Assembly (NCBI GenBank): GCA_021814165.1
Contig: JAKAIX010000002.1
Location: 136,501 to 200,500 of the forward strand
Direction: 5' to 3'
DNA: 64,000 nucleotides
DNA from: a bacterium
GTDB taxonomy: Bacteria; Patescibacteriota; Minisyncoccia; UBA6257; GWB1-50-10
A program made the position numbers and the translations under genes. Below the pieces are notes generated by a model, which saw only the letters and a list, made by a program, of their open reading frames with translations, did not search any database and was not told where the DNA came from. Position 1 is the first letter of the stretch; the number at the start of each line of letters is the position of its first letter. Shown here in pieces: positions 1-64,000 of this stretch.

Positions 1-1584
1 CTCGAAGCTTCTCATGGCATCCTGTAGTTGCCTTCTTATCTCGTCCGTCGCTTCTCTGGGTCGCCCGCTACTGACGGCCCTCTGCCAGTCGTTGTTTAAT
101 TTCAATATCTCGGTATTGACTCCCACGGTTTTCTCAAAGTCGTTATAAGCAGACGCCTGTCCAAAACGTTGGAAAAGCGTCTTTGTTTGGGGGTCTTGTA
201 TGTAGGAAGCGGCGCCATTTGCGACGTGGTCCAGCTCCTTGTTCTTGGTAAGCCGCGCAAGTGCCGCCACCCTTTCCTCGTCTTTCATAGTTGCAACACG
301 GAGCGCCAGCTGCTTATCGGATAAGTGAGCCTGTTTTTTTGTCGCTTCTTTTACGAGATTGTCGCCCTGCACCGCCCCCATGTTGCTTAGGACGTTTCCA
401 ACCCTGCCGAGAACGCCTCCTCTTGCCTGCAGCCGTTCGGTAAACTTCCTCCCGCCTTCTTCTCGGAGCGGCGAAGTCACTTGTTTATATGCCTTCTTTC
501 CCACCCACGTCGCGGACGCCTTCCCCGCTTTCTCACCAAGTTTGAGGGCGCCTGCCGCTCCCGCAATACCCATCTTCTGCGCCGCGATCACGCCCCCTAT
601 CAAGAATCCGCAAAGCGCCACCATCTGCATGCCCTGAGTTATAACCGTGCTGAGCCCCCCGAACACCCCTCCCCCCGACGGCGGTTGGGCCGTGTCCTTA
701 AGGAAACTCAGAGAGAGTATCGAAAGGTAAATAAAGAAGAGCATCGCGGGCTGGAAAAATACCCACTGGAAAAATGTATTCCACCACTTTGAGAAGAGAT
801 GTTTTAATGCGGGAAACGCCCAGAAAAGCCACACGATGGGCGCGATAATAAGGAGAAACGAGAGCACAATGAATCGTATCATTAGCATGCCCGCAAGGAG
901 GAACATCACCATGGAAGCGATAAGGGAGAACACGGTGATAAAAGTGAGATTTCCGATGCTTATAAGTATCGCGGCGGAAAATCCGGTCCATGCCCCCCCC
1001 TGCTCCGAGGGATCGGGCGGCGGCGGGTTGTCCGGAGGAAGGAATAATCGCTGCGGACCGAAAGCCGCCGCGAGCGATTGCGTGAACTCGGAGTAGTTGC
1101 CGCCCATTTTATCGAGAAACGATTGGGAGAGCGTGCCGGCGAAATTAATAAACACTCCGCCGATCGTCAGGCTGAAATTTACGATTATCGCGGCGCCGAT
1201 GAGCATAGGAAGAAGCTTCTTCGCGCCATAGCTCTGAATCCGGAGTATGGTCGCGAACGCAATGATAATAATAAGAAGCACGAAGCCGAGGTTCGCTACG
1301 TCTCTGGAAATTTTCCACCCCACCATAACGAGAGCATTCGATGTCGAAAGGATCTGACTGTTGAAATTCATCGCGATGCCCACGAAGAAGTTCGCGATCA
1401 TGAAGAGCACGCCGAAGATAAAGGAAAATACGTACGCGATCCCTCTCAAAACCGAGGTAAGGATCATGGTCGGAGAAAAGATGTCCCAAATTGCGGCGTG
1501 AGCGAAATGCGGCACGACGAAGAAAAGCACCGCGAGAATTCCGGCGAAGAGCATCATTTTCTTTTTCGTTAGCAAGTTCATATG
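1..1584 (-). CDS. Partial (C-terminus off the window edge) polytopic membrane protein, at least 527 aa. It has about 8 predicted TM helices, a Pro-rich linker (PPDNPPPPDP), and an Ala/Gly/Lys-rich hydrophilic tail. Possibly VirB6/TrbL-like.
   Basis: I translated the reverse strand from the ATG at 1584-1582 by hand (MNLLTKKKMMLFAGILAVLFFVVPHFAHAAIWDIF...). The frame stays open to position 1 and is absent from the ORF track only because it is truncated. Its architecture matches TrbL/VirB6-type proteins. It is first in a minus-strand run with two secreted or anchored proteins. Confidence 0.5.
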
Positions 1585-1605
1585 TCGGAACATTTCAAAT
1601 TGAAA

Positions 1606-3267
1606 TTATGGATAGACCTGGGAGCCCCCAACGCACGCGTTTAGTTTTCCTTGGGCGTCCTTCAGGGTTAGCTGAATTGCGGCAAGAAGTTGTGTGGCAT
1701 CTGACTTAATACTCGACGCCGAAGAGAGCGCAGCGGTTATGAGATCTCTAAACGATTGATCGATTGAAGGCATCTGCCCGCTACTAGCCTGGTTTTTTAA
1801 GAGCGAAGCGCGATCCTGGAGCTTCTGAATGCTGTCGGCTTGGTTGTTTAGGCTGTCTTGTATGGTCTTGATTTGCCCGGGATAGGTTGAGGTTGCGAGA
1901 ACAAGAGTGCTCGATGCCCAACTTATGTCAGTTGAAGAGGCGTTTGATCCCAGACAACTCAGGAGTGACTTGGTTGTAATATAAAGATTTCGCGTCGAAC
2001 TCGCCGCGGTTAAGAGCACATTTGAGGCGTCGTTCAGTGCTGTTTGAGCATCATCTAATGGCCTAAAAATTGCCGCAATTTGACTATTAGTCATGTTTTT
2101 TTGTGCTGTATCTGAAGAGGATGCTGCGTTTGTTATATCGGGGGTTCGCGTGATGCCCGAGTTTTGAGTGTTATCGGGTGAAAGTTTTGCGAGGCCGGTT
2201 TTTACTCCATTTATCCCCTCTTTCACCAATCGATTAAATGCCGCGTCGAGCACTGCGGCGAGCACATTTGTTATGTCGTCCGAGTTGACAATGAAGTCGA
2301 TGTTCGAGCCAAATGATTTGTTCAACCCCTCCGCGATGGTTCGTCCTGGCGTTGTGGTTTTTTTCTCCGTGCACCGGTATTCGAAATTAGGATCATCGCT
2401 CGTCGGTTGTGGCGCGGATCCGTCAGTTTTTACCACAAGAGGAAGACTGCCAGCATAAGTGGAGGCACCAAACTGGAAACCGGGTGTCAAAATATTGCCT
2501 CCAGATCCCTTATTATTCGCGGGCTGACTTGTCTTTACACTGTACATTGTCCAAGTGATACACGCCTCGCTGTTAAATCCGAGATTGATGTTTTGTTTCA
2601 AAACCGACTCCTGCTGTTTTTGCGCCACCGATTGTTCAAGCGCTTGCTGCGTGAGAATCTCCAGTCCGTACTGGTTATTTTGAGGTTTCAAGAGATCGGA
2701 ATAACCGAGCCATCCGCCGGTTTTGAAATCCCTTTTGAATGATTCCAAATTACTCACCACCTGAGAGAGCGTACAACTCACCTGCTTTTTTGTGGTATCC
2801 GGTTGAGCGAGATAGAAATTAACATTGAAGGGTATTCCACTGCATAATTGCCCCGCTCCTACTTGTCGGATTACCTCTCCGGCGGCCTCGTCTGCCGCCT
2901 GTTCAAATACCTTCCCCGGTTTTTGGAGAAAAAGTGGTTTGTCTCCGTTTTGTATCCACTGCACCGTTTCTCTCGTTATCTCATCAAGAAGCTGTTTTTT
3001 GAGTGTTGCGAGAAGTACTTTAAAAACCTTGTCTTGAATAAATCGCCACGCCTCCTCAAGAAAGCCAGCGGTGGTCGCTGTTGTTTGAGCGGCACCGGCA
3101 GCGGCTACGGCAGCGGCTACGGTCGGATCTATAACGAGTTGCGGAGTGACGTTGCTAAGAAGCCAAAACTGGGCTTTTGCTTTTGGCATAAGGAGGGCGG
3201 GATCTGAAATAAGAAAGATACTCAACACAAGAAATAATGAGACCACTCTGATTTTTTGTTGCTTCAT
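1606..3267 (-). CDS. Secreted protein of 553 aa with an N-terminal signal peptide; Ser/Thr/Ala/Asn-rich; unknown function.
   Basis: Complete ORF with N-terminus MKQQKIRVVSLFLVLSIFLISDPALLMPKAKAQ (signal-peptide-like). It is in an operon between an anchored protein and the polytopic membrane protein. Confidence 0.55.
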   Translation of the reverse strand: MKQQKIRVVSLFLVLSIFLISDPALLMPKAKAQFWLLSNVTPQLVIDPTVAAAVAAAGAAQTTATTAGFLEEAWRFIQDKVFKVLLATLKKQLLDEITRETVQWIQNGDKPLFLQKPGKVFEQAADEAAGEVIRQVGAGQLCSGIPFNVNFYLAQPDTTKKQVSCTLSQVVSNLESFKRDFKTGGWLGYSDLLKPQNNQYGLEILTQQALEQSVAQKQQESVLKQNINLGFNSEACITWTMYSVKTSQPANNKGSGGNILTPGFQFGASTYAGSLPLVVKTDGSAPQPTSDDPNFEYRCTEKKTTTPGRTIAEGLNKSFGSNIDFIVNSDDITNVLAAVLDAAFNRLVKEGINGVKTGLAKLSPDNTQNSGITRTPDITNAASSSDTAQKNMTNSQIAAIFRPLDDAQTALNDASNVLLTAASSTRNLYITTKSLLSCLGSNASSTDISWASSTLVLATSTYPGQIKTIQDSLNNQADSIQKLQDRASLLKNQASSGQMPSIDQSFRDLITAALSSASSIKSDATQLLAAIQLTLKDAQGKLNACVGGSQVYP

Positions 3268-3284
3268 AGGGATAAAAACAAAGG

Positions 3285-4091
3285 TTATTTCTTGTTTAGT
3301 GTGTTTGCTTGGTTAGAGAGAACGTTCTGGAGCATTATATTTTCTTCAAGTACCGAGCGAACATCGTTTAAGGCGATTGTCGCCTTCAGGGGATCGTTTT
3401 TAAAATCAAGAACGGCAGTGTATACTACTGACTTTTTCGCCCACAAATTCAGGTTCTGGAGATGCCACACCTTCCATTGGGGCGGTGCCTCGAGCGCCAA
3501 AAGGTCATTTACCTGCCCATTTATAATATTGATGTATTTTGCGAGCGGAGCAGAATCACTCTTATTGAAAAATGCGCTTAGAATATCCGTGGTCGACATA
3601 GAGAACGACCCGAAATTTTTCTGTGTGATCGAACCAATGGCGTTTAGATAATTGGTCTGCGCCTGGATCGAACCATCCTTCCCTGTCCTTATGTCTTTTT
3701 CAGAAAACGAGGGAAACGAGAGATCTTGCGATAGCGCCTGCGTAAGAAAATCATCCATTGATCCGGAAGGAGGCATTCTCAGCGTGTCGGTTGTATCGGT
3801 TGGGTTCCCGCTGTTCAGGTTATAGACCGACTCGACATAGTGCTGTGCTAATGTCTGCGTTAAGTTTCTGTCAGCTGCGGTGCTCGTGCCGATTCCCCAG
3901 GAATTGAGGTCCGAAAGCCCTCCCTCATTCTCAACTCCGTACCCGGCTTTTCCTGTGTTGGGATTTTGGACGACCGAGATGAACGGCTTTTCCCCGGACG
4001 ACGGGGAAATAACAAGGAGAAATGCGACAAGAATCCCCGCTCCGAGAATCATAAAAGCGGCAACCCTTCTTTTTTTGAAATATTGTTTCAT
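3285..4091 (-). CDS. N-terminally membrane-anchored extracytoplasmic protein, about 268 aa, unknown function.
   Basis: The ORF track gives 3285..4121. The internal ATG at 4091 (MKQYFKKRRVAAFMILGAGILVAFLLV) is preceded by an AGGGG-like RBS and avoids overlap with rsmA, so I prefer it. One TM helix, then a polar domain. Confidence 0.5.
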   Translation of the reverse strand: MKQYFKKRRVAAFMILGAGILVAFLLVISPSSGEKPFISVVQNPNTGKAGYGVENEGGLSDLNSWGIGTSTAADRNLTQTLAQHYVESVYNLNSGNPTDTTDTLRMPPSGSMDDFLTQALSQDLSFPSFSEKDIRTGKDGSIQAQTNYLNAIGSITQKNFGSFSMSTTDILSAFFNKSDSAPLAKYINIINGQVNDLLALEAPPQWKVWHLQNLNLWAKKSVVYTAVLDFKNDPLKATIALNDVRSVLEENIMLQNVLSNQANTLNKK

Positions 4092-4110
4092 CCCCTTTTT
4101 GTAATTGGAA

Positions 4111-4971
4111 TCACCCATCATAATTGTACAACATTTCTCCTATCTTTTTTATATCCTCGACACATAGGTTATGCGGGCGGTCGTTCGGTTTTACCCCGAT
4201 TTGTTTCAGACGTTCCGCAACACCATCTTTTTCTGCCTTGTTACACTTCTTTAACGATCGAAAGGCGAGTGTTATGTTGTTTACAATCGTTTTTCTGGGC
4301 TGCCCAAAGAGCGCATGCAGCGTGTCAAAATACCCCTGTTGTTTGCTCGGCGTCTCAACGGGTTGGTGTGTTTCAAGAAGAATGACGGCGGAATCTACTT
4401 TCGGTTTCGGAGCAAAATCATTCTTTCCGACGATCATCACCACCTTCGGTTTCGCCCATAATTGAATGCTTGCCGCAAGGAGATTCATATGAGGAGGCGT
4501 TGCCGTCGCGCGCAGCGCAACCTCTTTTTGGATCATGAATACTGCTCGCTTCGGGAGCATGGACAACCCGCTTATCGTACGGAAGAGGAATCCGGTGAGG
4601 TAGTAGGGAATGTTGCCTACCAGTTTGTAATTTCCAATTTCTAGTTTCCGATTTCTAATTAGTTCCGGAAGAACTTTCAAAACATCCCCATGGATAATTT
4701 CAATTTCGGATAAATTTTCCTTTCGGGGTTCAGAATTTATTTGAAGCTTGTCGTTTGTGATTTGGAATTTTTTTCTTAGAAAATCAACGAGGGCAGGGTC
4801 TTTCTCGATGGCTATGACTCTCACGGGGTAACGTAAAAGCTCCCCCGTGAGTTCGCCGTGCCCGGGACCAATTTCTATAATCACGTCACCGTCCTCCGGC
4901 GCGATGGCGTCGATTATTTTTTTCACCACCGTCTTGTTTTGCAGAAAATGTTGTCCGAGCCTCCTGGTCAT
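4111..4971 (-). CDS. rsmA: 16S rRNA (adenine1518/1519-N6)-dimethyltransferase RsmA/KsgA.
   Basis: N-terminus RLGQHFLQNKTVVKKIIDAIAPEDGDVIIEIGPGHGELT carries the SAM-binding motif, and VGNIPYYLTGFLF matches the KsgA signature. It has a C-terminal helical domain. Confidence 0.85.
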   Translation of the reverse strand: MTRRLGQHFLQNKTVVKKIIDAIAPEDGDVIIEIGPGHGELTGELLRYPVRVIAIEKDPALVDFLRKKFQITNDKLQINSEPRKENLSEIEIIHGDVLKVLPELIRNRKLEIGNYKLVGNIPYYLTGFLFRTISGLSMLPKRAVFMIQKEVALRATATPPHMNLLAASIQLWAKPKVVMIVGKNDFAPKPKVDSAVILLETHQPVETPSKQQGYFDTLHALFGQPRKTIVNNITLAFRSLKKCNKAEKDGVAERLKQIGVKPNDRPHNLCVEDIKKIGEMLYNYDG

Positions 4972-5501
4972 TGTAGTTGCGTTGTTTGTTTGAGAAATGT
5001 TTCGTCGTCTATTTCACCGATAACAATAAGACGCACGAACCCCGAGAGATTTTTTTCTTCGATGGTTTCGAAAATCATGCGCGGGATCGGGCGCTTTCCA
5101 AGAAACACGCTTCTTTGAACGAACGAATATCCCGCACTCGTAAGCGCACTCCGGAGCCAATCGCGTTCTCTCCTCCGTTTTTCGGGAATATCAAACGTGA
5201 TAAGACGCCACTTGCCGTCCCACGGTTCTTCGGGCGGACGCTCTCTTTGTCGAAGAAACTGAAACCCTCTTTCGGAAAGTTTTAGTTCACCTTGTTCCGA
5301 TCGTTCGACTAACCCCCTCTTCTCAAGCCGCCACAGCGTGGTACGGACACTCCCCCGTTTCGCGTGCCTTAGCGCCCCCAGACCGTCGTTTATAATCGCT
5401 TGAATCGGAGCAGATCCCCGTTCGGCAATACCCGACAGAATACCGAGGCCAAGCATCCCCATTCTCCGAGAAGATATATCTTTTTTGCTCCGCACTCGCA
5501 T
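4968..5501 (-). CDS. Small winged-helix regulator, PaaX-like. Its C-terminal half has a Cas2/VapD-like sequence pattern.
   Basis: The N-terminus (TTLWRLEKRGLVERSEQGELKLSERG) is wHTH-like. The C-terminus is WRLITFDIPEKRRRERDWLRSALTSAGYSFVQRSVF, i.e. a hydrophobic strand, D-x-P/E, an Arg cluster, then an SVF motif. It overlaps the rsmA stop by 4 nt. Confidence 0.45.
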   Translation of the reverse strand: MRVRSKKDISSRRMGMLGLGILSGIAERGSAPIQAIINDGLGALRHAKRGSVRTTLWRLEKRGLVERSEQGELKLSERGFQFLRQRERPPEEPWDGKWRLITFDIPEKRRRERDWLRSALTSAGYSFVQRSVFLGKRPIPRMIFETIEEKNLSGFVRLIVIGEIDDETFLKQTTQLQ

Positions 5502-5550
5502 AGTCTCTGTTTGAAATTATTATATCATAACACTTCATTCACGATCGTGG

Positions 5551-6672
5551 GTGAAGTGTTATGCGGTTCTTTTCTTTCCCAGCCTCTTTGCTATACTTAG
5601 TTTCATAAGTACGTTATTTTCCCACGTAAGAACCCTTTTTAAGAGGGGAGCTCCTAAGACGACCAGTTTCTGGTCGGTGCTTTTTGTAGTAATAATGGCC
5701 CTTTTTGGAGGGATTATAAGTGTCGGTGCGAGAGGGATAATCAGCGGTTATGAGGAGGGAAACAACTGGGGTTTTGGTGGGCCTGTTCAGAAACCGGAGA
5801 TGGTTGCCGCGTCAACGGGAGAAAAGAGCTCTTCCGAAGGAACGGGTTCTTCAAACGACGAACGACACACCCTTATCGCGGGAGACACGGCCGTGGTCGC
5901 TTCGTCGGACCCTTTAAGTGATCTTCTCCCCGTAAGCGGAGGGCTTAAAAGATATAAAGTGAAACGCGGCGACACCCTCCAGGGAATCGCCGATCGTTTT
6001 CACGTTTCCCGCGAAACGCTTCTATGGGCGAATCCGGGGGCCTCTTCGGTCCTTACGACGGGACAAACACTCCTGGTACCCCCCGTTTCCGGCGTCGTAT
6101 ACCAGGTTAAGCCGGGCGACACCCTTAAAGAAGTCGGCGGTACGTACGGGGTTGATCTTGAGCTTATAAAAAAATACAACGCGGATTATCAGAACGTACT
6201 AAGCGAGGGCGGAGTACTCATCCTCCCCTATGCGCGCCCGCTCGCTTCAAGCGGTCGCGGAACAACGTCCGCGGATGCCGATCTGCCGAATCTGAAAAAT
6301 TATTTCGCGCTTCCCGCTATCGGATGGAACTGGGGGCAGCTTCATAATTACAATGCGGTAGATATAGCGAATCAATGCGGCACGCCCGTTCATGCCGCGG
6401 CGGAGGGACTCGTGGTGATCGATGAAAATTTCGGGAGCGGCGCGGAAGGATGGAATGACGGATATGGAATCTTTGTTTTGGTCGAACATCCGAACGGAAC
6501 CAAAACTCGCTACGCGCATCTCGCAAAAGCTCTCGTGAAACCCGGCGATTACGTGAATCGCGGAGAAGAACTCGGTCTTATGGGAAACACCGGAAACACG
6601 CACGGACCGACCGGCTGCCACCTGCACTTTGAAGTATATGGAGCGAAGAATCCGTTTGCGGTCACGAAGTAG
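5551..6672 (+). CDS. Membrane-anchored peptidoglycan hydrolase with two LysM domains and a C-terminal M23 (LytM) metallopeptidase domain.
   Basis: The LysM repeats are GDTLQGIADRFHVSRETLLWANP and KPGDTLKEVGGTYGVDLELIKKYN. The M23 motifs are ...HLAKALVKPGDYVNRGEELGLMGNTGNTHGPTGCHLHFEV. Confidence 0.85.
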   Translation: MKCYAVLFFPSLFAILSFISTLFSHVRTLFKRGAPKTTSFWSVLFVVIMALFGGIISVGARGIISGYEEGNNWGFGGPVQKPEMVAASTGEKSSSEGTGSSNDERHTLIAGDTAVVASSDPLSDLLPVSGGLKRYKVKRGDTLQGIADRFHVSRETLLWANPGASSVLTTGQTLLVPPVSGVVYQVKPGDTLKEVGGTYGVDLELIKKYNADYQNVLSEGGVLILPYARPLASSGRGTTSADADLPNLKNYFALPAIGWNWGQLHNYNAVDIANQCGTPVHAAAEGLVVIDENFGSGAEGWNDGYGIFVLVEHPNGTKTRYAHLAKALVKPGDYVNRGEELGLMGNTGNTHGPTGCHLHFEVYGAKNPFAVTK

Positions 6673-6798
6673 TTTAGAAATTCTAAATCCTAACACCTAA
6701 ATCCTAAATAATAACTGAAATCCAAAATCGTAATAGTTGAAACCCGTGTTTGGAATTTTGAATTTTGTGCATTAGAATTTAGAGTTTCGAAATTAGAG
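6672..6798. repeat. Cluster of AT-rich heptamer-like tandem repeats (AAATCCT/GGAATTT/GAAATTA variants) between convergent genes.
   Basis: aaattctaaatcctaacacctaaatcctaaat...ggaattttgaattttg...ttagaatttagagtttcgaaattagag. Related blocks lie at 4621-4668, 21456-21532, 25141-25290, 29950-30032, 52651-52671, 53849-53886, 54688-54754 and 62617-62690. Confidence 0.7.
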
Positions 6799-6799
6799 C

Positions 6800-8338
6800 T
6801 TATTCGTTAGTCCTTATCCGATATTGAAACGCCTCTGCGAGGTGTTCTTTTGTTATTATCGGGGCGCTCTCGAGATCGGCGATGGTTTGTGCAACGCGGA
6901 GAATCCGATAGTACCCCCGCACCGACACGAAATTCCGCTCAATCATCTCCTTAAGAAATGACTCCGCATTTGTCTCGAGCGCGACCAACGCATCGACATT
7001 TTTTGACGACATCTCGTTATTGGTATAAATAGAAAGGTTATGTTTCAAGAAACGTTCCCTTTGAAGTACTCGCGCGCGACTCACGGATTCCTTTGCTGCT
7101 TCTTGTTCCCCTTCCGTGGGTTGGCTTCGTAAAACTTCTATTTTTACCCGCGGAACCTCGAGCTGGATATCAATCCTATCGAGAAGAGGTCCCGATATCC
7201 GCTTCTGGTATCGAAATACTCCGTGCGCGGTACAGGTACACTCGCGTTCCGCGTCCCCGAAATATCCACAGGGACAAGGATTCATCGCCGCCACAAGCAT
7301 GAATCGGGAAGGAAATATTGTGGCTTGTCTTGCGCGTGCAATGCACACCTCGCCTCCTTCGAGTGGTTGGCGAAGTGCTTCTAATGCATCGCGATGAAAC
7401 TCAGGGAGTTCGTCTAGAAAAAGAACTCCCCGATGCGCCAGGCTTATCTCCCCCGGCTTGGGGGTCTGACCCCCTCCAATAAGCGCGATTAACGATGTGC
7501 TGTGATGTGGTGACCTGAAGGGTCTGTGATGAATAAAGGGGAGCTCTTCATGAAGAAGTCCCGCGGCGCTCCAGATCGCCGTGGTTTCTATCTTTTCATC
7601 AAGTGAAGGGGGAGGAAGTACTGAAGCGAGCGCCTGTGCGAGCATAGTCTTTCCTGTGCCGGGCGGCCCCGAAAGAAGCAAATTGTGTCCCCCGGCGGCT
7701 GCGATTACGAGCGCGCGCTTTGCGGCTGATTGTCCTTTAATCTCACCGAAGGTCACGAGCGTGGTCGGATATGTCCCGGGAAATTCGGTGTGAGGTTGAG
7801 GAACAATCGGCTCAAGCTCTTCCAGGTGTGCGATGAGACGTGAAAGAGTCGCGACGGGGAATATTTTCACCTCTTTTACCGCGGCCGCTTCCCGTGCATT
7901 TGCCTCAGGAACAAAAAGCTCGGGAATTCCTTTCTCGCGGGCGAGGAGAGCTACATTAAGACAGCCGTTCACTGGGCGGAGGGATCCATCGAGGGAAAGT
8001 TCGCCGACGAACATCTTATTGTGCGTCGAAAACAAACCGAGTTGCTCGCTCGCCATGAGATATGCAAGGGCAATAGGAAGGTCGAATCTCGATCCGATCT
8101 TTTTCACGTCCGCGGGTGCGAGATTTATGGTAATGCGGCGATTTTCTTTCGTGGGTGGCTTGATGCCGGAGTTTTTAAGAGCGGAGTTCACGCGTTCCTT
8201 TGCCTCGCTGATCGCTTTATCCGCAAGCCCCACGATGTTAAACGCGTGAAGGCCGACGTTCAGGTCGGCCTCCACCTCAATAAGTTCTGCGGCAATCCCG
8301 TTAAGCTCCGCTGACAAGAGTTTCGGTACCGCGTGCAT
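6800..8338 (-). CDS. comM: YifB/ComM-family Mg-chelatase-like AAA+ ATPase.
   Basis: It has an N-terminal Lon-protease-like domain (RITINLAPADVKKIGSRFDLPIALAYL), a Walker A motif GPPGTGKT, and C-terminal ComM-like helices. Confidence 0.85.
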   Translation of the reverse strand: MHAVPKLLSAELNGIAAELIEVEADLNVGLHAFNIVGLADKAISEAKERVNSALKNSGIKPPTKENRRITINLAPADVKKIGSRFDLPIALAYLMASEQLGLFSTHNKMFVGELSLDGSLRPVNGCLNVALLAREKGIPELFVPEANAREAAAVKEVKIFPVATLSRLIAHLEELEPIVPQPHTEFPGTYPTTLVTFGEIKGQSAAKRALVIAAAGGHNLLLSGPPGTGKTMLAQALASVLPPPSLDEKIETTAIWSAAGLLHEELPFIHHRPFRSPHHSTSLIALIGGGQTPKPGEISLAHRGVLFLDELPEFHRDALEALRQPLEGGEVCIARARQATIFPSRFMLVAAMNPCPCGYFGDAERECTCTAHGVFRYQKRISGPLLDRIDIQLEVPRVKIEVLRSQPTEGEQEAAKESVSRARVLQRERFLKHNLSIYTNNEMSSKNVDALVALETNAESFLKEMIERNFVSVRGYYRILRVAQTIADLESAPIITKEHLAEAFQYRIRTNE

Positions 8339-8353
8339 GGATTTTCAATAACC

Positions 8354-8704
8354 CTAGTGTCTCTCGTTATGTTTGCAGCTTTTACAAAGCGCCGATTCCG
8401 GGTCTATATCGAGTATCTCTTGTTCGATCGGTTTTCCGCACCGCTCGCAGGAACCGTAGGTTCCGCTCTGAATCTTTTCGAGCGCCCGATTGATCGCTCC
8501 AAGCCGCGCATCCTGGGTTTTTTTGACACCGAGGTAGGTGCCCATTTCTTCGGACTCGTCGCTTTCTTCCTCGAGGTGATCGCTCTCGTCGCCAAAATCG
8601 AGCGTTTCCTTAAACTTCGCGAGCTCCTCTTCTATCTCTTTTTTCTCCGCTTCCAATCTCCTTTTTATTTCTTCCGTGTTTGCGTTGTCTTTTTTCATAA
8701 TCAC
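8354..8704 (-). CDS. DksA/TraR-family C4 zinc-finger protein.
   Basis: N-terminal coiled coil, then C-terminal C-x2-C...C-x2-C (GSCERCGKPIEQEILDIDPESALCKSCKHNERH). Confidence 0.7.
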   Translation of the reverse strand: MIMKKDNANTEEIKRRLEAEKKEIEEELAKFKETLDFGDESDHLEEESDESEEMGTYLGVKKTQDARLGAINRALEKIQSGTYGSCERCGKPIEQEILDIDPESALCKSCKHNERH

Positions 8705-8746
8705 AAAAAGTACCTACAGATTAGCACACTTTTTTGTTTATTTCCA

Positions 8747-8780
8747 GAAAACCCCGCTTTGTTCAGGCGGGGTTTTCTGT
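8747..8780 (-). terminator. Hairpin plus T-run between two minus-strand genes.
   Basis: AAAACCCCGC...GCGGGGTTTT stem followed by a T-rich tract. Confidence 0.45.
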
Positions 8781-8801
8781 TTGGTTTTATCCGAGCCGCC
8801 T

Positions 8802-9965
8802 CTATTGGAGATGCTGAAGCGCCGCCTTAAATCCGTCGTAGGAGCCGCTTACTATAAGAACGTTTCCGCTCCACCCGTAGTTGATGGAAAAACCGGAATT
8901 CGAGAATGTAAGATAGCGATTTTGAACGCCGCTCGTCTGCCCGTCTTTCCACGACCCCGGGGTTCCCGGATCGGCGGCAAACACACCGGCGAGTCCTTTG
9001 CTTGCTTCGAATGCTTGTGCGAAGGCGGTTTTGAGTCCGGCGAGCGAAGCGGCAGCGTCTGCCTTCGCAATGATGCCGAGCGCTCGGTTGCCGCTCGCGT
9101 TGGTGTAGATAAACTCGGAAACATTAGCGCTTGGAAATCCGTTTAGAAGCGCGCCAGACGAGAAATCTCCTCCGAAAATCGTTTGCATAATTGTCCCGAA
9201 TGAAACGAGATTACCCGTTGCGTCCTTATTTACCACTTCCGTGACGCTCGGCGCCTTAGGAGAAGAGAAGGTGACGCCCGAAAGTGAGGCCCCGGTTATG
9301 ACGGAAGTGCTTTCCGCCGAGACATCTGCTGGTGTTTTAAATACAGACACATGGGATGGCTTTTCAGGCGGAACGGCGGTCTCGGGTGTTGTTGTGGCCG
9401 TTGAGGTGGCCGTAGTCGTGGCGAGAGGCTCTTCTGCCGGAGGAGTTGTTGGAGGAACCTGCGGCTCCGGCGCGGTATTTACAATCGGTGTCGGCTCGCT
9501 CTTGCCGAAGAAAAGAGGATATACCACGAAATAACCGAGTGCCGCGAGCCCCACGACGATAATAAAGACAACCAACGCGACGAAGACGCCGTTTTTCTTT
9601 TTTACGGGCCCCATCGGTGTTTGTTGATTCATTCCTATGTCCATTTTTGGAAGTTCAAACGATTGAGGATTAACGCCGGCGGTTTTTTCCGCAGGCGCGC
9701 TTGGAGAAGCGGCGGCGGGCGCCTGCTGCGGCGTATAGGTTTTCGGCGTCGCGTCACCTGTTTGGATTGAAGAAATATCCGACCCCATCGTTCGCGCTTC
9801 AACGCGCGGGTTTTGTGCCGTATTAATCATCGGCGACTCCCCCTCACCGGTTCCGAGTGGTTTATTCTGTTGCCACTGGCCGGGATTTATAGTTTCGTTT
9901 CCCATGTGTTTATTATAGCACTTGGAGGTCGGGAGGCGTGTGGATAAAAAAAAGAAAATCCCCAA
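8802..9965 (-). CDS. Membrane-anchored Pro/Thr/Ala-rich extracytoplasmic protein of unknown function.
   Basis: One TM helix (VFVALVVFIIVVGLAALGYFVVYPLFF), then a PT-rich linker and a Gly/Ser-rich C-terminal domain. The start could instead be the ATG at 9905 (MGNETINPG). Confidence 0.5.
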   Translation of the reverse strand: MGIFFFLSTRLPTSKCYNKHMGNETINPGQWQQNKPLGTGEGESPMINTAQNPRVEARTMGSDISSIQTGDATPKTYTPQQAPAAASPSAPAEKTAGVNPQSFELPKMDIGMNQQTPMGPVKKKNGVFVALVVFIIVVGLAALGYFVVYPLFFGKSEPTPIVNTAPEPQVPPTTPPAEEPLATTTATSTATTTPETAVPPEKPSHVSVFKTPADVSAESTSVITGASLSGVTFSSPKAPSVTEVVNKDATGNLVSFGTIMQTIFGGDFSSGALLNGFPSANVSEFIYTNASGNRALGIIAKADAAASLAGLKTAFAQAFEASKGLAGVFAADPGTPGSWKDGQTSGVQNRYLTFSNSGFSINYGWSGNVLIVSGSYDGFKAALQHLQ

Positions 9966-10116
9966 ATCCGTATTGCTCTCAACTCGGGCGCTTGCTTACC
10001 AAATATACCAATATTAGAAAGATAGGACCGTGCTTGGTAAGCATCCCGAGGAGTTCACGACGAGGGGCTACTTCATTATTCGGTCTTACCCTCGTTCGAG
10101 CAATACGGATTTGGGG
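9960..10116. repeat. 157-nt element bounded by perfect 19-bp inverted repeats (ccccaaatccgtattgctc / gagcaatacggatttgggg), with an inner 9-bp inverted repeat.
   Basis: The terminal inverted repeats are at 9960-9978 and 10098-10116. The inner pair is gcttaccaa (9994-10002) with ttggtaagc (10035-10043). It lies immediately downstream of pnp. Confidence 0.7.
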
Positions 10117-10140
10117 TACGGAAAGGAAAGATAGGGTTGC

Positions 10141-12201
10141 TTAAGATTGAGGAGGCGCTTCCATCTGCTTTAGAGAAAGTCCGATCTTCCCTTCTTCAAC
10201 GCGGATGATTTTCGCTTTTACTCTGTCACCCACATGCACCACGTCCTCCACCTTTTTCACAAAGCCGTTTTTCAGTTCCGACACGTGAATCATCCCGTCT
10301 CGTCCTCCGCCCAGATCTACAATTGCTCCGAATTCGAGGATGCGAACCACGGGCCCTTCGACAACTTCCCCGATGTGATACTCGTGGAAGATCTGATCGA
10401 TAAACCCGATCGCTTTCGAAACGAGGGAGGCGTCGGTACCCGCGATAAATACGCTCCCGTCCTGTTCTATGTCGATCGAAACCTTGTTTTCAACCTGAGC
10501 GAGAATGCCGTTGATGGTCTTGCCGCCGGGACCGATAAGCTCGCCGATTTTTTCCGGATTTATATGAATCGTCGTAATCATCGGTGCAAATGGCGAGAGC
10601 TCCTTTCTGGGGGCGGCGAGTACCGCATTCATCACATCCAATATATGAAGGCGCGCCTTTTTCGCGGCAACGAGCGCTTCCTTGAATATTTGAAGCGTGA
10701 TGCCGCCGATCTTCACGTCCATCTGAATCGCGTTCACGCCGTCTTTCGTGCCTGCAACCTTGAAATCCATGTCGCCGTAGTGGTCTTCGGGCCCCTGAAT
10801 ATCGGTTAATATTTTATAACCCCCTTTCTCGTCGCTCATGAGCCCAATCGAGATTCCTGCGATTTGCCGCTCGATCGGTACGCCGGCATCCATAAGGGAA
10901 AGTGACGTCGCGCAAGTCGATGCCATCGATGACGACCCGTTCGAGGAAAGCGTCTCCGCAACGACGCGAATGGTGTAGGGAAAAGTGTCGGTTCCGGGAA
11001 GCATGGGACGTATCGCTTTCGCGGCAAGCGCTCCGTGTCCTATCTCGCGTCTCCCCGGCCCTCTGGATCGCCCCGTTTCTCCGACCGAGAAGCTAGGGAA
11101 ATTATAGTGAAGCATAAAGCGCTTTTTCTCCGTCGTTTCCATGGTCTCGACAATCTGCTCTGCCCCGGGGGTGCCGAGCGTAGTAACCGCAAGCACCTGA
11201 GTTTCTCCCCGTATGAAGAGCGCCGAGCCGTGCGTGCGGCGGAATAATCCCGTCTCTGCGAGAAGGTCGCGCACTTCGTCGAGCGCCCTTCCGTCGGCGC
11301 GCCTCCCTTTTTCGATTGCGAGAGCGTGCACGAAACGATCAACCTCTTCTTCAAAAACAATTTCCGCAATGCGAAGCGAGTCCTCGTTTTCTCCCAAGGC
11401 CTTTAGATGCTCGAAAAGTTTTCCGAGCAGTTCCTCAACTCGCTTTTCTTTGAGCGCCGTTTCAAGCTCGTCTTTCAGAAATTCACTCACCGTATGTCGC
11501 AGATTCGGGTCCGCCTCCGGGAGTGCGACGTCCGCCTTCGGTTTCCCAACCTCCTTTATGATGGTCGTCTGAAAGTCGATGAGTTTTTTTATCTCTTCGT
11601 GCGCTTCGGTAAATATGCGTTCCGCGTCGCTCTCAGGACGTTCTTTCCCCTCAAACTCAATCATATTCACAAACTCCTTCGTCCCTGAGAAAAACGCCTG
11701 ATATCCGTATGAATGATCCGTTTTCGGCTCGATCGCCTTCACGCCTGCGACGGGTCCGCTCCACGGCACATCGGAGATTGCGAGCGCCGTCGATGCGGCA
11801 AGAAGTGCGATCACGTCCGGATCGTTCTTCTCGTCATAAGCGAGGACGGTGATAACTACTTGCACCTCGCGCCGGAGGCGCGGATCGAAAAGCGGCCGGA
11901 GCGTTCTGTCGATAAGGCGGGCCGAAAGCGTCGCTTCATCGGATGGTCGTCCCTCGCGCCGCACAAAGCGGCTTCCGATAATTTTCCCCGCCGCGTAGAA
12001 ACGCTCTTCGTAGTCGACGGTGAGTGGAAAGAAGTTTCCCGACTTGTTTTCTCCCGACATTACGACGGTTGCGAGCACCGCCGTGTCCCCGTACTTTCCG
12101 ATAACCGCGGCATTCGCTTTGCTGGCAAGTTTCGAAATTTCGATTTGAACCGATTCGCCCTTGAGAGTTGTAGAATACGTTTTTTTCGCTAAATCCATAT
12201 G
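10141..12201 (-). CDS. pnp: Polynucleotide phosphorylase (PNPase).
   Basis: Two RNase PH domains, then KH and C-terminal S1 (GEVVEGPVVRILEFGAIVDLGGGRDGMIHVSEL). I placed the start at MDLAKKTYSTTLKG by alignment with bacterial PNPase N-termini. The ORF track start at 12249 is probably too long. Confidence 0.9.
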   Translation of the reverse strand, partial: HMDLAKKTYSTTLKGESVQIEISKLASKANAAVIGKYGDTAVLATVVMSGENKSGNFFPLTVDYEERFYAAGKIIGSRFVRREGRPSDEATLSARLIDRTLRPLFDPRLRREVQVVITVLAYDEKNDPDVIALLAASTALAISDVPWSGPVAGVKAIEPKTDHSYGYQAFFSGTKEFVNMIEFEGKERPESDAERIFTEAHEEIKKLIDFQTTIIKEVGKPKADVALPEADPNLRHTVSEFLKDELETALKEKRVEELLGKLFEHLKALGENEDSLRIAEIVFEEEVDRFVHALAIEKGRRADGRALDEVRDLLAETGLFRRTHGSALFIRGETQVLAVTTLGTPGAEQIVETMETTEKKRFMLHYNFPSFSVGETGRSRGPGRREIGHGALAAKAIRPMLPGTDTFPYTIRVVAETLSSNGSSSMASTCATSLSLMDAGVPIERQIAGISIGLMSDEKGGYKILTDIQGPEDHYGDMDFKVAGTKDGVNAIQMDVKIGGITLQIFKEALVAAKKARLHILDVMNAVLAAPRKELSPFAPMITTIHINPEKIGELIGPGGKTINGILAQVENKVSIDIEQDGSVFIAGTDASLVSKAIGFIDQIFHEYHIGEVVEGPVVRILEFGAIVDLGGGRDGMIHVSELKNGFVKKVEDVVHVGDRVKAKIIRVEEGKIGLSLKQMEAPPQS

Positions 12202-12321
12202 AATGATTGTGTGCGCTGCCCGATTATCGGCATATTCGCATACTCGCATCGTTATCGGGTTGCGGTACCGATGCCAATATACGAATAAACCGAATTATAA
12301 GAACAACGCCGTTACGACTTA

Positions 12322-12837
12322 TTATCGCTCCCTGATTTTTAGAAGCGCGCGCGGTATTTTTTCCACCTCGACGAAGGTGTCCGCCGCCTCCTTTATTTTT
12401 GCCGATGCCGTTCTCGAGAACGCCGCAACATGCACTTCTTTCCCGAGCCCCCATTTCAGGTACTCGATGAGTGGAACGAAGTCGCCGTCGCCCGTGATGA
12501 GCACGACCACGTCAAGCGAAGACGCCATCCGAATCGCATCGACTGCCATCCCGACGTCCCAGTCCCCCTTTTTCGTCCCGTCGGCGAAGATCTGGAGATC
12601 TTTGGTGCGGAGATCGAAACCGCTCTTCCTCAGGGCGTCGAAAAAGGTATCCTCTCTTGTCGCGGGATCGCTTTTCACGACGTACGCGAATGCGCGCACG
12701 AATTGGCGGGTCCCTATAACCGACCGAAGAAGTTCTTTAAAGTTCACCCGCGCACGGTACAAGTTTTTCGCAGAATGGTAAATATTCTGCGCATCAAGGA
12801 AGATGCCCACGCGCTGATTCGGATTCATGTGTGACAT
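12322..12837 (-). CDS. NYN/LabA-like (PIN-fold) domain protein.
   Basis: Sequence GIFLDAQNIYHSAKNLYRARVNFKELL...VVLITGDGDFVPLIEYLKWGLGKEVHV matches the NYN (DUF88) acidic-residue pattern. Confidence 0.7.
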   Translation of the reverse strand: MSHMNPNQRVGIFLDAQNIYHSAKNLYRARVNFKELLRSVIGTRQFVRAFAYVVKSDPATREDTFFDALRKSGFDLRTKDLQIFADGTKKGDWDVGMAVDAIRMASSLDVVVLITGDGDFVPLIEYLKWGLGKEVHVAAFSRTASAKIKEAADTFVEVEKIPRALLKIRER

Positions 12838-12840
12838 GCG

Positions 12841-13107
12841 TTACGCTCCGAGTTCGAGTTTCTTCGAAATTCTCGTGTACTTTTTCTCGTCGGTGTCGCG
12901 GAGATACTGAAGAAAACGGCGTCGCTTTCCCACCATCATTAAAAGTCCTCGGCGGGAGTGGAAATCCTTGGGGTGTTTCTTCAGGTGATCGGCGAGGAAT
13001 TTGATGCGCTTTGAAATAAGCGCAATCTGCACCTCGCTGGAGCCGGTGTCAGTTGTGTGCTCCTGGTGTTCTTTAATAACCGTTTGCTTCTGGCGCTTGC
13101 TAAGCAT
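12841..13107 (-). CDS. rpsO: 30S ribosomal protein S15.
   Basis: MLSKRQKQTVIKEH...GSSEVQIALISKRIKFLADHLKKHPKDFHSRRGLLMMVGKRRRFLQYL is S15-family. This is the classic rpsO-pnp neighbourhood. Confidence 0.9.
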   Translation of the reverse strand: MLSKRQKQTVIKEHQEHTTDTGSSEVQIALISKRIKFLADHLKKHPKDFHSRRGLLMMVGKRRRFLQYLRDTDEKKYTRISKKLELGA

Positions 13108-13147
13108 AATGCGCTGATTTTACTACAATGTTCGGGGATTGTAAAGT

Positions 13148-13295
13148 GCGATTGGTTCTTTTTCTCGTTCGCAGAAATCTTCGCTCGCACGTATTCTCCT
13201 TGCTCCTCCTTATTCCTATTTCCTGCGTCGTTGCTCGGGAATTCGTCTGCTCGCTCCGATATGCTTACGAGAAAAAAACCAATCGCACTTCTTTG
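13148..13295. repeat. About 148-nt element bounded by inverted repeats of about 25 bp (aagtgcgattggttctttttctcgt / acgagaaaaaaaccaatcgcactt), in the rpsO/xerC divergent region.
   Basis: The arms are at 13148-13172 and 13272-13295 with one mismatch. The interior is pyrimidine-rich. Confidence 0.65.
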
Positions 13296-13352
13296 GTTTT
13301 GTTGTTGGGCACGCCCCCGTTTTGCGACAGATAGTGATACAATACAAGTGAA

Positions 13353-14240
13353 ATGAGCGAGATCGAAAAATATTTGAAGGAATACCTCGATTATCTCGAG
13401 GTGGAAAAAAACCGCTCCCCGAAAACGCGCGAGAACTACGAGCGCTATCTCTCTCGGTTTGTGGCGACAATAAAAATTAAAACGCTCGGTGATGTCACCG
13501 AGGAGTCGATACGGGAATTCAGGGTGCGGCTCTCGCATGAGAATTTGAAGAAGATCAGCCAGAGTTATTATGTGATCGCGATCAGGAACTTTCTGAAATA
13601 TCTCGTGAAGCGGGGCGTTAAGGCGCTTCCGCCGGACAGAATCGAGCTTCCGAAGGTTTCGCGCCGCGATATCGAGACGCTTGAGTACGGGGAGCTTGAG
13701 CGGCTCGTCGCCGCGCCGAAGATATCAACATTCCGCGGACTCCGCGATAAGGCGATTTTAGAAACGCTTTTTTCGACGGGGCTTCGTCTTTCCGAGCTTT
13801 GCGCGCTCCCCCGCTATATCGATCTCGATCGCGGTGAGATCACCGTGCGCGGAAAGGGAGATAAACTTCGAATCGTATTTCTTTCGGACGCCGCGAAAAA
13901 GACTATTAAGGCATATCTCGAAAAACGGCCCGACACCAACGAAGCGCTCTTCGTAAGTTTGAGTAAAAAGGGGAAAGTGCTCGGACGGGTAACGCCGAGG
14001 TCCGTCGAGCGGCTCGTTTCATACTATGCGCGCGCCGCGGGGATTCCGAAAAGAGTGCATCCCCACCAGCTCCGCCACTCGTTTGCCACCGATCTTCTTA
14101 TAAACGGCGCCGATATCCGGTCGGTGCAGGCGCTTCTGGGACACGCGAACATCTCGACGACCCAGATCTACACCCATCTTACAAACAAAGAGCTCCGCGA
14201 GGTTCATAGAGCGTTCCACGGAAGGAGGAGGAAAAACTAG
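13353..14240 (+). CDS. Tyrosine recombinase, XerC/XerD-like.
   Basis: N-terminal SAM-like domain, then the catalytic C-terminus HQLRHSFATDLLINGADIRSVQALLGHANISTTQIYTHL carrying the R..H-x-x-R..Y motifs. Its codon usage is host-like. Confidence 0.85.
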   Translation: MSEIEKYLKEYLDYLEVEKNRSPKTRENYERYLSRFVATIKIKTLGDVTEESIREFRVRLSHENLKKISQSYYVIAIRNFLKYLVKRGVKALPPDRIELPKVSRRDIETLEYGELERLVAAPKISTFRGLRDKAILETLFSTGLRLSELCALPRYIDLDRGEITVRGKGDKLRIVFLSDAAKKTIKAYLEKRPDTNEALFVSLSKKGKVLGRVTPRSVERLVSYYARAAGIPKRVHPHQLRHSFATDLLINGADIRSVQALLGHANISTTQIYTHLTNKELREVHRAFHGRRRKN

Positions 14241-14296
14241 GTTCGGTATTGGAGGCTGAGCCTCCGCGAGTAGGAAGCTCAGCCTCCCTGTTTTAA

Positions 14297-14381
14297 TATG
14301 GTGCCCCCGAGAGGATTTGAACCTCTAACTCTTTCGAGACAGCGTCCTAAGCGCTGCGCGTATTCCAGTTCCGCCACGGGG
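14297..14381 (-). tRNA. tRNA-Leu, anticodon UAG, type II with a long variable arm; CCA is encoded.
   Basis: The reverse complement folds as acceptor GCCCCCG/CGGGGGC, anticodon stem CAGCG/CGCTG with loop CTTAGGA, T-arm AGAGG-TTCAAAT-CCTCT, discriminator A, then CCA. Confidence 0.85.
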
Positions 14382-14427
14382 GCTCTTTTTTCCTCATTCT
14401 ATGCGCTTTTTCGCCCCAAGACGAGGT

Positions 14428-14456
14428 TTGACAAAAAGCTGTTTTAGTGATAGAAT
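14428..14456 (+). promoter_or_regulatory. Near-consensus sigma70-type promoter (TTGACA-N17-TAGAAT) driving the downstream low-GC cassette.
   Basis: TTGACA at 14428-14433, a 17-nt spacer, and TAGAAT at 14451-14456. It lies about 95 nt upstream of the first cassette ATG, which has an AAGGTAGGAG RBS. Confidence 0.5.
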
Positions 14457-14553
14457 ACAGCCAAGTAAACTTAACAGCTTAATATTGGTTGCAACGCGGA
14501 ATGGCTGAAATGAAATTAAATTAATTGAATAAATAACTAAGGTAGGAGCCTTT

Positions 14554-15153
14554 ATGAAGGTATTAAAGAAAAAGATTTTTCCCGTAACCAGCCTAGCAAT
14601 AGACTGGGTCCTTACGGAGGAAAATCAGGTTGGCGATTTCTGGGAAATCAAGGGCATTGCTCTTGTAAAAGACCCCAGGAGAAAACCCGCCAAAGACATA
14701 AGTATCAAATTCTTCCTTGACGGGAAAGAATACGAATCTGCAGAAAAAACGGATAATGATGGCCGTGCTGTGAAAACTTTTTCCGGCTTGTCATCAGGAA
14801 GTCATTCGTTTGAAGTATTGATTGTAGGGACCGCAGTAAGAAAGGTCTGCTCAAAGGGTTTTAAGGGACAATCAAAAAGTCCCGCGAAGCTTCTTTGGAA
14901 GCAGTCTGGAAAAAGTGGAAATTATGTAATTTTCTTCCAGGTTCTCACCGCAGATAATAAACCGGCTAAGAATGCCGTTATCAAGATATTGGATAAAACA
15001 ATCGAAGAAAGTTTTTCCAAAAATCTTGATCCTACCGATAGTAACGGAACCGTATCCATGAAAGTGGACTTCTCCGAAGGAGAAAAAAGAAGAGACATCA
15101 TCGCTATGGTGATAGGTTCCGAAATTAGAGAAAAAATTCATTTATTCAATTGA
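14554..15153 (+). CDS. Hypothetical 199-aa protein, cassette gene A, with two beta-rich repeats and no recognisable domain.
   Basis: Complete ORF with a strong RBS. Its codons are A/T-ending, unlike its neighbours. Internal repeats are ...KFFLDGKEYESAEKTDNDGRAVKTFSGLSSGSHSFEV... and ...KILDKTIEESFSKNLDPTDSNGTVSMKVDFSEGE... Confidence 0.65.
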   Translation: MKVLKKKIFPVTSLAIDWVLTEENQVGDFWEIKGIALVKDPRRKPAKDISIKFFLDGKEYESAEKTDNDGRAVKTFSGLSSGSHSFEVLIVGTAVRKVCSKGFKGQSKSPAKLLWKQSGKSGNYVIFFQVLTADNKPAKNAVIKILDKTIEESFSKNLDPTDSNGTVSMKVDFSEGEKRRDIIAMVIGSEIREKIHLFN

Positions 15154-15165
15154 AGGAGATAAAAA

Positions 15166-15669
15166 ATGAGCTGGAATTGGAAAGAAATAGCCAAAGAAGC
15201 AGGCATCTCCCTTGGGTTTGACGTCCTGTTTCACGAGATACTTTCAAAGAAGGTACCGGAGTTCGCTGAAAAGGCTCTTCGCCGTATAACCGAGCACGAC
15301 CGCAACGGATTGTTCATATTTATTGCCGACATGAGCGATGAAACTGCAAGAGAAAATCTTATTCGTCGCCATCGCGAGTGCAAAGGGAAGGCTGGTAAAG
15401 AGGATCGTTTTGTGAACCTCTTAACGAGACTCTACTTAACGGTAAAAGATGATCCATCGAAACACTGGATATTTACATATCTCGGTCATTTATCAGATGA
15501 CGAGTTCGATCAGGCGCTGTACTTTTTCGAAAATGATGTAATAAAGCAGTGGTTCGATAAGGTCAGCGATTTCGGCGCTGATACCGCCGGATTCGTTAAA
15601 CAAACAATTAAGAAGATTGACGAGGGAGGGAAAAACTTCTTTGATCAATTCTTGAGAGAGGAGGCATAA
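15166..15669 (+). CDS. Hypothetical 167-aa cytoplasmic protein, cassette gene B.
   Basis: RBS GAAGGAGAT. No TM helix and no known motif. It ends 1 nt before gene C. Confidence 0.65.
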   Translation: MSWNWKEIAKEAGISLGFDVLFHEILSKKVPEFAEKALRRITEHDRNGLFIFIADMSDETARENLIRRHRECKGKAGKEDRFVNLLTRLYLTVKDDPSKHWIFTYLGHLSDDEFDQALYFFENDVIKQWFDKVSDFGADTAGFVKQTIKKIDEGGKNFFDQFLREEA

Positions 15670-15670
15670 A

Positions 15671-16783
15671 ATGATCGCAGGATTTTTTCATTGGCTAGGA
15701 AGACTCTTTCGCAGAGTCCTTGTATATACCATTATTGCAACGCAAGCTATAACTCCCCTTATTATTGATTTATGGGAGATAGGAAGCAGGATTGTGAGAG
15801 TAGCTCTATTCATTCTTCTCGCATTCCCTTTCCTGATTATGATCGTAGCATTTAGTGGCGTTCCCTGGTTAGTTGCTACAGTAACGATGCTTGTTCTTGT
15901 CGCGATGCTGTGCGCAGGGATTGTATTTATAAACCCCCTGCTTATCGGTATCGTAGCAATGAACTCTCATATTCGCAGCGGACTAAGAAGAATAGCTGAA
16001 ATATTGGCGATTGAATTATTGGTAGGCGTGTATTTTACGCTTATGTCTTCATTTTTAAGCGTAAAAGTGAAGATAATAATTCTTCTCCTTTTATTCACAA
16101 TACTTTTCTTATCACTCGCAGGACAGAAATTTGCCAAGGCGATGAGAACAGTTTTAGTTCTTGTGCTCATTTGTGTTTCGGCGCTATCCGTTGTTTCTTA
16201 TGTTATGCCGAGAATATTTGAAGGATTGCCTGATGGTTTATCAGACGTCGGTATTTCCTACAAACAGACAGATTCTGAGAAAGAACTCGTTTCTCAGGGC
16301 GACTGGTTACAGGGAAAGTGGGACGAAGAAACCCAATTGAAGTTGGAAGGAGTACGATCAGCTTACGAAAAAGGGAAGATAAGTCTGGACTCAGCTCTCG
16401 TGTTGACGAAGCTGATTCAGAGACGATCAGAGAGCTTCCGGAAGGAACTCTCCGAGAAATCTTCTTCCGATCCTTCTATGACAACAACTCCTGCTACCCC
16501 GGCTTCGTCTGGTTCATTCCAATCGTTTAATGGGATAAGAAGAAATTACTCTCTAAATGACAAAGAATGGACGAGAATAGAGATTCCTTTCGGAAAGTGC
16601 TACTGGGGAATAACCGGTACGGTGGTAATTAAGGGGTATAAAAAGGTTGGGAACAACCTTGTGCCCGACGATGTCACCTACACGGTAAAGCCCTCTGACG
16701 ATCTTGATCTTGGGAATAAATATCGCGCCCTCGACGTGAAAGCGGAAAAAGGGTTCTGTGATTTTACTCTGAAGGCTGGCTGA
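15671..16783 (+). CDS. Hypothetical 370-aa membrane protein, cassette gene C: about 6 N-terminal TM helices plus a roughly 170-aa soluble C-terminal domain.
   Basis: It is translationally coupled to gene B (RBS GAGAGGAGGCATAAA). The N-terminal 200 aa are hydrophobic and the C-terminal domain is polar with a PT-rich linker. Confidence 0.65.
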   Translation: MIAGFFHWLGRLFRRVLVYTIIATQAITPLIIDLWEIGSRIVRVALFILLAFPFLIMIVAFSGVPWLVATVTMLVLVAMLCAGIVFINPLLIGIVAMNSHIRSGLRRIAEILAIELLVGVYFTLMSSFLSVKVKIIILLLLFTILFLSLAGQKFAKAMRTVLVLVLICVSALSVVSYVMPRIFEGLPDGLSDVGISYKQTDSEKELVSQGDWLQGKWDEETQLKLEGVRSAYEKGKISLDSALVLTKLIQRRSESFRKELSEKSSSDPSMTTTPATPASSGSFQSFNGIRRNYSLNDKEWTRIEIPFGKCYWGITGTVVIKGYKKVGNNLVPDDVTYTVKPSDDLDLGNKYRALDVKAEKGFCDFTLKAG

Positions 16784-16818
16784 TACGCTGATACGGATTT
16801 ATTTGTAATTAATAAAAT

Positions 16819-16860
16819 GAAGGTCTTATTCGAAATTTGAATGAGACCTTCTTATTTTTT
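16819..16860 (+). terminator. Rho-independent terminator closing the cassette.
   Basis: GAAGGTCTTATTC-gaaattt-GAATGAGACCTTC is a 13-bp stem with one G.U pair, followed by TTATTTTTT. Confidence 0.65.
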
Positions 16861-16932
16861 ATACACATGACGACAACTAATATAGGGAGGCCGGACTTCC
16901 TGACGGAGGTCCGGCCTCCAGAGCCCCCATGA

Positions 16933-18486
16933 CTACAGTCCGTACGTGTAAGGGATAGCGATTAGAAAGCCCCACACAGAAAGAATTCCTATTACGCCAT
17001 ACGCGAGCATCCGCGTGCGTTTTGTTTTATTCTCGAGCCAGCGCGTAATAAGCGTTGCAAGGAGCGCAATTGCAAGAAGAAGTGCGGGAAAGTAGTGATA
17101 TAAAAACGTCGCGCGTGTTACAAAAGTGAAAAACGGAAGGAGCGCGAACACGTACCCAAAAAGAAGAATCGCGATCGGATTTTCCTTTTCATCATACGTC
17201 GCGCGCCGCGCGATTCGCTTAATATATTTAAAAAGCGTCCCAAGGACAACGAACGTACTCGCAACCCATATAAATATGTTTCCTATGAGCATAATATCGC
17301 CGCTACTCGTAAAACGCATTGGTTTCATCATAAAGGGCCAGAGATACCATGGGCTCATCATCGGGTTCGTGCCTCCCACGGTGTAGCCGGCGACCCCAAG
17401 AAGAAGCTGATACAACGATGCCTTCATAATCGAAGGATTCGCGGTTATGTTCGGAATATTAAAGAGCGACCCCATAACGGAAAGTTGTTCGCTGGGAGTA
17501 AAAAGCAAACCATTAATGCCGACGAAAAGAACAAGAAACACGGCTATTGCAAAGCCGAAGAAGCGGAGCATATCGCGATGCTGTCGTTCTCGCGTGAGAA
17601 TATTTTTTAGAACTAATGCGACGACGATCGGCCCCGCAAACACGACTGCGGTGAGTTTTATGCTTACGGCGAGGCCGAAGAAGATCGCAGATAGTAGTAA
17701 ATTGTGCGGCCAATACCACCGAGAAAATGTGCGCTCCGGGGCGCCTGCCTGCGCAGGCAGGCTTGGCAACGTCTTACCCACTTTTTCTCCCGCACCAATC
17801 CCTTGCCGCACGCCGGCATTTTTTTTGAAGAAAAAGTAGAGCGCGAGGAAACCTAATGAGAGATATATCCCATCCATAAGAATAAGGCGTGTATCGAGAA
17901 GAAGCGCGTTCTCGAGCGTGACGAAGAAAGCAGTAAGAAGCGCGGCGCTGTCACCCGCGAGCTCCCGGACAAAAAGGAACACGGAAAAAATAAGGAGGAG
18001 CCCGAAGAGCGCGCTCACCATCCTCTCCATTACATAAGGGAAGCGTTCATACGGCTTGTCAATTCCTTTTGTAGTGAACGATGTCCCATCGGGTGTTTTT
18101 TCATTTACTACATATGTAGCCTCTGTAAGATCGTTTTTGTCGTAGAAAAAAAGAGGGACGGAATAAAGGAATCTCCCGAGGGGAGGATGAATATCGAAAT
18201 AAGGAACATGAAGTGCGTTATCCGCGGCATATGTTGCGAAATACGCCTCATCGAAAACGGGGTGGCTGGGCGTACCAATACGCACGAGGTGCAACGCAGC
18301 GCTTAGGAGAAGGATGAGAGAGAGGATAAGAAACGGATGACGGACAAAACAAGGAGACCCGGCTTCCCCTGCCTGCGCAGGCAGGTCGCGGAGGCCGGGT
18401 TTCCCCGACGACAATATATGGAAGCCCGGCTTCCTCGCGGAGGCCGGGCTTCCTATGTTACTTTCCCTACTTTCCCTGGAGAACAT
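16933..18486 (-). CDS. GT39/GT83-family (PMT/ArnT-like) integral-membrane glycosyltransferase. Its N-terminal cytoplasmic tail is encoded by repeat elements.
   Basis: The first-loop motif is VFDEAYFATYA...HPPLGR, the DE-motif typical of PMT/ArnT. It has more than 10 TM helices. The first roughly 45 codons overlap copies of the GC-rich hairpin repeat and palindrome (GKPGLRDLPAQAGEAGSP). The real start may be a downstream in-frame TTG. Confidence 0.7.
   Translation of the reverse strand: MFSRESRESNIGSPASARKPGFHILSSGKPGLRDLPAQAGEAGSPCFVRHPFLILSLILLLSAALHLVRIGTPSHPVFDEAYFATYAADNALHVPYFDIHPPLGRFLYSVPLFFYDKNDLTEATYVVNEKTPDGTSFTTKGIDKPYERFPYVMERMVSALFGLLLIFSVFLFVRELAGDSAALLTAFFVTLENALLLDTRLILMDGIYLSLGFLALYFFFKKNAGVRQGIGAGEKVGKTLPSLPAQAGAPERTFSRWYWPHNLLLSAIFFGLAVSIKLTAVVFAGPIVVALVLKNILTRERQHRDMLRFFGFAIAVFLVLFVGINGLLFTPSEQLSVMGSLFNIPNITANPSIMKASLYQLLLGVAGYTVGGTNPMMSPWYLWPFMMKPMRFTSSGDIMLIGNIFIWVASTFVVLGTLFKYIKRIARRATYDEKENPIAILLFGYVFALLPFFTFVTRATFLYHYFPALLLAIALLATLITRWLENKTKRTRMLAYGVIGILSVWGFLIAIPYTYGL
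18355..18453. repeat. Composite of two GC-rich hairpin repeat units, one with the palindrome CCTGCCTGCGCAGGCAGG nested in its loop.
   Basis: gacccggcttcc-CCTGCCTGCGCAGGCAGG-tcgc-ggaggccgggtttcc, then gaagcccggcttcc-tcgc-ggaggccgggcttcc. Related copies lie at 14251-14289, 16885-16919, 18793-18897, 38995-39036, 43507-43525, 48032-48065, 54350-54386, 54932-54966, 62206-62261 and 63758-63776. The palindrome alone is at 17744-17761 and 50194-50211. Confidence 0.8.
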
Positions 18487-18760
18487 TGTACGTGAGGGGG
18501 TAGATTGCCGTTGCGAGGAGTGCTACCGCCGCGGCAATACAGGCGTAAAGCACCATTCTTTTTGCCTTCGTCACTCTTTCCCGGTCGCCGCCCGCAGTCA
18601 GGAAAAGAATGGCGGCCCAGATAAGCGCTCCTACCGCGAGTATCCAGAACGTGGTGTAAAGGAAGTTCACTATCCTATATACCGAGCTTTCAACTTGGGT
18701 GAGCGAAGTAAGCGAGGATTGTTGCGCATGCGCGACGAGAATTAATGGAATCAGTTTCAT
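18467..18760 (-). CDS. VirB2/TrbC-like pilin-family small protein, paralog 1: signal peptide plus two TM helices.
   Basis: 97 aa with a signal peptide, then TM1-LTAGGDRERVTKAKRMV-TM2. Its size and topology match T4SS pilins, and it shares a loop motif with three neighbours. Confidence 0.5.
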   Translation of the reverse strand: MKLIPLILVAHAQQSSLTSLTQVESSVYRIVNFLYTTFWILAVGALIWAAILFLTAGGDRERVTKAKRMVLYACIAAAVALLATAIYPLTYNVLQGK

Positions 18761-18792
18761 GATTTTATTGTACTACATGGCTTCTAAAATTA

Positions 18793-18897
18793 GGAGGCCG
18801 GGTCTCTGACCGAGTTTTCTCGCGGACAAAGTACTAGCAACTAGCCCGACCTCCATATATTAAGAAAGCCCGGCTTCCTCGCGGAGGCCGGGCTTCC
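18793..18897. repeat. GC-rich hairpin repeats in the spacer between pilin-like genes 1 and 2.
   Basis: ggaggccgggtctc...gcccgacctcc, plus gaagcccggcttcctcgcggaggccgggcttcc, the same unit as at 18421-18453. Confidence 0.75.
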
Positions 18898-18917
18898 ACT
18901 TTAAAAAACAAAAGAGC

Positions 18918-19292
18918 TTATGAGAGCGTTCCGCTCAAGGCGCTCTTCACAATCGTTTGTAATCCGGTTGAAAGAAGCGCAATCGCTGCGGCGATAATAG
19001 CGTAGATAACCCTGTTTTTTGCCTCCTTTATCTTCTCTTCGTTTCCTGCGCCGGTAAGATAAAGAACTGCCGCCCAGATAAGGAAGAGAACAGTCAAAAC
19101 CCAGAAGATGACAATCACCCAGTTTACGATAGTCGCCAAACTTGACGTCGCCCCCGACAAAGAGGAGACGGGCGCCTGGTTCTGAACGGTACCGCTAGGA
19201 CCGACAGGGCCCGTTTGCGCCAACGCTGCGAGAGGCGAGAGCATACTCACTGCGAGTGCTGTTGCGGCGATTGCTTGTAAAGTTTTTTTCAT
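18918..19292 (-). CDS. VirB2/TrbC-like pilin-family small protein, paralog 2.
   Basis: The ORF track extends to 19523. I prefer the ATG at 19292 (MKKTLQAIAATALAVSM...), which has an AAGGAAA RBS and leaves a signal peptide plus two TM helices with loop LTGAGNEEKIKEAKNRV. Confidence 0.5.
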   Translation of the reverse strand: MKKTLQAIAATALAVSMLSPLAALAQTGPVGPSGTVQNQAPVSSLSGATSSLATIVNWVIVIFWVLTVLFLIWAAVLYLTGAGNEEKIKEAKNRVIYAIIAAAIALLSTGLQTIVKSALSGTLS

Positions 19293-19324
19293 GTGTTTCC
19301 TTGTTGTTGCTCGACCTTTTGGAG

Positions 19325-19723
19325 CTACTGGACGTTCAGCACGTCTCTGATGATCGAAACCATGCCCCAACCTATCACGATTATAGCATACCCGATTGCG
19401 GTGTAAAGAATTGTCTTCTTTCCCGTTGCAAAACGTTCCGGATTCCCTCCCGCGAAAATCATCTGGAACGCTCCGATAAGCATCATGCCGACCGCGATGG
19501 GAGTTGCGATTGTAATGAGCCAATCGACGATATTTTTCAGAAGATCTTCAAAAGTCGAAGCGCCGAGCGGATTGGTTAGGGGAGCGGTAGGCTGGATGCA
19601 GTTGGTGGTTATGGTCGCGTCACACACGGTCGTAATCTCTGCTTGAGAAACGTTAGGAGAAAATAAAAAGATTCCCAGGCCAAACAACAAGATGAGCACG
19701 AATAGCGAAAAAAACCTTCTCAT
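19325..19723 (-). CDS. VirB2/TrbC-like pilin-family small protein, paralog 3.
   Basis: Signal peptide MRRFFSLFVLILLFGLGIFLFS, a Cys/Thr-rich segment, two TM helices, and loop FAGGNPERFATGKKTIL. Confidence 0.5.
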   Translation of the reverse strand: MRRFFSLFVLILLFGLGIFLFSPNVSQAEITTVCDATITTNCIQPTAPLTNPLGASTFEDLLKNIVDWLITIATPIAVGMMLIGAFQMIFAGGNPERFATGKKTILYTAIGYAIIVIGWGMVSIIRDVLNVQ

Positions 19724-19727
19724 ATTC

Positions 19728-20144
19728 TTATGTTATATTGTAGCATTGAATATCGGCCCACGGAAAGTCAACCTTGCCGGTAATAAGGTGAAGCACGGTA
19801 TTGATGATGAGCCATCCCGCGAGCACGATCACAAGACCTATCACGGCGCTCGTAATGATTCCCTTCCCCTTTCGTACTCGTTCTTCCGACCCGCCCGACA
19901 CCATAAGCATAATCGCTCCGTAGATGGTCATACCAACCGCAAGGATGATCGCGACCTCGGTCATTGTATTGATGATATTAGCCGCCACCTTGACGCCGTC
20001 GCAGAGCGAACACCCCGCAGCGGATTTGTTGCATCCCCCTCCCGACGTTCCTTTCCAGATGTCGATAAGGGCTGCGGAAGAAACGCCGAATGTCATAAAA
20101 AATAGGATCGGAGCGAGGACAAAAGATCTGACTTGCTTTTTCAT
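19728..20144 (-). CDS. VirB2/TrbC-like pilin-family small protein, paralog 4.
   Basis: I placed the start at MKKQVRSFVLAPILFF, immediately after the stop of the upstream gene (TAAcATG coupling). It has two TM helices and loop VSGGSEERVRKGKGII. The ORF track start at 20201 would overlap the upstream gene. Confidence 0.5.
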   Translation of the reverse strand: MKKQVRSFVLAPILFFMTFGVSSAALIDIWKGTSGGGCNKSAAGCSLCDGVKVAANIINTMTEVAIILAVGMTIYGAIMLMVSGGSEERVRKGKGIITSAVIGLVIVLAGWLIINTVLHLITGKVDFPWADIQCYNIT

Positions 20145-20145
20145 G

Positions 20146-21453
20146 TTAGTAATTTCGCTGAATGATTTGATTGATGGCATTTTGCGCTGCCACAAGCGCA
20201 TCTAACGGCCTTTCTTTGTCCGACACGACTGCGCGGACCATCTGCGAGAATACCCTTCTCGCGGCATTTTTGTCCCGTTCGTCCCACGATCGCGCGATCA
20301 ATGCCTGCCGGGCGAATACGCTGAGCGTCGGATCGTTTTGATATTGATAAAGAAGCGAATTTAATGCCGGAGGCTTCCCTGTTTGCGCCGGGTAACTGTT
20401 GGCAATAACGGCGTTTGTCGTCATTTGGAGGATAAAATCCCACGCAATCGTCGGATATTTGGTTTGCCGTGAGACAACATACCCCCAGTAATCGGGAAGC
20501 GCGATCGGCGTCACGGCATTTTTCGGCTGGGGCACCGGCGCGATCTCGAAATTCAGATATGCATTCCTTGCCTTGAGTTCTGGAATGGAAGAGGCATAGT
20601 CGAAAATCATGGTAACTTTTCCCTGACCGAATGCATCTCTTGCGTTCTGCATCGAATCGTTCCATGTGTAGGCCCTGGAGTTCGGATCGGCGAACTGCGT
20701 GTAGAACGTGAGCGCCTGAAGCCCGAGTTCTCCCGAAAACGAAGGCGCTCCGCGTTCCCCGATCTTGGATCCGTTTTGGAGCATGAGGAGCGAGAGGAGA
20801 TCCGAGCCGGTAGGAATAGTGTCGTCGGTTCCCCCGATGGCCGCTCCCGCCTGCGTAATCGCGCCTTTTGCATCTTTTGTTACGAGTTTCGGCACCGTAT
20901 TCAAGAAATCTTCCCAGCTCTGCCATGAATTAGGGAGCGGAACCCCCGCACGATCGAAGAGATCTCTGTTATAGATAAGCGCGAGCGTATCGATCGAGAG
21001 TGGCAGTCCGTATATGTTGTTTTGTTGATAGAAATCCTGCGTGACGACTTGTGGGAAAAGTTGTTTCAGTTGGAGCAAAGAAAGGGATGTCTGCGGCACA
21101 GGCATGATCTTGTTAATCTGTCTCGGTACGTCGGTGTTCCGTATCATGAAAATATCGGGGCCGGTCCCCGCCGCGAGCGCGTCAAGCAACGCCGCGTCGT
21201 AATCGGAAGGATTTGAAAATCCGCGGTACGTGATTTTTACATTCGGGTAGATGGTCGCGAAGTTTTGGAGTGCAGCCGAATAAGTTACCTCATTGTCGTA
21301 CACGCCCCACATCGTAAGCGTCGCCTTTGTCTGGTGCGGATCGTTCGTCGTGGTACGGAGCCCGGGGATAACGCCCAATAGTACGAGTACGATCGCAATC
21401 ACGACCGCACCGCCGATAAGGAGAACAACTTTTTGAGAATGAGTTAATGACAT
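20146..21453 (-). CDS. ABC-transporter extracellular solute-binding protein (family 1, sugar/oligosaccharide-type), N-terminally anchored.
   Basis: An N-terminal TM/signal anchor, then an SBP_bac_1-like sequence (...MWGVYDNEVTYSAALQNFATIYPNVKITYRG...). The overlapping ORF 20141..20926 is an alternative frame of this gene. Confidence 0.7.
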   Translation of the reverse strand: MSLTHSQKVVLLIGGAVVIAIVLVLLGVIPGLRTTTNDPHQTKATLTMWGVYDNEVTYSAALQNFATIYPNVKITYRGFSNPSDYDAALLDALAAGTGPDIFMIRNTDVPRQINKIMPVPQTSLSLLQLKQLFPQVVTQDFYQQNNIYGLPLSIDTLALIYNRDLFDRAGVPLPNSWQSWEDFLNTVPKLVTKDAKGAITQAGAAIGGTDDTIPTGSDLLSLLMLQNGSKIGERGAPSFSGELGLQALTFYTQFADPNSRAYTWNDSMQNARDAFGQGKVTMIFDYASSIPELKARNAYLNFEIAPVPQPKNAVTPIALPDYWGYVVSRQTKYPTIAWDFILQMTTNAVIANSYPAQTGKPPALNSLLYQYQNDPTLSVFARQALIARSWDERDKNAARRVFSQMVRAVVSDKERPLDALVAAQNAINQIIQRNY

Positions 21454-21530
21454 AAATTTTCAATTACCAATCAATTTTACAATTTCCAAAAACGTTTATT
21501 GAAAATTGATCATTGAAACTTGGAAATTCG

Positions 21531-24053
21531 TTAGAGACATACGATTCCCACCAACGTATCCCCCTTCTCGAGATTCATGATTTTCACCCCTTGTGTTGCG
21601 CGGCTCAAGATTCGTATATCCTTCAGGTTTGCGCGGAGTGCCTGGCCTTTTGAGGAGAATGCGAGCACCCCCTCCACTTCCTCGTCCACGATATGCGCCC
21701 CGATCACGGGGCCTGTCTTTGCGGTAATCTTTGCGGTTTTGATTCCCGATCCGCCCCGGCGCTGAAGTTTGTACTCTTTTATGGAAGTTTGTTTCGCAAA
21801 TCCGTTCGCCATTACCGCGAGCACCCGGAGTGAGATTTTGCTCCCCTTCTCCAAATCCTCTTTTCTTATTATATCAAGTCCGCTCACCGCATCTTGTTTC
21901 TTGAGGTTCAGCGCTCGCACTCCCGCCGCACTCCTTCCCATGCTCCGCACGTCTTTTTCTTTAAAACGGATCGCCTGTCCCATCGCCGTAACGAGTACGA
22001 TTTGATCATCGCCGCTTGAAAGGCGCACCCACTCCAAGAGATCTCCGCCTTGGAGTCTAACCGCGATGATGCCGGTCCTCCGCACGTTCCCGAAATCCTC
22101 GAGCGGCGTGCGTTTAATGATGCCTTGTCGCGTCGTCATGACGAGAAAGTGTTTGGCGTGTTCCGCCTTGTCTTCGATGTAGTGCTGGGGGTAGGTGACA
22201 ACCGCGCTCACCTTCTCGTTTGTGGGAATATCGAGAAAGTTATAGACCGACTTTCCCTTTGCGGTGCGACTTGCAACGGGAACCTCATACACTTTTGTTT
22301 GAAACACCCGCCCCTTCGTTGTGAAGAAAAGGATATTATCGTGAGTGTCCGCCGAAAGCAGTTCGTAAATCTGATCCTCCTCCTTCAAGTCAAAGCCGAT
22401 AAGCCCCTTTCCCCCGCGCTTCTGCACGCGGAACGTTCCCGGCGGCATGCGTTTGATGTAGCCGTCTTCGGTAAGAGTGATAAGCGCCTCTTCCTTGGGA
22501 ATCAGATCCTCTTCTTTAAATTCCTTGAGTCCGCCCGCGATAATGCCCGTGCGTCTCGGGTCGGGAAATCCTTTCTTCAGCTCTTCGAGGTCGCGCTTAA
22601 TTATACCGAGAATTCGTTTCGGTTCTTTAAGAATGAGTTTCAATTCCGCAATAAGTTTTTTCTTCTCCTTGAGCTCGTCCTCGAGCCTCTGCCGCTCGAG
22701 CGCCGCCAGGCTCTGGAGTTTCATCTCGAGGATCGCGTCCGCTTGAATGGGGGTAAGCTTAAAATTCTTTACCAGGTTTTCCCGGGCATTTTCTTTGTCC
22801 TTCGATTTTTTGATCGTGGCGATGATCTTATCGATTACGCCCAAGGCCTTCACAAGGCCTTCCAGAATGTGTGCCCGCTCCTCCGCCTTCCTCAGTTCAA
22901 ATTCCGTGCGGCGGCGGATCACGATCTTTCTATGGTCGAGATATGCGCTCAAAATATCTTTTAAGGAAAGAATCTCGGGTTTCAAGCCGTTCGTCAGAGC
23001 GAGCATATTGTAATGGAAATTCTTCTGAAGCTCTGTATATTCGAAAAGCTGGTTCAATATACGCTGTGCTCGCACGTCGTTTTTGAGTTCAATAACAATC
23101 CTCAATCCTTCTCGGTCCGATTCGTCCCGCACATCCTTGATCCCCTCGATTTTCTTTTCCTGCACGAGTTCCGCAATTTTCGTGATTAAGGTCGACTTAT
23201 TCACCTGATACGGGATCTCGGAGACGACGATCTGGAAACTTCCGTTCTTGCGCTCTTCTATCTCGGTTTTCCCTCTGGTGGTAATGGATCCCTTCCCTGT
23301 CGCGTAGGCCTCCTCAAGCGCGCGGCGGTCGTACACAATGCCGCCCGTCGGGAAGTCGGGTCCTTTCACAAACTGCATAAGTTCTTTTACGTCGCTCCCC
23401 GGGTGATCCGCGAGGTGAATGGTCGCATCGGCGATCTCGACGAGATTGTGCGGCGGAATGGAGGTTGTCATGCCGACCGCGATGCCTACCGCTCCGTTCA
23501 AGAGGAGATTTGGAAGTTTTGCCGGAAGGAATCCCGGCTCCTCGCGCGTCGCGTCATAGTTCGGTACCCACTCGACGGTTTCTTTTTCGATATCCGTGAG
23601 AAGTTCCTCGGAAATTTTCGAGAGGCGCGCTTCCGTGTATCGCATCGCTGCGGGGGAATCGCCGTCGATCGATCCCCAGTTCCCTTGCCCGTCGATCAGT
23701 GTGTAGCGAAGCGAGAAATCCTGCGCCATGCGCGCCATCGCGTCATAGACCGCCATATCGCCGTGCGGGTGATAGCGGCCGAGCACCTCCCCTACCACGT
23801 TCGCCGATTTTTTGAATTTCGCGCCGTGCGTAAGACCGGAGTCCCACATCGCCCACAAAATTCTCCGTTGCACGGGCTTCAATCCGTCCCGTACGTCGGG
23901 AAGCGCCCGCGAAACGATCACCGACATCGCGTAGTCGAGATATGATTCGCGGAGTTCTTCGGTAATCTCGCGCGGTTCAATGCGCTGATTCGGGGTATTG
24001 GGCTCTTCGTGTTGTTTGTTATGTGGCATAGTGTGTCGTTTCGATTGTAACAC
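21531..24053 (-). CDS. gyrA: DNA gyrase subunit A.
   Basis: [25 protein letters not shown]...[19 protein letters not shown] contains the catalytic Tyr region, followed by C-terminal beta-pinwheel repeats. Confidence 0.95.
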
Positions 24054-24059
24054 TCGTCT

Positions 24060-24524
24060 CTATGGTTGGGGAAGCGGCGTAGGTGGAACCGGGTCCGGCG
24101 TGGTCGTACTTTCAACCTGAGGTGTATTCTGTTTTTCGAGTTTATACGAGTTTGTTTTTGAGAATGCACCGATCCCCGTGTCCCATAATTCAACAGCCGA
24201 CGTTTCTATCGTGTGAAGGCCGCTTTTTGCTTCATTCCTCAAAACATGAAGCCCGCGCCAGAGCGTATCGAAGAATGAGGTACCGGGAGTATTCACTGCC
24301 GGCTCCGGTGCTTGTGCCTTTGCGGTTTCTTGGACTGGCATCGCCGTTTCTGCGACGCCGCCGGACGAAGGAAACGCTATGTTGAGATATATAATCCAGA
24401 GCGCCACAACAAGAATCATGGAAATACCCGAGAGACCTATGAGCCACCGCCTTCTTGTCGCGAGGTTGGCATTTTGAAGCCCGGCGACGAAGCGTTGAAT
24501 CTTGTGCAGGAACCCCCGCATCAT
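24060..24524 (-). CDS. Small N-terminally anchored membrane protein of unknown function with a Pro/Thr-rich C-terminus.
   Basis: One TM helix (WLIGLSGISMILVVALWIIYLNIAF). It sits directly upstream of gyrA on the same strand. Confidence 0.45.
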   Translation of the reverse strand: MMRGFLHKIQRFVAGLQNANLATRRRWLIGLSGISMILVVALWIIYLNIAFPSSGGVAETAMPVQETAKAQAPEPAVNTPGTSFFDTLWRGLHVLRNEAKSGLHTIETSAVELWDTGIGAFSKTNSYKLEKQNTPQVESTTTPDPVPPTPLPQP

Positions 24525-24526
24525 AG

Positions 24527-25105
24527 TTATGATTTTTTAGGCACGAGAGGGTGGATGGCCATCGCCTTGGCCGAGAGGTCCTTTTTCTTAAACACGAACT
24601 TTTCTTCCGATGCCGCTTTTTCTTGGCCGAACTCCTTCAGGAACGCTTTGTAATGCTCTCCGAGCGAAGGAATGATGACGCTCGGTTCGAGTTGGCGTGC
24701 GAGTTTTGCGGCGGCCTCGATCGGGAGAAATGGTTTGCCGCTCCCCGGAAGCAATAACACGTCGCATTCCTGGAGCAATTCCTGGACCTTCGATTCCGGT
24801 TCTTTCGCTGAGTAGCCGAGGACGCCGAAGATCACGTCGTCAAACACGATTCGGTACGCGGTTTTTTCTCCTCCTCCTTTTTCTTCCAGAGAAACCCCCG
24901 TGATGTGGATTCCTTGCGCTTCATACTCCCCCTGGTGATCAATCCAAAACCCCCCCTCTTCCGAAGGCTGGGTTCCCGCGGGGCGGACGGTGTTTATAAT
25001 CGCGGTAGCCCCCTTGAATGAACGCTGGTTCGTAGGATCGATGAGTACGGTAAACTGTCCCGACTGCAGCTTGAAGTAGTCGTCTCCCTGATAGGTGATG
25101 ATCAT
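24527..25105 (-). CDS. MBL-fold (Lactamase_B_3/UPF0173-like) protein that appears to lack the metal-binding His motif.
   Basis: The N-terminus MIITYQGDDYFKLQSGQFTVLIDP resembles the M-K-I-T-[WY]-L-G-H-[SA]-x-F...[IV]-L-I-D-P start of MBL-fold hydrolases, but the histidines are replaced (QGDDYF). Confidence 0.4.
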   Translation of the reverse strand: MIITYQGDDYFKLQSGQFTVLIDPTNQRSFKGATAIINTVRPAGTQPSEEGGFWIDHQGEYEAQGIHITGVSLEEKGGGEKTAYRIVFDDVIFGVLGYSAKEPESKVQELLQECDVLLLPGSGKPFLPIEAAAKLARQLEPSVIIPSLGEHYKAFLKEFGQEKAASEEKFVFKKKDLSAKAMAIHPLVPKKS

Positions 25106-25327
25106 TACCTACTATTATATGTCTCCGAGTTATTCTTTTCAATGAAATTACCCGCTTTCGGATGGAAATCGTATGTCTCTAAAACGAAATCCAATGGCAG
25201 AAATTCTAAATTCAAAACACGCGTTTCAGTCATTATGATTTCGTATTTTGGCCATTATTTAGGATTTAGGGATTAGATATTAGAATTTCGTTCGTCGTTT
25301 GGTCGGCTTGCATTCAGACCTTAAGCC

Positions 25328-26443
25328 GTGGTATCCTCCTCACGTGTTATGCAGAATATAAAGCCGGGAAATATGGCGGTGATAAGCCAGCTCCTTAAGG
25401 ACGAACCCTCTCTTTTCGCCACATTAAAAGTAGGTGATTTGGTACAGGGTACGGTACTCGAAAAGAGCTCGAAGATGCTCCTGGTTGATCTTGGAAAGCA
25501 CGGTACGGGAGCGGTATATCGCGGGGAACTCCAGAATGCGAGGGAACTGGTACGCGGACTTAAAGCCGGCGACCCCGTTCACGCAAAAGTGATTGATATC
25601 GATAATGATGAGGGATACATAGAACTCTCTCTTTCGGAAGCGGATAAGCAGCGAGCGTGGGCCGAAGTACAAGAACTTAAGGAAAAAGAAGAGGTACTGA
25701 AGCTTAAGATAAGCGGCTTCAATAAAGGAGGACTTATGGCGGATGTCCGCGGACTCCCCGGATTTCTTCCGGTATCGCAACTTTCGAACGAGCATTATCC
25801 GAAGGTGGGCGTCGATGAGAAAGGGAAAATTCTCCAAGCGCTCCAGATGCTCGTGGGACAAGAACTCGAAGTGAAGATTATCGACGTAAACCCGAGAACG
25901 AACAAGCTCATCGTCTCCGAGAAGGCGGCGCAGGAGTTGAGCGCGAAAGAGCTCGCGGAGCACTACAGCGTAGGACAGATAATCGAAGGGGTGGTTTCCG
26001 GCGTCGCCGACTTCGGTGCATTTATACGATTTACCGACAACCCCGTTGTTGAAGGATTTATTCATGTGTCGGAGATCGATTATCGTATCATCGACAACCC
26101 GAAGGAAGTGTTGAAGATTGATGACGTGATAAAGGCGCAGATCGTCGATATTAAGAACGGCCGAATTTCTCTTTCTTTGAAAGTGCTGAAGGAAAACCCT
26201 TGGGAGAACGCGGACAAGTTTTTCAAGGAGGGCGATGAAGTAAAGGGAGTGGTATATGCGTTCACGCAGTTCGGCGCGCTCGTAAACCTCGATCATGACC
26301 TGCAGGGCCAGGTGCATGTGACGGACTTCGGAGGCATTCCGGAGATGAAAAAAGAACTCGTATCGGGAGAATCAAGGGCATTTATCGTCCAGTCGGTGAA
26401 AGCAGAAGAGAAAAGAATCACGTTGAAGCTGAAAAAAGAGTAG
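25328..26443 (+). CDS. rpsA: S1-repeat RNA-binding protein, a short ribosomal protein S1-like with four S1 domains.
   Basis: Repeated S1 motifs: VGDLVQGTVLEKSSKMLLVDLG, GQIIEGVVSGVADFGAFIRF, GDEVKGVVYAFTQFGALVNL. Confidence 0.7.
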   Translation: MVSSSRVMQNIKPGNMAVISQLLKDEPSLFATLKVGDLVQGTVLEKSSKMLLVDLGKHGTGAVYRGELQNARELVRGLKAGDPVHAKVIDIDNDEGYIELSLSEADKQRAWAEVQELKEKEEVLKLKISGFNKGGLMADVRGLPGFLPVSQLSNEHYPKVGVDEKGKILQALQMLVGQELEVKIIDVNPRTNKLIVSEKAAQELSAKELAEHYSVGQIIEGVVSGVADFGAFIRFTDNPVVEGFIHVSEIDYRIIDNPKEVLKIDDVIKAQIVDIKNGRISLSLKVLKENPWENADKFFKEGDEVKGVVYAFTQFGALVNLDHDLQGQVHVTDFGGIPEMKKELVSGESRAFIVQSVKAEEKRITLKLKKE

Positions 26444-26509
26444 TATTCCGGTTGGTTCCGCCCGGAAGGGCGGTTTTCTTTTGCTTCAGAATTCAGATTG
26501 CGCTAGAAT

Positions 26510-28369
26510 GTGGTGTATTTGAAAACTATGGGAAAATTCGGAAAAAGTTTTTTAGGGATAGTAACGTTTCTTGTATTCATTGCGTTCGTGTTTTCGCTTC
26601 TGCTCGTGCCCTCGGGGGATTCCAATACCGTCTCCATCGGCGTCTTGGCGCAGAAGGTTGAAAGCGGCGCGGTAAAATCCATTGCGGTAAACGGTGATAC
26701 GTTAAACATAGAACTCGCGGATGGCACGAAGGCGGTATCGAAGAAAGAAACGGAGACCGGGGTCATAGAGACGCTCAAGAACTACGGCGTTTCGCCGGAG
26801 GCGCTCCAGAAAGTGGATGTGAGCGTCATGGATGAGAGCGGCGTACGCTACTGGGCCGGCATTCTGGTTCCGACGGTACTCCCCATTCTTGTTATGGTTT
26901 TGATCTTCTGGTGGATTTTCAAACAGGCAAAAACCGGAGCAAACCAGGCGTTCACGTTCGGGAAGGTGAACATAAAGCTTTTCTCGTCGAACCGCGATAA
27001 AGTGACGTTTAAAGACGTCGCGGGGCTCAAGGAGACGAAGGAAGAGCTCGAAGAAGTCGTCGATTTTTTGAAACATCCGAAGAAATTTTTGGATATCGGC
27101 GCTCGCATTCCCCGCGGCGTGCTTCTTATGGGTGCACCCGGTACGGGAAAGACGCTTCTCGCGCGCGCGACTGCGGGTGAGTCGAATGTTCCTTTTTTTC
27201 ATCTTTCGGCGTCCGAGTTTGTCGAAATGTTCGTGGGGGTTGGCGCTTCAAGAGTGAGAGATCTGTTCCAAACGGCGAAGCGCGCCGCCCCCTCGATCAT
27301 TTTTATCGATGAAATTGACGCGGTGGGACGGGAGCGCGGCGCGGGCTTGGGAGGAGGACACGACGAGCGCGAACAGACCCTGAATCAGATTCTGGTTGAA
27401 ATGGATGGCTTCGAGCGCGACTCGAACGTGATTGTGATGGCGGCGACCAACCGGCCCGACATCCTCGACCCGGCGCTTCTTCGTCCCGGGCGTTTCGACC
27501 GCCGCGTGGTGCTTGATATTCCCGATATAAAGGACAGGGAAGAAATTCTGAAAATCCACGCGAAAGGGAAACCGCTCGAGAAAAACGTTGACTTAAGGAT
27601 CATCGCCGTCCGCACCCCCGGATTCGCAGGCGCGGATCTCGCGAACCTCATGAATGAGGCGGCGATTCTTGCGGCGCGAAACAATAAAAAAGAGATATCT
27701 CAGCTCGATTTTATCAATTCGATTGAAAAAGTAATGCTTGGTCCCGCGCGGAAAAGCCGTACCATTTCCGACAACGAGAAGAAGATCACCGCATACCACG
27801 AAGCGGGTCACGCGTTGGTCGCCGCATCGTTGAAAGGAGCCGATCCGGTACACAAGGTTTCGATCGTGAGCCGCGGTATGGCGGGAGGGTATACTTTGAA
27901 ACTTCCGATCGAAGAGCGGCACCTGAAAACGAAGACGGAGTTTTTGGCGGATCTCGCGGTTTCGTTCGGCGGATTTATTTCCGAATCGGTGGTGTTTAAG
28001 GACGTGAGCACCGGCTCGTCGAACGATTTAAGACAAGCAACCGACATGGCGCATCGGCTCGTGACTGAATACGGGATGAGCGAGAAGCTCGGACCGAGGA
28101 CATTCGGAAAAACGCAGGATCTTATTTTCCTTGGAAGAGAACTTTCTTCCGCGAAGGATTATTCCGAGGCGACAAGTGGCGTGATCGACGACGAAGTGAA
28201 TCTCTTTATTAAGAAAGCGTTCGATGCCGCAAAGAAGATCATCACAGGCCACCGGAACGTGCTCGATAAAATTGCGCACGTCCTCATGGAAAAGGAAACG
28301 CTCGAGCAGGACGAGTTCAATGCAATCATAAAGGGCTTCAACTTGAAACAAGTGGTACTGAAGGCGTAA
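26510..28369 (+). CDS. ftsH: ATP-dependent zinc metalloprotease FtsH.
   Basis: N-terminal TM and periplasmic domain, Walker [12 protein letters not shown] region, and zinc motif HEAGHALVA. Confidence 0.95.
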
Positions 28370-28380
28370 AGTAATTCCGT

Positions 28381-28452
28381 GGGCATATAGCTCAATGGTA
28401 GAGCAGTCGTCTTATACACGACCGGTTCCAGGTTCGAGTCCTGGTGTGCCCA
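28381..28452 (+). tRNA. tRNA-Ile with anticodon UAU (reads AUA); no CCA encoded.
   Basis: Acceptor GGGCATA/TGTGCCC, D-arm GCTC-AATGGTA-GAGC, anticodon stem GTCGT/ACGAC with loop CTTATAC, T-arm CCAGG-TTCGAGT-CCTGG. Confidence 0.7.
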
Positions 28453-28459
28453 CAAGCAT

Positions 28460-28531
28460 GCGCGCTTAGCTCAGTGGTAGAGCGACTCGTTTACACCGAG
28501 TAGGTCGGGGGTTCAATCCCCTCAGCGCGCA
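28460..28531 (+). tRNA. tRNA-Val, anticodon UAC; no CCA encoded.
   Basis: Acceptor GCGCGCT/AGCGCGC, anticodon stem ACTCG/CGAGT with loop TTTACAC, T-loop TTCAATC. Confidence 0.85.
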
Positions 28532-28566
28532 CAAAATAAAAGAAGATGGTAAAAAATAACCATCTT

Positions 28567-29328
28567 CTAAGGATGTTTCACTACCTCGAATCTCTCGAGG
28601 TATTCGTCGTATGACGCAAGGGCCGTGCCAGCATAGGTACTGGTTTGGTGTGGTATTATCCTCATCTTCATTGCTTCCTTAAAACCGAAAGACAAGAAGA
28701 ATTGTTGTAATACCTGCTCGTGAACAAATGCCCCGCTCACACCACTCTCCAGGATCTCGTCTAACGAAGTTACTACCGTTATGGATTCGTTAGATAAATT
28801 TCCGAATTTTTTCTGGAGCCCGACGAGCGTCTTCCACTCATCCTCCTTGAGCGCCGTGGTCCAGTAACACGAAAGAGTTGAAAAGCCCTCTCTTGTGTTT
28901 TTTTGGTCCGCAGCATCCAGGGCTCTTTTTGTGATGAAATTAATCCACGTCCCGAATGGAGCGCATCTGGAGGTAAGTATATTTTTTATCTCCATCAGCG
29001 CACTTTCGTCATCTGTTGAAGGAACTACCCCGGTCGTCGGCACACTATAGAAGTTTCCCTCTGGCTGTAAACCGAGAAGACGAAGCTCCAGGGTCGAGGC
29101 AGTTGTTTTTCCAAATGATAATTCTTCTCCCACCTCCCGTTTGTAGGTGGCAAGAGGATTAAGATCATTCTTCGCCTGCTCCCCGATCCAGTTCCCGCCG
29201 ATACAACAAAGACCTCGGCGATAGAGTTTTATCGGATGACCGTCATCTTTCATCTCGATAAATATCTCTCGCGGATTTTCGGCTCGGAATATTATCCCGA
29301 CGCCGGAAATATTCGTTATCTTTTCCAA
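28567..29328 (-). CDS. Nudix-like hydrolase with an atypical (extended) Nudix box, plus a C-terminal domain.
   Basis: GGNWIGEQ...KREVGEELSF matches the REUxEExGU core of the Nudix box, but the spacer between G-x5-E and RE is about 13 residues rather than 7. Confidence 0.4.
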   Translation of the reverse strand: MEKITNISGVGIIFRAENPREIFIEMKDDGHPIKLYRRGLCCIGGNWIGEQAKNDLNPLATYKREVGEELSFGKTTASTLELRLLGLQPEGNFYSVPTTGVVPSTDDESALMEIKNILTSRCAPFGTWINFITKRALDAADQKNTREGFSTLSCYWTTALKEDEWKTLVGLQKKFGNLSNESITVVTSLDEILESGVSGAFVHEQVLQQFFLSFGFKEAMKMRIIPHQTSTYAGTALASYDEYLERFEVVKHP

Positions 29329-29428
29329 TATTTACCCCTTTTCAATTTGCAGATAAATTATACAGCAAAATTATGTTTTTGTCAATTATCCGGACTTGGT
29401 AGATTGACAAACAAAGACCTCGCGACCT

Positions 29429-29944
29429 ATGTTGGTACATATGCCGTTTACGTTTAATACTTCTTACGGTCTGCAGATTAACGTGCACCAGGTGGTGGAC
29501 GAAATCGTCGGGTTTATTAAAAGCAAACCAAACGCGGAGTATAAGGTTATTATTGGAAGCGATTCACTGCACCTCGAAGACAAGAGCGCCGACTTCGTGA
29601 CTGCTATCGTAGTGCACCGCGTGGGGAACGGCGGCCGGTATTTCTATCGCCGCGCGAAGATGGGGAAATTTTATAATCTTCACGATCGCATCATCCAGGA
29701 GGTGCTCCTCTCGCTTGATGTGGCGAACGTATTCATTACGGAAATGAAAGAGGTGACGAAGCAGATGGCCGAAGAAGGGATCGCGGCGAAGTGGGATTTT
29801 GAGATTCATGTGGATGTCGGGGATCGCGGCCCCACCAAGGCGCTCATTCAGGAGGTGGTGGGAATGGTGCGCGCACACAACTTCGAACCGAAGACGAAAC
29901 CCGAGAGTTATGCCGCCTCGAAGGTGGCGGATAAATATGTGTAA
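29429..29944 (+). CDS. YkuK/DUF458-like RNase H-fold protein.
   Basis: The N-terminal motif EYKVIIGSDS and overall size (about 165 aa) match the YkuK family. The start may be the ATG at 29441 (MPFTF...). Confidence 0.45.
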   Translation: MLVHMPFTFNTSYGLQINVHQVVDEIVGFIKSKPNAEYKVIIGSDSLHLEDKSADFVTAIVVHRVGNGGRYFYRRAKMGKFYNLHDRIIQEVLLSLDVANVFITEMKEVTKQMAEEGIAAKWDFEIHVDVGDRGPTKALIQEVVGMVRAHNFEPKTKPESYAASKVADKYV

Positions 29945-30015
29945 TTAATTATCAATTTCCAATTTTCAGTGAATTTCAAAATTTTAGAATTGAAAAATTA
30001 ATTGAACATTGATCA

Positions 30016-30609
30016 TTGGAAATTGAAAATTCTGCTAGTATGGACAGATTAGTTTTCGATATCGAGACCAAAAACTCGTTCGATGATGTCGGCGGGCGGG
30101 AGAATCTGAAGGATCTCGAAATTTCCGTGGTCGCCGCGTATTCTTACGATGAGGACAAATATTACTGTTTTGAAGAGCACGAACTCGCTTCGCTCGGGGC
30201 GCTCCTGAAACGCGCGAAACTGCTCATTGGTTTCGCGAGCAAGCGATTTGACGTTCCCATCCTCGCGAAATATTTCAATTTTAACGTCGCCTCCATCCCT
30301 CACTACGACATTCTCGAGGAGGTGGAATCAAAACTCGGGCGCCGTATCGGGCTCGGCATTCTCGCTGAAGCGAACGTCGGCGCGGGAAAAACCGGGCACG
30401 GGATGGAAGCGATTGATCTCTATCGTCGCGGGGAGATAGAGAAGCTCAAGGAATATTGTGTGAATGACGTTAAAATTACAAAGGCGGTATTTGATCTCAT
30501 CCGCGAGAAAGGATACCTTTGGATTCCCGAAAGAAACACTTCCCATATGAGGAAACTTGAACTACTTTATAAAGAGGAGGAAGAATCTCCTCAGGGTCAA
30601 CTTATTTAA
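30016..30609 (+). CDS. DEDDy-type 3'-5' exonuclease (DnaQ-like fold).
   Basis: Exo I is LVFDIETKN, Exo II is in ...LIGFASKRFDVPIL, and Exo III is YCVNDVKITKAVFD (Y-x3-D). The start may be the ATG at 30040. Confidence 0.6.
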   Translation: MEIENSASMDRLVFDIETKNSFDDVGGRENLKDLEISVVAAYSYDEDKYYCFEEHELASLGALLKRAKLLIGFASKRFDVPILAKYFNFNVASIPHYDILEEVESKLGRRIGLGILAEANVGAGKTGHGMEAIDLYRRGEIEKLKEYCVNDVKITKAVFDLIREKGYLWIPERNTSHMRKLELLYKEEEESPQGQLI

Positions 30610-30618
30610 TCTACTGCA

Positions 30619-30912
30619 ATGGAGAAACTGGCAAAAAACAAAATAGTGCTCGCAGTCGTCGTTGTGATCGTCGGTGTGGGGCTCATCGCGGCCTATATCC
30701 CGCTTCTTTTTATTCCTTCTTCGTATGAAGAGCAGCCCCCGACTGAGAACCAGAACGCGCAGCCGATTGCGGAAGCGACTTCGACCCCGCGATCTGCAAC
30801 CTCGACCCCGACATCAACCTCCGCTTCATCGAAAAAATCTCCCGACCCGTTTTCCGGCATCGGAGAGGAGCAGAAATCGTTGAATGATTTGGGGAACCTC
30901 CTGAACCAATAG
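30619..30912 (+). CDS. Small membrane-anchored protein of 97 aa with a Ser/Thr/Pro-rich tail.
   Basis: One TM helix (IVLAVVVVIVGVGLIAAYIPLLFI), then a low-complexity region. A terminator hairpin follows. Confidence 0.45.
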   Translation: MEKLAKNKIVLAVVVVIVGVGLIAAYIPLLFIPSSYEEQPPTENQNAQPIAEATSTPRSATSTPTSTSASSKKSPDPFSGIGEEQKSLNDLGNLLNQ

Positions 30913-30926
30913 CAAGCGAGGGGAAA

Positions 30927-30960
30927 CCGCCGTCATCCGATGGCGGTTTTTCTTCGGTTG
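30927..30960 (+). terminator. Intrinsic terminator upstream of glyA.
   Basis: AAACCGCCGTCATCCGATGGCGGTTTTTCTTCGG: stem of about 10 bp plus a T-run. Confidence 0.5.
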
Positions 30961-30978
30961 TTGTAGATTATAAGAGCC

Positions 30979-32232
30979 ATGAGAGATAAAGAGGTACGAA
31001 AACTTATCGGAAAAGAAGCAAAACGCCAGAATGACACGTTGAACTTGATTGCTTCGGAAAATTACGTCTCAAAAGACGTACGCGAAGCGTTGGGAAGCGT
31101 TTTTGTAAATAAGTATGCTGAAGGATACCCGCACGCGCGTTATTACGGCGGCAATACGTACGTGGATGAAGTCGAGGAGCTCGCAAAGAGAAGAGCGCTC
31201 AAACTTTTTTCCCTTTCTCCGAAGGCGTGGAGCGTAAACGTCCAGCCGTACTCGGGATCTCCCGCGAATCTCGCGGTTTTGCATGCGCTGGTGCCGGTAG
31301 GAGAAAAAATAATGGGGATGTCGCTCGCAATGGGAGGACACCTCACGCACGGACATAAGGTAAGCGTTACGGGGAAACTCTGGGAACAGATTCCTTACGG
31401 CGTGGACAGGGGTACGGAAAACATCGATTACGGGGAAGTAATGCGGATTGCCAAAAAGGAACAGCCGAAACTTATTATTGCGGGCGCGACTGCATATTCG
31501 CGGATAGTGAATTTTAAAAAGATGAAAGCGATTGCGGATGCGGTGGGAGCGTATCTTTTGGTTGATATGTCGCACTTCGCGGGGCTTGTCGCAGGCAAGG
31601 CATATCCTTCCCCTTTCCCCTATGCCGACGCGGTGACTACGACGACGCACAAGACGCTTCGCGGTCCGCGGGCGGCAATGATCTTCTCGCGTAATACCCA
31701 CCCCCCAATTCCCAATTCGAAATTCCTGATTTCCGAACTGATTGATAAAGCGGTATTTCCCGGGCTTCAGGGCGGGCCGCACGAGAACCAAATTGCCGCA
31801 ATTGCGGTTGCGCTTGAGGAAGCGATGAAGCCCGCATTCAAGAAGTACGCAGCGCAGATAGTAAAGAACACCCGTGCGTTTGCGGAAGAAATGAAACGTC
31901 TCGGCTGGCGCGTGATCTCGGGCGGCACTGACACCCACCTTTTTCTTCTCGACACCGCTTCTCGGGGTATCGGCGGGAAAGAAGCGAGCGACGCGCTTGA
32001 GGACGCAGGAATTATCGTAAATAAAAACACCATCCCCTTCGATGAACGGAAACCGACCGATCCGTCCGGAATACGCATCGGTACGGCGGCGCTCACAACG
32101 CGAGGAATGAAAGAAAAGGAAATGAAAGAAATAGCGTTTCTCATCAACGCTGTTTTAGGGGGAATTTCCAAGAGAAAGAAAAATGAGGCGCAAGGAAAAG
32201 TTGTACGGTTATGCAAAAAGTTTCCTGTCTGA
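30979..32232 (+). CDS. glyA: Serine hydroxymethyltransferase.
   Basis: LNLIASENYVSKDVREALGSVFVNKYAEGYP and the PLP-lysine region TTTTHKTLRGPR. Confidence 0.95.
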   Translation: MRDKEVRKLIGKEAKRQNDTLNLIASENYVSKDVREALGSVFVNKYAEGYPHARYYGGNTYVDEVEELAKRRALKLFSLSPKAWSVNVQPYSGSPANLAVLHALVPVGEKIMGMSLAMGGHLTHGHKVSVTGKLWEQIPYGVDRGTENIDYGEVMRIAKKEQPKLIIAGATAYSRIVNFKKMKAIADAVGAYLLVDMSHFAGLVAGKAYPSPFPYADAVTTTTHKTLRGPRAAMIFSRNTHPPIPNSKFLISELIDKAVFPGLQGGPHENQIAAIAVALEEAMKPAFKKYAAQIVKNTRAFAEEMKRLGWRVISGGTDTHLFLLDTASRGIGGKEASDALEDAGIIVNKNTIPFDERKPTDPSGIRIGTAALTTRGMKEKEMKEIAFLINAVLGGISKRKKNEAQGKVVRLCKKFPV

Positions 32233-32260
32233 TCACGTAATTGAGATATTGCCGCAGGTA

Positions 32261-32289
32261 TTGACAGAAGAACATGCGGCAGTTACCAT
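32261..32289 (+). promoter_or_regulatory. Putative promoter TTGACA-N17-TACCAT upstream of the amidoligase-like gene cluster.
   Basis: TTGACA at 32261-32266 and TACCAT at 32284-32289. A similar TTGACA-N16-TACCAT occurs at 44224-44251 upstream of nusA. Confidence 0.3.
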
Positions 32290-32539
32290 AAAAAATAATC
32301 ATGAATATCAATCAGAAGAACATTAGCCTCCTTATGCACTATTGCGCCGAGCTCCGTGTCGCGATTGTTACGATTTTTTGGATGCAGGGTTCGGGGGTTC
32401 ATCTAAGTTCTTCTTTCATGAAATAAACAGTGACTAAAGAAGTATTGAGATAAGCCTCCGAACGAAACGGAGGCTTATTAATTTGCTCTTTCATAAATAA
32501 ATAAACTCATTCATTCATAAATAACGATGGAGGTAGCAC

Positions 32540-34321
32540 ATGCTACGGATTGATCAATCTCTTGCGGAGCAGAAATTCACTGTTCCAAACATCTTCTTCA
32601 CCTTGGCGGGGAACGTAAAAAGCCAGGAAGTTATAGCCGCTCTTACCGGTATTCTGGGGGATAAATGCCGCGTCTTTAAAGACCGGGATGAAATAAAAGA
32701 AGCTTTTCTTGACGGGCACAGTCCCGATGCGGCGGTTGCGATATTCGACGGGTCTCTCTCGAGAGAGTTTTCACCGAAGTCTTCGTCCCGCTCCGTTGAT
32801 AAAGGAGTCATCCCTTCTTGGGCGGGTGGCGCAGAGTGGGGTGTGCTGGTATCGACGAGAATATTGAACACGGAAAGATGCGCGAGGCAGATCGCCGCAG
32901 ATTTCTATAAAAAGTTCAAGGACCGTCTCGACGAAGGAAACTTCCCCTGGGGTTTTCCCAAGAAAAACGAATCGGGACCGAAGCATATACGTCTCTCCGA
33001 CGAGAAGATGGACACTCTACTGGGTAAGTTAAATTCGGTTTCTGCTCCTAATCTATCGGAGATAATTTCGGATACGTCGAAAGCGGTCGAGATCCCGACA
33101 GGATCAAAAATCAGCTGGATTCGTGTCCCGTCATCGCCGATCGGTGTAGAAGGGAATTATCTTAATAGGGTTGTAAATGCCCTCGAGAAGTTCCAGTCCG
33201 CCGGGGCGAAGCTCTTGGTTAAAGACGAAGACGTGAGGAACATGATCCTTGCAGGTGTTGATCTCCCAAGCGATCCGCGTCTCAGTGATTTATACCTGTT
33301 TCCTCCGACCGACCGTTTCTCCGTTTCCCGCCCCGATCTGCATTTCACCGGTTCCGGGCTCTTCGCATCGGAGAACGATGAGATGCCCGGAGGATTTCCC
33401 GAAGCGGTCCACATCGACGAATCGTATGGATTGCACCAGGAAGAATGGCGGCAAACATTCGACTGGCTTACCGAAGAAGGCCCCCTTCTCTTTCTTGTCT
33501 CTCACGAGTGGAGCGGTTGCTATGTGCAAGAAATGAAATGGCTTGCAGATTATCTGGAGAAGAAGGGCTATCCGGTGCTTTTCACCACCACGGAAGATCT
33601 CTCCGGTCTTGTAATAGACAAAGATGAGGTTTCCTATCAGGGTGAGCACGTCGGTACGGTGTGGCGTCAGTTCCCCATCTTTGAGACCACGGGAAAATTA
33701 GCGGATGTAGTTGACGCGGCAAACAAAGGAATCGTTCGTCTGGTTCCCGAGTTCGCTCACTACGGCAATAAGACGTGGTTTTCCGTATTCAGAAGCCACG
33801 CGGGGTACTTCAAGGAGGTCTTGGATACAGAAGAGTTTAACCTCCTTCTCAAAGTGCTTCCCGATTCCCACCTCGTGCTACCGGAGAAACCCGACAATTC
33901 ATTTCCTTTGAATATTGCGGGAATGACGATTGGTTCACTGGGCGCCCTGAAACGCCTCCCTCTTGGTAAAAGGGACGAGTTGGTGATGAAGGTCGCCGGC
34001 GCGAATACGAAGTCGGCAAGGTCGTACGGCGTACTTATGGGGCACGGATTGAAAGACAAGGATTGGATTAATTGGATTGACGAACGTCTTGAGCTTAAGC
34101 AGCCCTTCATCGTGCAGCAGAAACTGAAAACGGAAGTCATAAAACTCCCAGTAAGGAATATTTCCGAAAAGAAAGATGAGCTGTTCCGCTGCAGAGTGCT
34201 GGTTCGTCCTTGGATTGTGAGTGGAAGAGTTGTTTCGGGAATGGCGACAGCGGTTCCATACACTACCGAAAGGGTTCACGGTATGGTAGATATGGCTATG
34301 TCACCTATTTACCTGTATTAA
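32540..34321 (+). CDS. Large (593-aa) cytoplasmic protein, tentatively an amidoligase related to GspS-type circularly permuted ATP-grasp enzymes.
   Basis: No clean signature. I see weak resemblance to YgiC/GspS-like segments (VWRQFPIF...KGIVRLVPEFAHYGN versus LWEMFP...KYVVKPIFSREGAN). It forms a co-directional cluster with a DmpA aminopeptidase and a racemase. Confidence 0.3.
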   Translation: MLRIDQSLAEQKFTVPNIFFTLAGNVKSQEVIAALTGILGDKCRVFKDRDEIKEAFLDGHSPDAAVAIFDGSLSREFSPKSSSRSVDKGVIPSWAGGAEWGVLVSTRILNTERCARQIAADFYKKFKDRLDEGNFPWGFPKKNESGPKHIRLSDEKMDTLLGKLNSVSAPNLSEIISDTSKAVEIPTGSKISWIRVPSSPIGVEGNYLNRVVNALEKFQSAGAKLLVKDEDVRNMILAGVDLPSDPRLSDLYLFPPTDRFSVSRPDLHFTGSGLFASENDEMPGGFPEAVHIDESYGLHQEEWRQTFDWLTEEGPLLFLVSHEWSGCYVQEMKWLADYLEKKGYPVLFTTTEDLSGLVIDKDEVSYQGEHVGTVWRQFPIFETTGKLADVVDAANKGIVRLVPEFAHYGNKTWFSVFRSHAGYFKEVLDTEEFNLLLKVLPDSHLVLPEKPDNSFPLNIAGMTIGSLGALKRLPLGKRDELVMKVAGANTKSARSYGVLMGHGLKDKDWINWIDERLELKQPFIVQQKLKTEVIKLPVRNISEKKDELFRCRVLVRPWIVSGRVVSGMATAVPYTTERVHGMVDMAMSPIYLY

Positions 34322-34418
34322 TTTCCTGCGGGTCGGTTCTTCCAACGACCGACCCACAGATATATTTCGTGTTGTTATATGAATACTTGAGGATAAGGTC
34401 GAGTATTCATAACACAAC

Positions 34419-35483
34419 ATGAGTAATAATAAAAAACGTTTTTACGAGTACGGTCTCAACGAGGCCTCTTTTCCGCGTGGGGAAAGAAATAAAATAAGCG
34501 ACGTTTCCGGCGTCCGCGTGGGACACGTAACGAAAGTCGAGGGGGAAAATGTGCGCACGGGGGTGACGATCGTCGATCCGGGAATCAAAGAGCTTTTCAA
34601 AAACAAGATTCCGGGAGCGATCGCGGTCGGGAACGGATACGGAAAACTCACGGGGATTACCCAGGTCGAGGAACTCGGGACGATCGAGGCGCCCGTAGGA
34701 CTTACCAGCATTCTTTCGGTTGGTGCGGTGCTTCAGGGAATCATCGGAGCAGTTTCCGGCCGGGAAGCGCTGGGCTCGATCGATGGCCCGAACGTGATTG
34801 TAGGCGAGGTGAACGACGGATTCTTGAATGGTATACATAAGGGTTCTATCGGAACGGAAGACGTGAAAAATGCTTTTTACAGCCTCACCGAAGATTTTTC
34901 TCTCGGAAATGTGGGCGGCGGAACGGGATCGCGGGGCTTCTCGTGGAAAGGAGGCATCGGAAGTTCTTCAAGAATCGTGGAAGCAGGAGGTAAAAAATAT
35001 ACGCTCGGCGTTTTGGTGCAAACAAACTACGGCGGCTCGCTTTCCATAACAGGCGTTCCCGTTGGAAAGTTGCTCGGGAAGACGGACTTTGACGAATTTC
35101 TCCCCGGCAATTCCGGAGGGTCATGCATGATTGTGCTCGCGACCGACGCGCCTTTTTCCGCGCGGCAATTAAAAAGGATTGCGGAGAGGACGTTTCTCGG
35201 CCTCGCGCGTACGGGATCCGTCATCTCCCCCACGAGCGGAGATTATACTATCGCGTTTTCTACGAATCGAGCCGGCATCGAAGGCACAAACACGAAGGAA
35301 ACATTACTTCCTGATGCGATACTCTACAGGTTTTTTCTTGCTGCGGTAGAGGCCACAGAAGAAGCGGTGTATGACGCTTTATTTGCCGCGGAAACCATGA
35401 AAGGCAGGGACGGGAATGTCCGCGAAGCAATACCGATTGAACGCGTGGTCGAAATTATAAGGTCGTACCGCCATGCCGCGTGA
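34419..35483 (+). CDS. DmpA/BapA-family (peptidase S58) Ntn-hydrolase aminopeptidase.
   Basis: VSGVRVGHVT..., LVQTNYGG, and the autoprocessing/nucleophile region NSGGSCMIVLATDAPFSARQLKRIAE match the DmpA family. Confidence 0.7.
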   Translation: MSNNKKRFYEYGLNEASFPRGERNKISDVSGVRVGHVTKVEGENVRTGVTIVDPGIKELFKNKIPGAIAVGNGYGKLTGITQVEELGTIEAPVGLTSILSVGAVLQGIIGAVSGREALGSIDGPNVIVGEVNDGFLNGIHKGSIGTEDVKNAFYSLTEDFSLGNVGGGTGSRGFSWKGGIGSSSRIVEAGGKKYTLGVLVQTNYGGSLSITGVPVGKLLGKTDFDEFLPGNSGGSCMIVLATDAPFSARQLKRIAERTFLGLARTGSVISPTSGDYTIAFSTNRAGIEGTNTKETLLPDAILYRFFLAAVEATEEAVYDALFAAETMKGRDGNVREAIPIERVVEIIRSYRHAA

Positions 35484-36165
35484 ACGAATAGGAATTGTAG
35501 GCGGCATGGGACCGCTTGCGGGAGTTCATTTTCAGAAACTCATTGTTGAAGCTACTCCCGCGAAAAAAGATCAGGATCATCTTGAGGTGGTTTGTTATAC
35601 CAATCCCGGAATTCCGGATCGTACCGCGTCCCTTTTTGAAGACGGAGGTCAAAGGTTTGTCGACGGGATAACAAAAACCCTGCAGGTGTTAAGCGGCGCG
35701 GGAGCGACGCTGGCGGTTATGCCTTGCATCACGGCCCACGCGAAGTTTTCCGATATTTCGGATAGTTCCCCTCTCCCTGTTCTGAACGTTATTCACGCTC
35801 TTGATGAGTATGTAGTCGGCAGATACGGAACGGGGGCAACCGTAGGTATTCTTGCAACGGACGGGACGGTGAAAGGGCGCATATTCGAGATGTCGGGGAA
35901 TATAAAGTGCATATATCCCCCTTCGGAATATCAGCGTGAGATTATGAAATTGATACTCGATATAAAAGCGGGAATGAATTTAACAAAGGCGGCCGATCAA
36001 CTTCTGGAATATGCAAAACACTTCAAGAAAGATAACGTCGATGCGGTGATATTGGGATGTACCGAGTTTTCTCTTTGTCTCGGAGACATCAAAGATCGCT
36101 TGGATATTCCCGTGGTGGATCCTCTTGAAGTTGCGGCAAAAGAAATCGTGAGGCGCTGCTCCTAA
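35473..36165 (+). CDS. Asp/Glu/hydantoin racemase family enzyme, likely aspartate racemase.
   Basis: IGIVGGMGPLAG, and the two catalytic Cys motifs MPCITAH and ILGCTEFSL. It overlaps the DmpA gene by 11 nt. Confidence 0.8.
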   Translation: MPRERIGIVGGMGPLAGVHFQKLIVEATPAKKDQDHLEVVCYTNPGIPDRTASLFEDGGQRFVDGITKTLQVLSGAGATLAVMPCITAHAKFSDISDSSPLPVLNVIHALDEYVVGRYGTGATVGILATDGTVKGRIFEMSGNIKCIYPPSEYQREIMKLILDIKAGMNLTKAADQLLEYAKHFKKDNVDAVILGCTEFSLCLGDIKDRLDIPVVDPLEVAAKEIVRRCS

Positions 36166-36194
36166 TCGTTTACCCTCCTTTGCAGAACGTAATG

Positions 36195-36358
36195 GATGTA
36201 AATCCAATAAATAAATATAGGAGGAGGGTATCCTTCGTAGCCTTGGCGAAGAAGGATATGCTTCGGAGGATTTCGCCCGACGAAGCACGTGAAGTGACAC
36301 CACGGCCTTATGGCCGTGGGGCTTCACATCGTTTTGCTTTGTTGCTACGATTGAGCCG
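36195..36358 (+). promoter_or_regulatory. Structured 5' leader upstream of folD with nested stems; candidate cis-regulatory RNA.
   Basis: The stems are accctcct...aggagggt, ggcgaa(gaagg-auaug-cuuc)...uucgcc, and gugaag-ugacaC-CACGGCC-uuau-GGCCGUGg-ggcuucac. There is no SD in front of the folD ATG. Confidence 0.3.
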
Positions 36359-37183
36359 ATGGTGATAGACGGCAGGAAAATCGCGGACGAGCTTCTTCAA
36401 ACGCTTAAAGCAAAGCAGAAAACCGGAAAGTTTCTTGCGGGAATCCTCATCGGCGACGACCCGGCATCATTGAGTTTTTTGATGCAGAAACAGAAAGTTG
36501 CCGAGGAGCTCGGCGTCGATTTTAGGTTATACAAACTTGATACGAGCCTGGGAAACGACAAACTTCGCGAGGAGGTGGGAAAAATCGCACGCCTTGGGAT
36601 GTGCGGCGGCGCGCTCGTCGAGCTGCCGCTTCCCGCTCACCTGAACCGTCATTACATTTTAAATGCCGTACCCCGCGAGAAGGACGTGGATGTCTTGGGA
36701 GAGCGCGCTCTCGGGGCATACTATGCCGGAAGAAATCCGGTTCTTCCGCCCGTTGCGGGAGCCGTCGATGAAATCCTCCGTCGCGCGAACTCCGAACTTA
36801 AGGGAAAACGAGTTGCGATTGTCGGAACCGGATTCCTTATCGGGCGCCCAATTGTGACATGGCTCATGAATAGGGTTGAAGAAATATTCGTGGTACACAA
36901 GGGCAGTGACTTCTCGATTTTGAAAAAAGCGGATCTTGTAATTTTGGGGACCGGCCAGCCGCTCCTTATAACGCCCGACATGATAAGGGAAAAAGCGATC
37001 GTGATCGACTTCGGGTACGGGAAGATTGATGGAAAAATGTACGGCGACTTCGATGCATCGTCGTTGGAAACAGGGGATTGTAAGTTGAAGATCGATTATA
37101 CCCCCGTGCCGGGCGGAGCCGGGCCTATTTTAATCGCCAAACTCTTCGAGAATTTTTTTACACTCGTTGAGCGGCAAAAGTAA
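36359..37183 (+). CDS. folD: Bifunctional methylene-THF dehydrogenase/methenyl-THF cyclohydrolase.
   Basis: KDVDVLGERALG (the KDVDG-like motif) and PVPGGAGPILIAKL (the PGGVGP motif). Confidence 0.9.
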   Translation: MVIDGRKIADELLQTLKAKQKTGKFLAGILIGDDPASLSFLMQKQKVAEELGVDFRLYKLDTSLGNDKLREEVGKIARLGMCGGALVELPLPAHLNRHYILNAVPREKDVDVLGERALGAYYAGRNPVLPPVAGAVDEILRRANSELKGKRVAIVGTGFLIGRPIVTWLMNRVEEIFVVHKGSDFSILKKADLVILGTGQPLLITPDMIREKAIVIDFGYGKIDGKMYGDFDASSLETGDCKLKIDYTPVPGGAGPILIAKLFENFFTLVERQK

Positions 37184-37189
37184 CTGCCG

Positions 37190-37222
37190 CAAAAAACAAA
37201 AACCCCCGTAGAGGGGCTTTGT
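37190..37222. terminator. Bidirectional hairpin between convergent folD and recA.
   Basis: AAAAACCCCCGTAGAGGGGCTTTGTT. Confidence 0.5.
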
Positions 37223-37234
37223 TCTATTGGCTTG

Positions 37235-38281
37235 CTATTCGGTTTCAGTGCCGCTCATTGTTCCTTTCTTTTCGGCGGTCTCTTTTGTTTTTCTCTTGAT
37301 TGTTTCCAGGAGTTTTTTGTCCTCCTTTAATTTTTCTCGCACGTTGTCGAATCCGACGCCGAGTTTTTCTCCCTCGAAACTGTAGCTCGCGCCGTTCTTC
37401 TGGATGGAGCCGTACTTGATACCGGTATTCAATACATCTGCCTCGTAGGAAATTCCCTCGCCGTACATAATATCGAACTCGGCTACCTTGAAAGGCGGAG
37501 CAACCTTATTCTTCACTACTTTCGCCTTTACCCTGTTCCCTATTACATCCTCCCCTTTCTTCACTTGCGCGATGCGGCGGATGTCGATTCTGATCGAAGC
37601 ATAGAACTTAAGTGCCATGCCGCCCGTCGTCGTCTCGGGATTTCCGAAAACAATGCCGATCTTCATGCGGGTCTGGTTGATGAAAATGACGATTGTACCC
37701 GACTTGTCCGCGATTGCGGTGAGTTTTCGGAGCGCTTGGGACATAAGGCGCGCCTGGAGCCCCATATGAGATGCGCCCATTTCCCCCTCTATTTCCGCCT
37801 TGGGGGTTAGTGCCGCGACAGAGTCAACGACCACGATATCGATGATCCCCGATCGGACGACGCTTTCTAAAATGTTCAACGCCTCCTCTCCGCTGTCCGG
37901 CTGGGAGATGATAAGATCTTTTACTTTTACCCCGATCCGCGCTGCGTACTCGGGATCGAGCGCGTGCTCGGCATCGATAAACGCCGCCTTGCCGCCTTTT
38001 TTCTGCACCTCGGCAACCGCATGGAGCGCAAGCGTCGTTTTTCCCGAGCTCTCGGGTCCGAAGATCTCGATGATTCTTCCTTTCGGGAACCCTCCCGCTC
38101 CGAGCGCAAGGTCAAGCGAAAACGATCCGGAAGACACCGTTTCTATTCTTTTCGTGTGCTGCGCCTCCCCAAGCTTCATAATGGAGCCCTCGCCGAAGCG
38201 CGACTGAAGCGACTCGATCAAGGAATCAATCGAATCGCCCACCTGTTCCTTTTCTTTTGTTTTTTTATTGTGTACCGCCAT
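37235..38281 (-). CDS. recA: Recombinase RecA.
   Basis: [10 protein letters not shown], Walker [14 protein letters not shown], and the L2 loop region. Confidence 0.95.
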
Positions 38282-38990
38282 AATTGTTTACCGTTGATGT
38301 TTCATAAAATATCTGCCTCGTAACCGTGTATGAACTACCGAGCAGCTTCTTAACCTCAAAGGTGAATGTATTAAACCCGGGTTGGAGCGAAACGTCTTTC
38401 TTGAACCCCCCGTCCTTATCGGGATAAATTGTTTCGCCGTTTATCGCAAGCTTGTCGGCGGAATCAATCGACCCTTCAATGGAAAATCGGGGCGATGTTA
38501 CAATGGTCTGATTTTTGTCGAGACCCCGGAGATTCAACTCCGGTTTCCCGAGAAGCGACGGCAGACGGAGGATAAAATACCCCCCGATCACGATGATGCA
38601 TATCGCAATAATCACGACCTTTTTGTCGACGTGCGGCGTGATAAAACGATTGGGAGGAAGCGTATCTTCTCTTCCGGAGCGGCGCAGCTCTTCGTTGTTT
38701 TTGAGATAACGCCGCCATAATTCTTTTCCGTCGATATTCAAAACCTCGGCAACCTTCATAAGGTATCCGTGGATATACGGTGCGGAAGGGAGCTTGTCGA
38801 ATCGCTCTTCGAGAAGCAGTTCGAGCGCCCCTTCGGGAACGCCGCTCAATTGAGAAAGCTTCTCAAGCGTCATTCCTCTTGCTTTGAGGACTTCCACGAT
38901 AAATCCGGAGAGGTTTTTTTCTTCCTGCGCCATATGCGTTGGTCGCCAAAGACCATTATAGAACAGGTCGCTCTTTAGGTCGAATAACAA
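38265..38990 (-). CDS. RodZ-like HTH (XRE-type) membrane protein.
   Basis: An N-terminal HTH ([24 protein letters not shown]), a single TM ([19 protein letters not shown]), and a C-terminal beta-rich domain. The start may be the ATG at 38933. Confidence 0.55.
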
Positions 38991-39037
38991 AATTATCGAG
39001 GCCGGGCCTCGATAGATTGAAGCCCGGTCTCGGGGTT

Positions 39038-41137
39038 CTACTCTTCGGATCCGTCCGAAACGAAAACTTCTCTCGGTTTTGCACCCTCGCCTGGGCCAAC
39101 AATGCCGCGTTCCTCCATCAGATCAAGAAGCCGCGCCGCGCGTGCGTACCCGACCTTCAGTCGTCGCTGGAGAAGCGATGCGGAGGCCTTCTTTGCCGCT
39201 CGCACCAGTTCGATCGCTTCGTCCAGAAGTTCGTCGCCGTCCGACATATCCATGTTCTCAAGATCGAGATTTGCCTGCGATCCATTCCCGCCGTTTTCTA
39301 TTTTTATTTCGTCGGTCGAGATAACCTCGTTGTTCTTTTTAATGAAAGAAGTAACCTTCTTGATTTCTTCTTCCGAAAGATATGCTCCTTGTACGCGCAT
39401 GGGCTTCGAGATGTCAGCCGCGATGAAAAGCGCATCCCCGCTTCCGAGGAGTTTTTCCGCGCCCGGAGTATCGAGGATGGTGCGCGAGTCGATCTGACTC
39501 GCGACCTGAAGCGCAATTCTCGTCGTAATGTTCGCTTTGATGAGTCCTGTGATTACCTCCACTGAGGGACGCTGGGTCGAAACGACGAGATGGATGCCGG
39601 TCGCACGCGCCATTTGCGCAAGACGAATAATCGATCCCTCGACTTCTTTTCCGAAAGAGGTCATAAGGTCCGCAAGTTCGTCGATCACGATCACAATGTA
39701 CGGCATCGATTTTCCCGATGAGTTATAGCTCTTAATGTCGCGCGCTCCCGCTCCGAGTAAAATCTCGTATCTTCGGTCCATCTCCTGGATCGCCCATCGC
39801 AAAACCCCGATCGCCTTTTTATTTTCCGTAATGACGGGCGCCAAAAGATGAGAGATGCCGTCATAAACGGAGAGTTCCACGCGTTTCGGGTCGATCATAA
39901 GAAAACGAAGCATGTCCGGAGAATTTCTGTAAAGAAGCGACATAATGATCGAGTGAATCATGATGGATTTTCCCGATCCGGTCGCGCCCGCAACCAAGAG
40001 GTGCGGCATCTTTGCGATGTCCTTGAACATCGGCTCGCCGCTCACATTCCTTCCCAAGGCGAACGCGAGCTGGCCGCTTTTCTGAAAATCCGGATAGAGG
40101 AGCAAACTTCCGAGGCGGACGAGCGCCGCCGCCTTGTTCGGCACTTCGATTCCCACAAGCGACTTCCCCGGAATGGGGGCTTCGATGCGGATGGGATGTG
40201 CGGCCAAAGCGAGTGCAAGATCCTGGTTCAGAGTCGTAATGCGCGAGAGTTTGACGCCTTCGGCCGGCTTCAGAGTATAACGGGTGACGGTTGGTCCTAC
40301 GTTTATCTCTCCCATCTCGACCATGATGCCGAAGCTCTCAAGCGTGCGTTTGATGATATTCGCGTTCGCCCTGAGGTCGCCGATCGTCGGTTTTTCGGTC
40401 GTCGAGTTCAGAAGCGACAAGGGAGGCGCCACGTAATTTTTGATCGGTTTGAAGGAAGAACCCTTCGGCAACTCCGTATCCATCTCCGCGATCGTCCCCT
40501 CCTTCTTTCGCGGTGTTTCTTTTTCTTTCGGAGCGGGCGGCGTTTCGGGAAGTATAACCTTCATTTCTTTTTCCTCTTCCTTATTGTCCCCATCCTCCTC
40601 TTTGTCCCCCTCGTCTTTTTTGAAAAGCTGCCCCAGGTGGAGCGGGCGGTTCACTACAATAAGAAGAGAAACAACGAGCGCGGCAACGGTGATTACGAGC
40701 GCCCCGGGAACGCTAAAGGGGTTTTTGAGGAGTCCTACAAACGTTCCGATCGCTCCCCCGTTTCCCGGCGCCGCGATATCGATAAAGCCGAGTGCGGCGA
40801 GGATAAATACACCTCCGCCGATAAGCGAGGTAGGAAGGAGTTTCTTCGCATCGGAGGTAAGAAGCGTAAAGGCGATAAGGAGTGCCATGATGGGCAGAAG
40901 ATAATACCCCCACCCGAAGAGCAGGTCGAAGAAATTATAAATGCCGTTTCCCCAAGGGCCCGCAACGCCCCACGCGGCGAGGAGTAAGATCACGGCGAGA
41001 GCCGTAAAGACGACGATCCAGATGCTTTTCTTTGTTTCGGGGTGAAGCGCACTCTCTCGTGTTTCTTGTTTCCTCTCGGGAATCCGTTCCGTTTTTTTCT
41101 CCTTGCCGTTCCCCTTCTTCTTTTTGTGTCGGGCCAT
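39038..41137 (-). CDS. ftsK: DNA translocase FtsK/SpoIIIE.
   Basis: Four N-terminal TM helices, a charged linker, and a motor domain with Walker A GATGSGKS. The C-terminal gamma winged-helix is ASASLLQRRLKVGYARAARLLDLMEERGIV. Confidence 0.9.
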   Translation of the reverse strand: MARHKKKKGNGKEKKTERIPERKQETRESALHPETKKSIWIVVFTALAVILLLAAWGVAGPWGNGIYNFFDLLFGWGYYLLPIMALLIAFTLLTSDAKKLLPTSLIGGGVFILAALGFIDIAAPGNGGAIGTFVGLLKNPFSVPGALVITVAALVVSLLIVVNRPLHLGQLFKKDEGDKEEDGDNKEEEKEMKVILPETPPAPKEKETPRKKEGTIAEMDTELPKGSSFKPIKNYVAPPLSLLNSTTEKPTIGDLRANANIIKRTLESFGIMVEMGEINVGPTVTRYTLKPAEGVKLSRITTLNQDLALALAAHPIRIEAPIPGKSLVGIEVPNKAAALVRLGSLLLYPDFQKSGQLAFALGRNVSGEPMFKDIAKMPHLLVAGATGSGKSIMIHSIIMSLLYRNSPDMLRFLMIDPKRVELSVYDGISHLLAPVITENKKAIGVLRWAIQEMDRRYEILLGAGARDIKSYNSSGKSMPYIVIVIDELADLMTSFGKEVEGSIIRLAQMARATGIHLVVSTQRPSVEVITGLIKANITTRIALQVASQIDSRTILDTPGAEKLLGSGDALFIAADISKPMRVQGAYLSEEEIKKVTSFIKKNNEVISTDEIKIENGGNGSQANLDLENMDMSDGDELLDEAIELVRAAKKASASLLQRRLKVGYARAARLLDLMEERGIVGPGEGAKPREVFVSDGSEE

Positions 41138-41180
41138 TGTTCTGTTTCATTAAATCTTAAATTCCGTTAAAATTCAATTC

Positions 41181-42479
41181 ATGAACGAGCGCATATTCAA
41201 AGCGTATGACATTCGCGGGATATATCCCTTGGAGATAAACGATGAGGTTGCCGCGGAAGTCGCGCGAGGATGTTCGGCGCTCTTTCCGGGAGGAAAAATG
41301 ATTGTGGGAAGAGACGTGAGAATCGGCTCTTCCGAGCTTGCGCAGGCCATCGTAAAAAACCTCCTCCTCAACCCGAAGTACGAGGTTATCGATGTGGGTA
41401 TATGCAGCACCCCGCTCTTCTACTTTGCGGTGAATGCGCTCGGGGCGGCCGGTGGGATTATGGTTACTGCTTCCCATAACCCCCCCGAATGGAATGGGTT
41501 TAAGGTGGTCGGTCCGAAGGCGGTCATGATCGGCGGGGATGCGGTCAAAGAAGCGATACGGAACGCCGGACCCGCGGGACAAGGAGGCGGACGTTATGAA
41601 AAACGCGAGATGGTGGAAGAATATGTCTCTTTTTACAAACAGCAATTTAATGTTCGAAAGCCGCTCCGCGTAGTATGTGATTTCGGGAACGGTGCCACGG
41701 GGCGGATTTGCTCCGCGCTTGTGCCGGTTTTCGAGAACATCACGTTCAGCTTTTTGAATGATGTTCCGGACGGAAGATTCCCCTCAAGAGGTCCCAATCC
41801 CCTTATCCCCGGAGCATTGGATGGTTTGAAAAAGGAAGTGGTGAAGACCGGCGCCGAGCTTGGTGTAGCATTCGATGCCGACGGAGACAGAGCGTTCTTC
41901 GTAGACGGGCACGGCGACGAGATTCCCTATTATGTCGTCGCTTTTCTTCTTGCGGAACAGGGGAAGGAAAGACTTGTTGCGGAGGTGCAGACATTTCATG
42001 TCCTGAAACATATCGGATACAAAGGCGAGCTTTATGAATCGCGTGTGGGAACCCGCTTCATGAAAGAGAAAATGAAAGACGTTGACGCGGATATAGGCGC
42101 CGAGTACTCGGGGCATTATTACTTCAGGGAGTTTTTTGATACGGACTCGGGAATATTCGCTTTTATGAGGCTGCTCCAAATCATCTCGGGGCTGCCCTCT
42201 TCTTTCCAGGAATTTCTTGAGCGTATTCCGAGACGCGAAACAACCCAGTGGGACGTTCGGGTTGAAGATCCCGCGGAGTCAATTCGGAAGATTTCCTCAA
42301 TATATGAAGGGAAAAACGAGCTCCAGAAAGACACCACGGACGGCGTCGTGTTTGCCTCGAGGGATTGGCTCTTCGGTATGAGGCCGTCAAACACAGAGCC
42401 GCTCCTCCGGTTTTGGGCGGGTGCCGACTCAAGAGAAACACTTGAGAAGCTTGTACGGGAGATACAGTCGAATTTCTAG
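41181..42479 (+). CDS. Phosphohexose mutase of the PGM/PMM family (GlmM/ManB-like).
   Basis: The active-site Ser loop is TASHNPPEWNGFK, with a Mg loop (FDADGDR) and a sugar-binding loop. Confidence 0.85.
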   Translation: MNERIFKAYDIRGIYPLEINDEVAAEVARGCSALFPGGKMIVGRDVRIGSSELAQAIVKNLLLNPKYEVIDVGICSTPLFYFAVNALGAAGGIMVTASHNPPEWNGFKVVGPKAVMIGGDAVKEAIRNAGPAGQGGGRYEKREMVEEYVSFYKQQFNVRKPLRVVCDFGNGATGRICSALVPVFENITFSFLNDVPDGRFPSRGPNPLIPGALDGLKKEVVKTGAELGVAFDADGDRAFFVDGHGDEIPYYVVAFLLAEQGKERLVAEVQTFHVLKHIGYKGELYESRVGTRFMKEKMKDVDADIGAEYSGHYYFREFFDTDSGIFAFMRLLQIISGLPSSFQEFLERIPRRETTQWDVRVEDPAESIRKISSIYEGKNELQKDTTDGVVFASRDWLFGMRPSNTEPLLRFWAGADSRETLEKLVREIQSNF

Positions 42480-42943
42480 TCCCCTCTCGGGGGCTTTTTT
42501 GTTGCGCCGAGTTTCTCCGGTTTTAATTCTCGTATTTCATCCATTATCTTTTTCACGAGCGTCGTAATTTGTTCCCGCGGCATCCCCCTTTGTTCCGCAA
42601 CACCGAGTACGAATGCTTCCGTTTTTTCGAAATTATTTTTGAATTTCGCGTTTATCTTTTTCCATTCGGTCTTTTCGAGTGATTTCGCGATCGCTTCATC
42701 GAAAGAAATAATTTTTTTCTTCATAAGGAACGCTATCGAGGGATAGCCGAGGTATCCCTGCCAATACGATCCGTTATCGTTTGCGGTAATTGCATGCGTG
42801 CCGGATTCATAACGCACCTCGTAGTGTTTGTCTCCGCTCGAAGAGGTTACGACTGCGGCATCCCCCTTCACCTTAATGCGCTTGTCCGCGATGGTTCCGA
42901 GCGCTTCATATACTTTTATTGCGGGCGGCAGTTTCCATTTCAT
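42476..42943 (-). CDS. Hypothetical 155-aa protein.
   Basis: Complete ORF overlapping its neighbours by 4 nt at both ends, so operonic with the DEDDh exonuclease. No motif recognised. Confidence 0.45.
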   Translation of the reverse strand: MKWKLPPAIKVYEALGTIADKRIKVKGDAAVVTSSSGDKHYEVRYESGTHAITANDNGSYWQGYLGYPSIAFLMKKKIISFDEAIAKSLEKTEWKKINAKFKNNFEKTEAFVLGVAEQRGMPREQITTLVKKIMDEIRELKPEKLGATKKPPRGD

Positions 42944-43467
42944 AACTCCTGATCGATTTCAAAAAATTTCATAAACACCTCTCTTAAGAGCCTTGCGTCA
43001 TACAGCGCGTGATGCGGCGGATATTTGTTGGTATTGATACCGAGCGACTTTGCGAATTTCAGATATTTTTCAGGATTGTATCCTTCCGCGAAAAGGATCG
43101 AGGCGAAGTCGATCGGAATCCAGTAGAGCGGTTGTTCGCTTACCCCGAAGAGTTTGTAAAAATAGAGCGTGTCGTACTGGTTGATGAGCCCGACCATGTA
43201 CGGTTCCTCGTCCCCTACAAATTCTCTTATCTTCGTCTTCGCTTCTTCCCGCGAAACCTTATTTTTCGAGAGCGTCGGGAGAATGTGTTTTTTTACAAAA
43301 TCGCTTGTCTCCCCTTCATATTCAAGTTCGAGATACAGTTCTTCGCCGTTCAGTTTTATAAGTCCGATCGAAAGTATTTCCCCTTTATAAGGATCGAGCG
43401 TCGAGAACTCAGTGTCGACAAAGATAAGGTTCTTGGAGAAGAGCCGTTCCGGGGGAATTTTTTCCAT
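42940..43467 (-). CDS. DEDDh-type 3'-5' exonuclease (oligoribonuclease/DnaQ-like).
   Basis: Exo I is LIFVDTEFSTLD and Exo III is HHALYDARLLREVF (H-x4-D). Confidence 0.65.
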   Translation of the reverse strand: MEKIPPERLFSKNLIFVDTEFSTLDPYKGEILSIGLIKLNGEELYLELEYEGETSDFVKKHILPTLSKNKVSREEAKTKIREFVGDEEPYMVGLINQYDTLYFYKLFGVSEQPLYWIPIDFASILFAEGYNPEKYLKFAKSLGINTNKYPPHHALYDARLLREVFMKFFEIDQEL

Positions 43468-43569
43468 ACAGACCCATTAAAGCAGAAAAATGAACACATC
43501 CCAATCTATCGAGGCCGGGCCTCGATAAAAAAGTGGATAACTTCAAGAAGCCAAACCACTTTTGTTTGT

Positions 43570-43760
43570 TAGAGTTAGAAAAGAGATTTATTAGAAAAAA
43601 CAGGAAAACAAGGAAAAACTGAAAAAGCTGAAAAACCTGATAATGCGATGAAACCTAGATTTCCGCATAAACACTACAAAATTTTGGCTAAAAAACAGAG
43701 AAGCTGATAGTGCGATGAAACCTACATTTTTTCAAAAATAGGCCTTCAAAATGGCAAAAT
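43570..43760. repeat. AT-rich spacer with an imperfect 27-nt direct repeat (c/gctgata(a/g)tgcgatgaaaccta(g/c)attt) about 60 nt apart, plus GAAAAA(C/G)CTGAAAAA iterations.
   Basis: cctgataatgcgatgaaacctagattt occurs at about 43636, and gctgatagtgcgatgaaacctacattt at about 43696. The block is upstream of yraN. Confidence 0.55.
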
Positions 43761-43844
43761 TGTTTGTCGACAAACAATTTGAAACAGATTTTCGATGCAG
43801 ATTTTGGGTTTTTTCAAGAAGTTAATGAGACAATTTTAAAAGGT

Positions 43845-44210
43845 ATGGAGATAAATTCATCAGAATTAGGAAAAATAGGAGAGGATTATGCCGTGAATTA
43901 TCTCAAAAACAGGAAATTCAGGATTATTGGCAGAAACTTTAGGCAACCATGGGGTGAACTGGATATAGTTGCGGTGGCATCGGATAAGACACTTGTCTTT
44001 GTTGAAGTGAAGACTATGAGAGAGGGGGAGCTAAAACCGGAGGACCAGATGAGTTCATCAAAGATGAAGAAATTCAAGAAGGCGGCCTCGCTCTATGCCG
44101 GTCGGCACCAAGATCTGATCAATGACGAGAGGGGATGGCGACTCGATGTGATAGCATTGACAAAAGTTAAAAATAATTTCGTAGTAAATCACTACGAGAA
44201 CGTAGAATGA
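43845..44210 (+). CDS. YraN/UPF0102-family endonuclease.
   Basis: GEDYAVNYLKNRKFRIIGRNFRQPWGELDIVAVASDKTLVFVEVKTM is the YraN signature. I chose the start at MEINSS, which has an AAAGG RBS; the ORF track starts at 43764. Confidence 0.7.
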   Translation: MEINSSELGKIGEDYAVNYLKNRKFRIIGRNFRQPWGELDIVAVASDKTLVFVEVKTMREGELKPEDQMSSSKMKKFKKAASLYAGRHQDLINDERGWRLDVIALTKVKNNFVVNHYENVE

Positions 44211-44326
44211 AACCTTTATATGGTTGACAGTAAATGAAGAAGTAGTACCATTGAATTATTCCTGACCGCTCCATAGAGAGCGGTAAACTTTTAAACGAAA
44301 GGGCGATAAGAATGTATTAAAAAAAA

Positions 44327-45592
44327 ATGATGGATTTAAAATCATTGAGCGGTGCGGTGGAGCAAATTGCCACCGAGAAAGGAATTCCTCCCGAGAAGGT
44401 GATGGGGGCGATCGAAGCCGCCATCGCGGCCGCATATAAGAAGGAATATAGGAAGCGATCCGAAATTATCCGCGCGAAAATCGATTCGAAGACGGGAGAA
44501 ATAGGGTTTTTCCAAGTGAAGACCGTGGTGGATCCTTCAATGGTACGCATTGTCTCCGAAGAAGAGGAGACGAAGGAACCGACTCCGGCGGAAGAAGCGG
44601 AAGGGGTGCTTCCGCGCTATAATCCGGATCGGCACATCTTTTTAGAAGAGGCGAAACAATTTAAAAAGAATGCGGCACTCGAAGAGGAACTCGAATTTCC
44701 CCTCGAAACTCACGAGGACTTCGGTCGCATTGCGGCGCAAACCGCGAAACAGGTTATTTTGCAAAATCTCCGCGAGGCGGAGCGATCCTCGATTCGCGAT
44801 GAGTTTGCGGACAAGGAAGGGGAGATCGTGAGCGGCGTAATCCAGCGGTTTGAACGAGGGAACGTTTACGTGAACCTCGGCCGCGCGATGGGCATCATGT
44901 ATCCGAACGAAAGCATTCCCGGCGAACACTATCGCATGGGTGACCGGATGCGTTTTTTCGTATTTGCAGTCCAAAATGACGTGCGTCGGCCCGGTATCGT
45001 GCTTTCGCGATCGCATCCGAGCTTTGTCGCAAAACTTTTTGAACTCGAAGTTCCCGAGATCGCCGATGGGACGGTGGAAATAAAGCAAATCGCGCGGGAG
45101 GCGGGGAGCCGCACAAAAATCGCAGTGTATTCGAATGAAGAAGGCGTCGATCCGGTGGGATCGGCGGTAGGCCAGCGCGGCACGCGCGTCATGGCGGTGA
45201 CGAACGAGCTCGGTAACGAAAAGATCGATATTATCGAATGGTCGGAAGATCCCGAGAAGTTCATCGGGAATGCGATCTCTCCCGCAAAGGCGAAGCTCGT
45301 CGAGATTCTCCCGCGTCGCGAAGCGCGGGTTCTCGTCGCGGAAGACCAGCTGAGTTTGGCGATCGGCAAAGGAGGACAGAACGTCCGGCTTGCGGCGAAG
45401 CTTACGGGATGGAAGATTGACGTCAGATCGCAGTCGAATCCGGACGAGGTGCAGGAAGGAGGGATTGCCTCCGCGGAAGAAGAAGCGGGACCTCCTCCGG
45501 CGGAAGAGGAAAAGAAGGAGAAAGAATCCGGGAACGTGGAATCACAAGAGGAACAGAAAGAGTTGGAAAACAAAAACGTCGAAGAAAAATAA
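44327..45592 (+). CDS. nusA: Transcription termination/antitermination factor NusA.
   Basis: N-terminal domain, S1, and two KH domains (LAIGKGGQNVRLAAKLTGWKIDV), plus an acidic C-terminal tail. Confidence 0.9.
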   Translation: MMDLKSLSGAVEQIATEKGIPPEKVMGAIEAAIAAAYKKEYRKRSEIIRAKIDSKTGEIGFFQVKTVVDPSMVRIVSEEEETKEPTPAEEAEGVLPRYNPDRHIFLEEAKQFKKNAALEEELEFPLETHEDFGRIAAQTAKQVILQNLREAERSSIRDEFADKEGEIVSGVIQRFERGNVYVNLGRAMGIMYPNESIPGEHYRMGDRMRFFVFAVQNDVRRPGIVLSRSHPSFVAKLFELEVPEIADGTVEIKQIAREAGSRTKIAVYSNEEGVDPVGSAVGQRGTRVMAVTNELGNEKIDIIEWSEDPEKFIGNAISPAKAKLVEILPRREARVLVAEDQLSLAIGKGGQNVRLAAKLTGWKIDVRSQSNPDEVQEGGIASAEEEAGPPPAEEEKKEKESGNVESQEEQKELENKNVEEK

Positions 45593-45607
45593 AAAAGAAA
45601 TACAAAC

Positions 45608-48013
45608 GTGTTTAAAAAGATAAAAACGAAATTTATAGTAGCGGGAGCCGCGCTCGCATCGTTCGTGGCGCTCGCACCGAGTGCTCATGCGAGCGAGGCG
45701 GACCTTCTGCTCCCCGATCTGAAATCGGTCTCGTTTCTCGGCATGACCGGCCACGGACTCCTGCTCGCCGGCATCGTGATGTGTCTTTTGGGAATGCTCT
45801 TCGGGCTTGTGATGTTTATGAAGACGAAGAGGCTCCCGGTACATCGCGCGATGAAGGAGGTTTCGGAGCTTATTTATGAAACCTGCAAAACCTATCTCAT
45901 CACGCAGGGAAAGTTTCTAATAATCCTTGAGGCGTTTATCGGCATTATTATTATCGTTTATTTCGGGCTGCTTCAGCACTTCGAAGCGATCAAGGTAATC
46001 GTCATTCTTCTCTTCAGCATACTGGGCATCCTGGGAAGCTACAGCGTGGCGTGGTTCGGCATCCGTATCAATACATTCGCTAATTCGCGAACGGCGTTTG
46101 CGGGACTCAAGGGAAAACCCTTTCCGACGTACGAAATTCCGATGCGGGCGGGGATGAGCGTAGGGACTCTTCTCATCAGCACGGAGCTCTTGGCGATGCT
46201 CGCAATTCTTCTCTTTATACCCGGCGACTACGCGGGTCCGTGCTTTATCGGGTTCGCGATCGGTGAGTCTTTGGGCGCTGCGGCGCTTCGCGTGGCAGGC
46301 GGCATCTTTACGAAGATTGCGGACATCGGTTCCGACTTGATGAAAATCGTATTTAAAATAAAAGAGGACGACGCGCGGAATCCGGGCGTCATCGCGGACT
46401 GCACGGGAGACAACGCGGGAGACTCGGTAGGACCCACCGCCGACGGATTCGAAACCTACGGCGTGACGGGCGTAGCGCTCATCACTTTTATTCTCCTCGC
46501 GGTGGCAAGCGCGATTACGCAAGTCCAGCTTCTCGTGTGGATTTTTGCGATGCGTATCATGATGATCGTAACAAGCATCCTTTCGTACGCGCTGAACGAG
46601 ACATTTGCGCGATCGAAATACAAAACGGTTGATAAAATGAACTTCGAAACGCCGCTTACGACTTTAATCTGGCTTACGTCATTTATCTCGATCGGTATCA
46701 CCTATCTCACATCATATCTTCTGATCCCCGGCGTGGGTGACGGATCACTCTGGTGGAAACTCGCGACGATCATCAGCTGCGGCACGCTCGCGGGCGCTCT
46801 GATTCCCGAGCTTGTAAAAGTGTTTACTTCGACGAAATCAACGCACGTGAAGGAAATTTTAAGTTCATCCCGCGAAGGAGGAGCGTCCCTGAATATCCTC
46901 TCGGGGCTTACCGCCGGCAATTTCAGCGCGTACTGGATCGGACTCGCGATCATCGCGCTCATGGGAGTCGCGTTCGGCGTGAGCACACTTGGGTTGGGCG
47001 AACTTATGATTGCGCCATCCGTCTTCGCATTCGGTCTCGTGGCGTTCGGGTTCTTGGGACTCGGGCCCGTTACGATCGCGGTTGACTCGTACGGTCCCGT
47101 GACGGACAACGCCCAGTCGGTCTACGAGCTTTCGATGATCGAAACGCTTCCGAACATCAAGGAAGAGATCAAAAAAGATTACGGATTCGAACCCGATTTT
47201 GAACGGGCGAAAGAATATCTCGAAGAGAACGACGGCGCGGGGAACACCTTTAAGGCGACCGCGAAGCCGGTATTGATAGGTACGGCGGTCGTAGGTGCGA
47301 CGACCCTGATTTTCTCGATTATCATGCTTCTCACGGAAGGACTGAAGCCGGAGCTTGTAAGCAACCTTTCGCTTCTGAACCCGCTTTTTCTCCTGGGACT
47401 TATTACCGGAGGCGCGATTATCTACTGGTTCAGCGGCGCCTCGATGCAGGCGGTCGTGACCGGATCATACCGTGCGGTTGCGTTCATTAAGGAAAAGATA
47501 AAACTCGACGGAAGCTCCGAAAAGGCGTCCATTGAGGACTCGAAGCGGGTGGTAGAAATCTGCACGCAGTTTGCACAAAAGGGGATGTTTAACATCTTCC
47601 TTGTGGTATTTTTCAGCGCGCTTGCCTTTGCCTCGCTCGATCCGTACTTCTTTATCGGATATCTTGTTTCGATTGCAATTTTCGGGCTCTATCAGGCGAT
47701 TTTTATGGCGAACGCGGGGGGCGCATGGGACAACGCGAAGAAGCTCGTGGAAACCGAACTCAAAGAGAAAGGAACCGAGCTTCACGCGGCGACCGTTGTG
47801 GGGGATACGGTAGGAGATCCTTTCAAGGATACCTCGTCCGTCGCTATGAATCCGATCATTAAATTTACGACGCTCTTCGGGCTGCTTGCGGTTGAGCTAG
47901 CGATTACCCTGCCGCGCTCGACGAGCGCAGTCCTCGCGGTTGTCTTTTTCCTGATCTCCACAGTATTCGTCTGGCGCTCGTTCTACACTATGAGAATCAA
48001 GGCGAATAGCTAA
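45608..48013 (+). CDS. hppA: Membrane-bound proton/sodium-translocating pyrophosphatase.
   Basis: GGIFTKIADIGSDLMKI...DCTGDNAGDSVGPTADGFETYGV (the conserved PPase motifs) and about 16 TM helices. Confidence 0.9.
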   Translation: MFKKIKTKFIVAGAALASFVALAPSAHASEADLLLPDLKSVSFLGMTGHGLLLAGIVMCLLGMLFGLVMFMKTKRLPVHRAMKEVSELIYETCKTYLITQGKFLIILEAFIGIIIIVYFGLLQHFEAIKVIVILLFSILGILGSYSVAWFGIRINTFANSRTAFAGLKGKPFPTYEIPMRAGMSVGTLLISTELLAMLAILLFIPGDYAGPCFIGFAIGESLGAAALRVAGGIFTKIADIGSDLMKIVFKIKEDDARNPGVIADCTGDNAGDSVGPTADGFETYGVTGVALITFILLAVASAITQVQLLVWIFAMRIMMIVTSILSYALNETFARSKYKTVDKMNFETPLTTLIWLTSFISIGITYLTSYLLIPGVGDGSLWWKLATIISCGTLAGALIPELVKVFTSTKSTHVKEILSSSREGGASLNILSGLTAGNFSAYWIGLAIIALMGVAFGVSTLGLGELMIAPSVFAFGLVAFGFLGLGPVTIAVDSYGPVTDNAQSVYELSMIETLPNIKEEIKKDYGFEPDFERAKEYLEENDGAGNTFKATAKPVLIGTAVVGATTLIFSIIMLLTEGLKPELVSNLSLLNPLFLLGLITGGAIIYWFSGASMQAVVTGSYRAVAFIKEKIKLDGSSEKASIEDSKRVVEICTQFAQKGMFNIFLVVFFSALAFASLDPYFFIGYLVSIAIFGLYQAIFMANAGGAWDNAKKLVETELKEKGTELHAATVVGDTVGDPFKDTSSVAMNPIIKFTTLFGLLAVELAITLPRSTSAVLAVVFFLISTVFVWRSFYTMRIKANS

Positions 48014-48125
48014 TTATCAGATCGTGTGTTTAGAGGCCCGGCTTCATTTGGGAAGCCGGGCCTCCTTATTTTGAATAAAAATAAACAAGCGCCGATCTCA
48101 AAACTCGAGATGGCGCTTGTTGATG

Positions 48126-48695
48126 TTAAAATTTCGCTTCTACCGCGCGGGATTCAATGCTAAATTCCTTCGTTTCGTATCTCTCTATCCTAACCGCCTT
48201 GAGATCAGAATAGGAAGAGTGTATAGATGTCCACCCATAGCCGAGATATTTCTCCTCTATTCTCGGTAACGGTAGCACCCAATCTCTTACTGGGAACGCA
48301 ACCTTGAGGTTCCCGACACAATCAGTATGAATCATTAGCGTTACATACTTTGTGGTGTCACCGGAATTGGAAAATAATTCGGTGATCATCGGAGGTTCCG
48401 CGATTGCATACCAGCCATCAGCGAGATTCAATCGATTAGCCAACAACTCGAGATTTTCATAAAACGAGACGGTTTTATCACTTGCTTCTCGCTCAGCTTT
48501 TTCAATTGAAGTTTCAACAGAGTTGATAAGAGGAATCACCACAAGGAAACTTATAAATCCGAGACTACTGGCAATTATAGCTCTCTTGTTGCGCGGCATC
48601 TGCTTTTGTGTTGCGACAGCTCCTGCAACCAAGGCCAATGAGGCAAAAAATGATAACGAAAAAATCCATATTAATGGGTCAACGTGGGTGTGCAT
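48126..48695 (-). CDS. Hypothetical membrane-anchored protein of 189 aa, low GC.
   Basis: Two N-terminal TM helices. A/T-ending codons contrast with the flanking hppA and murD. It is bounded by hairpin repeats. Confidence 0.45.
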   Translation of the reverse strand: MHTHVDPLIWIFSLSFFASLALVAGAVATQKQMPRNKRAIIASSLGFISFLVVIPLINSVETSIEKAEREASDKTVSFYENLELLANRLNLADGWYAIAEPPMITELFSNSGDTTKYVTLMIHTDCVGNLKVAFPVRDWVLPLPRIEEKYLGYGWTSIHSSYSDLKAVRIERYETKEFSIESRAVEAKF

Positions 48696-48793
48696 ACATG
48701 CTCCTTTTGAAAAAATTCTGGACGAATTCTACCACTTTTTTGCATTTAGGTCAATCCTCCTCGAAATCCCGTAAAACCTGTATTATTTGATGT

Positions 48794-50350
48794 GTGAAAG
48801 CTCTCGACTTCAAAAATAAAAAGGTGCTTATCATGGGTCTCGGGACGCTCGGCGGAGGAATCGCAAGCGCGAAGTGGTTCGTCTCGCAGGGCGCAAAAGT
48901 AACGGTGACCGACTTGCGTACAGAGAAGAGATTGAAAAATTCTCTTGAAAAGCTCGGGTATTTTAAGAATCGAGATCTTAAGGGGGGCACTATGACGCGT
49001 CATAGTGCGCATAAGGAAGTTGTAGAATTTGTGTTGGGGAGGCATAGGGTTCAAGATTTTAAAAATAACGATATTATCGTCGTGAACCCCGCCGTACCGC
49101 GGGAGAGTAAGTATCTCGCAATAGCGAGAGAAGAGGGGAAAGTTATTGTGAACGACGCGAGAGTATTTTTCGATTCGGCACGGAATCCGATTATTTCCGT
49201 AACCGGTACAAGGGGAAAAACCACTACTACAAACTGGATTGCGCATTTCCTGAAATCGAAGTATCCGGATACGATCGCGGGAGGCAACTCGTCGAAGGAA
49301 GCCCTCCTCTCTCTTGTCGAAAAACTGAAAAACAAAAGAGCGCCCGTCGTAGTTGAGCTTTCCTCATGGCAGCTTGAACTTTTAGATAAATCGTCTCGTG
49401 GCCCCGATGTGGCGGTCATTACCAATATCTACCCCGACCATCTGAATCGTTATAAGAACATTCGGGACTACGCCTCGGCGAAGGCAAATATTTTTTCAAA
49501 CCAGACGAGATCGCAAAAGCTCGTTCTGAATCTCGATAATCCGTGGACGAAGTTCTTTCTCTCGAAAAAACCAAAGGCGAGAGCGTACTTCTTTTCCCTG
49601 AAACCGCTTTCAAAAGGTAAGCAGGGGATATTTGTTTCGAACGATCGCGTGATCTTGAAAATCGGCAGGCAGGAAAAAATTGTCCTTGGAGAAAAAGAAT
49701 TTAAGATATTACGGACCAGGGGAGAACACAATGTGCAGAACTTCCTCGCGGCGTCGCTCGCGGCGTCGCTTATGGGGATTTCGAATGATGCGATACGAAA
49801 GAGAGCGAGAACGCTTCCCGAAATCCGGTACCGGGAGGAAATCGTGTTTAGGGAAAAAAAACTCCTCGTGGTAAACGATTCGGCAGGCACCTCTCCCGAT
49901 GCGGTAATCGCGGCGATCAGGCGTTTTAAAAACCGGGGAGATTTGATATTAATTACCGGCGGTACGGACAAGAATCTTGAATTCAGTCCGCTCGCGAGGG
50001 AAATAAAGAAGACGCTGAAACCCAAGCAGGTATTTTTTTTGAATGGCAGCGCAACAAAGAAACTGATTAAAGAATTGAGAGCGCTTCGATACTTCCCGAA
50101 AACTGGTCCAAGGATTTTCGAAAGCCTACCCGAAATCTTGAAGGGAATCAGGGATAGAGAATTAGGTATTAAAAAACGGGAATCAGGAATTAGCCTGCCT
50201 GCGCAGGCAGGGAATCAGGAATTAGGGACGCGATTTGTAATTCTTTTCAGCCCGGGGGCGGCGAGCTTTGAAAAGTTCAAAAACGAATTCGACAGAGGTG
50301 AGAAGTTTGATATATACTTGAAGAAACTTTTCGAGGTGGGTGGTGTTTAA
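48794..50350 (+). CDS. murD: UDP-N-acetylmuramoyl-L-alanine--D-glutamate ligase.
   Basis: N-terminal Rossmann MKALDFKNKKVLIMGLGTLGGGIASAKWF, the Mur ligase P-loop VTGTRGKTTTTNWIAHFL, and the C-terminus FSPGAASFEKFKNEFDRGEKF. It carries in-frame repeat insertions. Confidence 0.8.
   Translation: MKALDFKNKKVLIMGLGTLGGGIASAKWFVSQGAKVTVTDLRTEKRLKNSLEKLGYFKNRDLKGGTMTRHSAHKEVVEFVLGRHRVQDFKNNDIIVVNPAVPRESKYLAIAREEGKVIVNDARVFFDSARNPIISVTGTRGKTTTTNWIAHFLKSKYPDTIAGGNSSKEALLSLVEKLKNKRAPVVVELSSWQLELLDKSSRGPDVAVITNIYPDHLNRYKNIRDYASAKANIFSNQTRSQKLVLNLDNPWTKFFLSKKPKARAYFFSLKPLSKGKQGIFVSNDRVILKIGRQEKIVLGEKEFKILRTRGEHNVQNFLAASLAASLMGISNDAIRKRARTLPEIRYREEIVFREKKLLVVNDSAGTSPDAVIAAIRRFKNRGDLILITGGTDKNLEFSPLAREIKKTLKPKQVFFLNGSATKKLIKELRALRYFPKTGPRIFESLPEILKGIRDRELGIKKRESGISLPAQAGNQELGTRFVILFSPGAASFEKFKNEFDRGEKFDIYLKKLFEVGGV
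50180..50225. repeat. 18-nt palindrome CCTGCCTGCGCAGGCAGG inside murD, flanked by a 14-nt direct repeat (gaatcaggaattag).
   Basis: gaatcaggaattag-CCTGCCTGCGCAGGCAGG-gaatcaggaattag. It translates in-frame as SGISLPAQAGNQELG. Confidence 0.8.
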
Positions 50351-50498
50351 CAAATTAAAAAGTTTCTTAGGAAGACCCAGAAGGAGCACAAACCACGATT
50401 GGTGGAAAATGTTCTATTTGGGCATTATGAAATTCCCCTCGCTCTAATTGAGGAGTACAAAAACCCCGTTGGCAGTATTTGCAACGGGGTGAAGCTTT

Positions 50499-50978
50499 TT
50501 AGTCAGCTGTCTTTACTTTCAGTTTTTTCGTCTTCTGGCGGTTCAGGCGCGGCATCTTAATGGTGAGCACACCGTTTTTGAGCGTCGCTACCGATTCCTC
50601 CGGATCCACCTCATGGGGAAGAATAATGGACCGTGAGAACGTTCCCCAGAAAAGCTCTTGGTAGAAGTAATCCTTGTCCTCGATTTCTTTCCTCCGTTCC
50701 CGGGTCCCCTTGATTGTTACGGATTCGGTCGTAATGTTTACTTCGAGATCGTCGTCATCGACGCCCGCTACCGTCGATTCGACAACGACATAGTCGCCGT
50801 CCTGATATACGTCCACGGTGAGCGTGCCCTCCCCCTCATCGGCAGGATTGTCCTCCGCGAGATTCTTTTCGGTAACCTTAAGCGGCATGGGTTGGCTTTT
50901 TACCTTCGCAAGCTCGACGAAGATATCTTTTTTTTCTTCTTTTTCCATAGACATAAGAAAAGTATACCACTTTTTCAT
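50499..50978 (-). CDS. Hsp20/alpha-crystallin small heat-shock protein.
   Basis: ACD domain ...LTVDVYQDGDYVVVESTVAGVDDDDLEVNITTESVTIKG...PHEVDPEESVATLKNGVLTIKMPR. Confidence 0.85.
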   Translation of the reverse strand: MKKWYTFLMSMEKEEKKDIFVELAKVKSQPMPLKVTEKNLAEDNPADEGEGTLTVDVYQDGDYVVVESTVAGVDDDDLEVNITTESVTIKGTRERRKEIEDKDYFYQELFWGTFSRSIILPHEVDPEESVATLKNGVLTIKMPRLNRQKTKKLKVKTAD

Positions 50979-51031
50979 TTATCGCTCTACCGCGGATATT
51001 TCCCGATAGCGAGCTTTTCGGGAAATCGCCG

Positions 51032-51730
51032 TTAGGTTTTCTTCAGTTTCTCGAAGTCGGTAAGAATAATAATCGCCGCTATCATAAGGAAGAATGTGGG
51101 ATAAAAGACGTGAGAATTCTGGAACTGATATACAAGAAGATTAAAAACCGCATGGATTGTCGTTGCGAGAAGTATACCGATGCCGATCCGGTGTTCCATG
51201 TGCTCAAAGTGTCCCAGAGCCCAGTAATATCCCAAGGCACCTGAAGCAATCGCGTGGAGAAGCGTCGCGCCGATGAAACGAAGTCCAAGCGTGCTCACCG
51301 CGGTGAAAATTCCGGCAAAACTTGCGAGAGGAAGATTGCTCCAGGTGATGAAAAAATTCTCCACCGTCGCGAACCCGAGCGCCGCGACGATCATGTATAT
51401 CATCGCGTCGACCGGCTCGTTAAACGCCTTATTGTGCCCCACCGCGAGGTGCGCGGCCGTGAATTTGAATATCTCCTCGATAAACGCAAGTCCTATTACG
51501 GTAAACAGCAGATTATTAATCGAGGGGGAAAGAACATTTTGAAAAAGAAGCTGAAGCGAGAGTACCGGTATGCTGATAAGGGCGCCCGCAAAAAACGTCT
51601 TTACGACGAGCGTCTTCGGTTCCGGGTGGTCGTCCTCTTTCAGGAAGAAAATGAGCCACACGATTGCGGGAATCGCGGAAAGGATAAATATGACGAGAAA
51701 GTGAAGAAAGGAATCCATGTAGCTCTTCAC
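51032..51730 (-). CDS. PrsW-family intramembrane metalloprotease-like protein.
   Basis: The PrsW motifs E-E-x-x-K (FIEEIFKF), EP (DDHPEPK) and the His region (HAIASGALGYYW), with about 7 TM helices. Confidence 0.5.
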   Translation of the reverse strand: MKSYMDSFLHFLVIFILSAIPAIVWLIFFLKEDDHPEPKTLVVKTFFAGALISIPVLSLQLLFQNVLSPSINNLLFTVIGLAFIEEIFKFTAAHLAVGHNKAFNEPVDAMIYMIVAALGFATVENFFITWSNLPLASFAGIFTAVSTLGLRFIGATLLHAIASGALGYYWALGHFEHMEHRIGIGILLATTIHAVFNLLVYQFQNSHVFYPTFFLMIAAIIILTDFEKLKKT

Positions 51731-51753
51731 TCATTATACACCAGGGAAGACCC

Positions 51754-54000
51754 CTACCACTTCTCGATCATAAGGAGTGATGACGTGTCGGGGAATTCCC
51801 GATAGATTGTTTCGGTGATGAAAGGAAGAAAGGGATGAAGCAGCTTCAATGATTCTCTGAGCGTATAAAAAAGGATCGCCTGCGTATTTTTCTTGAGTTT
51901 TTCGTCTTCCATCTGTTTTTTGGATATCTCGAGATACCGATCGCAGAACTCGTGCCAGAAGAAGTCATAGAGTTCATGGAGCGCTCTTGAAAACTGGAAC
52001 GACTCGATGTATTTCCCCGTGTTCTTTTTCGTTTTTTCGAGCGCTTTCAATATCTTTGTGTCCGCCTTTGTTTTTGCGGTTGGTTTCTTGTTCAAATTCG
52101 CGGACTTCAGATCTTTCGTTTGTTCCAGAACAAACCGGCTCGCGTTCCAGATTTTGTTGGTAAACTTTCTTCCTGCAATGACAGCCGCCTCGTCCCATCG
52201 GATGTCCTGTCCCGATGCCTGCCAGATGACGGCAAACCTTGTTGCGTCCGCGCCGTATTCGTCAACATACTTCAGGGGATCGATCCCCGTTCCGAGCGAT
52301 TTTGACATCCGTTTCCCGTCCTTTGTAAGCACCGTTCCGTGAATAAGCACGTTCCGGAAGGGGATATTTCCCATAAACTCGAGTCCGGAGAAAATCATGC
52401 GCGTATCCCAGAGATTCAGGATTTCGCGCGCATTCGAGACGAGATTTCCGGGATAGTATTTCTTCCGATCCTCTTTCGAAAGTCCCGCGAAAGGCCAGAG
52501 CGCAGATGAAAACCAGGTATCCAGAACGTCAGGCGATTGCTCCATGTCACATTTTTTACAGAACGGACACGTCTTCGGCTTTTCTTTTGCCACAACAAAT
52601 CCTCCCGTGTTTTGAGTTTCGTTTTCAGAATTTCGCGTTTGTTTATCATTTGGAATTTGGAATTTGGAATTTGCTTCCTGTTTATTTTTACAAAAATAAA
52701 CAGGAAGCTGGTGCCCCCACCAAATCTGTCTCGAAATCGTCCAGTCCTTGATATTCGAAAGCCACGAGCCATATGTTTTTTCGAAATTTTTCGGTTGAAT
52801 AATCACCTTTTTCTTCTTCACAACATCCAGCGCCTCTTTCGCGAGTCGCTCCATCTTCAAAAACCACTGTGTCGAGGGGATCGGTTCGATCGCGTGTCCG
52901 CAACGGTAGCACACCGCAAGGTTGTGCCCATATGACTCTTCTTTTTCGAGAAGCCCGACCGTCTTCAGATCTTCCACAATCTTCTTTCGTGCATCCTCCG
53001 TTTTCATCCCCGCATACTTTCCAGCCTTCTCGTTCATTCTTCCGCGTTCGTCGATCACCTGCACGAGCGGCAGGTCGTGCCGATTGCCGATCTCGAAGTC
53101 GGTCAGGTCGTGCGCGGGGGTAACCTTTACCGCGCCCGTACCGAATTCCCTGTCAACGGCTTCATCGGCGACCACGGCAATCTTATTTTTCTTTTTTACG
53201 GGCGTGTCGAGCGAACCGTCCACCGAGAGCGACTCGATTTCGAGTTCTTTCCCGACATACTGTTTATACTTGGGGTCGCGCGGGTGAACCGCAATTCCCG
53301 TATCGCCGAACTTCGTCTCGGGACGAGTCGTCGCAAGCGTGAAAGGGCCGTATTTGATGTAGTAGAGCGTCGTCTGTTCCTCCTTATACTCAAGTTCGAG
53401 ATCCGACAAACTTGTCTGGCATCGCGGACACCAGTTTACGGTGCGGAGACCGCGGTAGAGCATACCCTTCTCGTAGTAGTGAATAAACGCGTCGATAACA
53501 TCCGCGGCATAAGCATCGTCCATCGTGAAGCGCGCGCGCGACCAGTCGGCCGAGAGCCCGAGTTTTTTAAGTTGTTCCAGGATCTTCCCGCCGTACTCCT
53601 TCTTCCATTCCCATACGCGCTCGATGAACTTCTCCCGTCCCAGATCGAAACGCGTTTTACCTTCTTTCTTCAACTGTTTTTCGACGACATACTGTGTCGC
53701 AATGCCCGCATGGTCCGTACCGGGAAACCAGAGCGTTCGTACTCCTTTCATTCGGTAATACCGAATGAGAATATCAGGAGTCGTGTTATCCAAGGCATGT
53801 CCCATATGAAGCGTTCCCGTGACGTTCGGGAGGGGCATGTACACAACATAATTTTCAATTTTCAATTTCCGATTTCCAATTTTGCGAATAGGAAGATTGT
53901 CCGGATTGAAATAGCCGGATTTTTCCCATAGGTCATAGATTTCCGATTCGGTTTGTTTTGGATCGTAGGGTTTCGAAAAATCAGCGCCCATAGCCCACAT
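51754..54000 (-). CDS. valS: Valyl-tRNA synthetase, compact and without a long C-terminal coiled coil.
   Basis: MPLPNVTGTLHMGHALDNTTPDILIRYYRMKGVRTLWFPGTDHAGIATQ aligns with ValRS. The KMSKS motif is present (RMSKSLGTG). It carries two in-frame repeat insertions. Confidence 0.85.
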   Translation of the reverse strand: MWAMGADFSKPYDPKQTESEIYDLWEKSGYFNPDNLPIRKIGNRKLKIENYVVYMPLPNVTGTLHMGHALDNTTPDILIRYYRMKGVRTLWFPGTDHAGIATQYVVEKQLKKEGKTRFDLGREKFIERVWEWKKEYGGKILEQLKKLGLSADWSRARFTMDDAYAADVIDAFIHYYEKGMLYRGLRTVNWCPRCQTSLSDLELEYKEEQTTLYYIKYGPFTLATTRPETKFGDTGIAVHPRDPKYKQYVGKELEIESLSVDGSLDTPVKKKNKIAVVADEAVDREFGTGAVKVTPAHDLTDFEIGNRHDLPLVQVIDERGRMNEKAGKYAGMKTEDARKKIVEDLKTVGLLEKEESYGHNLAVCYRCGHAIEPIPSTQWFLKMERLAKEALDVVKKKKVIIQPKNFEKTYGSWLSNIKDWTISRQIWWGHQLPVYFCKNKQEANSKFQIPNDKQTRNSENETQNTGGFVVAKEKPKTCPFCKKCDMEQSPDVLDTWFSSALWPFAGLSKEDRKKYYPGNLVSNAREILNLWDTRMIFSGLEFMGNIPFRNVLIHGTVLTKDGKRMSKSLGTGIDPLKYVDEYGADATRFAVIWQASGQDIRWDEAAVIAGRKFTNKIWNASRFVLEQTKDLKSANLNKKPTAKTKADTKILKALEKTKKNTGKYIESFQFSRALHELYDFFWHEFCDRYLEISKKQMEDEKLKKNTQAILFYTLRESLKLLHPFLPFITETIYREFPDTSSLLMIEKW
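52651..52708. repeat. Three TGGAATT heptamers plus a perfect 16-17-bp hairpin (gcttcctgtttattttt / aaaaataaacaggaagc) inside valS.
   Basis: catttggaatttggaatttggaatttGCTTCCTGTTTATTTTTacaAAAATAAACAGGAAGCtgg. The minus-strand translation is ...FCKNKQEANSKFQIPNDKQ..., lying between Cys pairs of ValRS. Confidence 0.75.
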
Positions 54001-54043
54001 TATGACGTATTTTCTTCACAAAAGGAAGTAATTTGTTGAGAAA

Positions 54044-55177
54044 CTATAAGTTTAAATTCGCTTGCGCGGTGATCCTTTTATTCTTTTTTCGAAGATAGGA
54101 GATATATCCCGCGACGCCGATCATAACGCCGTTGTCCGTATTGAAGTCCATTGGAGGCGCGATAAAACCAATCCTCATTTTTTTACTCGTAGCTTCCAAC
54201 TTCTCGCGGAGCGAGGCGTTCGCCGCGACGCCGCCGGAAAGAAAGATCGATCTTGCTTCATATTCTTTTGCCGCACGCGTCGCCTTCGTGACGAGCACAT
54301 CGAGCGCCGCTTCTTGAAATGAAGCAGCGACATCCGCTTTCAATTTCCTGGAGGCTGAGCCTCCTACTCGCGGAGGCTCAGCCTCCTTTCTATCTCGCAG
54401 GTAATAAAGTACAGATGTTTTGAGGCCGGAGTAGCTGAAATCATAACTCTTGTCATGAATCATCGGTCGCGGAAATTCAATCGCATGAGAATTTCCTTGT
54501 TTCGCGAGTTTCTGAATTTCCGGACCGCCGGGATAGGGAAGGTCGAGCATTTTTGCGACCTTATCGAACGCCTCGCCGACCGCGTCGTCTCTTGTTTCCC
54601 CGAGTTTCTTCCACTTCGTGAGTGAATCCATCTTTAGAAGTATAGTGTGCCCCCCGCTTACGATAAGCGCAATTGCTGGAAAAAGTTTTCGTTTTGAAAA
54701 TTGAAAATTGTCCTCCGAAGGAGGATCCGCCTCCGGTGGAAAAATTGAAAATTCAGCTTTTTGCTTCAGTAAAAAGCTGTAGAGATGTCCCTCCAGATGG
54801 TTGACGCCGATAAGTTTGAGTTTCGAGTTTTTCTTCTTTAGATTTTTGTACAGCTCTTTTGCAAAATTGACGCCCGTCCAGAGTGCCGGTTCAAGGCCGG
54901 GACCGACAGTGACGGCGATCGCGTCCAATGCGAGGAGGCCCGGCTTCTTACCGGAGGCCGGGCCTCCAACTAATTCCTCAAGTACGACCGGAAGATTCTT
55001 CAGGTGTTCCCGTTTTGCGAGATTCGGTACCACGCCACCCCACGGACGGTGTACTTCAATTTGAGATGAGATTACGTTCCCCAGAATCTTGAATTGCGGC
55101 GCACTAAGCCCCCCCGTCGCTTCGAGTAATGCGAGAGCTGTTTCGTCACAACTGGTCTCTATGGCTAAGATTCTCAT
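54044..55177 (-). CDS. tsaD: tRNA N6-adenosine threonylcarbamoyltransferase TsaD (Kae1/YgjD).
   Basis: MRILAIETSCDETALALLE, the HLEGH metal site, and ...VSGGVAANASLREKL. It carries three in-frame repeat-derived insertions. Confidence 0.9.
   Translation of the reverse strand: MRILAIETSCDETALALLEATGGLSAPQFKILGNVISSQIEVHRPWGGVVPNLAKREHLKNLPVVLEELVGGPASGKKPGLLALDAIAVTVGPGLEPALWTGVNFAKELYKNLKKKNSKLKLIGVNHLEGHLYSFLLKQKAEFSIFPPEADPPSEDNFQFSKRKLFPAIALIVSGGHTILLKMDSLTKWKKLGETRDDAVGEAFDKVAKMLDLPYPGGPEIQKLAKQGNSHAIEFPRPMIHDKSYDFSYSGLKTSVLYYLRDRKEAEPPRVGGSASRKLKADVAASFQEAALDVLVTKATRAAKEYEARSIFLSGGVAANASLREKLEATSKKMRIGFIAPPMDFNTDNGVMIGVAGYISYLRKKNKRITAQANLNL
54350..54386. repeat. GC-rich hairpin repeat (ggaggctgagcctcc-N8-gaggctcagcctcc) embedded in-frame in tsaD.
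   Basis: It is the reverse complement of the intergenic copy at 14251-14289, and encodes EAEPPRVGGSAS inside TsaD. Confidence 0.75.
54688..54754. repeat. AT-rich direct repeat (gaaaattgaaaatt, two copies) flanking a small GC hairpin, in-frame inside tsaD.
   Basis: ttttgaaaattgaaaattg-tCCTCCGAAGGAGGatccgCCTCCGGtgg-aaaaattgaaaattcagc. It encodes EFSIFPPEADPPSEDNFQFSK on the minus strand. Confidence 0.7.
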
Positions 55178-57854
55178 TTTTCACATTGTTAATCGAAGAG
55201 GGGAAAGAGTCAAAAGCAGGGATGTCATGCCGTGTCAAAACGTTGCCGTCTTTTTCTTTCCTTGCAGAGAAAAAATCGAGGAGCGAGACCGTAATAACGC
55301 AGAAACTCGGGAAAGAGAGGATGAGTAATATAATCACCCACATAACCGCGTCCCTATGCAGAAAGCCGTAAGAATAAAGAAGAACAATCACACTCGCGGA
55401 GAACCACAGCGCCAAGAAAACATGGATCCACATCCTTTTTAGAAGTGAAATAAAGGTCGTGAGAGCCGTACCATTTCCTTCCTGGGCGATTCGCGTGCGC
55501 AAGAACGGTTTTTTGGGAAATAGGAATCCTTCCCAGATTGCGAGAGAAATAGTCGGCGTAAGCGCCGCCCCGGAGACCATCGCTGCAATTATCTGGAAAA
55601 TGTTTTTTGTGACCCGTTCCCTGTATACAAGGAAAATGGAGAGAAGGAGGAACAGAAAATAGAATATCGAGGGGTAAAGGAATTGCGACGGCGGAAAGAA
55701 TCTTTGATCAAAAATAACAAGAGCGCTTCCCAACATTCCGAGGAAAATAAAGAGCGGATAGAGCGCTTGTGCGAACCACACCGCCCATTCGCCGACAAAA
55801 TAGAAAGTCTGCGTCGGCGTGAACGCGGAATTGATCCCGAAAAGTTTTTTGAAATGCCGCAGCACGATGCGCACCGCTCCGTACACCCACCTGAATCGTT
55901 GCCTCCGGTATGCGGAAAAAGTATGTGCGGGATCTCCCACTCCCAGCGTCTTGTGCACGTAATACATGGAGTATCCCTCGGCGAGAATGCGAACGCCCAG
56001 TTCCGCATCCTCGGTGATGGATTGTTCGCTCCATCCTCCCATTTTTTCCAGTATGTTTCTTCGTATAAGCGTCATTGTCCCATGCTGTATGATCGCGTTC
56101 CTCTCATTGCGCTGCACCATCCCGATCTCGAAAAAACCGGCGTATTCGTGGTGTATAAATCGTTTAAAGAGATTTGAATCCTGCGTCCTGTGAACCTGCG
56201 GCGCCTGGACCACGGCGATATGCGGATCGGAGAAATATCCCGCGGTTTCCGTAAGCCAACTCGGAAATACTTCGTAATCCGCATCCACAACCCCGATGAT
56301 TTCCGCATCCGGGGCGGTCTGTGACAACCCGAAGTTGAGCGCGCCCGCCTTGAATCCCGGGCACGAATCAAGATGAAAAAACCGCACGATACCGGGATAC
56401 CGCTCTGAAAATTCAAAAACCGGCTTCCATAAACGTTCGTCGCTCGTGTTGTTGTCGATGACAATTATCTCCTTATTGGGATAATCAAGCGAGAGCAGGC
56501 TTCGAATCGCGCGGATGACGATACGGGGATCCTCGTCTCTCGCGGGAACATGAATGGAAACCTTCGGCGTGTTTTCTCGCGGAGGAAGGGGGATTACGTT
56601 TGTTAATCTCCTTTTTCCTATAACCTCAACAACTTCCACGGTTTGGATGAGCGTGAGAAAAAGAAGAAAAAACTGCGTGGGAAGCACGAAAAGCCACAAA
56701 AATGGCCTTCGCACCATGTACTCGCTTATCGCCGTTTGGCTTATAATGCTCGCGATGAGGGAAGATGCGGCGATGATCGAGATGCCGAAGAGAAGTCCCG
56801 CGGCGGAAAGATCGCGGAAAAGGTAAAGGAATATCGCGCCCAATAGTATGATGACGGCGGTCGTGCCCATGGCCCAATACTCCCAATTCCGGTCGTTCGT
56901 GACGGATCCGGTCAGCGAAAACTTTATCTTTTTCCCGGAATCGAACAGCCCCCAGTGAGCTCCCACTCTCCCTTCGTCGTACATCTTCCACGGTTGGTCA
57001 AAGGCCTCGAAAACATTGTATTGGATGCCCTCGCTCTTTGCTTGGGACGAGAACGCTCTTATGAAATAAGCCTGACCTACCAGGCTCGGAATTGATTCCC
57101 CGCGCTGTGCGCCGAGAGAGGGCCACCCGGTTTCTGTCACGAACACCATTTTCCCTCCGGCGATCTTCTGCGCTTCTTTATATTCTTCGACTGTCCACTT
57201 CACCGAATCTTCTATCGGAACGGAGGCCCAGTAAGGGAGCGCGTGGAGTCCCACCACGTCCACCGCCCCGAGGAGATCCTGATTATTGCGCCATTCGGCG
57301 AGCCGCTCCGACGCTCCCACCGGTATTGCCACCTGTTGCCTTACGCGTTCGATGTAGTCGATCAGTTTCTGTTTGGAAATTCTGTTAAATTGCAGAACCT
57401 CGTTTCCCACGAACGCCATCGTTATATTCCTGTTTTTCGCTATCGTCTGGATGAGCGTATCCACTTCTCTTTTATCCTCGTTTTCGTCTTTCCCTTCAAT
57501 CCACGCGCCTCCTATCACCGTCATGTTGAATTCCTTCGCAATCTGCGGCACCAGCTCCATCCCGTGAGTCGCGTGATATATCCGCACGCAGGGGGAAATT
57601 TGTGAAATAAGACGGAGATCGCTTCTAATCTGCTCCTCCGTAACGGCGAAGTTCTTTTTCGTAATGTCCCCCTCGAAGATATACCGGGGATCGTAGCTTA
57701 TACATTGGAATTTCGTCGCCGAAGCGACTATGCTCTTTTCCAAAAATAAAAATCTCCACACCAGCACCATCGCCGCGGAGAGTACTACGAGAAATAGAAT
57801 CCCTATGATTATGCCGCTCTTCCGTCCCGCGACGCGATGAACCATATCACCCAT
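55146..57854 (-). CDS. GH17 (beta-1,3-glucanosyltransferase-like) and GT2 fusion membrane protein; beta-glucan synthase-like, NdvB-type architecture.
   Basis: The GH17 catalytic motifs are AFVGNEVL and VFVTETGWPSLG. There are about 6 TM helices. The GT2 domain has D,D,D...Q-x-x-R-W (RRQRFRWVYGAV). Confidence 0.75.
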   Translation of the reverse strand: MGDMVHRVAGRKSGIIIGILFLVVLSAAMVLVWRFLFLEKSIVASATKFQCISYDPRYIFEGDITKKNFAVTEEQIRSDLRLISQISPCVRIYHATHGMELVPQIAKEFNMTVIGGAWIEGKDENEDKREVDTLIQTIAKNRNITMAFVGNEVLQFNRISKQKLIDYIERVRQQVAIPVGASERLAEWRNNQDLLGAVDVVGLHALPYWASVPIEDSVKWTVEEYKEAQKIAGGKMVFVTETGWPSLGAQRGESIPSLVGQAYFIRAFSSQAKSEGIQYNVFEAFDQPWKMYDEGRVGAHWGLFDSGKKIKFSLTGSVTNDRNWEYWAMGTTAVIILLGAIFLYLFRDLSAAGLLFGISIIAASSLIASIISQTAISEYMVRRPFLWLFVLPTQFFLLFLTLIQTVEVVEVIGKRRLTNVIPLPPRENTPKVSIHVPARDEDPRIVIRAIRSLLSLDYPNKEIIVIDNNTSDERLWKPVFEFSERYPGIVRFFHLDSCPGFKAGALNFGLSQTAPDAEIIGVVDADYEVFPSWLTETAGYFSDPHIAVVQAPQVHRTQDSNLFKRFIHHEYAGFFEIGMVQRNERNAIIQHGTMTLIRRNILEKMGGWSEQSITEDAELGVRILAEGYSMYYVHKTLGVGDPAHTFSAYRRQRFRWVYGAVRIVLRHFKKLFGINSAFTPTQTFYFVGEWAVWFAQALYPLFIFLGMLGSALVIFDQRFFPPSQFLYPSIFYFLFLLLSIFLVYRERVTKNIFQIIAAMVSGAALTPTISLAIWEGFLFPKKPFLRTRIAQEGNGTALTTFISLLKRMWIHVFLALWFSASVIVLLYSYGFLHRDAVMWVIILLILSFPSFCVITVSLLDFFSARKEKDGNVLTRHDIPAFDSFPSSINNVKNENLSHRDQL

Positions 57855-58325
57855 AACATATCACATAACCGTTGGCATATGAAATTGCCGTATCCATGCC
57901 TGATGCTCTATACTCTTACTATGATTCAATTCTTATATGTGTTCAGTGATTGGGGGCTTCTCGCATTACGTCTCGTGCTCGGTCTTATCTTTCTCGTGCA
58001 CGGATGGAGGAAGGTCAAAAACCTAAGCGGCGCCGTCTCGTCGTTTGAAGCAATGGGATTCAAGCCTGCGAAATTTTGGGGTCCGTTTGTAGCATTCCTT
58101 GAATTTGTAGGAGGCATTGCGCTTATCGTCGGAATTGTCACACAGGTGTTCGCGGCGCTCTTTTTCGTCCAGTTCGTTGTCGCAATCCTCAAGGTAACCG
58201 GAAAGAAAGGATTTGCGGGAGGATACGAATTTGATCTCCTTATCCTCGCCGCGCTCCTAGCGCTTGTGGTGCTCGGCAGCGGATCTTTCTCCGCCGACTC
58301 AATGCTTGGACTCCTCCTCTATTAG
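57837..58325 (+). CDS. DoxX-family small membrane protein.
   Basis: LALRLVLGLIFLVHGWRKV...GGIALIVGI has DoxX topology with 4 TM helices. The start may be downstream (MKLPY or MIQFL). Confidence 0.55.
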   Translation: MNHITHNISHNRWHMKLPYPCLMLYTLTMIQFLYVFSDWGLLALRLVLGLIFLVHGWRKVKNLSGAVSSFEAMGFKPAKFWGPFVAFLEFVGGIALIVGIVTQVFAALFFVQFVVAILKVTGKKGFAGGYEFDLLILAALLALVVLGSGSFSADSMLGLLLY

Positions 58326-58342
58326 AAAGAGCATCTTCTTGT

Positions 58343-59839
58343 ATGACCCGCTTTTGGGAAATATTACCTGGTGCCGCCGCGTGGGGCACCCTTCTTCTTC
58401 TGGTGGCGCTTTCATGGCAGGCACCGGTCGTGGTGGTCGTATTTATTCTCCTTTACGACTTATATTGGCTCCTAAAGCTTGTTTATCTCTTCTTCCATCT
58501 TCGCTTCTCGTTCGCGAGGATGCGGGCGAACATGAAGCTGGACTGGCTTGAGAAGCTAAAGTCGGAAGAGCGGGGGAAGTGGGAGGATGTTCATCACCTT
58601 GTGATATTCCCCATGTATCACGAGCCGCACAACCTGGTGCGCGAGAGTTTCTTAAGCCTGATACATTCGAATTATCCAAAGGACAGACTGTTTGTAGCGC
58701 TTGGAGTCGAAGAGCGTGGCGGGGCGGGCGACGCGGAAGTCGCGGAAAAAATCAAGGAAGAATTCGGTTCGTCCTTTAAGTCGTTTTCTATCGTAACCCA
58801 TCCCGATGCCATCGAAGGGGAGCTCAAGGGGAAAAGCGCGAATGTCACATGGGCGGCGCGGCACATAGTGAGGGAGGTGATCGATCCGTCCGGCGTTCCT
58901 TACGCACGCATCATCGTCTCGGTTTTCGATATGGATAGCCGCACCGAACGCGACTACTTCGGAGTGCTTACGTACGCGTTCCTTACCTCACCGCATCCGG
59001 ATCGCTCAAGTTACCAGCCGATTCCGCTTTTTATCAATAATGTTCACTATGCGCCGTTCTTTGCGCGACTCGTCGGATTTTCCTCAAGTTTCTGGCAGCT
59101 GATGCAGGAATCCCGCGAGGAGCAGCTTGTCACTTTTTCTTCCCACAGCATGCCGCTCCAAGCCGTCGTCGATATCGATTATTGGGATACGAACATCGTA
59201 TCCGAGGACTCGAGAATTTTTTTCAAATGTTTTTCGCATTATGGAGGCGACTGGCGCGTCGTTCCGCTTTTCTACCCGATCTATATGGATGCTATTGAGG
59301 GAGCGACGCTCCGCCAGGCGGCGGCAAGCTTGTATAAACAGCAGCGTCGCTGGGCATGGGGAGCGGAAAACATCTCGTACCTTGCCCGTGATTTTAGGGA
59401 AAAAGGGAAAACCATTCCGCGGCGCACCAAGTGGTTCTGGCTCTGGACGCTTTTTGAGGGATCGTACTCGTGGGCGACCAGCTCTTTCGTTATCTTCTTT
59501 TTCGGATGGCTTCCGAATTTGATAGGGGGAAGCGCTTTCACGAGTTCGGTGCTCTCCTACAATCTTCCGCGGTTCACGGGATGGATTCTGAACATAGGAT
59601 CGGTCGGCATAATTGCTTCCGCGTTTTTCTCCGTGATACTTCTCGCCCCGCGAATAAAAGGATTCAAGGCGTGGCATTACACCTTATACCTCCTGCAATG
59701 GATCGCTACGCCGGTTATTTTCGTGTTTTTCAGCTCGCTTCCCGCGATCGACGGCCTGACGCGTCTCATGCTCGGAGGAAAATTCCGTCTCGGATATTGG
59801 AAGACGCCAAAAGCGGGGGCGCGCCCCGTAGCGCAGTAA
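58343..59839 (+). CDS. GT2-family processive glycosyltransferase (cellulose/chitin-synthase-like) membrane protein.
   Basis: DxD (SVFDMDS) and Q-x-x-R-W (KQQRRWAWG) motifs, with N- and C-terminal TM helices. Confidence 0.7.
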   Translation: MTRFWEILPGAAAWGTLLLLVALSWQAPVVVVVFILLYDLYWLLKLVYLFFHLRFSFARMRANMKLDWLEKLKSEERGKWEDVHHLVIFPMYHEPHNLVRESFLSLIHSNYPKDRLFVALGVEERGGAGDAEVAEKIKEEFGSSFKSFSIVTHPDAIEGELKGKSANVTWAARHIVREVIDPSGVPYARIIVSVFDMDSRTERDYFGVLTYAFLTSPHPDRSSYQPIPLFINNVHYAPFFARLVGFSSSFWQLMQESREEQLVTFSSHSMPLQAVVDIDYWDTNIVSEDSRIFFKCFSHYGGDWRVVPLFYPIYMDAIEGATLRQAAASLYKQQRRWAWGAENISYLARDFREKGKTIPRRTKWFWLWTLFEGSYSWATSSFVIFFFGWLPNLIGGSAFTSSVLSYNLPRFTGWILNIGSVGIIASAFFSVILLAPRIKGFKAWHYTLYLLQWIATPVIFVFFSSLPAIDGLTRLMLGGKFRLGYWKTPKAGARPVAQ

Positions 59840-59843
59840 TACC

Positions 59844-60362
59844 ATGCAGGAATATGTGACCGACGCAATCGTGCTTTCCGTGCATCCGCGCGGTGAAGCG
59901 GACCGCGCGATCGATTGCTACACGGAGCAGCTGGGGAGAATCGAAGTACGCATGATAGGAGGGAGAAAGCCGCTTTCAAAACTTTCTCCTCATTGCGACG
60001 TGGGCAGCCTGGTGGTGATCCGTCTTGTTGAAAAAAACCAATTCACTCTTATTGATGCGCTACGAGCGATGCCTTCCCGCATTCTTTCTCCGGCCGCACT
60101 CCGCGTGATCGGGCTCATCCGCGCGCTTGCGCCGAAGGGAGTTTCCGACGCGCGTCTCTGGGAAGCGCTGAAGCGAGTCGTATGCGGGAGCGGGGAGAGT
60201 ATCGCGGTGTTTTTCAAGCTATTGGGATATGATTCGACGTCCGCATCCTGCGAAGCGTGCGGGGAAAACCCCGTTTCACTGTTCTCGCTCCCGCACCATG
60301 AATTTTTCTGCGATCAATGCGGCGCTCGACTGCCCGAGAGCGACATAGTATATTGTTCATAA
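59844..60362 (+). CDS. recO: DNA repair protein RecO-like: short, with an OB fold and a C4 zinc finger.
   Basis: N-terminus VTDAIVLSVHPRGEADRAIDCYTEQLGRIEV (OB fold), and C-terminal C-x2-C...C-x2-C (CEACGEN...CDQCG). Confidence 0.55.
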   Translation: MQEYVTDAIVLSVHPRGEADRAIDCYTEQLGRIEVRMIGGRKPLSKLSPHCDVGSLVVIRLVEKNQFTLIDALRAMPSRILSPAALRVIGLIRALAPKGVSDARLWEALKRVVCGSGESIAVFFKLLGYDSTSASCEACGENPVSLFSLPHHEFFCDQCGARLPESDIVYCS

Positions 60363-60366
60363 CGCG

Positions 60367-62190
60367 ATGACACTTCGTGATCTCGAAAAAAGAATCGAGG
60401 CGTTTCAGAAACGGCAATCGAAACGCGCCGTTTCGCGGAGGAGAAAAAAGACGAACGATGCTCCGCCGAACTGGCTCAAGAAAACGCTTCTTATAGGAAC
60501 GGGGATAGGGTTCGGCATCATCGCACTCGGCGCGCTTTTCATTGTCATGTATATGAGCGCACCGAGGGGGGTGAGCGTTGACGTATACACGGAACGCAGC
60601 GTAACGCGCGGAGTGCCGTTTGAGGTGTCGGTGAGCGTAACGAATAACGCCAGCATGACGCTTCAAAACGGGAGCATTACCCTGAATCTCCCGGACGGTA
60701 TTGTTGCTGCGGGACCGGGCGCGGATCCCTCGATAGTGACCGATACGATCGGAGAACTGAAATCGGGAGGCCTCAATAAAAAAACGTACACGCTGATACC
60801 GGTAGCGGAACAGGGAAACGAAATGAAAATCACCGCGGTATTTTCTTATGAGACGAAACCGGGATCGCGTTTTGATGCGAAGAATGACGCGACAGTAGCG
60901 GTGGGCGACTCCGTAATCGCGCTCTCGGTGAAAAAACCCGATCAGGCACTCGAGGGATCCACCTTTTCGTTCGATGTTGCTTATGTCAATACGTCGGACT
61001 CCGGACTCAAGGATGTCTCGCTTGAAGCGGATTACCCCGATGGATTCCGTTTTGATTCATCCTCGATCCCTCCCTCGTCGTTTACGAACTACTGGGATCT
61101 TGGCGATCTTCCCGCGCACGCCTCAGGAACGCTTACGATCTCGGGGCGGTTCGGAAACGGTTCCCAGCCCGACTTTTCGATTCCTTTGAAGATTTCCGCG
61201 AAATTCGGCGAAAAGGAATATCCCTTAGGGACAACGTCGGCCGACTTCACGCTTGCGCCCTCGCCGTTGGGACTCGAGGTCGGGATCAACGGGCAAGAAA
61301 ATTACGTAGCGCATGTGGGCGATACGCTTGAGTATTCGGTACGGTATCAGAATAACAGCGGCATTGCTCTTGCAAACCTCGCTCTGCACGCGGTCCTTGT
61401 GGGAGAACTCTTTGATTTTTCTTCGCTCTCCGCGCCGGATGCTTCATATAACGCGACCACGCACACGCTTACATGGAACTCGGCGAACAATCCCTCATTG
61501 CGGTTGGTGGACCCGGGAATATCCGGCGAAGTTCATTTTTCAATCTCGCTTAAGAACCAGTTTAAATTAAATCGCATGAATGACAGAAACTATTCCGCGC
61601 GCGCGACGATAGGCGCCGAATCGCCTTCTGTGCCGTACTACCTCTCCGCGTCACGCACATATGCGGAACGTATCATGGATACAAAAGTATCCGGAGCGGT
61701 TTCGGTCGCGTCACGGGCCTATTACCGCGACGCGTTGAGCCAGATCGCGAATGCGGGATCGCTTCCCCCGAAAGTGGGGCAGGGAACGCAGTACACGGTA
61801 CACTGGCTTCTTTCCAGTTCCGCGAACGACATAAATAACATCGAGGTGCGCGCTGCGCTTCCGGAGGGAGTGAAATGGACGGGGGTCGTGAAGAGCAACG
61901 GCGATTCCGATCCTCAATTCGATTCCGCCGCGAACGAGGTGGTATGGAATATCTCGAAATTATCCGCGAATCGCGGCGTACTCACGAGCCCGCTTGAAGC
62001 GGTATTCCAGATAGAAGCCACGCCGGGCGAAGCCCAAGTGGGCCAATACCAAACGATCCTGGGAAAGACGCGTCTTTCGGCAACCGACAGCTTTACCGGT
62101 TCCGCGCTTCAGGCGAGTGCGAATCCTTTGACGACCGCGCTTCCGTTGGACGACACCGTAAGCTCCGCGCAGGGGATAGTCGTGAAATGA
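60367..62190 (+). CDS. Membrane-anchored surface protein with repeated beta-sandwich (DUF11/CARDB-like) modules.
   Basis: A cytoplasmic basic N-terminus, one TM (LLIGTGIGFGIIALGALFIV), then a long Ser/Thr/Asn-rich repeated ectodomain. Confidence 0.5.
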   Translation: MTLRDLEKRIEAFQKRQSKRAVSRRRKKTNDAPPNWLKKTLLIGTGIGFGIIALGALFIVMYMSAPRGVSVDVYTERSVTRGVPFEVSVSVTNNASMTLQNGSITLNLPDGIVAAGPGADPSIVTDTIGELKSGGLNKKTYTLIPVAEQGNEMKITAVFSYETKPGSRFDAKNDATVAVGDSVIALSVKKPDQALEGSTFSFDVAYVNTSDSGLKDVSLEADYPDGFRFDSSSIPPSSFTNYWDLGDLPAHASGTLTISGRFGNGSQPDFSIPLKISAKFGEKEYPLGTTSADFTLAPSPLGLEVGINGQENYVAHVGDTLEYSVRYQNNSGIALANLALHAVLVGELFDFSSLSAPDASYNATTHTLTWNSANNPSLRLVDPGISGEVHFSISLKNQFKLNRMNDRNYSARATIGAESPSVPYYLSASRTYAERIMDTKVSGAVSVASRAYYRDALSQIANAGSLPPKVGQGTQYTVHWLLSSSANDINNIEVRAALPEGVKWTGVVKSNGDSDPQFDSAANEVVWNISKLSANRGVLTSPLEAVFQIEATPGEAQVGQYQTILGKTRLSATDSFTGSALQASANPLTTALPLDDTVSSAQGIVVK

Positions 62191-62205
62191 CAAAGTTTGA
62201 AAATC

Positions 62206-62261
62206 GGTCTGAGGCCCGGCCTCCGAGACCTGCCTGCGCAGGCAGGGGAAGCCGGGCCTCA
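62206..62261. repeat. Hairpin repeat with the nested palindrome; it doubles as the terminator downstream of the 607-aa surface-protein gene.
   Basis: ggtctgaggcccggcctcc-gaga-CCTGCCTGCGCAGGCAGG-ggaagccgggcctca, followed by TCGGTTTTTATTC. Confidence 0.7.
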
Positions 62262-62314
62262 TCGGTTTTTATTCATTCGTTGTAAGTTTCGGGTTATTTG
62301 TTTAGAATCTCCTT

Positions 62315-63691
62315 ATGGATTCGTTCGAAAAAATTGCGAGCCTAGCGAAGAGAAGAGGGTTCATCTATCCCGGTTCCGAAATTTACGGCGGGCTCGCGGG
62401 TACGTGGGATTACGGCCCGTTGGGTGTTGAGCTGAAACGGAATCTCAAGAACGAATTTTGGCGATCGATGGTGCAGCTTCGCGATGATGTGGTGGGTATC
62501 GATGCGGCAATCGTGATGAGCCCGAAAGTATGGGAGGCATCCGGACACCTTGAGTCATTTGCCGACCCGCTTGTGGAGTGCAAAAAATGCCACCATCGAT
62601 TTCGTCCGGACGAAATCGCAAATTCTAAATCCGAAGCACCAAATCCTAAACAAATTCGAAATTCAAAATCGGAAATTAAAAACAAAAACGAGGAACTGCG
62701 ATGCCCCGAATGTGGCGGCGAACTTACTGAGCCGAAGCAGTTTAATCTGATGGTTGAGACGTACCTCGGTGTCGTCGAGGGAGAAAAGCTAAAAACGTAT
62801 CTCCGCGGCGAGATTACGCAGGGCGTACACGTGAATTTCAAGAACGTGCTCTCCTCGACGCGCGTAAAGCCGCCGTTCGGGGTCGCTCAGATCGGGAAGG
62901 CGTTCAGAAACGAAATCACGCCGGGCGGATTTACCTTCCGATCGCGCGAATTCGAACAAATGGAGCTCCAGTTCTATACGAAACCGGACGAGGAAGAATC
63001 AATGAAGTGGTTCGAGTACTGGAAAGAGGAACGTCTTACGTGGTATCTCTCCCTCGGCGTTAAAAAAGAAAACCTTCATTTCAAAGAGCACGCGAAAGAC
63101 GAGCTCGCGCACTATGCGCGCGCCGCATTCGACATCGAATATCGGGTGGACGGCGTATGGAAAGAGATGGAAGGAATCCATCATCGCGGCGATTGGGACG
63201 TGAAACGCCATCAGGAGTCTTCGAAAGAAGATATGACATACTTCGATGAAGAGACGAAAGAGCGTTACCTGCCGTACATCGTCGAAACGTCGGGGGGGGT
63301 GGACCGGGCGGCGCTTTTTCTTCTCATCGACGCCTACGAAGAGGAGAAACTCGAAGGAGGGGACGAACGAACGGTGTTGAAGCTTCACCCGAAACTCGCG
63401 CCCTACAAAGCGGCGGTGTTTCCGCTTCTCGCAAACAAGCCGGATCTGGTAAAACTCGCGAAGACGATTTACGACGATTTGAAGAGAGAGTTTATGGTAA
63501 CGTGGGATGATCGCGGTAATATCGGAAAGCGTTATCGAGCGCAGGATGAAGCCGGAACCCCCTTTTGCGTTACCGTGGACTTCGACAGCTTGGAAAAGCA
63601 CGACGTCACCGTCCGCGACCGCGACTCGATGAAACAGGACAGGGTTTCCATTAAAGAACTCAAGAGTTATTTCTCAAAAAAATTGGAGTAG
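62315..63691 (+). CDS. glyQS: Glycyl-tRNA synthetase, alpha2 dimeric type.
   Basis: RRGFIYPGSEIYGGLAGTWDYGPLGVELKRN (motif 1), a zinc-knuckle insertion, and a C-terminal anticodon-binding domain. It has an in-frame AT-rich repeat expansion. Confidence 0.9.
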   Translation: MDSFEKIASLAKRRGFIYPGSEIYGGLAGTWDYGPLGVELKRNLKNEFWRSMVQLRDDVVGIDAAIVMSPKVWEASGHLESFADPLVECKKCHHRFRPDEIANSKSEAPNPKQIRNSKSEIKNKNEELRCPECGGELTEPKQFNLMVETYLGVVEGEKLKTYLRGEITQGVHVNFKNVLSSTRVKPPFGVAQIGKAFRNEITPGGFTFRSREFEQMELQFYTKPDEEESMKWFEYWKEERLTWYLSLGVKKENLHFKEHAKDELAHYARAAFDIEYRVDGVWKEMEGIHHRGDWDVKRHQESSKEDMTYFDEETKERYLPYIVETSGGVDRAALFLLIDAYEEEKLEGGDERTVLKLHPKLAPYKAAVFPLLANKPDLVKLAKTIYDDLKREFMVTWDDRGNIGKRYRAQDEAGTPFCVTVDFDSLEKHDVTVRDRDSMKQDRVSIKELKSYFSKKLE

Positions 63692-63818
63692 TTGGGGGCC
63701 TAACCCCGTTGTTTGTTATTTATAACACTTCCCTTCCGATCGTAGCATGAGTGTTATATCGAGGCCGGGCCTCGATAGATTTGGTGTTCCCCAAAAAAGA
63801 GGGTATGATGCTCGTTAT

Positions 63819-64000
63819 ATGAAAGAAGTGAAAAGAATCAAGTTGAAAAACGGGCTTCGGGTGATCCTCGTGCCGAAAAAAGGAAGCCTGGCGACGACCG
63901 TAATGGTGATGGTTGAAGCGGGATCGAAGTACGAGACGAAGGAGATAAACGGCATTTCGCATTTTCTGGAACATATGTGCTTTAAGGGCACGAAGGATCG
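63819..64000 (+). CDS. M16-family (insulinase/pitrilysin-like) peptidase, N-terminal fragment running off the window edge.
   Basis: MKEVKRIKLKNGLRVILVPKKGSLATTVMVMVEAGSKYE...GISHFLEHMCFKGT. The inverted zinc motif H-x-x-E-H is present. Confidence 0.6.
   Translation, partial: MKEVKRIKLKNGLRVILVPKKGSLATTVMVMVEAGSKYETKEINGISHFLEHMCFKGTKD

Follow-up and report, generated by a model that had tools for sequence, protein, structure and literature searches.

A conserved minus-strand gene trio in a Paceibacteria-like genome as the probable promoter-proximal end of a Patescibacteria-type chromosomal T4SS operon

The stretch of 64,000 nucleotides analyzed here (GCA_021814165.1 JAKAIX010000002.1:136501-200500, in the following called the window) begins with three genes on the minus strand. 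These encode a VirB6/TrbL-like polytopic membrane protein, a secreted protein (ORF2) and an N-terminally anchored protein (ORF3). The DNA comes from a Parcubacteria/Paceibacteria-like bacterium near Jorgensenbacteria, one of the ultrasmall Patescibacteria, a group that accounts for a large part of bacterial diversity and whose members live attached to other bacterial cells. For the region beyond the window edge the contig was extended with GCA_027423885.1, which is identical over the 4 kb compared.

Table 1. Features of the locus. Positions refer to the window; those preceded by L001 refer to the source contig.
Feature	Position	Strand	Basis or remark
VirB6/TrbL-like polytopic membrane protein, 'extended VirB6' type	1..1581 (full length: L001 11687-13729)	-	N-terminal 527 of 680 aa, rest past window edge
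ORF2, secreted protein, 553 aa, unannotated family	1606..3267	-	Signal peptide, conserved core
ORF3, bitopic (N-in, one TM), 268-278 aa, extracytoplasmic all-alpha four-helix bundle	3285..4121	-	Starts possible at 4121, 4118, 4091
KsgA/RsmA rRNA dimethyltransferase	4111..4971	-	PF00398 RrnaAD (precomputed annotation)
LysM + peptidase M23 cell-wall hydrolase	5551..6672	+	Peptidase_M23 85.7 bits, LysM 56.8 bits
ComM-like Mg-chelatase-family gene	6800-8338		
Four divergent VirB2-like T4SS pilin genes	18467-18760, 18918-19298, 19325-19723, 19728-20201	-	PF18895
RecA	37235-38281		
PrgI/VirB3	L001 14757-15251		PF12666 PrgI 31.7 bits (cut-off 27)
VirB4 ATPase	L001 15896-17650		P-loop_TraG 101.3 bits, AAA_10, DUF87

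The first gene is an uninterrupted frame up to the window edge (translation of 1-1596, minus strand). A preliminary description had reported a minus-strand frame of at least 527 codons that runs off the edge and starts at 1584. The open frame was recovered, but the start was misplaced by 3 nt: ATG codons are found at 1593 (MFRHMNLL...) and at 1581 (MNLLTKKK...), the latter being the database gene call. Because 527 codons are free of stops in DNA of about 50% GC, this is not a chance ORF. Hydropathy analysis of the protein revealed an N-terminal signal-like segment and about seven more hydrophobic segments (those listed are 38-74, 90-120, 122-149, 199-263, 271-294 and 313-340), a Pro-rich hydrophilic loop at about 150-198 (LFLPPDNPPPPDPSEQ) and a hydrophilic tail of roughly 340 aa. 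The tail is Ala/Gly/Lys-rich at its start and contains no recognisable domain. This agrees with the layout given before, namely about eight TM helices, a Pro-rich linker and an Ala/Gly/Lys-rich tail.

The comparison with PF04610 (TrbL), proposed earlier as a check, yielded a match with an E-value of 3.3e-5 for the protein encoded in the window, but the score of 24.2 bits lies just under the curated cut-off of 25.9 bits; the full-length protein of 680 aa scores 23.6 bits. The match covers profile positions 94-212 of 215; within the protein it takes in only the latter half of the membrane domain. TrbL matches were also obtained for 6 of 21 homologues at E<=0.01, the best with 1.1e-6. According to precomputed annotation, close homologues carry PF04610 and/or PF19590 (TrbL_3), with both present in a homologue of 87% identity, and one close homologue bears the NCBI name 'type IV secretion system protein'. 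In the Pfam copy that we scanned, PF19590 matched none of the sequences. A profile of the family gave no membrane-domain match to PDB sequences, solved VirB6 structures included, and tblastn of the protein against 72,556 plasmids returned nothing. Using hhalign, no signal was obtained with an annotated clostridial VirB6/TrbL-like protein, and a polytopic protein from Pontibacillus was aligned with a probability of 48%. The first gene combines a polytopic topology (five or more TM helices) and a hydrophilic loop with a place beside VirB3/VirB4, and it is present in 83 of 84 related loci at a constant operon position. Judged from its sequence, it encodes an extended VirB6/TrbL-like polytopic membrane protein.

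Directly upstream of VirB6 lies ORF2, which occupies this position in 79 of the 84 loci. The previously noticed signal peptide is apparent: a hydrophobic N-terminal segment is followed by an A-x-A motif that is kept in homologues, and the N-terminus reads as a cleavable signal peptide. The conserved core comprises residues 81-236 and 300-360 (approximate limits) with conserved cysteines at 142, 165, 236 and 299. Between Cys236 and Cys299 a hypervariable insert is located, the length of which ranges from 0 to 78 aa across homologues. A long three-helix bundle at about 377-547 with conserved Cys438 and Cys545 forms the C-terminus and brings the conserved cysteines to six. The AF2 model is confident for about 390-547 only, and no usable model of the core was obtained (mean pLDDT 50.8). 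Coiled-coil noise aside, no relative was found in the PDB. The family is large (cluster representatives: 4327 at E<=1e-3, 3319 at <=1e-10), and every name found in a sample of 10 clusters reads 'hypothetical protein'.

ORF3 is present in 69 of the 84 loci. Start 4121 corresponds to 278 aa and the database call at 4118 to 277 aa; the length of 268 aa given in the preliminary description results from start 4091, which is the start position of several homologues. The N-terminal anchor described there was confirmed by hydropathy as a single TM segment at residues 17-42, preceded by a Lys/Arg-rich N-terminus. For both upstream proteins the reported lack of recognisable domains also held true: neither ORF2 nor ORF3 matched a Pfam or NCBIfam family, and the same was found for 64 homologues of ORF2 and 62 of ORF3 scanned singly. 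ORF3 was considered as a VirB8/PrgL/TraM protein. The bitopic N-in topology fits and makes it the obvious candidate in an operon in which no VirB8 homologue was found, but the four-helix bundle is the wrong fold, with no NTF2-like alpha+beta domain.

On the extended contig the VirB6-like gene is followed on the same strand by the gene for a cytoplasmic protein of 339 aa, by PrgI/VirB3 and by a split VirB4, in which a TrsD/TraC-like protein corresponds to the N-domain and a second protein is the ATPase. Next come genes for a small protein with 2 TM segments, a secreted Ig-like protein, a fusion protein with a VirB2-pilin domain (T4SS_pilin 34.8 bits) and an anchored protein of 408 aa. The resulting order of 11 genes, ORF3-ORF2-VirB6-p339-PrgI-TrsD-VirB4-p143-p238-p506-p408, hardly varies across 84 loci, which come from Jorgensen-, Wolfe-, Brenner- and Harrisonbacteria and further Paceibacterota; besides the families counted above, p339 was found in 77, PrgI in 68, TrsD in 67 and VirB4 in 73 of them. 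The PrgI family profile matches the annotated PrgI of pCDC3875, and among plasmid proteins VirB4 is closest to monoderm 'CD1110-family' ATPases, with 31-35% identity. The TrsD-like protein has 209 aa (PF26593 TraC-like in precomputed annotation; TraC_F_IV match with E=0.012). Its family profile aligns with the N-terminal part of a clostridial VirB4 of 797 aa (residues 26-187, E=8e-9) and with a 274-aa protein from Pontibacillus (E=1.6e-40). The search for VirB4, VirB3 and VirB8 genes that had been suggested for the contig extension was thus successful for VirB4 and VirB3/PrgI, but not for VirB8. With the TrbL match, PrgI, VirB4 and T4SS_pilin genes directly downstream, the assignment of the VirB6/TrbL-like protein to a T4SS-like module is supported.

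On the other side of the trio, KsgA is located immediately upstream of ORF3 on the same strand, with its stop overlapping or abutting the ORF3 start, and it precedes the operon in 67 loci. KsgA has been reported as enriched near virB4 in Patescibacteria (PMC12102498); it is a housekeeping positional marker of the locus and not itself a part of the T4SS. The LysM/M23 hydrolase gene is divergently oriented, and in 45 loci it is conserved upstream of the operon on the other strand; its product is a putative VirB1-like protein that would remodel peptidoglycan for the T4SS. M23/LysM domains have been noted in VirB1-like proteins of Patescibacteria (PMC12102498). In relatives, R3H and YidC/Jag genes follow the operon.

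The pilin-like array announced at a distance of 15 kb consists of four minus-strand genes. All exceed the T4SS_pilin gathering score (30.2, 39.2, 45.1 and 33.9 bits; cut-off 26.6), and one also matches PF04956 TrbC/VirB2 (E=9.8e-6). Arrays of divergent pilins have been described for Patescibacteria (PMC12102498). The preliminary description had also entertained a competence-related DNA-uptake apparatus. A type IV pilus, a Com-type competence apparatus or an ordinary permease operon could be suspected from the ComM-like gene and RecA in the window and from the polytopic nature of the first protein. However, the pilins match the VirB2/TrbC families (PF18895/PF04956) only and not type IV pilins, neither PilB/C/D/T nor ComEC/ComEA was found among the window ORFs scanned, and the genes downstream are VirB3, VirB4 and T4SS_pilin genes instead of transporter subunits. 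The competence reading is not supported, and we regard this whole group of explanations as scarcely credible.

A conjugative T4SS derived from an ICE or a plasmid, which exports DNA to recipient cells, would be in line with the similarity of VirB4, PrgI and TrsD, which is highest to conjugation proteins of Firmicutes and Actinobacteria. A tyrosine recombinase gene next to tRNA-Leu, 9-10 kb away, could be read in the same way, but it occurs in the same synteny in one relative. Moreover, the 11-gene operon and the window ORFs that were scanned yielded neither a relaxase nor a coupling protein (T4CP/VirD4-type); the one FtsK-like protein has the alpha and gamma domains of a genuine FtsK. The operon keeps its housekeeping context across dozens of genomes, with KsgA on one side and YidC/Jag on the other side in relatives, and relaxases are reported in the literature for only 103 Patescibacteria genomes. 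A conjugative system is very unlikely on this evidence.

It could also be argued that only the downstream genes form a T4SS and that ORF2 and ORF3 are unrelated envelope proteins, wall-associated or involved in adhesion, which share the origin-near neighbourhood with KsgA. Neither sequence nor fold connects the two proteins with a known T4SS component, and the closest monoderm plasmid T4SS clusters that were examined lack them. Furthermore, the housekeeping genes for KsgA, the ComM-like protein and PNPase are syntenic with the operon as well, so that synteny alone is no proof of function. Against this, ORF2 and ORF3 lie on the same strand as virB6, where the genes are no more than 24 nt apart or overlap slightly (L001, L006, L007 and L008), and they keep their position in 69-79 of the 84 loci down to about 20-25% identity. 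An extracytoplasmic location also suits parts of a monoderm T4SS that has no known components there. We consider independent envelope proteins unlikely. [quoted passage not shown] Because the two are fused into one polypeptide in this diversified clade, a direct interaction between them is most likely. A link of ORF2 and ORF3 to the T4SS is likely from their conserved operon position, their compartment and the fusion lineage, as far as sequence comparison can tell.

Taken together, the trio very probably represents the promoter-proximal end of an 11-gene chromosomal Patescibacteria-type T4SS operon that is related to MPF-FATA systems, with ORF2 and ORF3 as a likely subcomplex. No relaxase and no coupling protein is encoded in the cluster, and therefore the machine is probably not conjugative. 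In the proposed mechanism VirB4, held at the membrane by PrgI/VirB3, would power assembly as well as transport through a membrane channel based on VirB6; a VirB2-type pilus or tube would be built from this channel. ORF3, with a single helix as its anchor, and ORF2, with a signal peptide for export, would both lie on the outer side of the cytoplasmic membrane and may form a lineage-specific extracellular subcomplex on the VirB6 channel. The disulfide-bracketed hypervariable loop and the long helical bundle of ORF2 would face the cell wall or the host. Such a T4SS more likely serves the epibiotic lifestyle, by protein export into the host bacterium or uptake of host macromolecules. A more specific idea, which we offer tentatively and hold to be doubtful as it stands, is that ORF3 and ORF2 are an extracellular adaptor of the Paceibacteria T4SS and stand in for VirB5 and/or VirB8. 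Anchored by ORF3 and docked to VirB6, the adaptor would nucleate or cap a VirB2-type pilus across the monoderm wall, with the Cys236-Cys299 loop of 0-78 residues as host-specificity determinant. VirB5/TraC (pKM101 TraC, PDB 1r8i) was considered as a possible analogue of ORF2.

To our knowledge, the T4SS of Patescibacteria combines a monoderm envelope and a VirB2-type pilus with the lack of VirB5, VirB7, VirB9 and VirB10, and most classes have no detectable VirB8. In Paceibacteria/Parcubacteria, the largest class, the operon starts with two unannotated extracytoplasmic proteins, one of them from a family of thousands of sequence clusters. ORF2 and ORF3 are hence concrete candidates for the missing extracellular T4SS parts and for host recognition. 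The chromosomal system is essential in the one species tested genetically and is suspected to be the conduit between parasite and host; Southlakia epibionticum cannot grow epibiotically without its T4SS (SEML1_0006-0019; Wang et al. 2023, PMC10633639). A 2026 preprint suggests that tubular structures, possibly T4SS pili, occur at the parasite-host interface during uptake of host RNA.

Among known systems, the MPF-FATA T4SSs of monoderms (pCF10 Prg/Pcf and the CTn2 'CD1110-CD1115' type; pCDC3875, L090) share VirB4 (31-35% identity), PrgI, a VirB6-like polytopic protein just upstream of PrgI/VirB4 and a peptidoglycan hydrolase nearby. In contrast to the operon studied here, they possess VirD4 and a relaxase, their VirB4 is unsplit and VirB2 pilins are generally absent. 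Their VirB6-like protein has 260 aa and is not detected by our VirB6-like family profile, and ORF2 and ORF3 have no counterpart. The megaplasmid of Pontibacillus sp. ALD_SL1 (NZ_CP062975.1, L089) carries in one block two genes for a 'Mbov_0395 family pilin-like conjugal transfer protein', a 779-aa polytopic protein, a PrgI-like protein, the TrsD-like protein mentioned above, VirB4 (E=4e-147) and an M23 endopeptidase. It differs in being a Firmicute megaplasmid, in the merely marginal similarity of the polytopic protein (hhalign 48%) and in the lack of an ORF2/ORF3 homologue. Extended VirB6 proteins (FEMS Microbiol Rev 2025, PMC12857230) have in common with the first gene product five or more hydrophobic helices and a large C-proximal hydrophilic domain, although the similarity of this gene product to Pfam TrbL does not reach beyond the latter half of its membrane domain and stays just below the curated threshold.

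The T4SS itself is the chromosomal Patescibacteria system described in 2023-2025 and no new kind of system; ORF2 and ORF3, as unannotated families conserved throughout the operon, are the modestly new part of the locus. The genome studied is not contained in the supplementary tables of the 2025 paper (PMC12102498), and ORF2 and ORF3 are not named in the consulted text of PMC12102498 or PMC10633639. The Patescibacteria-wide system is characterized by TrsD, PrgI, VirB6, VirB2 arrays, a nearby KsgA and the lack of a relaxase (Quinonero-Coronel et al. 2025, PMC12102498). Shared with our locus are VirB4 with a separate TrsD-like protein, PrgI/VirB3, a VirB6-like protein, a divergent VirB2-like pilin array, the absence of relaxase and T4CP from the cluster, the adjacent KsgA and, in relatives, the origin-proximal YidC/Jag genes. 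The cluster of Saccharimonadia encodes a pair of very large VirB6-like proteins along with an NTF2-like (VirB8-like) protein and a lysozyme next to VirB4, whereas the Paceibacteria-type operon is free of an NTF2-like protein and shows a single extended VirB6 of 680 aa after ORF3 and ORF2, with the pilin array about 15 kb away.

Translation of the minus strand showed that the frame covering window positions 1-1596 is open up to the window edge, as the preliminary description had claimed for a long ORF of at least 527 codons. Of the ATGs at 1593 and 1581, public gene calls take the one at 1581, which leaves 527 codons within the window; the full length on the extended source contig is 680 aa. 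The ORF is missing from the ORF listing because its frame runs off the window end. Simple hydropathy analysis revealed a signal-like N-terminus with about seven more hydrophobic segments; residues from about 150 to 198 form a hydrophilic, Pro-rich loop, and the long hydrophilic tail is Ala/Gly/Lys-rich at its start, so that the earlier picture of about 8 TM helices, a Pro-rich linker and an Ala/Gly/Lys-rich tail was correct. The secreted protein described directly upstream (ORF2) was also found, with a single N-terminal hydrophobic segment and a following A-x-A motif kept among homologues, a combination indicative of a cleavable signal peptide. For the N-terminally anchored protein ORF3, the candidate start at 4091 gives the 268 aa described previously and agrees with the start point of several homologues; a Lys/Arg-rich N-terminus precedes one TM segment. 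A scan of window positions 1-7000 for promoters and terminators performed no better than on shuffled sequence.

To extend the locus beyond the window edge we used an exact-sequence look-up, which located an identical ORF2 on, among others, contig DAIBYO010000002.1 (340 kb) of assembly GCA_027423885.1. Window positions 1-4000 are identical to this contig; a window position x is found at 13268-x in the locus taken from it (L001). The eight genes listed below as downstream of the first ORF share its strand and are separated by short gaps or overlap slightly. These neighbors are T4SS genes (PrgI/VirB3, VirB4 and a T4SS_pilin protein), which rules out an ordinary permease operon. VirB4 is split in L001 (15270-17650) into a TrsD/TraC-like protein and the ATPase, with a 4-nt overlap of the two genes, and an unsplit clostridial VirB4 aligns with the TrsD profile over its N-terminal residues 26-187. 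In the 506-aa protein the T4SS-pilin domain is fused to a C-terminal domain with 18 cysteines; it contains SCHAIGTCAD and a C-terminal H-V-Q-W, a pattern that may resemble the SxHxxGxAxD zinc motif of LAS/M15-type peptidoglycan peptidases.

Features of the T4SS locus in the window and in the extended source contig (L001)
Feature	Position	Strand	Properties
VirB6-like protein	window 1-1581	-	cut by window edge
ORF2	window 1606-3267	-	553 aa
ORF3	window 3285-4121	-	278 aa; candidate starts 4121, 4118, 4091
LysM + peptidase M23 hydrolase	window 5551-6672	+	divergent, upstream of operon
Four divergent VirB2-like T4SS pilin genes	window 18467-20201	-	PF18895, 30.2, 39.2, 45.1 and 33.9 bits
339-aa protein	L001, downstream	same strand	acidic/lysine-rich, no TM segments
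PrgI/VirB3 protein	L001, downstream	same strand	164 aa; PF12666, 31.7 bits (cut-off 27)
TraC-like/TrsD-like protein	L001, downstream	same strand	209 aa
VirB4 ATPase	L001, downstream	same strand	584 aa; P-loop_TraG (101 bits), AAA_10, DUF87
Small protein	L001, downstream	same strand	143 aa, two TM
Secreted protein	L001, downstream	same strand	235 aa
Pilin-domain protein	L001 18810-20330	same strand	506 aa; N-terminal PF18895, 34.8 bits (cut-off 26.6)
Anchored protein	L001, downstream	same strand	408 aa

When 185,579 species genomes were pattern-scanned using the alignment of the first protein's family, 330 relatives were obtained, and 80 loci were kept from Jorgensen-, Wolfe-, Brenner- and Harrisonbacteria, Paceibacterota, Minisyncoccia and unclassified Patescibacteria. 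Together with L001 and three related loci (L006-L008) they formed a set of 84, in which ORFs were called and iterated profiles were built for each operon gene. The order ORF3-ORF2-VirB6-p339-PrgI-TrsD-VirB4-p143-p238-p506-p408 (p families named by approximate length) is near-invariant. Families were detected in 69 (ORF3), 79 (ORF2), 83 (VirB6), 77 (p339), 68 (PrgI), 67 (TrsD), 73 (VirB4), 54 (p143), 65 (p238), 60 (p506) and 55 (p408) of the 84 loci, many of the absences being contig ends. KsgA is located directly upstream of the operon in 67 loci and the LysM-M23 peptidase, on the opposite strand, upstream in 45; convergent R3H/Jag and YidC genes, which are origin-proximal markers, follow the operon in relatives.

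The window protein matched the TrbL family PF04610 in the C-terminal half of the profile with E=3.3e-5 and 24.2 bits, so that the proposed match was found at a score marginally below the curated cut-off of 25.9. Most of 185 homologues carry PF19590 (TrbL_3) in precomputed annotation, an 87%-identical one is annotated with both PF04610 and PF19590, and one bears the NCBI name 'type IV secretion system protein'. In our own scan TrbL matched 6 of 21 diverse family members. The HMM consensus of the family left TrbL unmatched in Pfam, and eight operon-family consensuses yielded nothing useful; the family profile found nothing for the membrane domain among PDB sequences, nor did tblastn of this domain against all plasmids. 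According to a 2025 survey, VirB6 of Patescibacteria is highly divergent and mostly picked up by the MPF-T VirB6 profile (PMC12102498). Because the borderline sequence match is joined by the topology and the invariant position beside PrgI and VirB4, we assign the first protein as VirB6-like with good confidence. With its large C-terminal hydrophilic domain it is of the 'extended VirB6' type as defined in PMC12857230.

The pilin-like array noted about 15 kb away from the operon consists of four VirB2-type genes, all above the T4SS_pilin gathering score, one of which also matches TrbC/VirB2. The earlier hint had left open a T4SS-like or a DNA-uptake apparatus. The T4SS part stood, with PrgI, VirB4 and T4SS_pilin encoded downstream of the trio; a competence or type IV pilus system was rejected, since the array pilins are VirB2-type and not type IV pilins. 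The observation of the trio is confirmed and its reading as part of a T4SS is supported. A PMT-family (dolichyl-phosphate-mannose protein mannosyltransferase-like) membrane glycosyltransferase (16933-18486, minus strand) adjoins the array, and a link to glycosylation of pilins or surface proteins is possible. Within 13353-18000, GC drops to 0.44-0.46 in a block that comes after a Xer-like tyrosine recombinase (13353-14240) and tRNA-Leu (14299-14383); the block has three plus-strand ORFs of no known function, one with weak Big_1/macroglobulin-like matches and one polytopic (370 aa). This may be a small island, although a relative has the recombinase in the same synteny.

Upstream of the operon, the LysM-M23 hydrolase is a candidate for a VirB1-like wall remodeller. 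An inverted repeat with 17-bp arms (5526-5563; CATAACACTTCATTCAC GATC GTGGGTGAAGTGTTATG) lies in the 49-bp gap between the M23 gene and a PaaX-like gene and spans the putative GTG start of the former; its role may be that of an operator or of a 5' hairpin. The PaaX_M/Cas2-like wHTH protein (4968-5501, minus strand) overlaps ksgA by 4 nt and, since homologues were found in only 2 of the 84 loci, its gene is probably that of a regulator inserted recently in front of ksgA and the T4SS operon. A minus-strand block of conserved synteny (6800-13107) encodes a ComM-like Mg-chelatase-family ATPase, a zinc-finger protein of the DksA/TraR type, an unknown protein of 387 aa, PNPase, a protein with a NYN domain, and S15. 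Of the 65 loci that extend 9 kb or more upstream, 53 have ComM, 41 the DksA zinc finger and at least 33 PNPase. The synteny of PNPase, NYN-domain and ComM-like genes with the operon, seen in this locus and in many relatives, is suggestive, but it could simply mirror origin-proximal gene order. Elsewhere the 64-kb window carries housekeeping genes (GyrA, FtsH, a true FtsK, H+-PPase, RecA, NusA, SHMT, FolD, tRNA synthetases and others).

A word-indexed search returned 12 homologues of ORF2; an exhaustive profile search returned 4327 cluster representatives at E<=1e-3, of which 3319 reached <=1e-10 and 782 reached <=1e-30. In ten sampled clusters every name found was 'hypothetical protein', from Parcubacteria-type organisms. 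Alignment of 64 homologues showed a gap-free, conserved core (about 81-236 and 300-360) with the motifs LKKRLLD..T..WI, PQNN.YG, TTPG and DAA.NRL, six cysteines each kept in 91-98% of the sequences, a hypervariable insert of 0 to 78 residues between Cys236 and Cys299, and a variable C-terminal region. A model from an 11-sequence alignment was poor (pLDDT 50.8), its usable part being the C-terminal bundle. As described earlier, both proteins are without recognizable domains: scanning every homologue against Pfam gave no recurrent family, and against PDB sequences the ORF2 profile found coiled-coil or composition matches only and the ORF3 profile none. The possibility that ORF3 is the missing VirB8 was rejected on its predicted model, an all-alpha four-helix bundle.

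In six loci (L063, L065, L072, L075, L080 and L082) ORF3 and ORF2 are joined in one ORF of 583-798 aa. The N-terminal half is ORF3-like (TM anchor, NLT and DPLK motifs) and the C-terminal half ORF2-like (WI.G..P.F, PGNN and TTPG motifs), so on the fused chain both domains share a compartment. A VirB4 neighbor-joining tree, which took fusion loci with a VirB4 of more than 500 aa and did not place L065, united the other five in one deep clade, which points to a single ancient, stably retained fusion. Such a fusion is a classical sign that the separate proteins work together, and we regard it as an indication of this.

In the arrangement that we infer, VirB4, the detached N-domain protein and the PrgI/VirB3 anchor would energize a VirB6-based channel in the single membrane, and VirB2-like pilins would be pulled from the membrane and then polymerized. 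ORF3 would be membrane-anchored and display its predicted four-helix bundle; ORF2 would be secreted and disulfide-stabilized, with a long helical bundle and the hypervariable loop, and both may join in an assembly outside the cytoplasm, at the channel. The wall may be opened by the LysM-M23 peptidase that is encoded upstream. Neither a relaxase nor a VirD4-type coupling protein was found in the operon, and conjugation is therefore unlikely. The T4SS-related ComB uptake system of Helicobacter is likewise not known to have either of the two. Export of proteins into a host and uptake of host macromolecules are both possible. In a 2026 preprint, feeding on host RNA by Patescibacteria is tied to PNPase and the T4SS, and in one cultivated member tubular structures, possibly T4SS pili, are linked to this feeding.

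The nearest plasmid-borne VirB4s are of the monoderm 'CD1110-family' (31-35% identity). Using hhalign and hmmsearch with two monoderm plasmid T4SS loci (L089, Pontibacillus; L090, pCDC3875), our family profiles recovered VirB4, PrgI, TrsD and pilins; the annotated Firmicute VirB6-like proteins were not recovered by the VirB6-like profile, and the ORF2 and ORF3 profiles had no match. The Firmicute cluster of the Pontibacillus sp. ALD_SL1 megaplasmid NZ_CP062975.1 (351.8-361.4 kb) resembles the Patescibacteria layout: two genes are pilin-like, and the others encode a polytopic protein of 779 aa, PrgI-like and TrsD-like proteins, VirB4 and a 1050-aa M23 endopeptidase. It adjoins flagellar genes on a plasmid typed as non-mobilizable and is the nearest non-Patescibacteria analogue among those seen. 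In contrast to the window locus, the Saccharimonadia cluster has another accessory set, an NTF2-like protein and two giant VirB6-like proteins. Because of this difference and the missing matches in the two monoderm loci, ORF2 and ORF3 appear, on the evidence available, to be a Paceibacteria-type elaboration. What is new is modest: two unannotated families that are constant, promoter-proximal and, by topology, extracytoplasmic members of the Paceibacteria operon, fused in one clade, which makes them testable candidates for missing extracellular T4SS components.

The source genome had no entry in the supplementary tables of the 2025 survey. In the chromosomal T4SS described there, the VirB4 clade is sister to MPF-FATA, TrsD and PrgI are abundant and VirB6 is divergent; VirB2-like pilins are often arrayed, relaxases are rare, and KsgA, DnaA and RnpA lie nearby (Quinonero-Coronel et al. 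2025, PMC12102498). The window locus agrees with it point by point, and also with the T4SS cluster of Southlakia epibionticum, which is essential (Wang et al. 2023, PMC10633639). Taken together, the T4SS of the window is a further example of an already described system.

Follow-up and report, generated by a model that had tools for sequence, protein, structure and literature searches.

Dispersed tandem heptamers have been described in Xanthomonas (GGGAATC) and Nostoc (GGGGAYT); they are found close to stop codons, commonly in the form of two convergent inverted arrays, and differ among closely related species (PMC4692102). The arrays reported here resemble these (GGGAATC)n and (GGGGAYT)n repeats, including the cyanobacterial STRR of Nostoc/Anabaena, in several respects: the units are tandem 7-nt sequences in which a G-run is followed by an A-run and T(C), with about four units being typical; the arrays are scattered over the genome, with a concentration in the 50 bp or so next to gene ends; two convergent (inverted) arrays, with possible stem-loops, are frequent; close species differ extensively in length and sequence; and a sizeable fraction is intragenic, as for 32% in Nostoc (PMC4692102). 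The unit here is instead AT-rich (GGAAATT) and contains GG runs only, so that the G-quadruplex rationale of the Xanthomonas and Nostoc heptamers is not transferable. Further differences are the host, an uncultivated small-genome CPR bacterium; the proportion of ORF-internal arrays, about half in the sequence analyzed and, among the metagenome arrays sampled, roughly two thirds; a defined five-unit module common to coding and non-coding copies; and the perfect palindromes that adjoin the arrays. Compared with the known bacterial heptamers, the family represents a novel, gene-invading form, whose copies in essential enzymes are inserted in frame at variable loops. Rickettsia palindromic elements (RPEs) are likewise small translated in-frame repeats at fold-compatible positions of unrelated housekeeping genes, and are also intergenic (PMC10969869); however, RPEs are of about 100–150 bp, each with a fixed consensus and a conserved peptide, whereas the present copies are of 20–75 nt, variable in length, built of heptamers, mostly single-armed in genes, and evolve in place like microsatellites. 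On the best reading, the family is similar in kind to the heptameric repeats of Xanthomonas and Nostoc and, in its behaviour, resembles the RPEs. Its intergenic copies share with REP/BIME and MITE-type palindromes a multi-copy, hairpin-forming nature, a size of about 90–130 nt and a location in short spacers of co-directional or convergent genes, but their stems are AT-rich and made of tandem heptamers, and no TIR/TSD and no link to RAYT or a transposase were seen.

The window, that is, the whole stretch of 64,000 nucleotides analyzed, belongs to a Jorgensenbacteria-like CPR (Parcubacteria) genome. The first-pass annotation had proposed that AT-rich heptamer-like tandem repeats occur both in spacers and in frame within genes, and this is confirmed: a scan for at least four tandem NNAAWTN units, matching at 14 or more of 16 core positions, gave 21 strand-hits, corresponding to 12 distinct arrays, with units such as GGAAATT, GGAATTT and AAATCCT. 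In TRF, 10 of the 44 rows had period 7, against 1.67 expected and a maximum of 5 in 100 third-order Markov shuffles, a 6-fold enrichment in the window; the enrichment of CPR loci over non-CPR loci was 3-fold. The heptamer arrays of the window are non-random. The features within genes, whose identities are backed by NCBIfam, are as follows.

4620–4663, minus strand: rsmA array, sense AGAAATC GGAAACT AGAAATT GGAAATT, encoding RNRKLEIGNYKL
31705–31733, plus strand: glyA (SHMT) array, CCAATTC CCAATTC GAAATTC, encoding PIPNSKFLIS
52640–52674, minus strand: valS site-2 array, sense (AAATTCC)x3 then AAATGAT, encoding NSKFQIPND, between FC residues and the CPFCKKC cysteines
52673–52708, minus strand: valS palindrome, perfect over 17 bp with a 2-nt loop, directly 5' of the site-2 array
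53841–53891, minus strand: valS site-1 array, sense CAAAATT GGAAATC GGAAATT GAAAATT GAAAATT, encoding KIGNRKLKIENY, N-terminal of the HIGH motif
54691–54754, minus strand: tsaD array (54684–54711 in the scan, with a partner at about 54740–54754), sense (G)AATTTTC AATTTTT ... AATTTTC AATTTTC AAAACG
54710–54739, within the tsaD array: GC-rich palindromic insert of 30 nt, CCACCGGAGGCGGATCCTCCTTCGGAGGAC
62611–62690, plus strand: glyQS array (62611–62684 in the scan), about 10 degenerate NNAAATY units, encoding ANSKSEAPNPKQIRNSKSEIKNKN, flanked by CKKC and CPEC

The genes valS, glyQS, tsaD and rsmA had all been listed before; glyA carries a further array. Every intragenic array is a single arm that keeps the reading frame and, in agreement with the loop placement suggested earlier, the sites are indel-prone, low-confidence coil. 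Both valS arrays show a pLDDT below 50 in an AF2 model of only moderate confidence (mean pLDDT 71.5), in which some conserved parts are also low-confidence. Of the two ValRS segments previously placed between Cys pairs, NSKFQIPN does lie between Cys residues, but NRKLKIENY is near the N-terminus, before the HIGH motif. Whichever of the three frames is read, a tandem heptamer yields one and the same cyclic peptide of 7 residues (NSKFQIP for AAATTCC, NFQFPIS for AATTTCC and GNWKLEI for GGAAATT), and the units found in genes are stop-free in every phase, two properties that favour the tolerance of in-gene arrays. The GlyRS loop, held to be about 8 aa longer than typical, measures +5 aa relative to Mycobacterium GlyRS and +24 aa relative to the closest relative, and the rsmA array is aligned with a variable segment of equal length in B. 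subtilis KsgA. Thermotoga TsaD is 22 aa shorter at the array site. With a KsgA segment of equal length and a Mycobacterium GlyRS loop about as long, the arrays occupy variable loops and do not always create new ones.

The spacers present a different arrangement. Four of the five intergenic blocks first described as plain tandem repeats hold heptamer arrays, though as inverted pairs that fold as long AT-rich hairpins, and the fifth, at 43570, has a period of 9 (AAAAACNGR) and is unrelated. The four elements, to which no strand is assigned, are the following.

6672–6797: hairpin element E6672, the whole spacer of the convergent M23-peptidase and yifB genes; left arm (CTAAATC)n at 6676–6710, right arm the inverted array at 6749–6796 (6769–6796 in the scan)
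21450–21535: hairpin element E21450, from the gyrA stop to the start of the next gene; left arm of AATTTYC units, right arm of GRAAATT units (scan array 21502–21530)
25165–25300: element E25160, in a divergent promoter region; inverted arrays at 25200–25220 and 25256–25290 (the latter in the scan)
29945–30033: hairpin element E29940, after the stop codon at 29944 and before the start of the next gene (scan arrays 29945–29973 and 29998–30033)

The predicted fold of E29940 has -25.5 kcal/mol and z = -4.6, and that of E6672 has z = -2.7 on the plus strand and -3.95 on the minus strand.

Outside the window, the nearest relatives by ValRS identity, L003 (87%) and L083 (84%), have valS, tsaD and glyQS arrays that are missing or of other length; the segments are lineage-variable, a point in favour of the first-pass annotation, and alignments of orthologs differ in array presence, absence and length among L003, L083 and L004. 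In glyQS, a clean gap of 24 codons stands in place of the array in L083 (87% identity), and the more distant L006 (78%) keeps a homologous array, with ANSKxEAxxxKQIxN in common with the window, the expansion/deletion behaviour expected for a simple sequence repeat. At the glyA site, L005 and L008 carry different heptamer-coded peptides, and in at least 15 Parcubacteria the array-bearing loops are filled by other such peptides. The arrays vary between close relatives, and more distant Parcubacteria have other heptamer arrays in these loops too. Perfect (GGAAWTT)x4 arrays were present in at least 120 metagenome contigs, and 84 of the 124 sampled arrays were embedded in a stretch of 150 aa or more without a stop codon, with LeuRS, IleRS and RecG among the proteins concerned. 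Copy-number or length variation between strains, which the first-pass annotation had proposed to look for, was not seen: the 90% clusters contained no variants and all public copies of the five array-bearing proteins were identical. The conservation of the valS site-1 peptide and the GlyRS array common to the window and L006 could also mean that the inserts, after their formation, are ordinary selected protein loops.

Taken together, the blocks are probably copies of one slippage-prone, copy-spreading AT-rich heptamer family with a unit close to GGAAATT/AATTTCC, and a single sequence family spans the coding and non-coding sites. In spacers, two inverted arrays would form a long AT-rich hairpin right at the gene ends, and these hairpin elements have probably been copied into several spacers; in genes, a single arm would survive if the frame is kept and a tolerant variable surface loop is hit, the arm then being translated into a low-complexity peptide rich in K/N/S/I/F/Q. 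Replication slippage and concerted homogenization may alter array length and unit composition, and new copies and their adjoining palindromes could be products of template switching over short distances or of ectopic copying from one repeat to another, without a dedicated transposase. If the intergenic hairpins have any role, it may be that of REP/BIME-type structures at mRNA ends. The earlier wording, slippage-prone or mobile micro-elements, is fair given the lineage-variable segments, their indel-prone coil sites and a dispersed family that extends between genes, although the hallmarks of transposition were not found.

A different explanation, rather unlikely in our judgement, is purely local low-complexity drift, in which heptamer periodicity arose by slippage independently in AT-rich, Lys/Asn-rich loops and in spacers, the sites being unrelated and uncopied. 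Heptameric SSRs are over-represented in bacteria in general and are ascribed to polymerase slippage, as relayed by PMC4692102 citing Mrazek 2007; moreover, the imperfect arrays evolve in situ, those of valS site 1 and glyQS are homologous between lineages, and TSDs and fixed ends were not found at arrays. However, third-order Markov shuffles of the window (30 replicates), which preserve local composition, yield a mean of only 0.67 arrays (maximum 4) under the same scan. The four intergenic elements form two homologous pairs, alignable over about 100 nt with their non-repeat cores included: E6672 is 78% identical to E25160 in reverse complement over about 110 nt, and E21450 and E29940 are 81% identical. 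The right arm of E21450 and E29940 contain a five-unit module of about 33 nt, GAATTTYCAATTTCCAATGATCAATTTTCAAAACG, and the E21450/E29940 arms match L083 tsaD, L083 valS and L004 valS with 91–94% identity over 31–32 nt, gapless, with E-values of 6e-7 to 2e-4 in the 2.1 Mb searched that are optimistic for AT-rich low-complexity sequence; for the copies on which the nhmmer profile was trained, its scores are circular. This specific module of 31–35 nt includes the non-repeat unit AATGATC and is common to intergenic hairpins and two different genes, and in L083 the peptide F[PS]ISN[DG]QFSKR occurs in both TsaD and ValRS. Unlinked sites also have genome-specific units in common, with identical units in 9 of 119 within-genome pairs versus 1.4% between genomes (permutation p = 1e-4), such as CCAAGTT in L022 and AAATCCG in L014, each at two valS sites. 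The heptamer unit type is genome-specific. Sharing of units within a genome could in part reflect genome-specific base composition or peptide selection.

Also unlikely is that the blocks are selected functional elements, with the hairpins acting as terminators, mRNA stabilizers or arrays of sites for DNA/RNA-binding proteins, and the intragenic copies aiding tRNA binding through basic peptides or tuning translation through mRNA structure. The hairpins are located precisely at gene ends and occupy entire spacers, E29940 holds a sigma-70-like hexamer pair and E25160 has promoter-like hexamers too, ValRS peptides of the NSKLKIKNY type are conserved at site 1 in many lineages, and this ValRS matches just positions 2–695 of an 860-position model, lacking the C-terminal coiled coil. 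On the other hand, the closest relatives L003 and L083 are without the inserts, unit sequence varies from one genome to another, the heptamer hairpins were not called as terminators in the window, where canonical GC-rich intrinsic terminators were called elsewhere, and an Rfam search matched no family. The valS palindrome bears on both sides. Its left arm consists of the conserved QLPVYFC codons and its right arm, their reverse complement, encodes KNKQEA; it remains perfect at 14–17 bp with full covariation, 7 of 16 pairs being compensated on both sides and none changed on one side, values reached by 0 of 500 shuffles. Such maintenance over deep divergence could indicate selection, but the complete lack of G-U pairs points to DNA-level templating and not to RNA-level selection. 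Quasipalindrome template switching, in which imperfect inverted repeats are made perfect by arm-to-arm copying in E. coli and yeast, has exactly such an outcome (PMC7202029). It would account for the strict Watson-Crick pairing of this coding palindrome despite 7 compensated changes. Known as a mechanism behind mutational hotspots, it has, to our knowledge, not been described as the long-term keeper of an essential-gene palindrome across a bacterial class. Perfect palindromes are 6-fold commoner at array flanks than at random positions, and palindromes adjoin heptamer arrays beyond expectation.

A classical MITE/REP-type non-autonomous transposon, moved in trans into genes and spacers by a transposase (for example RAYT or a hairpin-recognizing IS200/IS605-type enzyme), is improbable. 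The homologous, multi-copy intergenic hairpins of about 90–130 nt would suit it, and in-frame insertion in housekeeping genes recalls the RPEs (PMC10969869). Nevertheless, no target-site duplications, fixed ends, defined terminal inverted repeats or associated enzyme were found at the arrays, no transposase was among the window products identified (ten ORFs scanned), only 2 matches occurred in 2.9 million viral contigs, and within genes the copies are single arms, which differ in length and grade into degenerate arrays. Orthologous sites bear homologous but diverged arrays, indicating long residence and not repeated insertion. The 30-nt GC-rich palindromic element would also fit a transposon, as its presence varies from gene to gene among sister genomes: the L083 tsaD array is uninterrupted and lacks it, and the 30-mer recurs in opposite orientation in valS of L003 and L083 (28/30 matches by manual count). 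The direct-repeat flanks formerly noted in tsaD are consequently not target-site duplications but the halves of a pre-existing array split by this insert. A second, GC-rich repeat system is present and physically nested in the tsaD array, as the idea of two compositionally opposite systems had anticipated. Elhai et al., in Genome Research in 2008, reportedly described cyanobacterial small dispersed repeats (SDR) nested in heptamer arrays, to which the tsaD mini-element, shared with another gene of sister genomes, may be analogous, although host phylum and sequences differ. Finally, repeats can cause mis-joins in MAG assemblies, but an assembly or binning artefact has a negligible probability, since identical proteins, arrays included, occur on 5–15 independently assembled contigs (NCBI, ENA, Logan), long essential ORFs stay in frame through all arrays, and dozens of unrelated MAGs and metagenomes show the same phenomenon.

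The AT-rich heptamer repeats described in spacers and genes by the first-pass annotation are confirmed: a scan for at least four tandem units returned 12 distinct arrays where shuffled sequence gave 0.67 hits on average, and 10 of the 44 TRF rows in the window have a period of 7, with 1.67 expected and 5 as the maximum in 100 third-order Markov shuffles. Every unit can be reduced to NNAAWTN (GGAAATT, GGAATTT, GAAAATT or CTAAATC on either strand), and perfect runs include (GGAATTT)x3 in the window and reach x5 in relatives and x10 on metagenome contigs. The block at 43570, previously counted with the others, is excluded from this family by its period of 9 and its different sequence. A divergent promoter region carries A-rich repeats of period 9 at 43597-43640 (GAAAAACNG), and a 26-nt direct repeat (CTGATARTGCGATGAAACCTASATTT) is present in two copies (43637-43662 and 43705-43730) about 68 nt apart; both are unrelated to the heptamers, and the repeats at 43597-43730 may be operator sites.

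The window, with a GC content of roughly 50%, belongs to a CPR (Parcubacteria) genome, because its closest ValRS relatives among the GTDB species representatives are MAGs of Candidatus Jorgensenbacteria, Paceibacterota and Patescibacteria (87% for locus L003, 70% for L004 and 69% for L005). The exact window GlyRS is encoded on DAIBYO010000002.1 (GCA_027423885.1) and on 14 other public contigs, these being identical by construction since the match is exact, and when the clusters of the five host proteins at 90% identity were looked up by exact sequence, no variants were returned, all 5-6 contigs being identical. NCBIfam models confirmed gyrA and other genes in the window, together with the five genes that host arrays:

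4111-4971, minus strand, rsmA (NCBIfam)
30979-32232, plus strand, glyA (NCBIfam)
51754-54000, minus strand, valS (NCBIfam)
54044-55177, minus strand, tsaD (NCBIfam)
62315-63691, plus strand, glyQS (NCBIfam)

All the arrays in rsmA, glyA, valS (two sites), tsaD and glyQS are read in frame, the one in glyA being additional to those listed before. They are single arms of variable length (20-75 nt) and unstructured (fold z from -1.6 to +1.8). Three heptamer units correspond to seven codons and, because 7 and 3 are coprime, the same cyclic peptide is obtained from all three frames: AAATTCC yields NSKFQIP, AATTTCC yields NFQFPIS, AATTTTC yields NFQFSIF, AAATCCG yields KSEIRNP and GGAAATT yields GNWKLEI. 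The cyclic peptides predicted from the units are exactly those found in the window and its relatives.

Set against solved structures of homologues, the arrays fall in segments prone to indels: the RsmA array aligns to a non-conserved segment of equal length in B. subtilis KsgA, TsaD is 22 aa longer at the array than the solved structure of Thermotoga TsaD, and the GlyRS loop between the Cys pairs, formerly estimated as about 8 aa longer than typical, exceeds that of Mycobacterium GlyRS by just 5 aa and that of the nearest relative by 24 aa. In the AF2 model of ValRS, both arrays (residues 37-46 and 438-462) are coil with pLDDT below 50; the model supports the placement in loops rather than proving it, because its quality is only moderate (mean pLDDT 71.5). 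The comparison with PDB homologues and the low-pLDDT coil therefore indicate that the arrays occupy variable loops, lengthening them in some cases. Only one of the two ValRS segments lies between Cys residues (site 2, NSKFQIPN), whereas NRKLKIENY, which had been assigned a similar position, is N-terminal in the protein. The window ValRS (748 aa) aligns to positions 2-695 only of an NCBIfam model with 860 positions, and a frameshift suspected from this short coverage was ruled out, as the CPR orthologues all stop at the same point; the C-terminal coiled-coil tRNA-binding domain is seemingly missing in this clade.

Alignments of ValRS, TsaD, GlyRS and SHMT from 37 CPR loci, 18 database homologues and the syntenic locus L083 (84% in ValRS, 87% in GlyRS) bear out the expectation that the segments are lineage-variable, since every intragenic array differs among the window, L003, L083 and L004. 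Both valS arrays and the tsaD array are missing in L003; in L083 the valS arrays are different ones, the tsaD array runs uninterrupted and glyQS shows a clean gap of 24 codons. In distant Parcubacteria, the same loops contain different heptamer-coded peptides, such as SISNSQFSN, NNQFLISK or SSKFQVPSSK at ValRS site 2, and SNFKFQISK or NPKSKILNPK in TsaD; NSKLKIKNY occurs at ValRS site 1, N-terminal to the HIGH motif, in many lineages, and at least four sites with heptamer peptides exist in ValRS. The GlyRS array (ANSKxEAxxxKQIxN) is common to the window and L006 (78% identity) and deleted in the nearer L083, and some arrays, this one for example, are old. A gene for a 902-aa GT2 (cellulose-synthase-like) glycosyltransferase at 55146-57854 on the minus strand, between tsaD and a DoxX-like gene, is missing from the L083 locus, which is otherwise syntenic.

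The intergenic blocks, reported as tandem repeats, do contain heptamer arrays, but they are not simple runs: the four elements E6672, E21450, E25160 and E29940 each consist of two arrays in inverted orientation adjoining stop or start codons. E6672 takes up a whole spacer bounded by two convergent stop codons, a stop codon precedes and a start follows each of E21450 and E29940, and E25160 is located between divergent starts. These elements fold as long AT-rich hairpins (-25.5 kcal/mol and z = -4.6 for E29940; z = -3.95 for the minus strand of E6672), and sigma-70-like hexamers occur within E29940 and E25160. A scan of the window did not call the heptamer hairpins as intrinsic terminators, canonical GC-rich terminators being found elsewhere in it, and Rfam at gathering thresholds returned three tRNAs only for the whole window, with no match at the arrays. 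E6672 and the reverse complement of E25160 can be aligned at 78% over about 110 nt, including the non-repeat core GAAACNCGTGTTT, and E21450 aligns with E29940 at 81% identity; on these alignments, the four elements are not independent of each other.

Coding and non-coding copies are also related. Matches of 91-94% over 31-32 nt (E-values 6e-7 to 2e-4 in 2.1 Mb) link the right arms of E21450 and E29940 to L083 tsaD, L083 valS site 2 and L004 valS site 2, and six copies of a five-unit module of about 33 nt, GAATTTYCAATTTCCAATGATCAATTTTCAAAACG, align without gaps; because this module is shared, TsaD and ValRS of L083 both carry the peptide F[PS]ISN[DG]QFSKR. In an nhmmer profile search, only the training copies reached strong scores and the other window arrays gave E = 0.01-0.4, and the module therefore represents one subfamily rather than the whole family. 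Identical canonical units were found at unlinked sites in 9 of 119 within-genome pairs, compared with 1.4% between genomes (permutation p = 1e-4), as in L022 (CCAAGTT) and L014 (AAATCCG), each at two ValRS sites, a sharing that is not predicted by purely local slippage. Regarding breadth, the density of period-7 arrays is 3-fold higher in CPR loci than in Firmicutes and other loci from the same query, and at least 120 metagenome contigs carry a perfect (GGAAWTT)x4, with GC contents of 28-68% among the matches listed. Among these matches, 84 of 124 arrays are within stop-free stretches of at least 150 aa, spot-checked hosts being LeuRS, IleRS and RecG, and the number of perfect units per array almost never exceeds 4 in coding sequence and reaches 10 in non-coding sequence. 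A link to phages was rejected, as (GGAAWTT)x4 was present on just 2 of 2.9 million viral contigs.

Arrays are also accompanied by palindromes, the clearest instance being found in valS:

52673-52708, minus strand, perfect 17-bp palindrome with a 2-nt loop, directly 5' of the valS site-2 array

Its left arm consists of the conserved QLPVYFC codons and its right arm is the reverse complement, encoding KNKQEA. An orthologous perfect palindrome (14-17 bp), each time with a heptamer array after it, is present in L083, L004, L005, L006, L009, L012, L022 and L024, and valS orthologues without palindrome are mostly without array too, with the partial exceptions of L036 and L008. Among the 16 palindrome pairs, 7 are changed on both sides, none on one side only, and no G-U pairs occur, values reached in 0 of 500 shuffles. 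Where the Pro, Val, Tyr and Phe codons vary synonymously, the right arm shows mirrored amino-acid changes (Q, P or L; N or T), and the residues of that arm appear to be dictated by the DNA complement. Template-switch 'quasipalindrome correction' yields pairs that stay exclusively Watson-Crick (PMC7202029), and we infer that the palindrome is maintained by a process acting on the DNA; selection on an mRNA hairpin is a possible competing reading of the same paired changes. In a metagenome sample, perfect palindromes with stems of at least 8 bp were found beside 7.6% of arrays and at 1.3% of random positions, a 6-fold difference.

A second class of small palindromes is GC-rich, and probably corresponds to the first of the two repeat systems distinguished in the first-pass annotation. 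The motif GGAGG-N5-CCTCC, also written GGAGG(C)-N-(G)CCTCC, occurs 7 times in the window, with 0.76 expected, and 4 of the 7 copies are in tsaD:

14251-14265, GC-rich mini-palindrome
16905-16919, GC-rich mini-palindrome
45458-45472, GC-rich mini-palindrome
54350-54364, GC-rich mini-palindrome
54372-54386, GC-rich mini-palindrome
54720-54734, GC-rich mini-palindrome
54953-54967, GC-rich mini-palindrome

The looser form GGAGG-N2-9-CCTCC is likewise above chance in the window, and a 13-mer search for the GC hairpin (CCTCCTTCGGAGG, at most 2 mismatches) was not. These mini-palindromes encode peptides of the GGSAS, GGPAS and EADPP types. The GC hairpin noticed in tsaD is indeed a palindrome, but the direct repeats thought to flank it are not a TSD: they are the two parts of one heptamer array, into which 30 nt of GC-rich palindromic sequence have been inserted, the array being intact in L083. 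A near-identical 30-mer (28/30 by hand count) is found in opposite orientation in valS of L003 and L083 and is missing from the window valS; the 30-nt version is therefore dispersed or mobile. Where the window has the GC palindrome at 54953, L083 tsaD carries two heptamer arrays as a complete inverted pair, and a given loop thus takes in whatever small repeat is at hand. This pair, at 9008-9080 of L083 and inside the tsaD ORF, has the form (AGGAATW)x4, loop, (CTAATTC-like)x4, and is translated as EIMNQELGIRNKGSLIHNSKFLIP.

With regard to known systems, the repeats resemble heptameric SSR/STRR in their tandem head-to-tail 7-nt units with at least 3-4 copies, in their occurrence at many scattered loci, with an excess over both chance and other periods, in their location near gene ends as paired convergent or inverted arrays, and in their variation in length and sequence between close genomes. 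The GGGAATC repeats of Xanthomonas and GGGGAYT repeats of Nostoc are dispersed and near stop codons, frequently form convergent inverted pairs, differ from one close species to another and lie in part within genes, and G-quadruplexes have been proposed for both units (PMC4692102); the window units, judged from their sequence, are not G-rich or capable of such structures, as they contain GG at most and many of them (AAATCCT, GAAAATT) have one G or none. As in the case of the Rickettsia RPEs, the arrays are in frame within conserved housekeeping genes, where the protein structure tolerates them (PMC10969869), but the fixed length (about 100-150 bp), consensus and palindromic nature of RPEs are not found, only a 33-nt module being shared. 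Unlike both groups, the family combines an AT-rich unit without G-quadruplex potential and a variable length with a very high coding fraction, essential synthetases included, a module common to coding and non-coding copies, and coupled, perfectly maintained palindromes. In the literature, we found neither heptamer repeats nor palindromic elements in genes connected with Parcubacteria, Patescibacteria or CPR.

The best-supported reading is that of one family of small heptamer-unit repeats, in which slippage and concerted homogenisation would alter the length and units of the arrays, and short-range copying, presumably by template switching or ectopic conversion, would spread copies between sites; such repeats would build hairpin pairs at gene ends and survive within genes only where frame and fold permit. 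The mechanism of spread and any function are what we infer, and the earlier suggestion of slippage-prone or mobile micro-elements is supported in part. A transposase is not indicated as the spreader, and none was noticed in the 64-kb window, of which ten ORFs were scanned; as regards MITEs, the arms of the elements are inverted arrays, and no discrete TIR or TSD is visible where the pairwise alignments end. It seems rather improbable that the arrays, the adjoining palindromes and the nested GC mini-palindromes are together the footprint of an active DNA process, templated by sequence and typical of CPR, or alternatively that the heptamers are a conserved cis-code for an as yet unknown protein; such a process might be fold-back synthesis primed by hairpins at stalled forks or breaks, or reverse-transcriptase or telomerase-like addition with a template setting the genome-specific unit. 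If true, a templated process would keep writing short repeats into essential genes, and the protein insertions that distinguish CPR lineages would have one of their main sources in it. Phase-variation SSR loci are dismissed, since the hosts are essential single-copy enzymes and the arrays are imperfect and mid-gene, so that a 7-nt change in them would be lethal, not regulatory.

Despite the tiny genomes of CPR bacteria, their core enzymes are rich in lineage-specific insertions of unexplained origin. The analysis under the one-family reading shows that a good share of the inserts in ValRS, GlyRS, TsaD, SHMT and RsmA are translated DNA-level heptamer repeats, not 'protein' innovations, as are inserts of LeuRS, IleRS and RecG elsewhere, and the family behind them also forms hairpins between genes. 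This offers a concrete, testable source for protein-length variation across the CPR radiation, adds an AT-rich form, which invades essential genes, to the poorly understood heptamer repeats of Xanthomonas and Nostoc, and cautions annotators and phylogeneticists that such loops are repeat-derived; the valS palindrome is, in addition, a natural case where templating at the DNA level appears to set an amino-acid sequence.

In five organisms of the metagenome set (L099, L103, L141, L146 and L194; GC 0.32-0.55), an identical perfect (AATTTCC)x4 encoding FPISNFQFPI occupies one LeuRS site, G[KR]SEGA..[array]..VFTTRP, a recurrence that carries ascertainment bias, because the scan pattern selects the (AATTTCC)-type unit, and is striking nonetheless. 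Whole-domain insertions in CPR-type IleRS and LeuRS come on top of the repeat-coded loops: in the metagenome IleRS fragment L188, a histidine-phosphatase/PGM-like domain (hits to NCBIfam dPGM_arch and ribazole phosphatase) is inserted ahead of the C-terminal half, and the metagenome LeuRS of L099 and L120 have a NUDIX-like insertion, judged by eye.

Follow-up and report, generated by a model that had tools for sequence, protein, structure and literature searches.

The 157-nt palindromic element located at the 3′ end of pnp in the 64-kb window (the whole stretch of DNA analysed here) is one copy of a small, apparently dispersed, hairpin-forming non-coding repeat family of an uncultured, ultra-small bacterium (Patescibacteria); the family looks low in copy number and resides at gene 3′ ends and, at one site, in a coding sequence. 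The data as a whole are best explained by a composite palindromic repeat of a Paceibacteria family that has been co-opted as the likely terminator of the pnp operon, and we consider this explanation fairly probable. Membership in a repeat family, orthology between genomes, compensatory changes in the stem, an in-frame copy in a protein-coding gene and a patchy presence among relatives were all observed.

The nearest homologues of the pnp protein are those of Patescibacteria/Paceibacteria, and an identical copy is encoded on a 340-kb contig of MAG GCA_027423885.1, with which the window is identical. Four T4SS-pilin-like genes and a gene for a PMT glycosyltransferase are found nearby, consistent with such an affiliation. 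The genes rpsO (12841-13107), a NYN-domain gene (12322-12837), pnp (10141-12249, stop codon at 10141-10143), the element itself (9960-10116) and a gene for a 367-aa protein with no Pfam match (ATG at 9905) follow each other in this order, all on the minus strand. When read on that strand, the pnp stop codon is followed by 24 nt, the 157-nt hairpin, AUUUUCUUUUUUUU, TTATCCACA, 18 nt, TGCTATAAT, 6 nt and the ATG. The 367-aa gene has its own conserved promoter, which lies outside of the element and is near-leaderless. A gene for a XerC-like tyrosine recombinase is found 3 kb from the element.

Comparison with the syntenic loci of relatives revealed that the element on the minus strand is a composite palindromic repeat built of three layers: a locus-specific outer stem, a conserved core and an interior that is unique to the window. 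The 5′ arm of the outer stem (CCCCAAATCCGTATTGCTC on the pnp-sense strand; 10098-10116, minus strand) is complementary in 19/19 positions to the 3′ arm (GAGCAATACGGATTTGGGG on the minus strand; 9960-9978), which ends in a GGGG base adjoining a U-tract, and 119 nt lie between the two arms. A search with the 19-mer arm, allowing for up to three mismatches, retrieved just its two sites in the 64-kb window, and no match arose when the sequence was shuffled 100 times. Next to the 5′ arm, the 5′ core box GAGGGTAAGAC (10083-10093, minus strand) is identical in the related loci L102 and L006/L104, and its form GTGGGTAAGAC is present in the copy within the PMT gene and in the copies of locus L097. The 3′ core box (9984-9991, minus strand) is reduced to GCGCCCGA in the window, its full form in relatives being CCCGGAGCGCCCGA or CCCGGAGCGCAC. 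The window-only interior, as delimited against L102 and L104, comprises about 96 nt (9992-10082, minus strand, with edges accurate to a few nucleotides) and contains a 10-bp hairpin, GCTTACCAA...TTGGTAAGC. The element is predicted to fold with an energy of -67.9 kcal/mol (z -4.6) on the minus (pnp-sense) strand and of -71.7 kcal/mol (z -5.4) on the plus strand. In the comparison of strands across the copies, the values were -66.8 and -71.0 kcal/mol, respectively, so that the pnp copy of the window folds slightly better on its antisense strand. Thus, the original prediction was right about the perfect 19-bp inverted repeats flanking 119 nt, about a long structured fold, which is stable on both strands, and about the position between the pnp stop codon and the next gene of the same strand; the inner inverted repeat that it gave as 9 bp does exist, but it is perfect over 10 nt (9993-10002 and 10034-10043).

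Syntenic pnp loci of related Paceibacteria MAGs were compared; in all, 104 loci were fetched. Orthologous elements were found in L102 (17430-17513), the closest relative, and in L104 (18133-18219; = L006). The arms of L102 are CCCCCAATCCGTATTGCTC and GAGCAATACAGATTGGGGG, with an interior of 46 nt between them, and relative to the window they show one compensated change and one, the only uncompensated change, that leaves a C.A mismatch in the sense strand; the antisense strand would have a G.U pair there. In L006/L104, where pnp is 90% identical to that of the window, the arms are CCCCACATCAGCATCGCTC and GAGCGATGCTGATGTGGGG and enclose an interior of 49 nt. These arms differ from those of the window at 4/19 positions, and the stem remains 19/19 paired because all four of the differences (4/4) are compensated. 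If four substitutions per arm are assumed to be independent, the chance of such a pattern is about 3e-6 (1/3876 x 1/81). Based on these alignments, the outer-stem arms at the pnp locus appear to have co-evolved, their pairing being kept by compensatory changes. In the interiors of the window, L102 and L006/L104 elements alike, GAGGGTAAGAC is found beside the 5′ arm and CGCCCGA beside the 3′ arm, and the approximately 96 nt of the window stand where the relatives have a 19-nt apical hairpin (TGGGCCAAGCGGCCCGGAG in L102). Since the interiors of the relatives are only 46-49 nt long, the long interior, reminiscent of a 157-nt MITE, is a recent peculiarity of the window genome.

In the compared loci, occupancy of the pnp site is patchy even among close relatives. 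The element is present in the window, L102, L104 and L096, present in reversed orientation in L009, and was not found at the pnp site of L010, L094, L097, L099, L100 and L101. In L096, whose pnp is 74% identical, a core of about 85% identity resides within a quite different 20-bp stem, and the pnp site is empty in L099, L100 and L101, which are 89% identical to L096. The reversed core of L009 harbors a nested small hairpin resembling the outer stem of the window clade, as well as an 18-nt palindrome. An unrelated 140-nt rod-like hairpin occupies the position of the element in L092.

The core boxes, GGGTAAGAC ... GGAGCGC, recur at other loci and in frame in the PMT glycosyltransferase gene. The core of the family is a hairpin spanning about 45-60 nt and consists of (A5)GTGGGTAAGAC, a short GC hairpin and CCGGAGCGCAC(T5). 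A covariance model was built from a seed of four copies (L006, L096 and two from L097), with L102 and the window left out. Outside of the seed, it matched the pnp copy of L102 (49 bits, E ~1e-10), the PMT-gene copies of L102 (45 bits) and L104 (40 bits), and the PMT copy of the window at 17713-17795 on the minus strand (28 bits, E 3e-5); it detected no copy in the pnp loci of more distant Patescibacteria (about 0.6 Mb). The pnp copy of the window has changed too much to obtain a score from the model, and its membership in the family follows from its orthology to the L102 copy, with which it shares the site, identical boxes and arms that are 91-94% identical. In total, two core copies are found in the 64-kb window, two in 8 kb of L097, and two each in the L102 and L104 loci. 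Both of the L097 copies are intergenic, lie right at gene 3′ ends with A5...T5 flanks, and one of them is situated between convergent genes.

In an alignment of eight copies, which was fitted to the covariance model and therefore favours the structure, 90% of the cells are paired and 13 cells carry double changes, values reached by none of 500 shuffles; pairing was far lower in slid controls. The GGGTAAGAC strand is the mRNA-sense strand at every site except for L009, and it folds better than its complement in 7/8 copies, the exception being the pnp copy of the window. Such a bias fits an action of the family either as RNA or as that particular DNA strand. No further copies of the 96-nt interior, the whole element, the second element described below or the L092 hairpin were obtained with blastn-short against the 104 fetched loci and the window. 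A metagenome scan with the pnp protein retrieved distant loci alone (up to 63% identity), all of them without the element, and the core pattern had no matches in viral contigs.

The second core copy of the window (17713-17795, minus strand), identified with the covariance model and by translation, lies in frame within an ORF for a 517-aa PMT glycosyltransferase (16933-18486, minus strand). It encodes the peptide GEKVGKTLPSLPAQAGAPERTFS and carries a nested CCTGCCTGCGCAGGCAGG palindrome. Alignment of PMT orthologues revealed that this segment is an insertion after a conserved YFFFKK motif, which the aligned proteins P0121, P0122, P0123 and P0125 contain. Genomes that carry it are those of the window, L102, L104 and L009; two more proteins, P0126 and P0127, have it in degenerate form, and it was not found in P0124, a 67%-identical orthologue, nor in any of the more distant PMT homologues aligned. 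Although they are located within a coding sequence, the PMT copies retain stems of 24 bp in L104 and 26 bp in L102, which differ in sequence; in the window, the stem of the PMT copy has decayed to about 12 bp. A search for more in-frame copies with a 58-aa concatenated peptide yielded four word-sharing candidates, none of which scored.

The long stems kept within the coding sequence are hard to explain by termination. Either the hairpin matters to the element itself, at the DNA level or for its mobility, or the arms are matched by template-switch correction of palindromes. A broader proposal is that the Patescibacteria of this clade carry several classes of hairpin repeats, both at gene ends and in frame in essential genes (PMT, tsaD and a MurD-like gene), whose stems are kept paired by compensation even in coding sequences, and that these resemble Rickettsia palindromic elements by convergence in reduced genomes, the hairpin being the functional unit. 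We regard this as a tentative possibility, somewhat doubtful at present. If it were true, the hairpin could be the substrate of a putative single-strand DNA transposase, or an RNA processing signal for the NYN protein and PNPase of the operon. Among the other palindromes of the window, that of the type CCTGCCTGCGCAGGCAGG occurs at 4 sites (0.01 expected), and GGAGGCYGRGCCTCC-like palindromes gave 31 matches (0.44 expected). Some of these repeated palindromes are found in frame in tsaD, where they coincide with gaps relative to the TsaD of T. maritima, and in a MurD-like gene.

On the pnp-sense strand, the outer stem is directly followed by the U-tract AUUUUCUUUUUUUU (9946-9959, minus strand; 12 U in 14 nt), so that a perfect 19-bp stem with a GGGG base precedes a U-tract, which is the arrangement of an intrinsic terminator. 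The number of U residues after the stem is 12/14 in the window, 10/14 in L102 and 7/14 in L104. No other hairpin was found between the pnp stop codon and the next promoter in the window or in L102; in L104, a canonical terminator (an 11-bp GC stem and a T-run) is located just upstream of the element. Termination is the best-supported role of the element, because the strength of its U-tract is complementary to the separate terminator of L104 and because the copies of L097 lie at gene ends with A5/T5 flanks. A scan with the terminator consensus did not call the pnp element, since its loop far exceeds 8 nt. Based on this arrangement, the stem is most likely the Rho-independent terminator of the pnp operon and a protector of its 3′ end. 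As regards the terminator role suggested in the original prediction, the stem and the subsequent U-tract are indeed present on the pnp-sense strand, and the activity itself is deduced from sequence.

The course of events may have been as follows. The core would represent the conserved part of a composite, non-autonomous palindromic repeat that was dispersed to gene 3′ ends and one coding sequence. At the pnp locus, it would have come to sit in the loop of a locus-specific long outer stem, the arms of which co-evolved, and later, in the window genome, the apical hairpin of the core would have been replaced by about 96 nt of unrelated sequence. Transcribed together with rpsO-NYN-pnp, the 19-bp stem with its GC-rich base and the U-tract would act as a Rho-independent terminator. 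The hairpin may also block 3′-exonucleases, and the near-leaderless promoter of the next gene would be insulated. Termination, stabilisation, the mode of spread and the way in which the stem is kept are the parts of this explanation that should be taken as proposed.

Among the other explanations considered, the least unlikely one, though still improbable, is that the element is a conserved structured RNA, cis-regulatory or stand-alone, that is peculiar to the pnp 3′ region, for example an RNase III or NYN processing site for pnp mRNA stability or an sRNA, and that is kept by selection on the RNA, with the repeat family being secondary. The compensatory changes preserve a helix of 19 bp, as long as an RNase III substrate; the loop beside the stem, read by hand in the window, L102 and L104, can be interpreted as a tandem of G.A/A.G pairs, with a single change from A-U to G.U between the three; the majority of the copies favour the sense strand; and the operon encodes two proteins of RNA decay, NYN and PNPase. 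However, the element is absent in five close relatives with the same operon and reversed in L009, the same core is found at unrelated loci and in a coding sequence, the interior was freely replaced in the window, and no Rfam family was matched. With a still lower probability, the perfect arms could be the product of palindrome homogenisation at the DNA level (template switching or quasipalindrome correction), the element being selfish or neutral DNA with no function at the site. Quasipalindrome correction is an established mutational process, and in the work of Ripley and of Lovett quasipalindromes are reportedly corrected towards perfect palindromes. The long perfect stems kept in the PMT coding sequences of L102 and L104, while the PMT copy of the window has decayed, agree with such a process, as do the several other classes of repeated palindromes in the genome, some of which are in frame (tsaD, MurD-like). 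Nevertheless, homogenisation leaves unexplained why a strong U-tract is found precisely where another terminator is lacking, and why the G.U pairs are biased towards the sense strand; moreover, it is compatible with the co-opted repeat and does not exclude it.

The original prediction saw the geometry of a MITE in the element. Such a reading points the right way, because the pnp element is a copy of a dispersed hairpin repeat, and both the geometry (157 nt with perfect 19-bp arms) and the occurrence of the family at several loci with patchy occupancy in relatives agree with it. It is, however, very unlikely that the element is a classical MITE, i.e., a deletion derivative of an IS whose 19-bp terminal inverted repeats are recognised by the transposase that moves it. 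Within the 64-kb window and the 104 loci, the arms are confined to the pnp locus, and the search for more copies of the inverted repeats that the original prediction proposed gave none with the same arms; it is the interior core that recurs instead, within outer arms unrelated to those of the window. A scan of 185,579 species genomes for the exact arm gave three single chance matches (Vibrio, Clostridiales and Kiritimatiellia) and none in the representative of the host species. No target-site duplication is visible in the flanks (CCGTA|ATTTT in the window, TCATA|TTCTT in L102 and CCATA|CTCCC in L104), and no transposase was found among the ORFs and proteins of the window. Finally, the differences between the arms of different species are compensatory, whereas repeats recognised by a protein would keep their sequence. 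The absence of conserved terminal repeats, target-site duplication and transposase thus argues against a textbook MITE. The perfect inverted repeats around about 120 bp and the tyrosine recombinase gene 3 kb away could also be viewed as an inverton, in which the XerC-like recombinase would flip a promoter upstream of the 367-aa gene via the 19-bp repeats, and the window-only interior does hold TGGTATATT, an extended -10-like motif on the minus strand. This possibility is hardly credible: it fails because the interiors of the relatives are tiny (46-49 nt) and promoterless, and because the downstream gene has its conserved promoter outside of the element. A scan of the pnp element for sigma-70-type promoters revealed no site. 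In addition, the window and L001 assemblies are identical in the intergenic region of the element, the 5′ core box of the partial Logan contig L002 points the same way, relatives that lack the element also have the recombinase in synteny, and the repeats of the pnp element and the second element are unrelated.

At the gathering threshold, Rfam identified 3 tRNAs alone in the whole window, and permissive scans (E up to 10) of the region 9700-13600 and of the L096 and L006 intergenic regions gave matches at chance level; hence, the Rfam search proposed for both elements returned no family. The rpsO/S15 leaders, the PNPase leader, 6S, SRP and Y RNA had no Rfam score at the threshold, and SRP, 6S, Y-RNA, attC and retron were also rejected for the absence of defining motifs or neighbour genes and of Rfam matches. 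A K-turn in the internal loop of the core was considered and rejected by hand, as the registers misfit.

Proteobacteria, Firmicutes and Rickettsia are well known to harbor small palindromic repeats, and no report of such repeats from the Candidate Phyla Radiation was found in the literature. The pnp element belongs to this broad class (RPE-, SPRITE- and REP-like), with an unusual layered build, and judging from its stem and U-tract it has probably been co-opted as the terminator of the pnp operon. Rickettsia palindromic elements (RPEs) are palindromes of about 100-150 bp in a reduced genome, which occur between genes and also, in frame, within conserved protein genes, whose products thereby gain a peptide segment (PMC10969869). 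Similarly, the core family is palindromic, intergenic and in frame in the conserved PMT gene, to which it adds a peptide; this in-frame insertion into a conserved protein gene was found for the family (the PMT copy) and not for the pnp copy. Unlike RPEs, the core family, found in Patescibacteria MAGs, has one site in a coding sequence, a conserved central core and arms that vary by copy. The likeness is one of behaviour as described in PMC10969869, and a relation in sequence is not expected.

SPRITE, BOX, RUP (Streptococcus pneumoniae) and REP/BIME are small hairpins at gene ends that resemble Rho-independent terminators, cluster and insert into one another (PMC10969869). Nested palindromes are likewise seen in the PMT copy, in L009 and in the pnp copy of the window, but the copy number of the core family looks low (2 in 64 kb) and its outer stems are locus-specific. 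REPs are short palindromes with a conserved GTAG or CGTC tag (PMC3733652) and are associated with a RAYT transposase. In contrast to REP/BIME, the core family shows by inspection no GTAG/CGTC tag and no RAYT was found; accordingly, a REP/REPIN identity was rejected, as the core starts with (A)AAGTGGGTAAGAC and no Y1 transposase is present in the window. Correia/ERIC-type MITEs are co-transcribed into long hairpins that can be targets of RNase III or affect mRNA stability (PMC10969869). The pnp element is of similar size and would also form a co-transcribed long hairpin, but it has neither the conserved terminal inverted repeats nor the target duplications of those elements. With canonical intrinsic terminators it shares a GC-rich stem base with a U-tract immediately behind it, as well as a location between the end of an operon and the next promoter, although its hairpin of 157 nt is branched inside where those terminators have a loop of 3-8 nt.

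Taken as a co-opted palindromic repeat, the element illustrates a family whose core is conserved and whose stems co-evolve freely. One copy of this family has apparently turned into the terminator of a core RNA-decay operon, while others are read through in frame in conserved enzymes. Annotators of Candidate Phyla Radiation genomes should expect peptide insertions derived from repeats, as well as contig breaks at palindromes. The family also offers a natural data set on how long hairpins stay paired, by selection or by template-switch correction.

A second element, identified by folding and alignment, is a 147-nt rod-like foldback (13144-13290, minus strand) between the divergent promoters of the xerC-like gene and rpsO. 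Its arms (13144-13162 and 13272-13290; 19 nt, 95%) are extended by 13159-13173 and 13262-13276, and its predicted fold reaches -57.3 kcal/mol (z -7.5). The inverted repeats announced at this place in the original prediction therefore exist, but their coordinates are 13144-13290 rather than 13148-13295, and they do not lie in the rpsO leader. Alignment with L102, L104 and L010 revealed an insertion of about 165 nt between the promoter of the xerC-like gene and the rpsO -35, which places the second element upstream of both divergent promoters. It ends at the rpsO -35 (TTTACA), with the -10 (TAAAAT) and the ATG within about 35 nt, and the rpsO start codon follows about 12 nt after the -10. The second element is absent from L102, L104/L006 and L010, all of which keep the rpsO promoter. 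The suggestion that it might be the S15 autoregulatory structure was thus abandoned, as an S15-binding leader would belong to the rpsO 5′ UTR, whereas the element lies outside of it, upstream of the -35/-10, and is lacking in the closest relatives. No further copy was found with blastn-short in the 104 loci and the window, nor was there any Rfam match. According to the alignment, the second element is a lineage-specific insertion upstream of the rpsO promoter. With the core family it shares a weak GTAAGC...CGGAGCG resemblance alone.

Small palindromes are strongly over-represented in the window. The 18-nt palindrome CCTGCCTGCGCAGGCAGG occurs at four sites (50194–50211, 17744, 18368 and 62229) against 0.01 expected, and 15-nt palindromes resembling GGAGGCYGRGCCTCC give 31 matches against an expectation of 0.44, among them those at 14251–14287, 16886–16919, 18353–18453, 54350–54386, 54934–54967 and 62210–62261. 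The latter palindromes are frequently arranged as tandem pairs, in some cases on either side of CCTGCCTGCGCAGGCAGG, and the resulting mosaic of the two kinds is similar to a BIME.

Some of these palindromes are read in frame within coding sequences. The tsaD ORF (54044–55177, minus strand) contains two pairs of GGAGGC..GCCTCC palindromes, at 54350–54386 and 54934–54967, that encode the peptides EAEPPRVGGSAS and GGPASGKKPGLL. Alignment with TsaD of T. maritima (6n9a_D) places both segments at gaps; a third insertion is visible near residues 140–166. The perfect palindrome CCTGCCTGCGCAGGCAGG at 50194–50211 (plus strand) lies within the ORF of a MurD-like ligase (48794–50350), where it encodes the in-frame peptide SLPAQAG close to the C-terminus. 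In the glycosyltransferase (PMT) ORF, the first ~60 codons (18297–18486, minus strand) cross several palindromic repeats (18353–18453). These codons are absent from the orthologues, and the actual start codon is probably located downstream of the annotated one.

An NYN-domain (PF01936) gene is located between rpsO and pnp (12322–12837, minus strand), and the order rpsO–NYN–pnp is retained in all Paceibacteria loci fetched as contigs encoding homologues. The related locus L092 carries long rod hairpins after pnp (5092–5231) and before rpsO (1857–2200), which are unrelated to the elements of the window and occupy the same two intergenic positions, each adjoining the downstream promoter. These two positions seem to have gained hairpin insertions repeatedly. 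In another relative, L009, the conserved core of the repeat family is reversed (7179–7251, minus strand) and harbors a nested 29-nt hairpin, CCCCCACATCTAT-GGC-ATAGGTGTGGGGG, flanked on both sides by a CAAG direct repeat, a possible target-site duplication and the sole candidate observed. The nested hairpin is similar to the outer stem of the element in the clade of the window. Three Logan contigs (L002, L008 and L093) end within palindromic elements, which suggests that the long palindromes of these elements break assembly graphs.

Promoters that look like the extended −10 type (TGnTAnAAT) precede the 367-aa gene downstream of pnp (9905–9925, minus strand), rpsO (13107–13135, minus strand) and the xerC-like gene (13320–13355, plus strand). 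The start codon follows the −10 by 6–12 nt in all three, and with such spacing their mRNAs would be leaderless or near-leaderless. A perfect match to the DnaA-box consensus, TTATCCACA (9939–9947, minus strand), the only one in the window, is situated 18 nt upstream of TGCTATAAT, the extended −10 of the 367-aa gene. Both the box, as TT[A/G/T]TCCACA, and its spacing are kept in loci L102, L104, L009, L010, L092, L094 and L096.

The gyrA-like gene (2406–6077, 1223 aa) of L102, the closest relative, contains an intein (PF14890); its orthologue in the window encodes 832 aa and has no intein.
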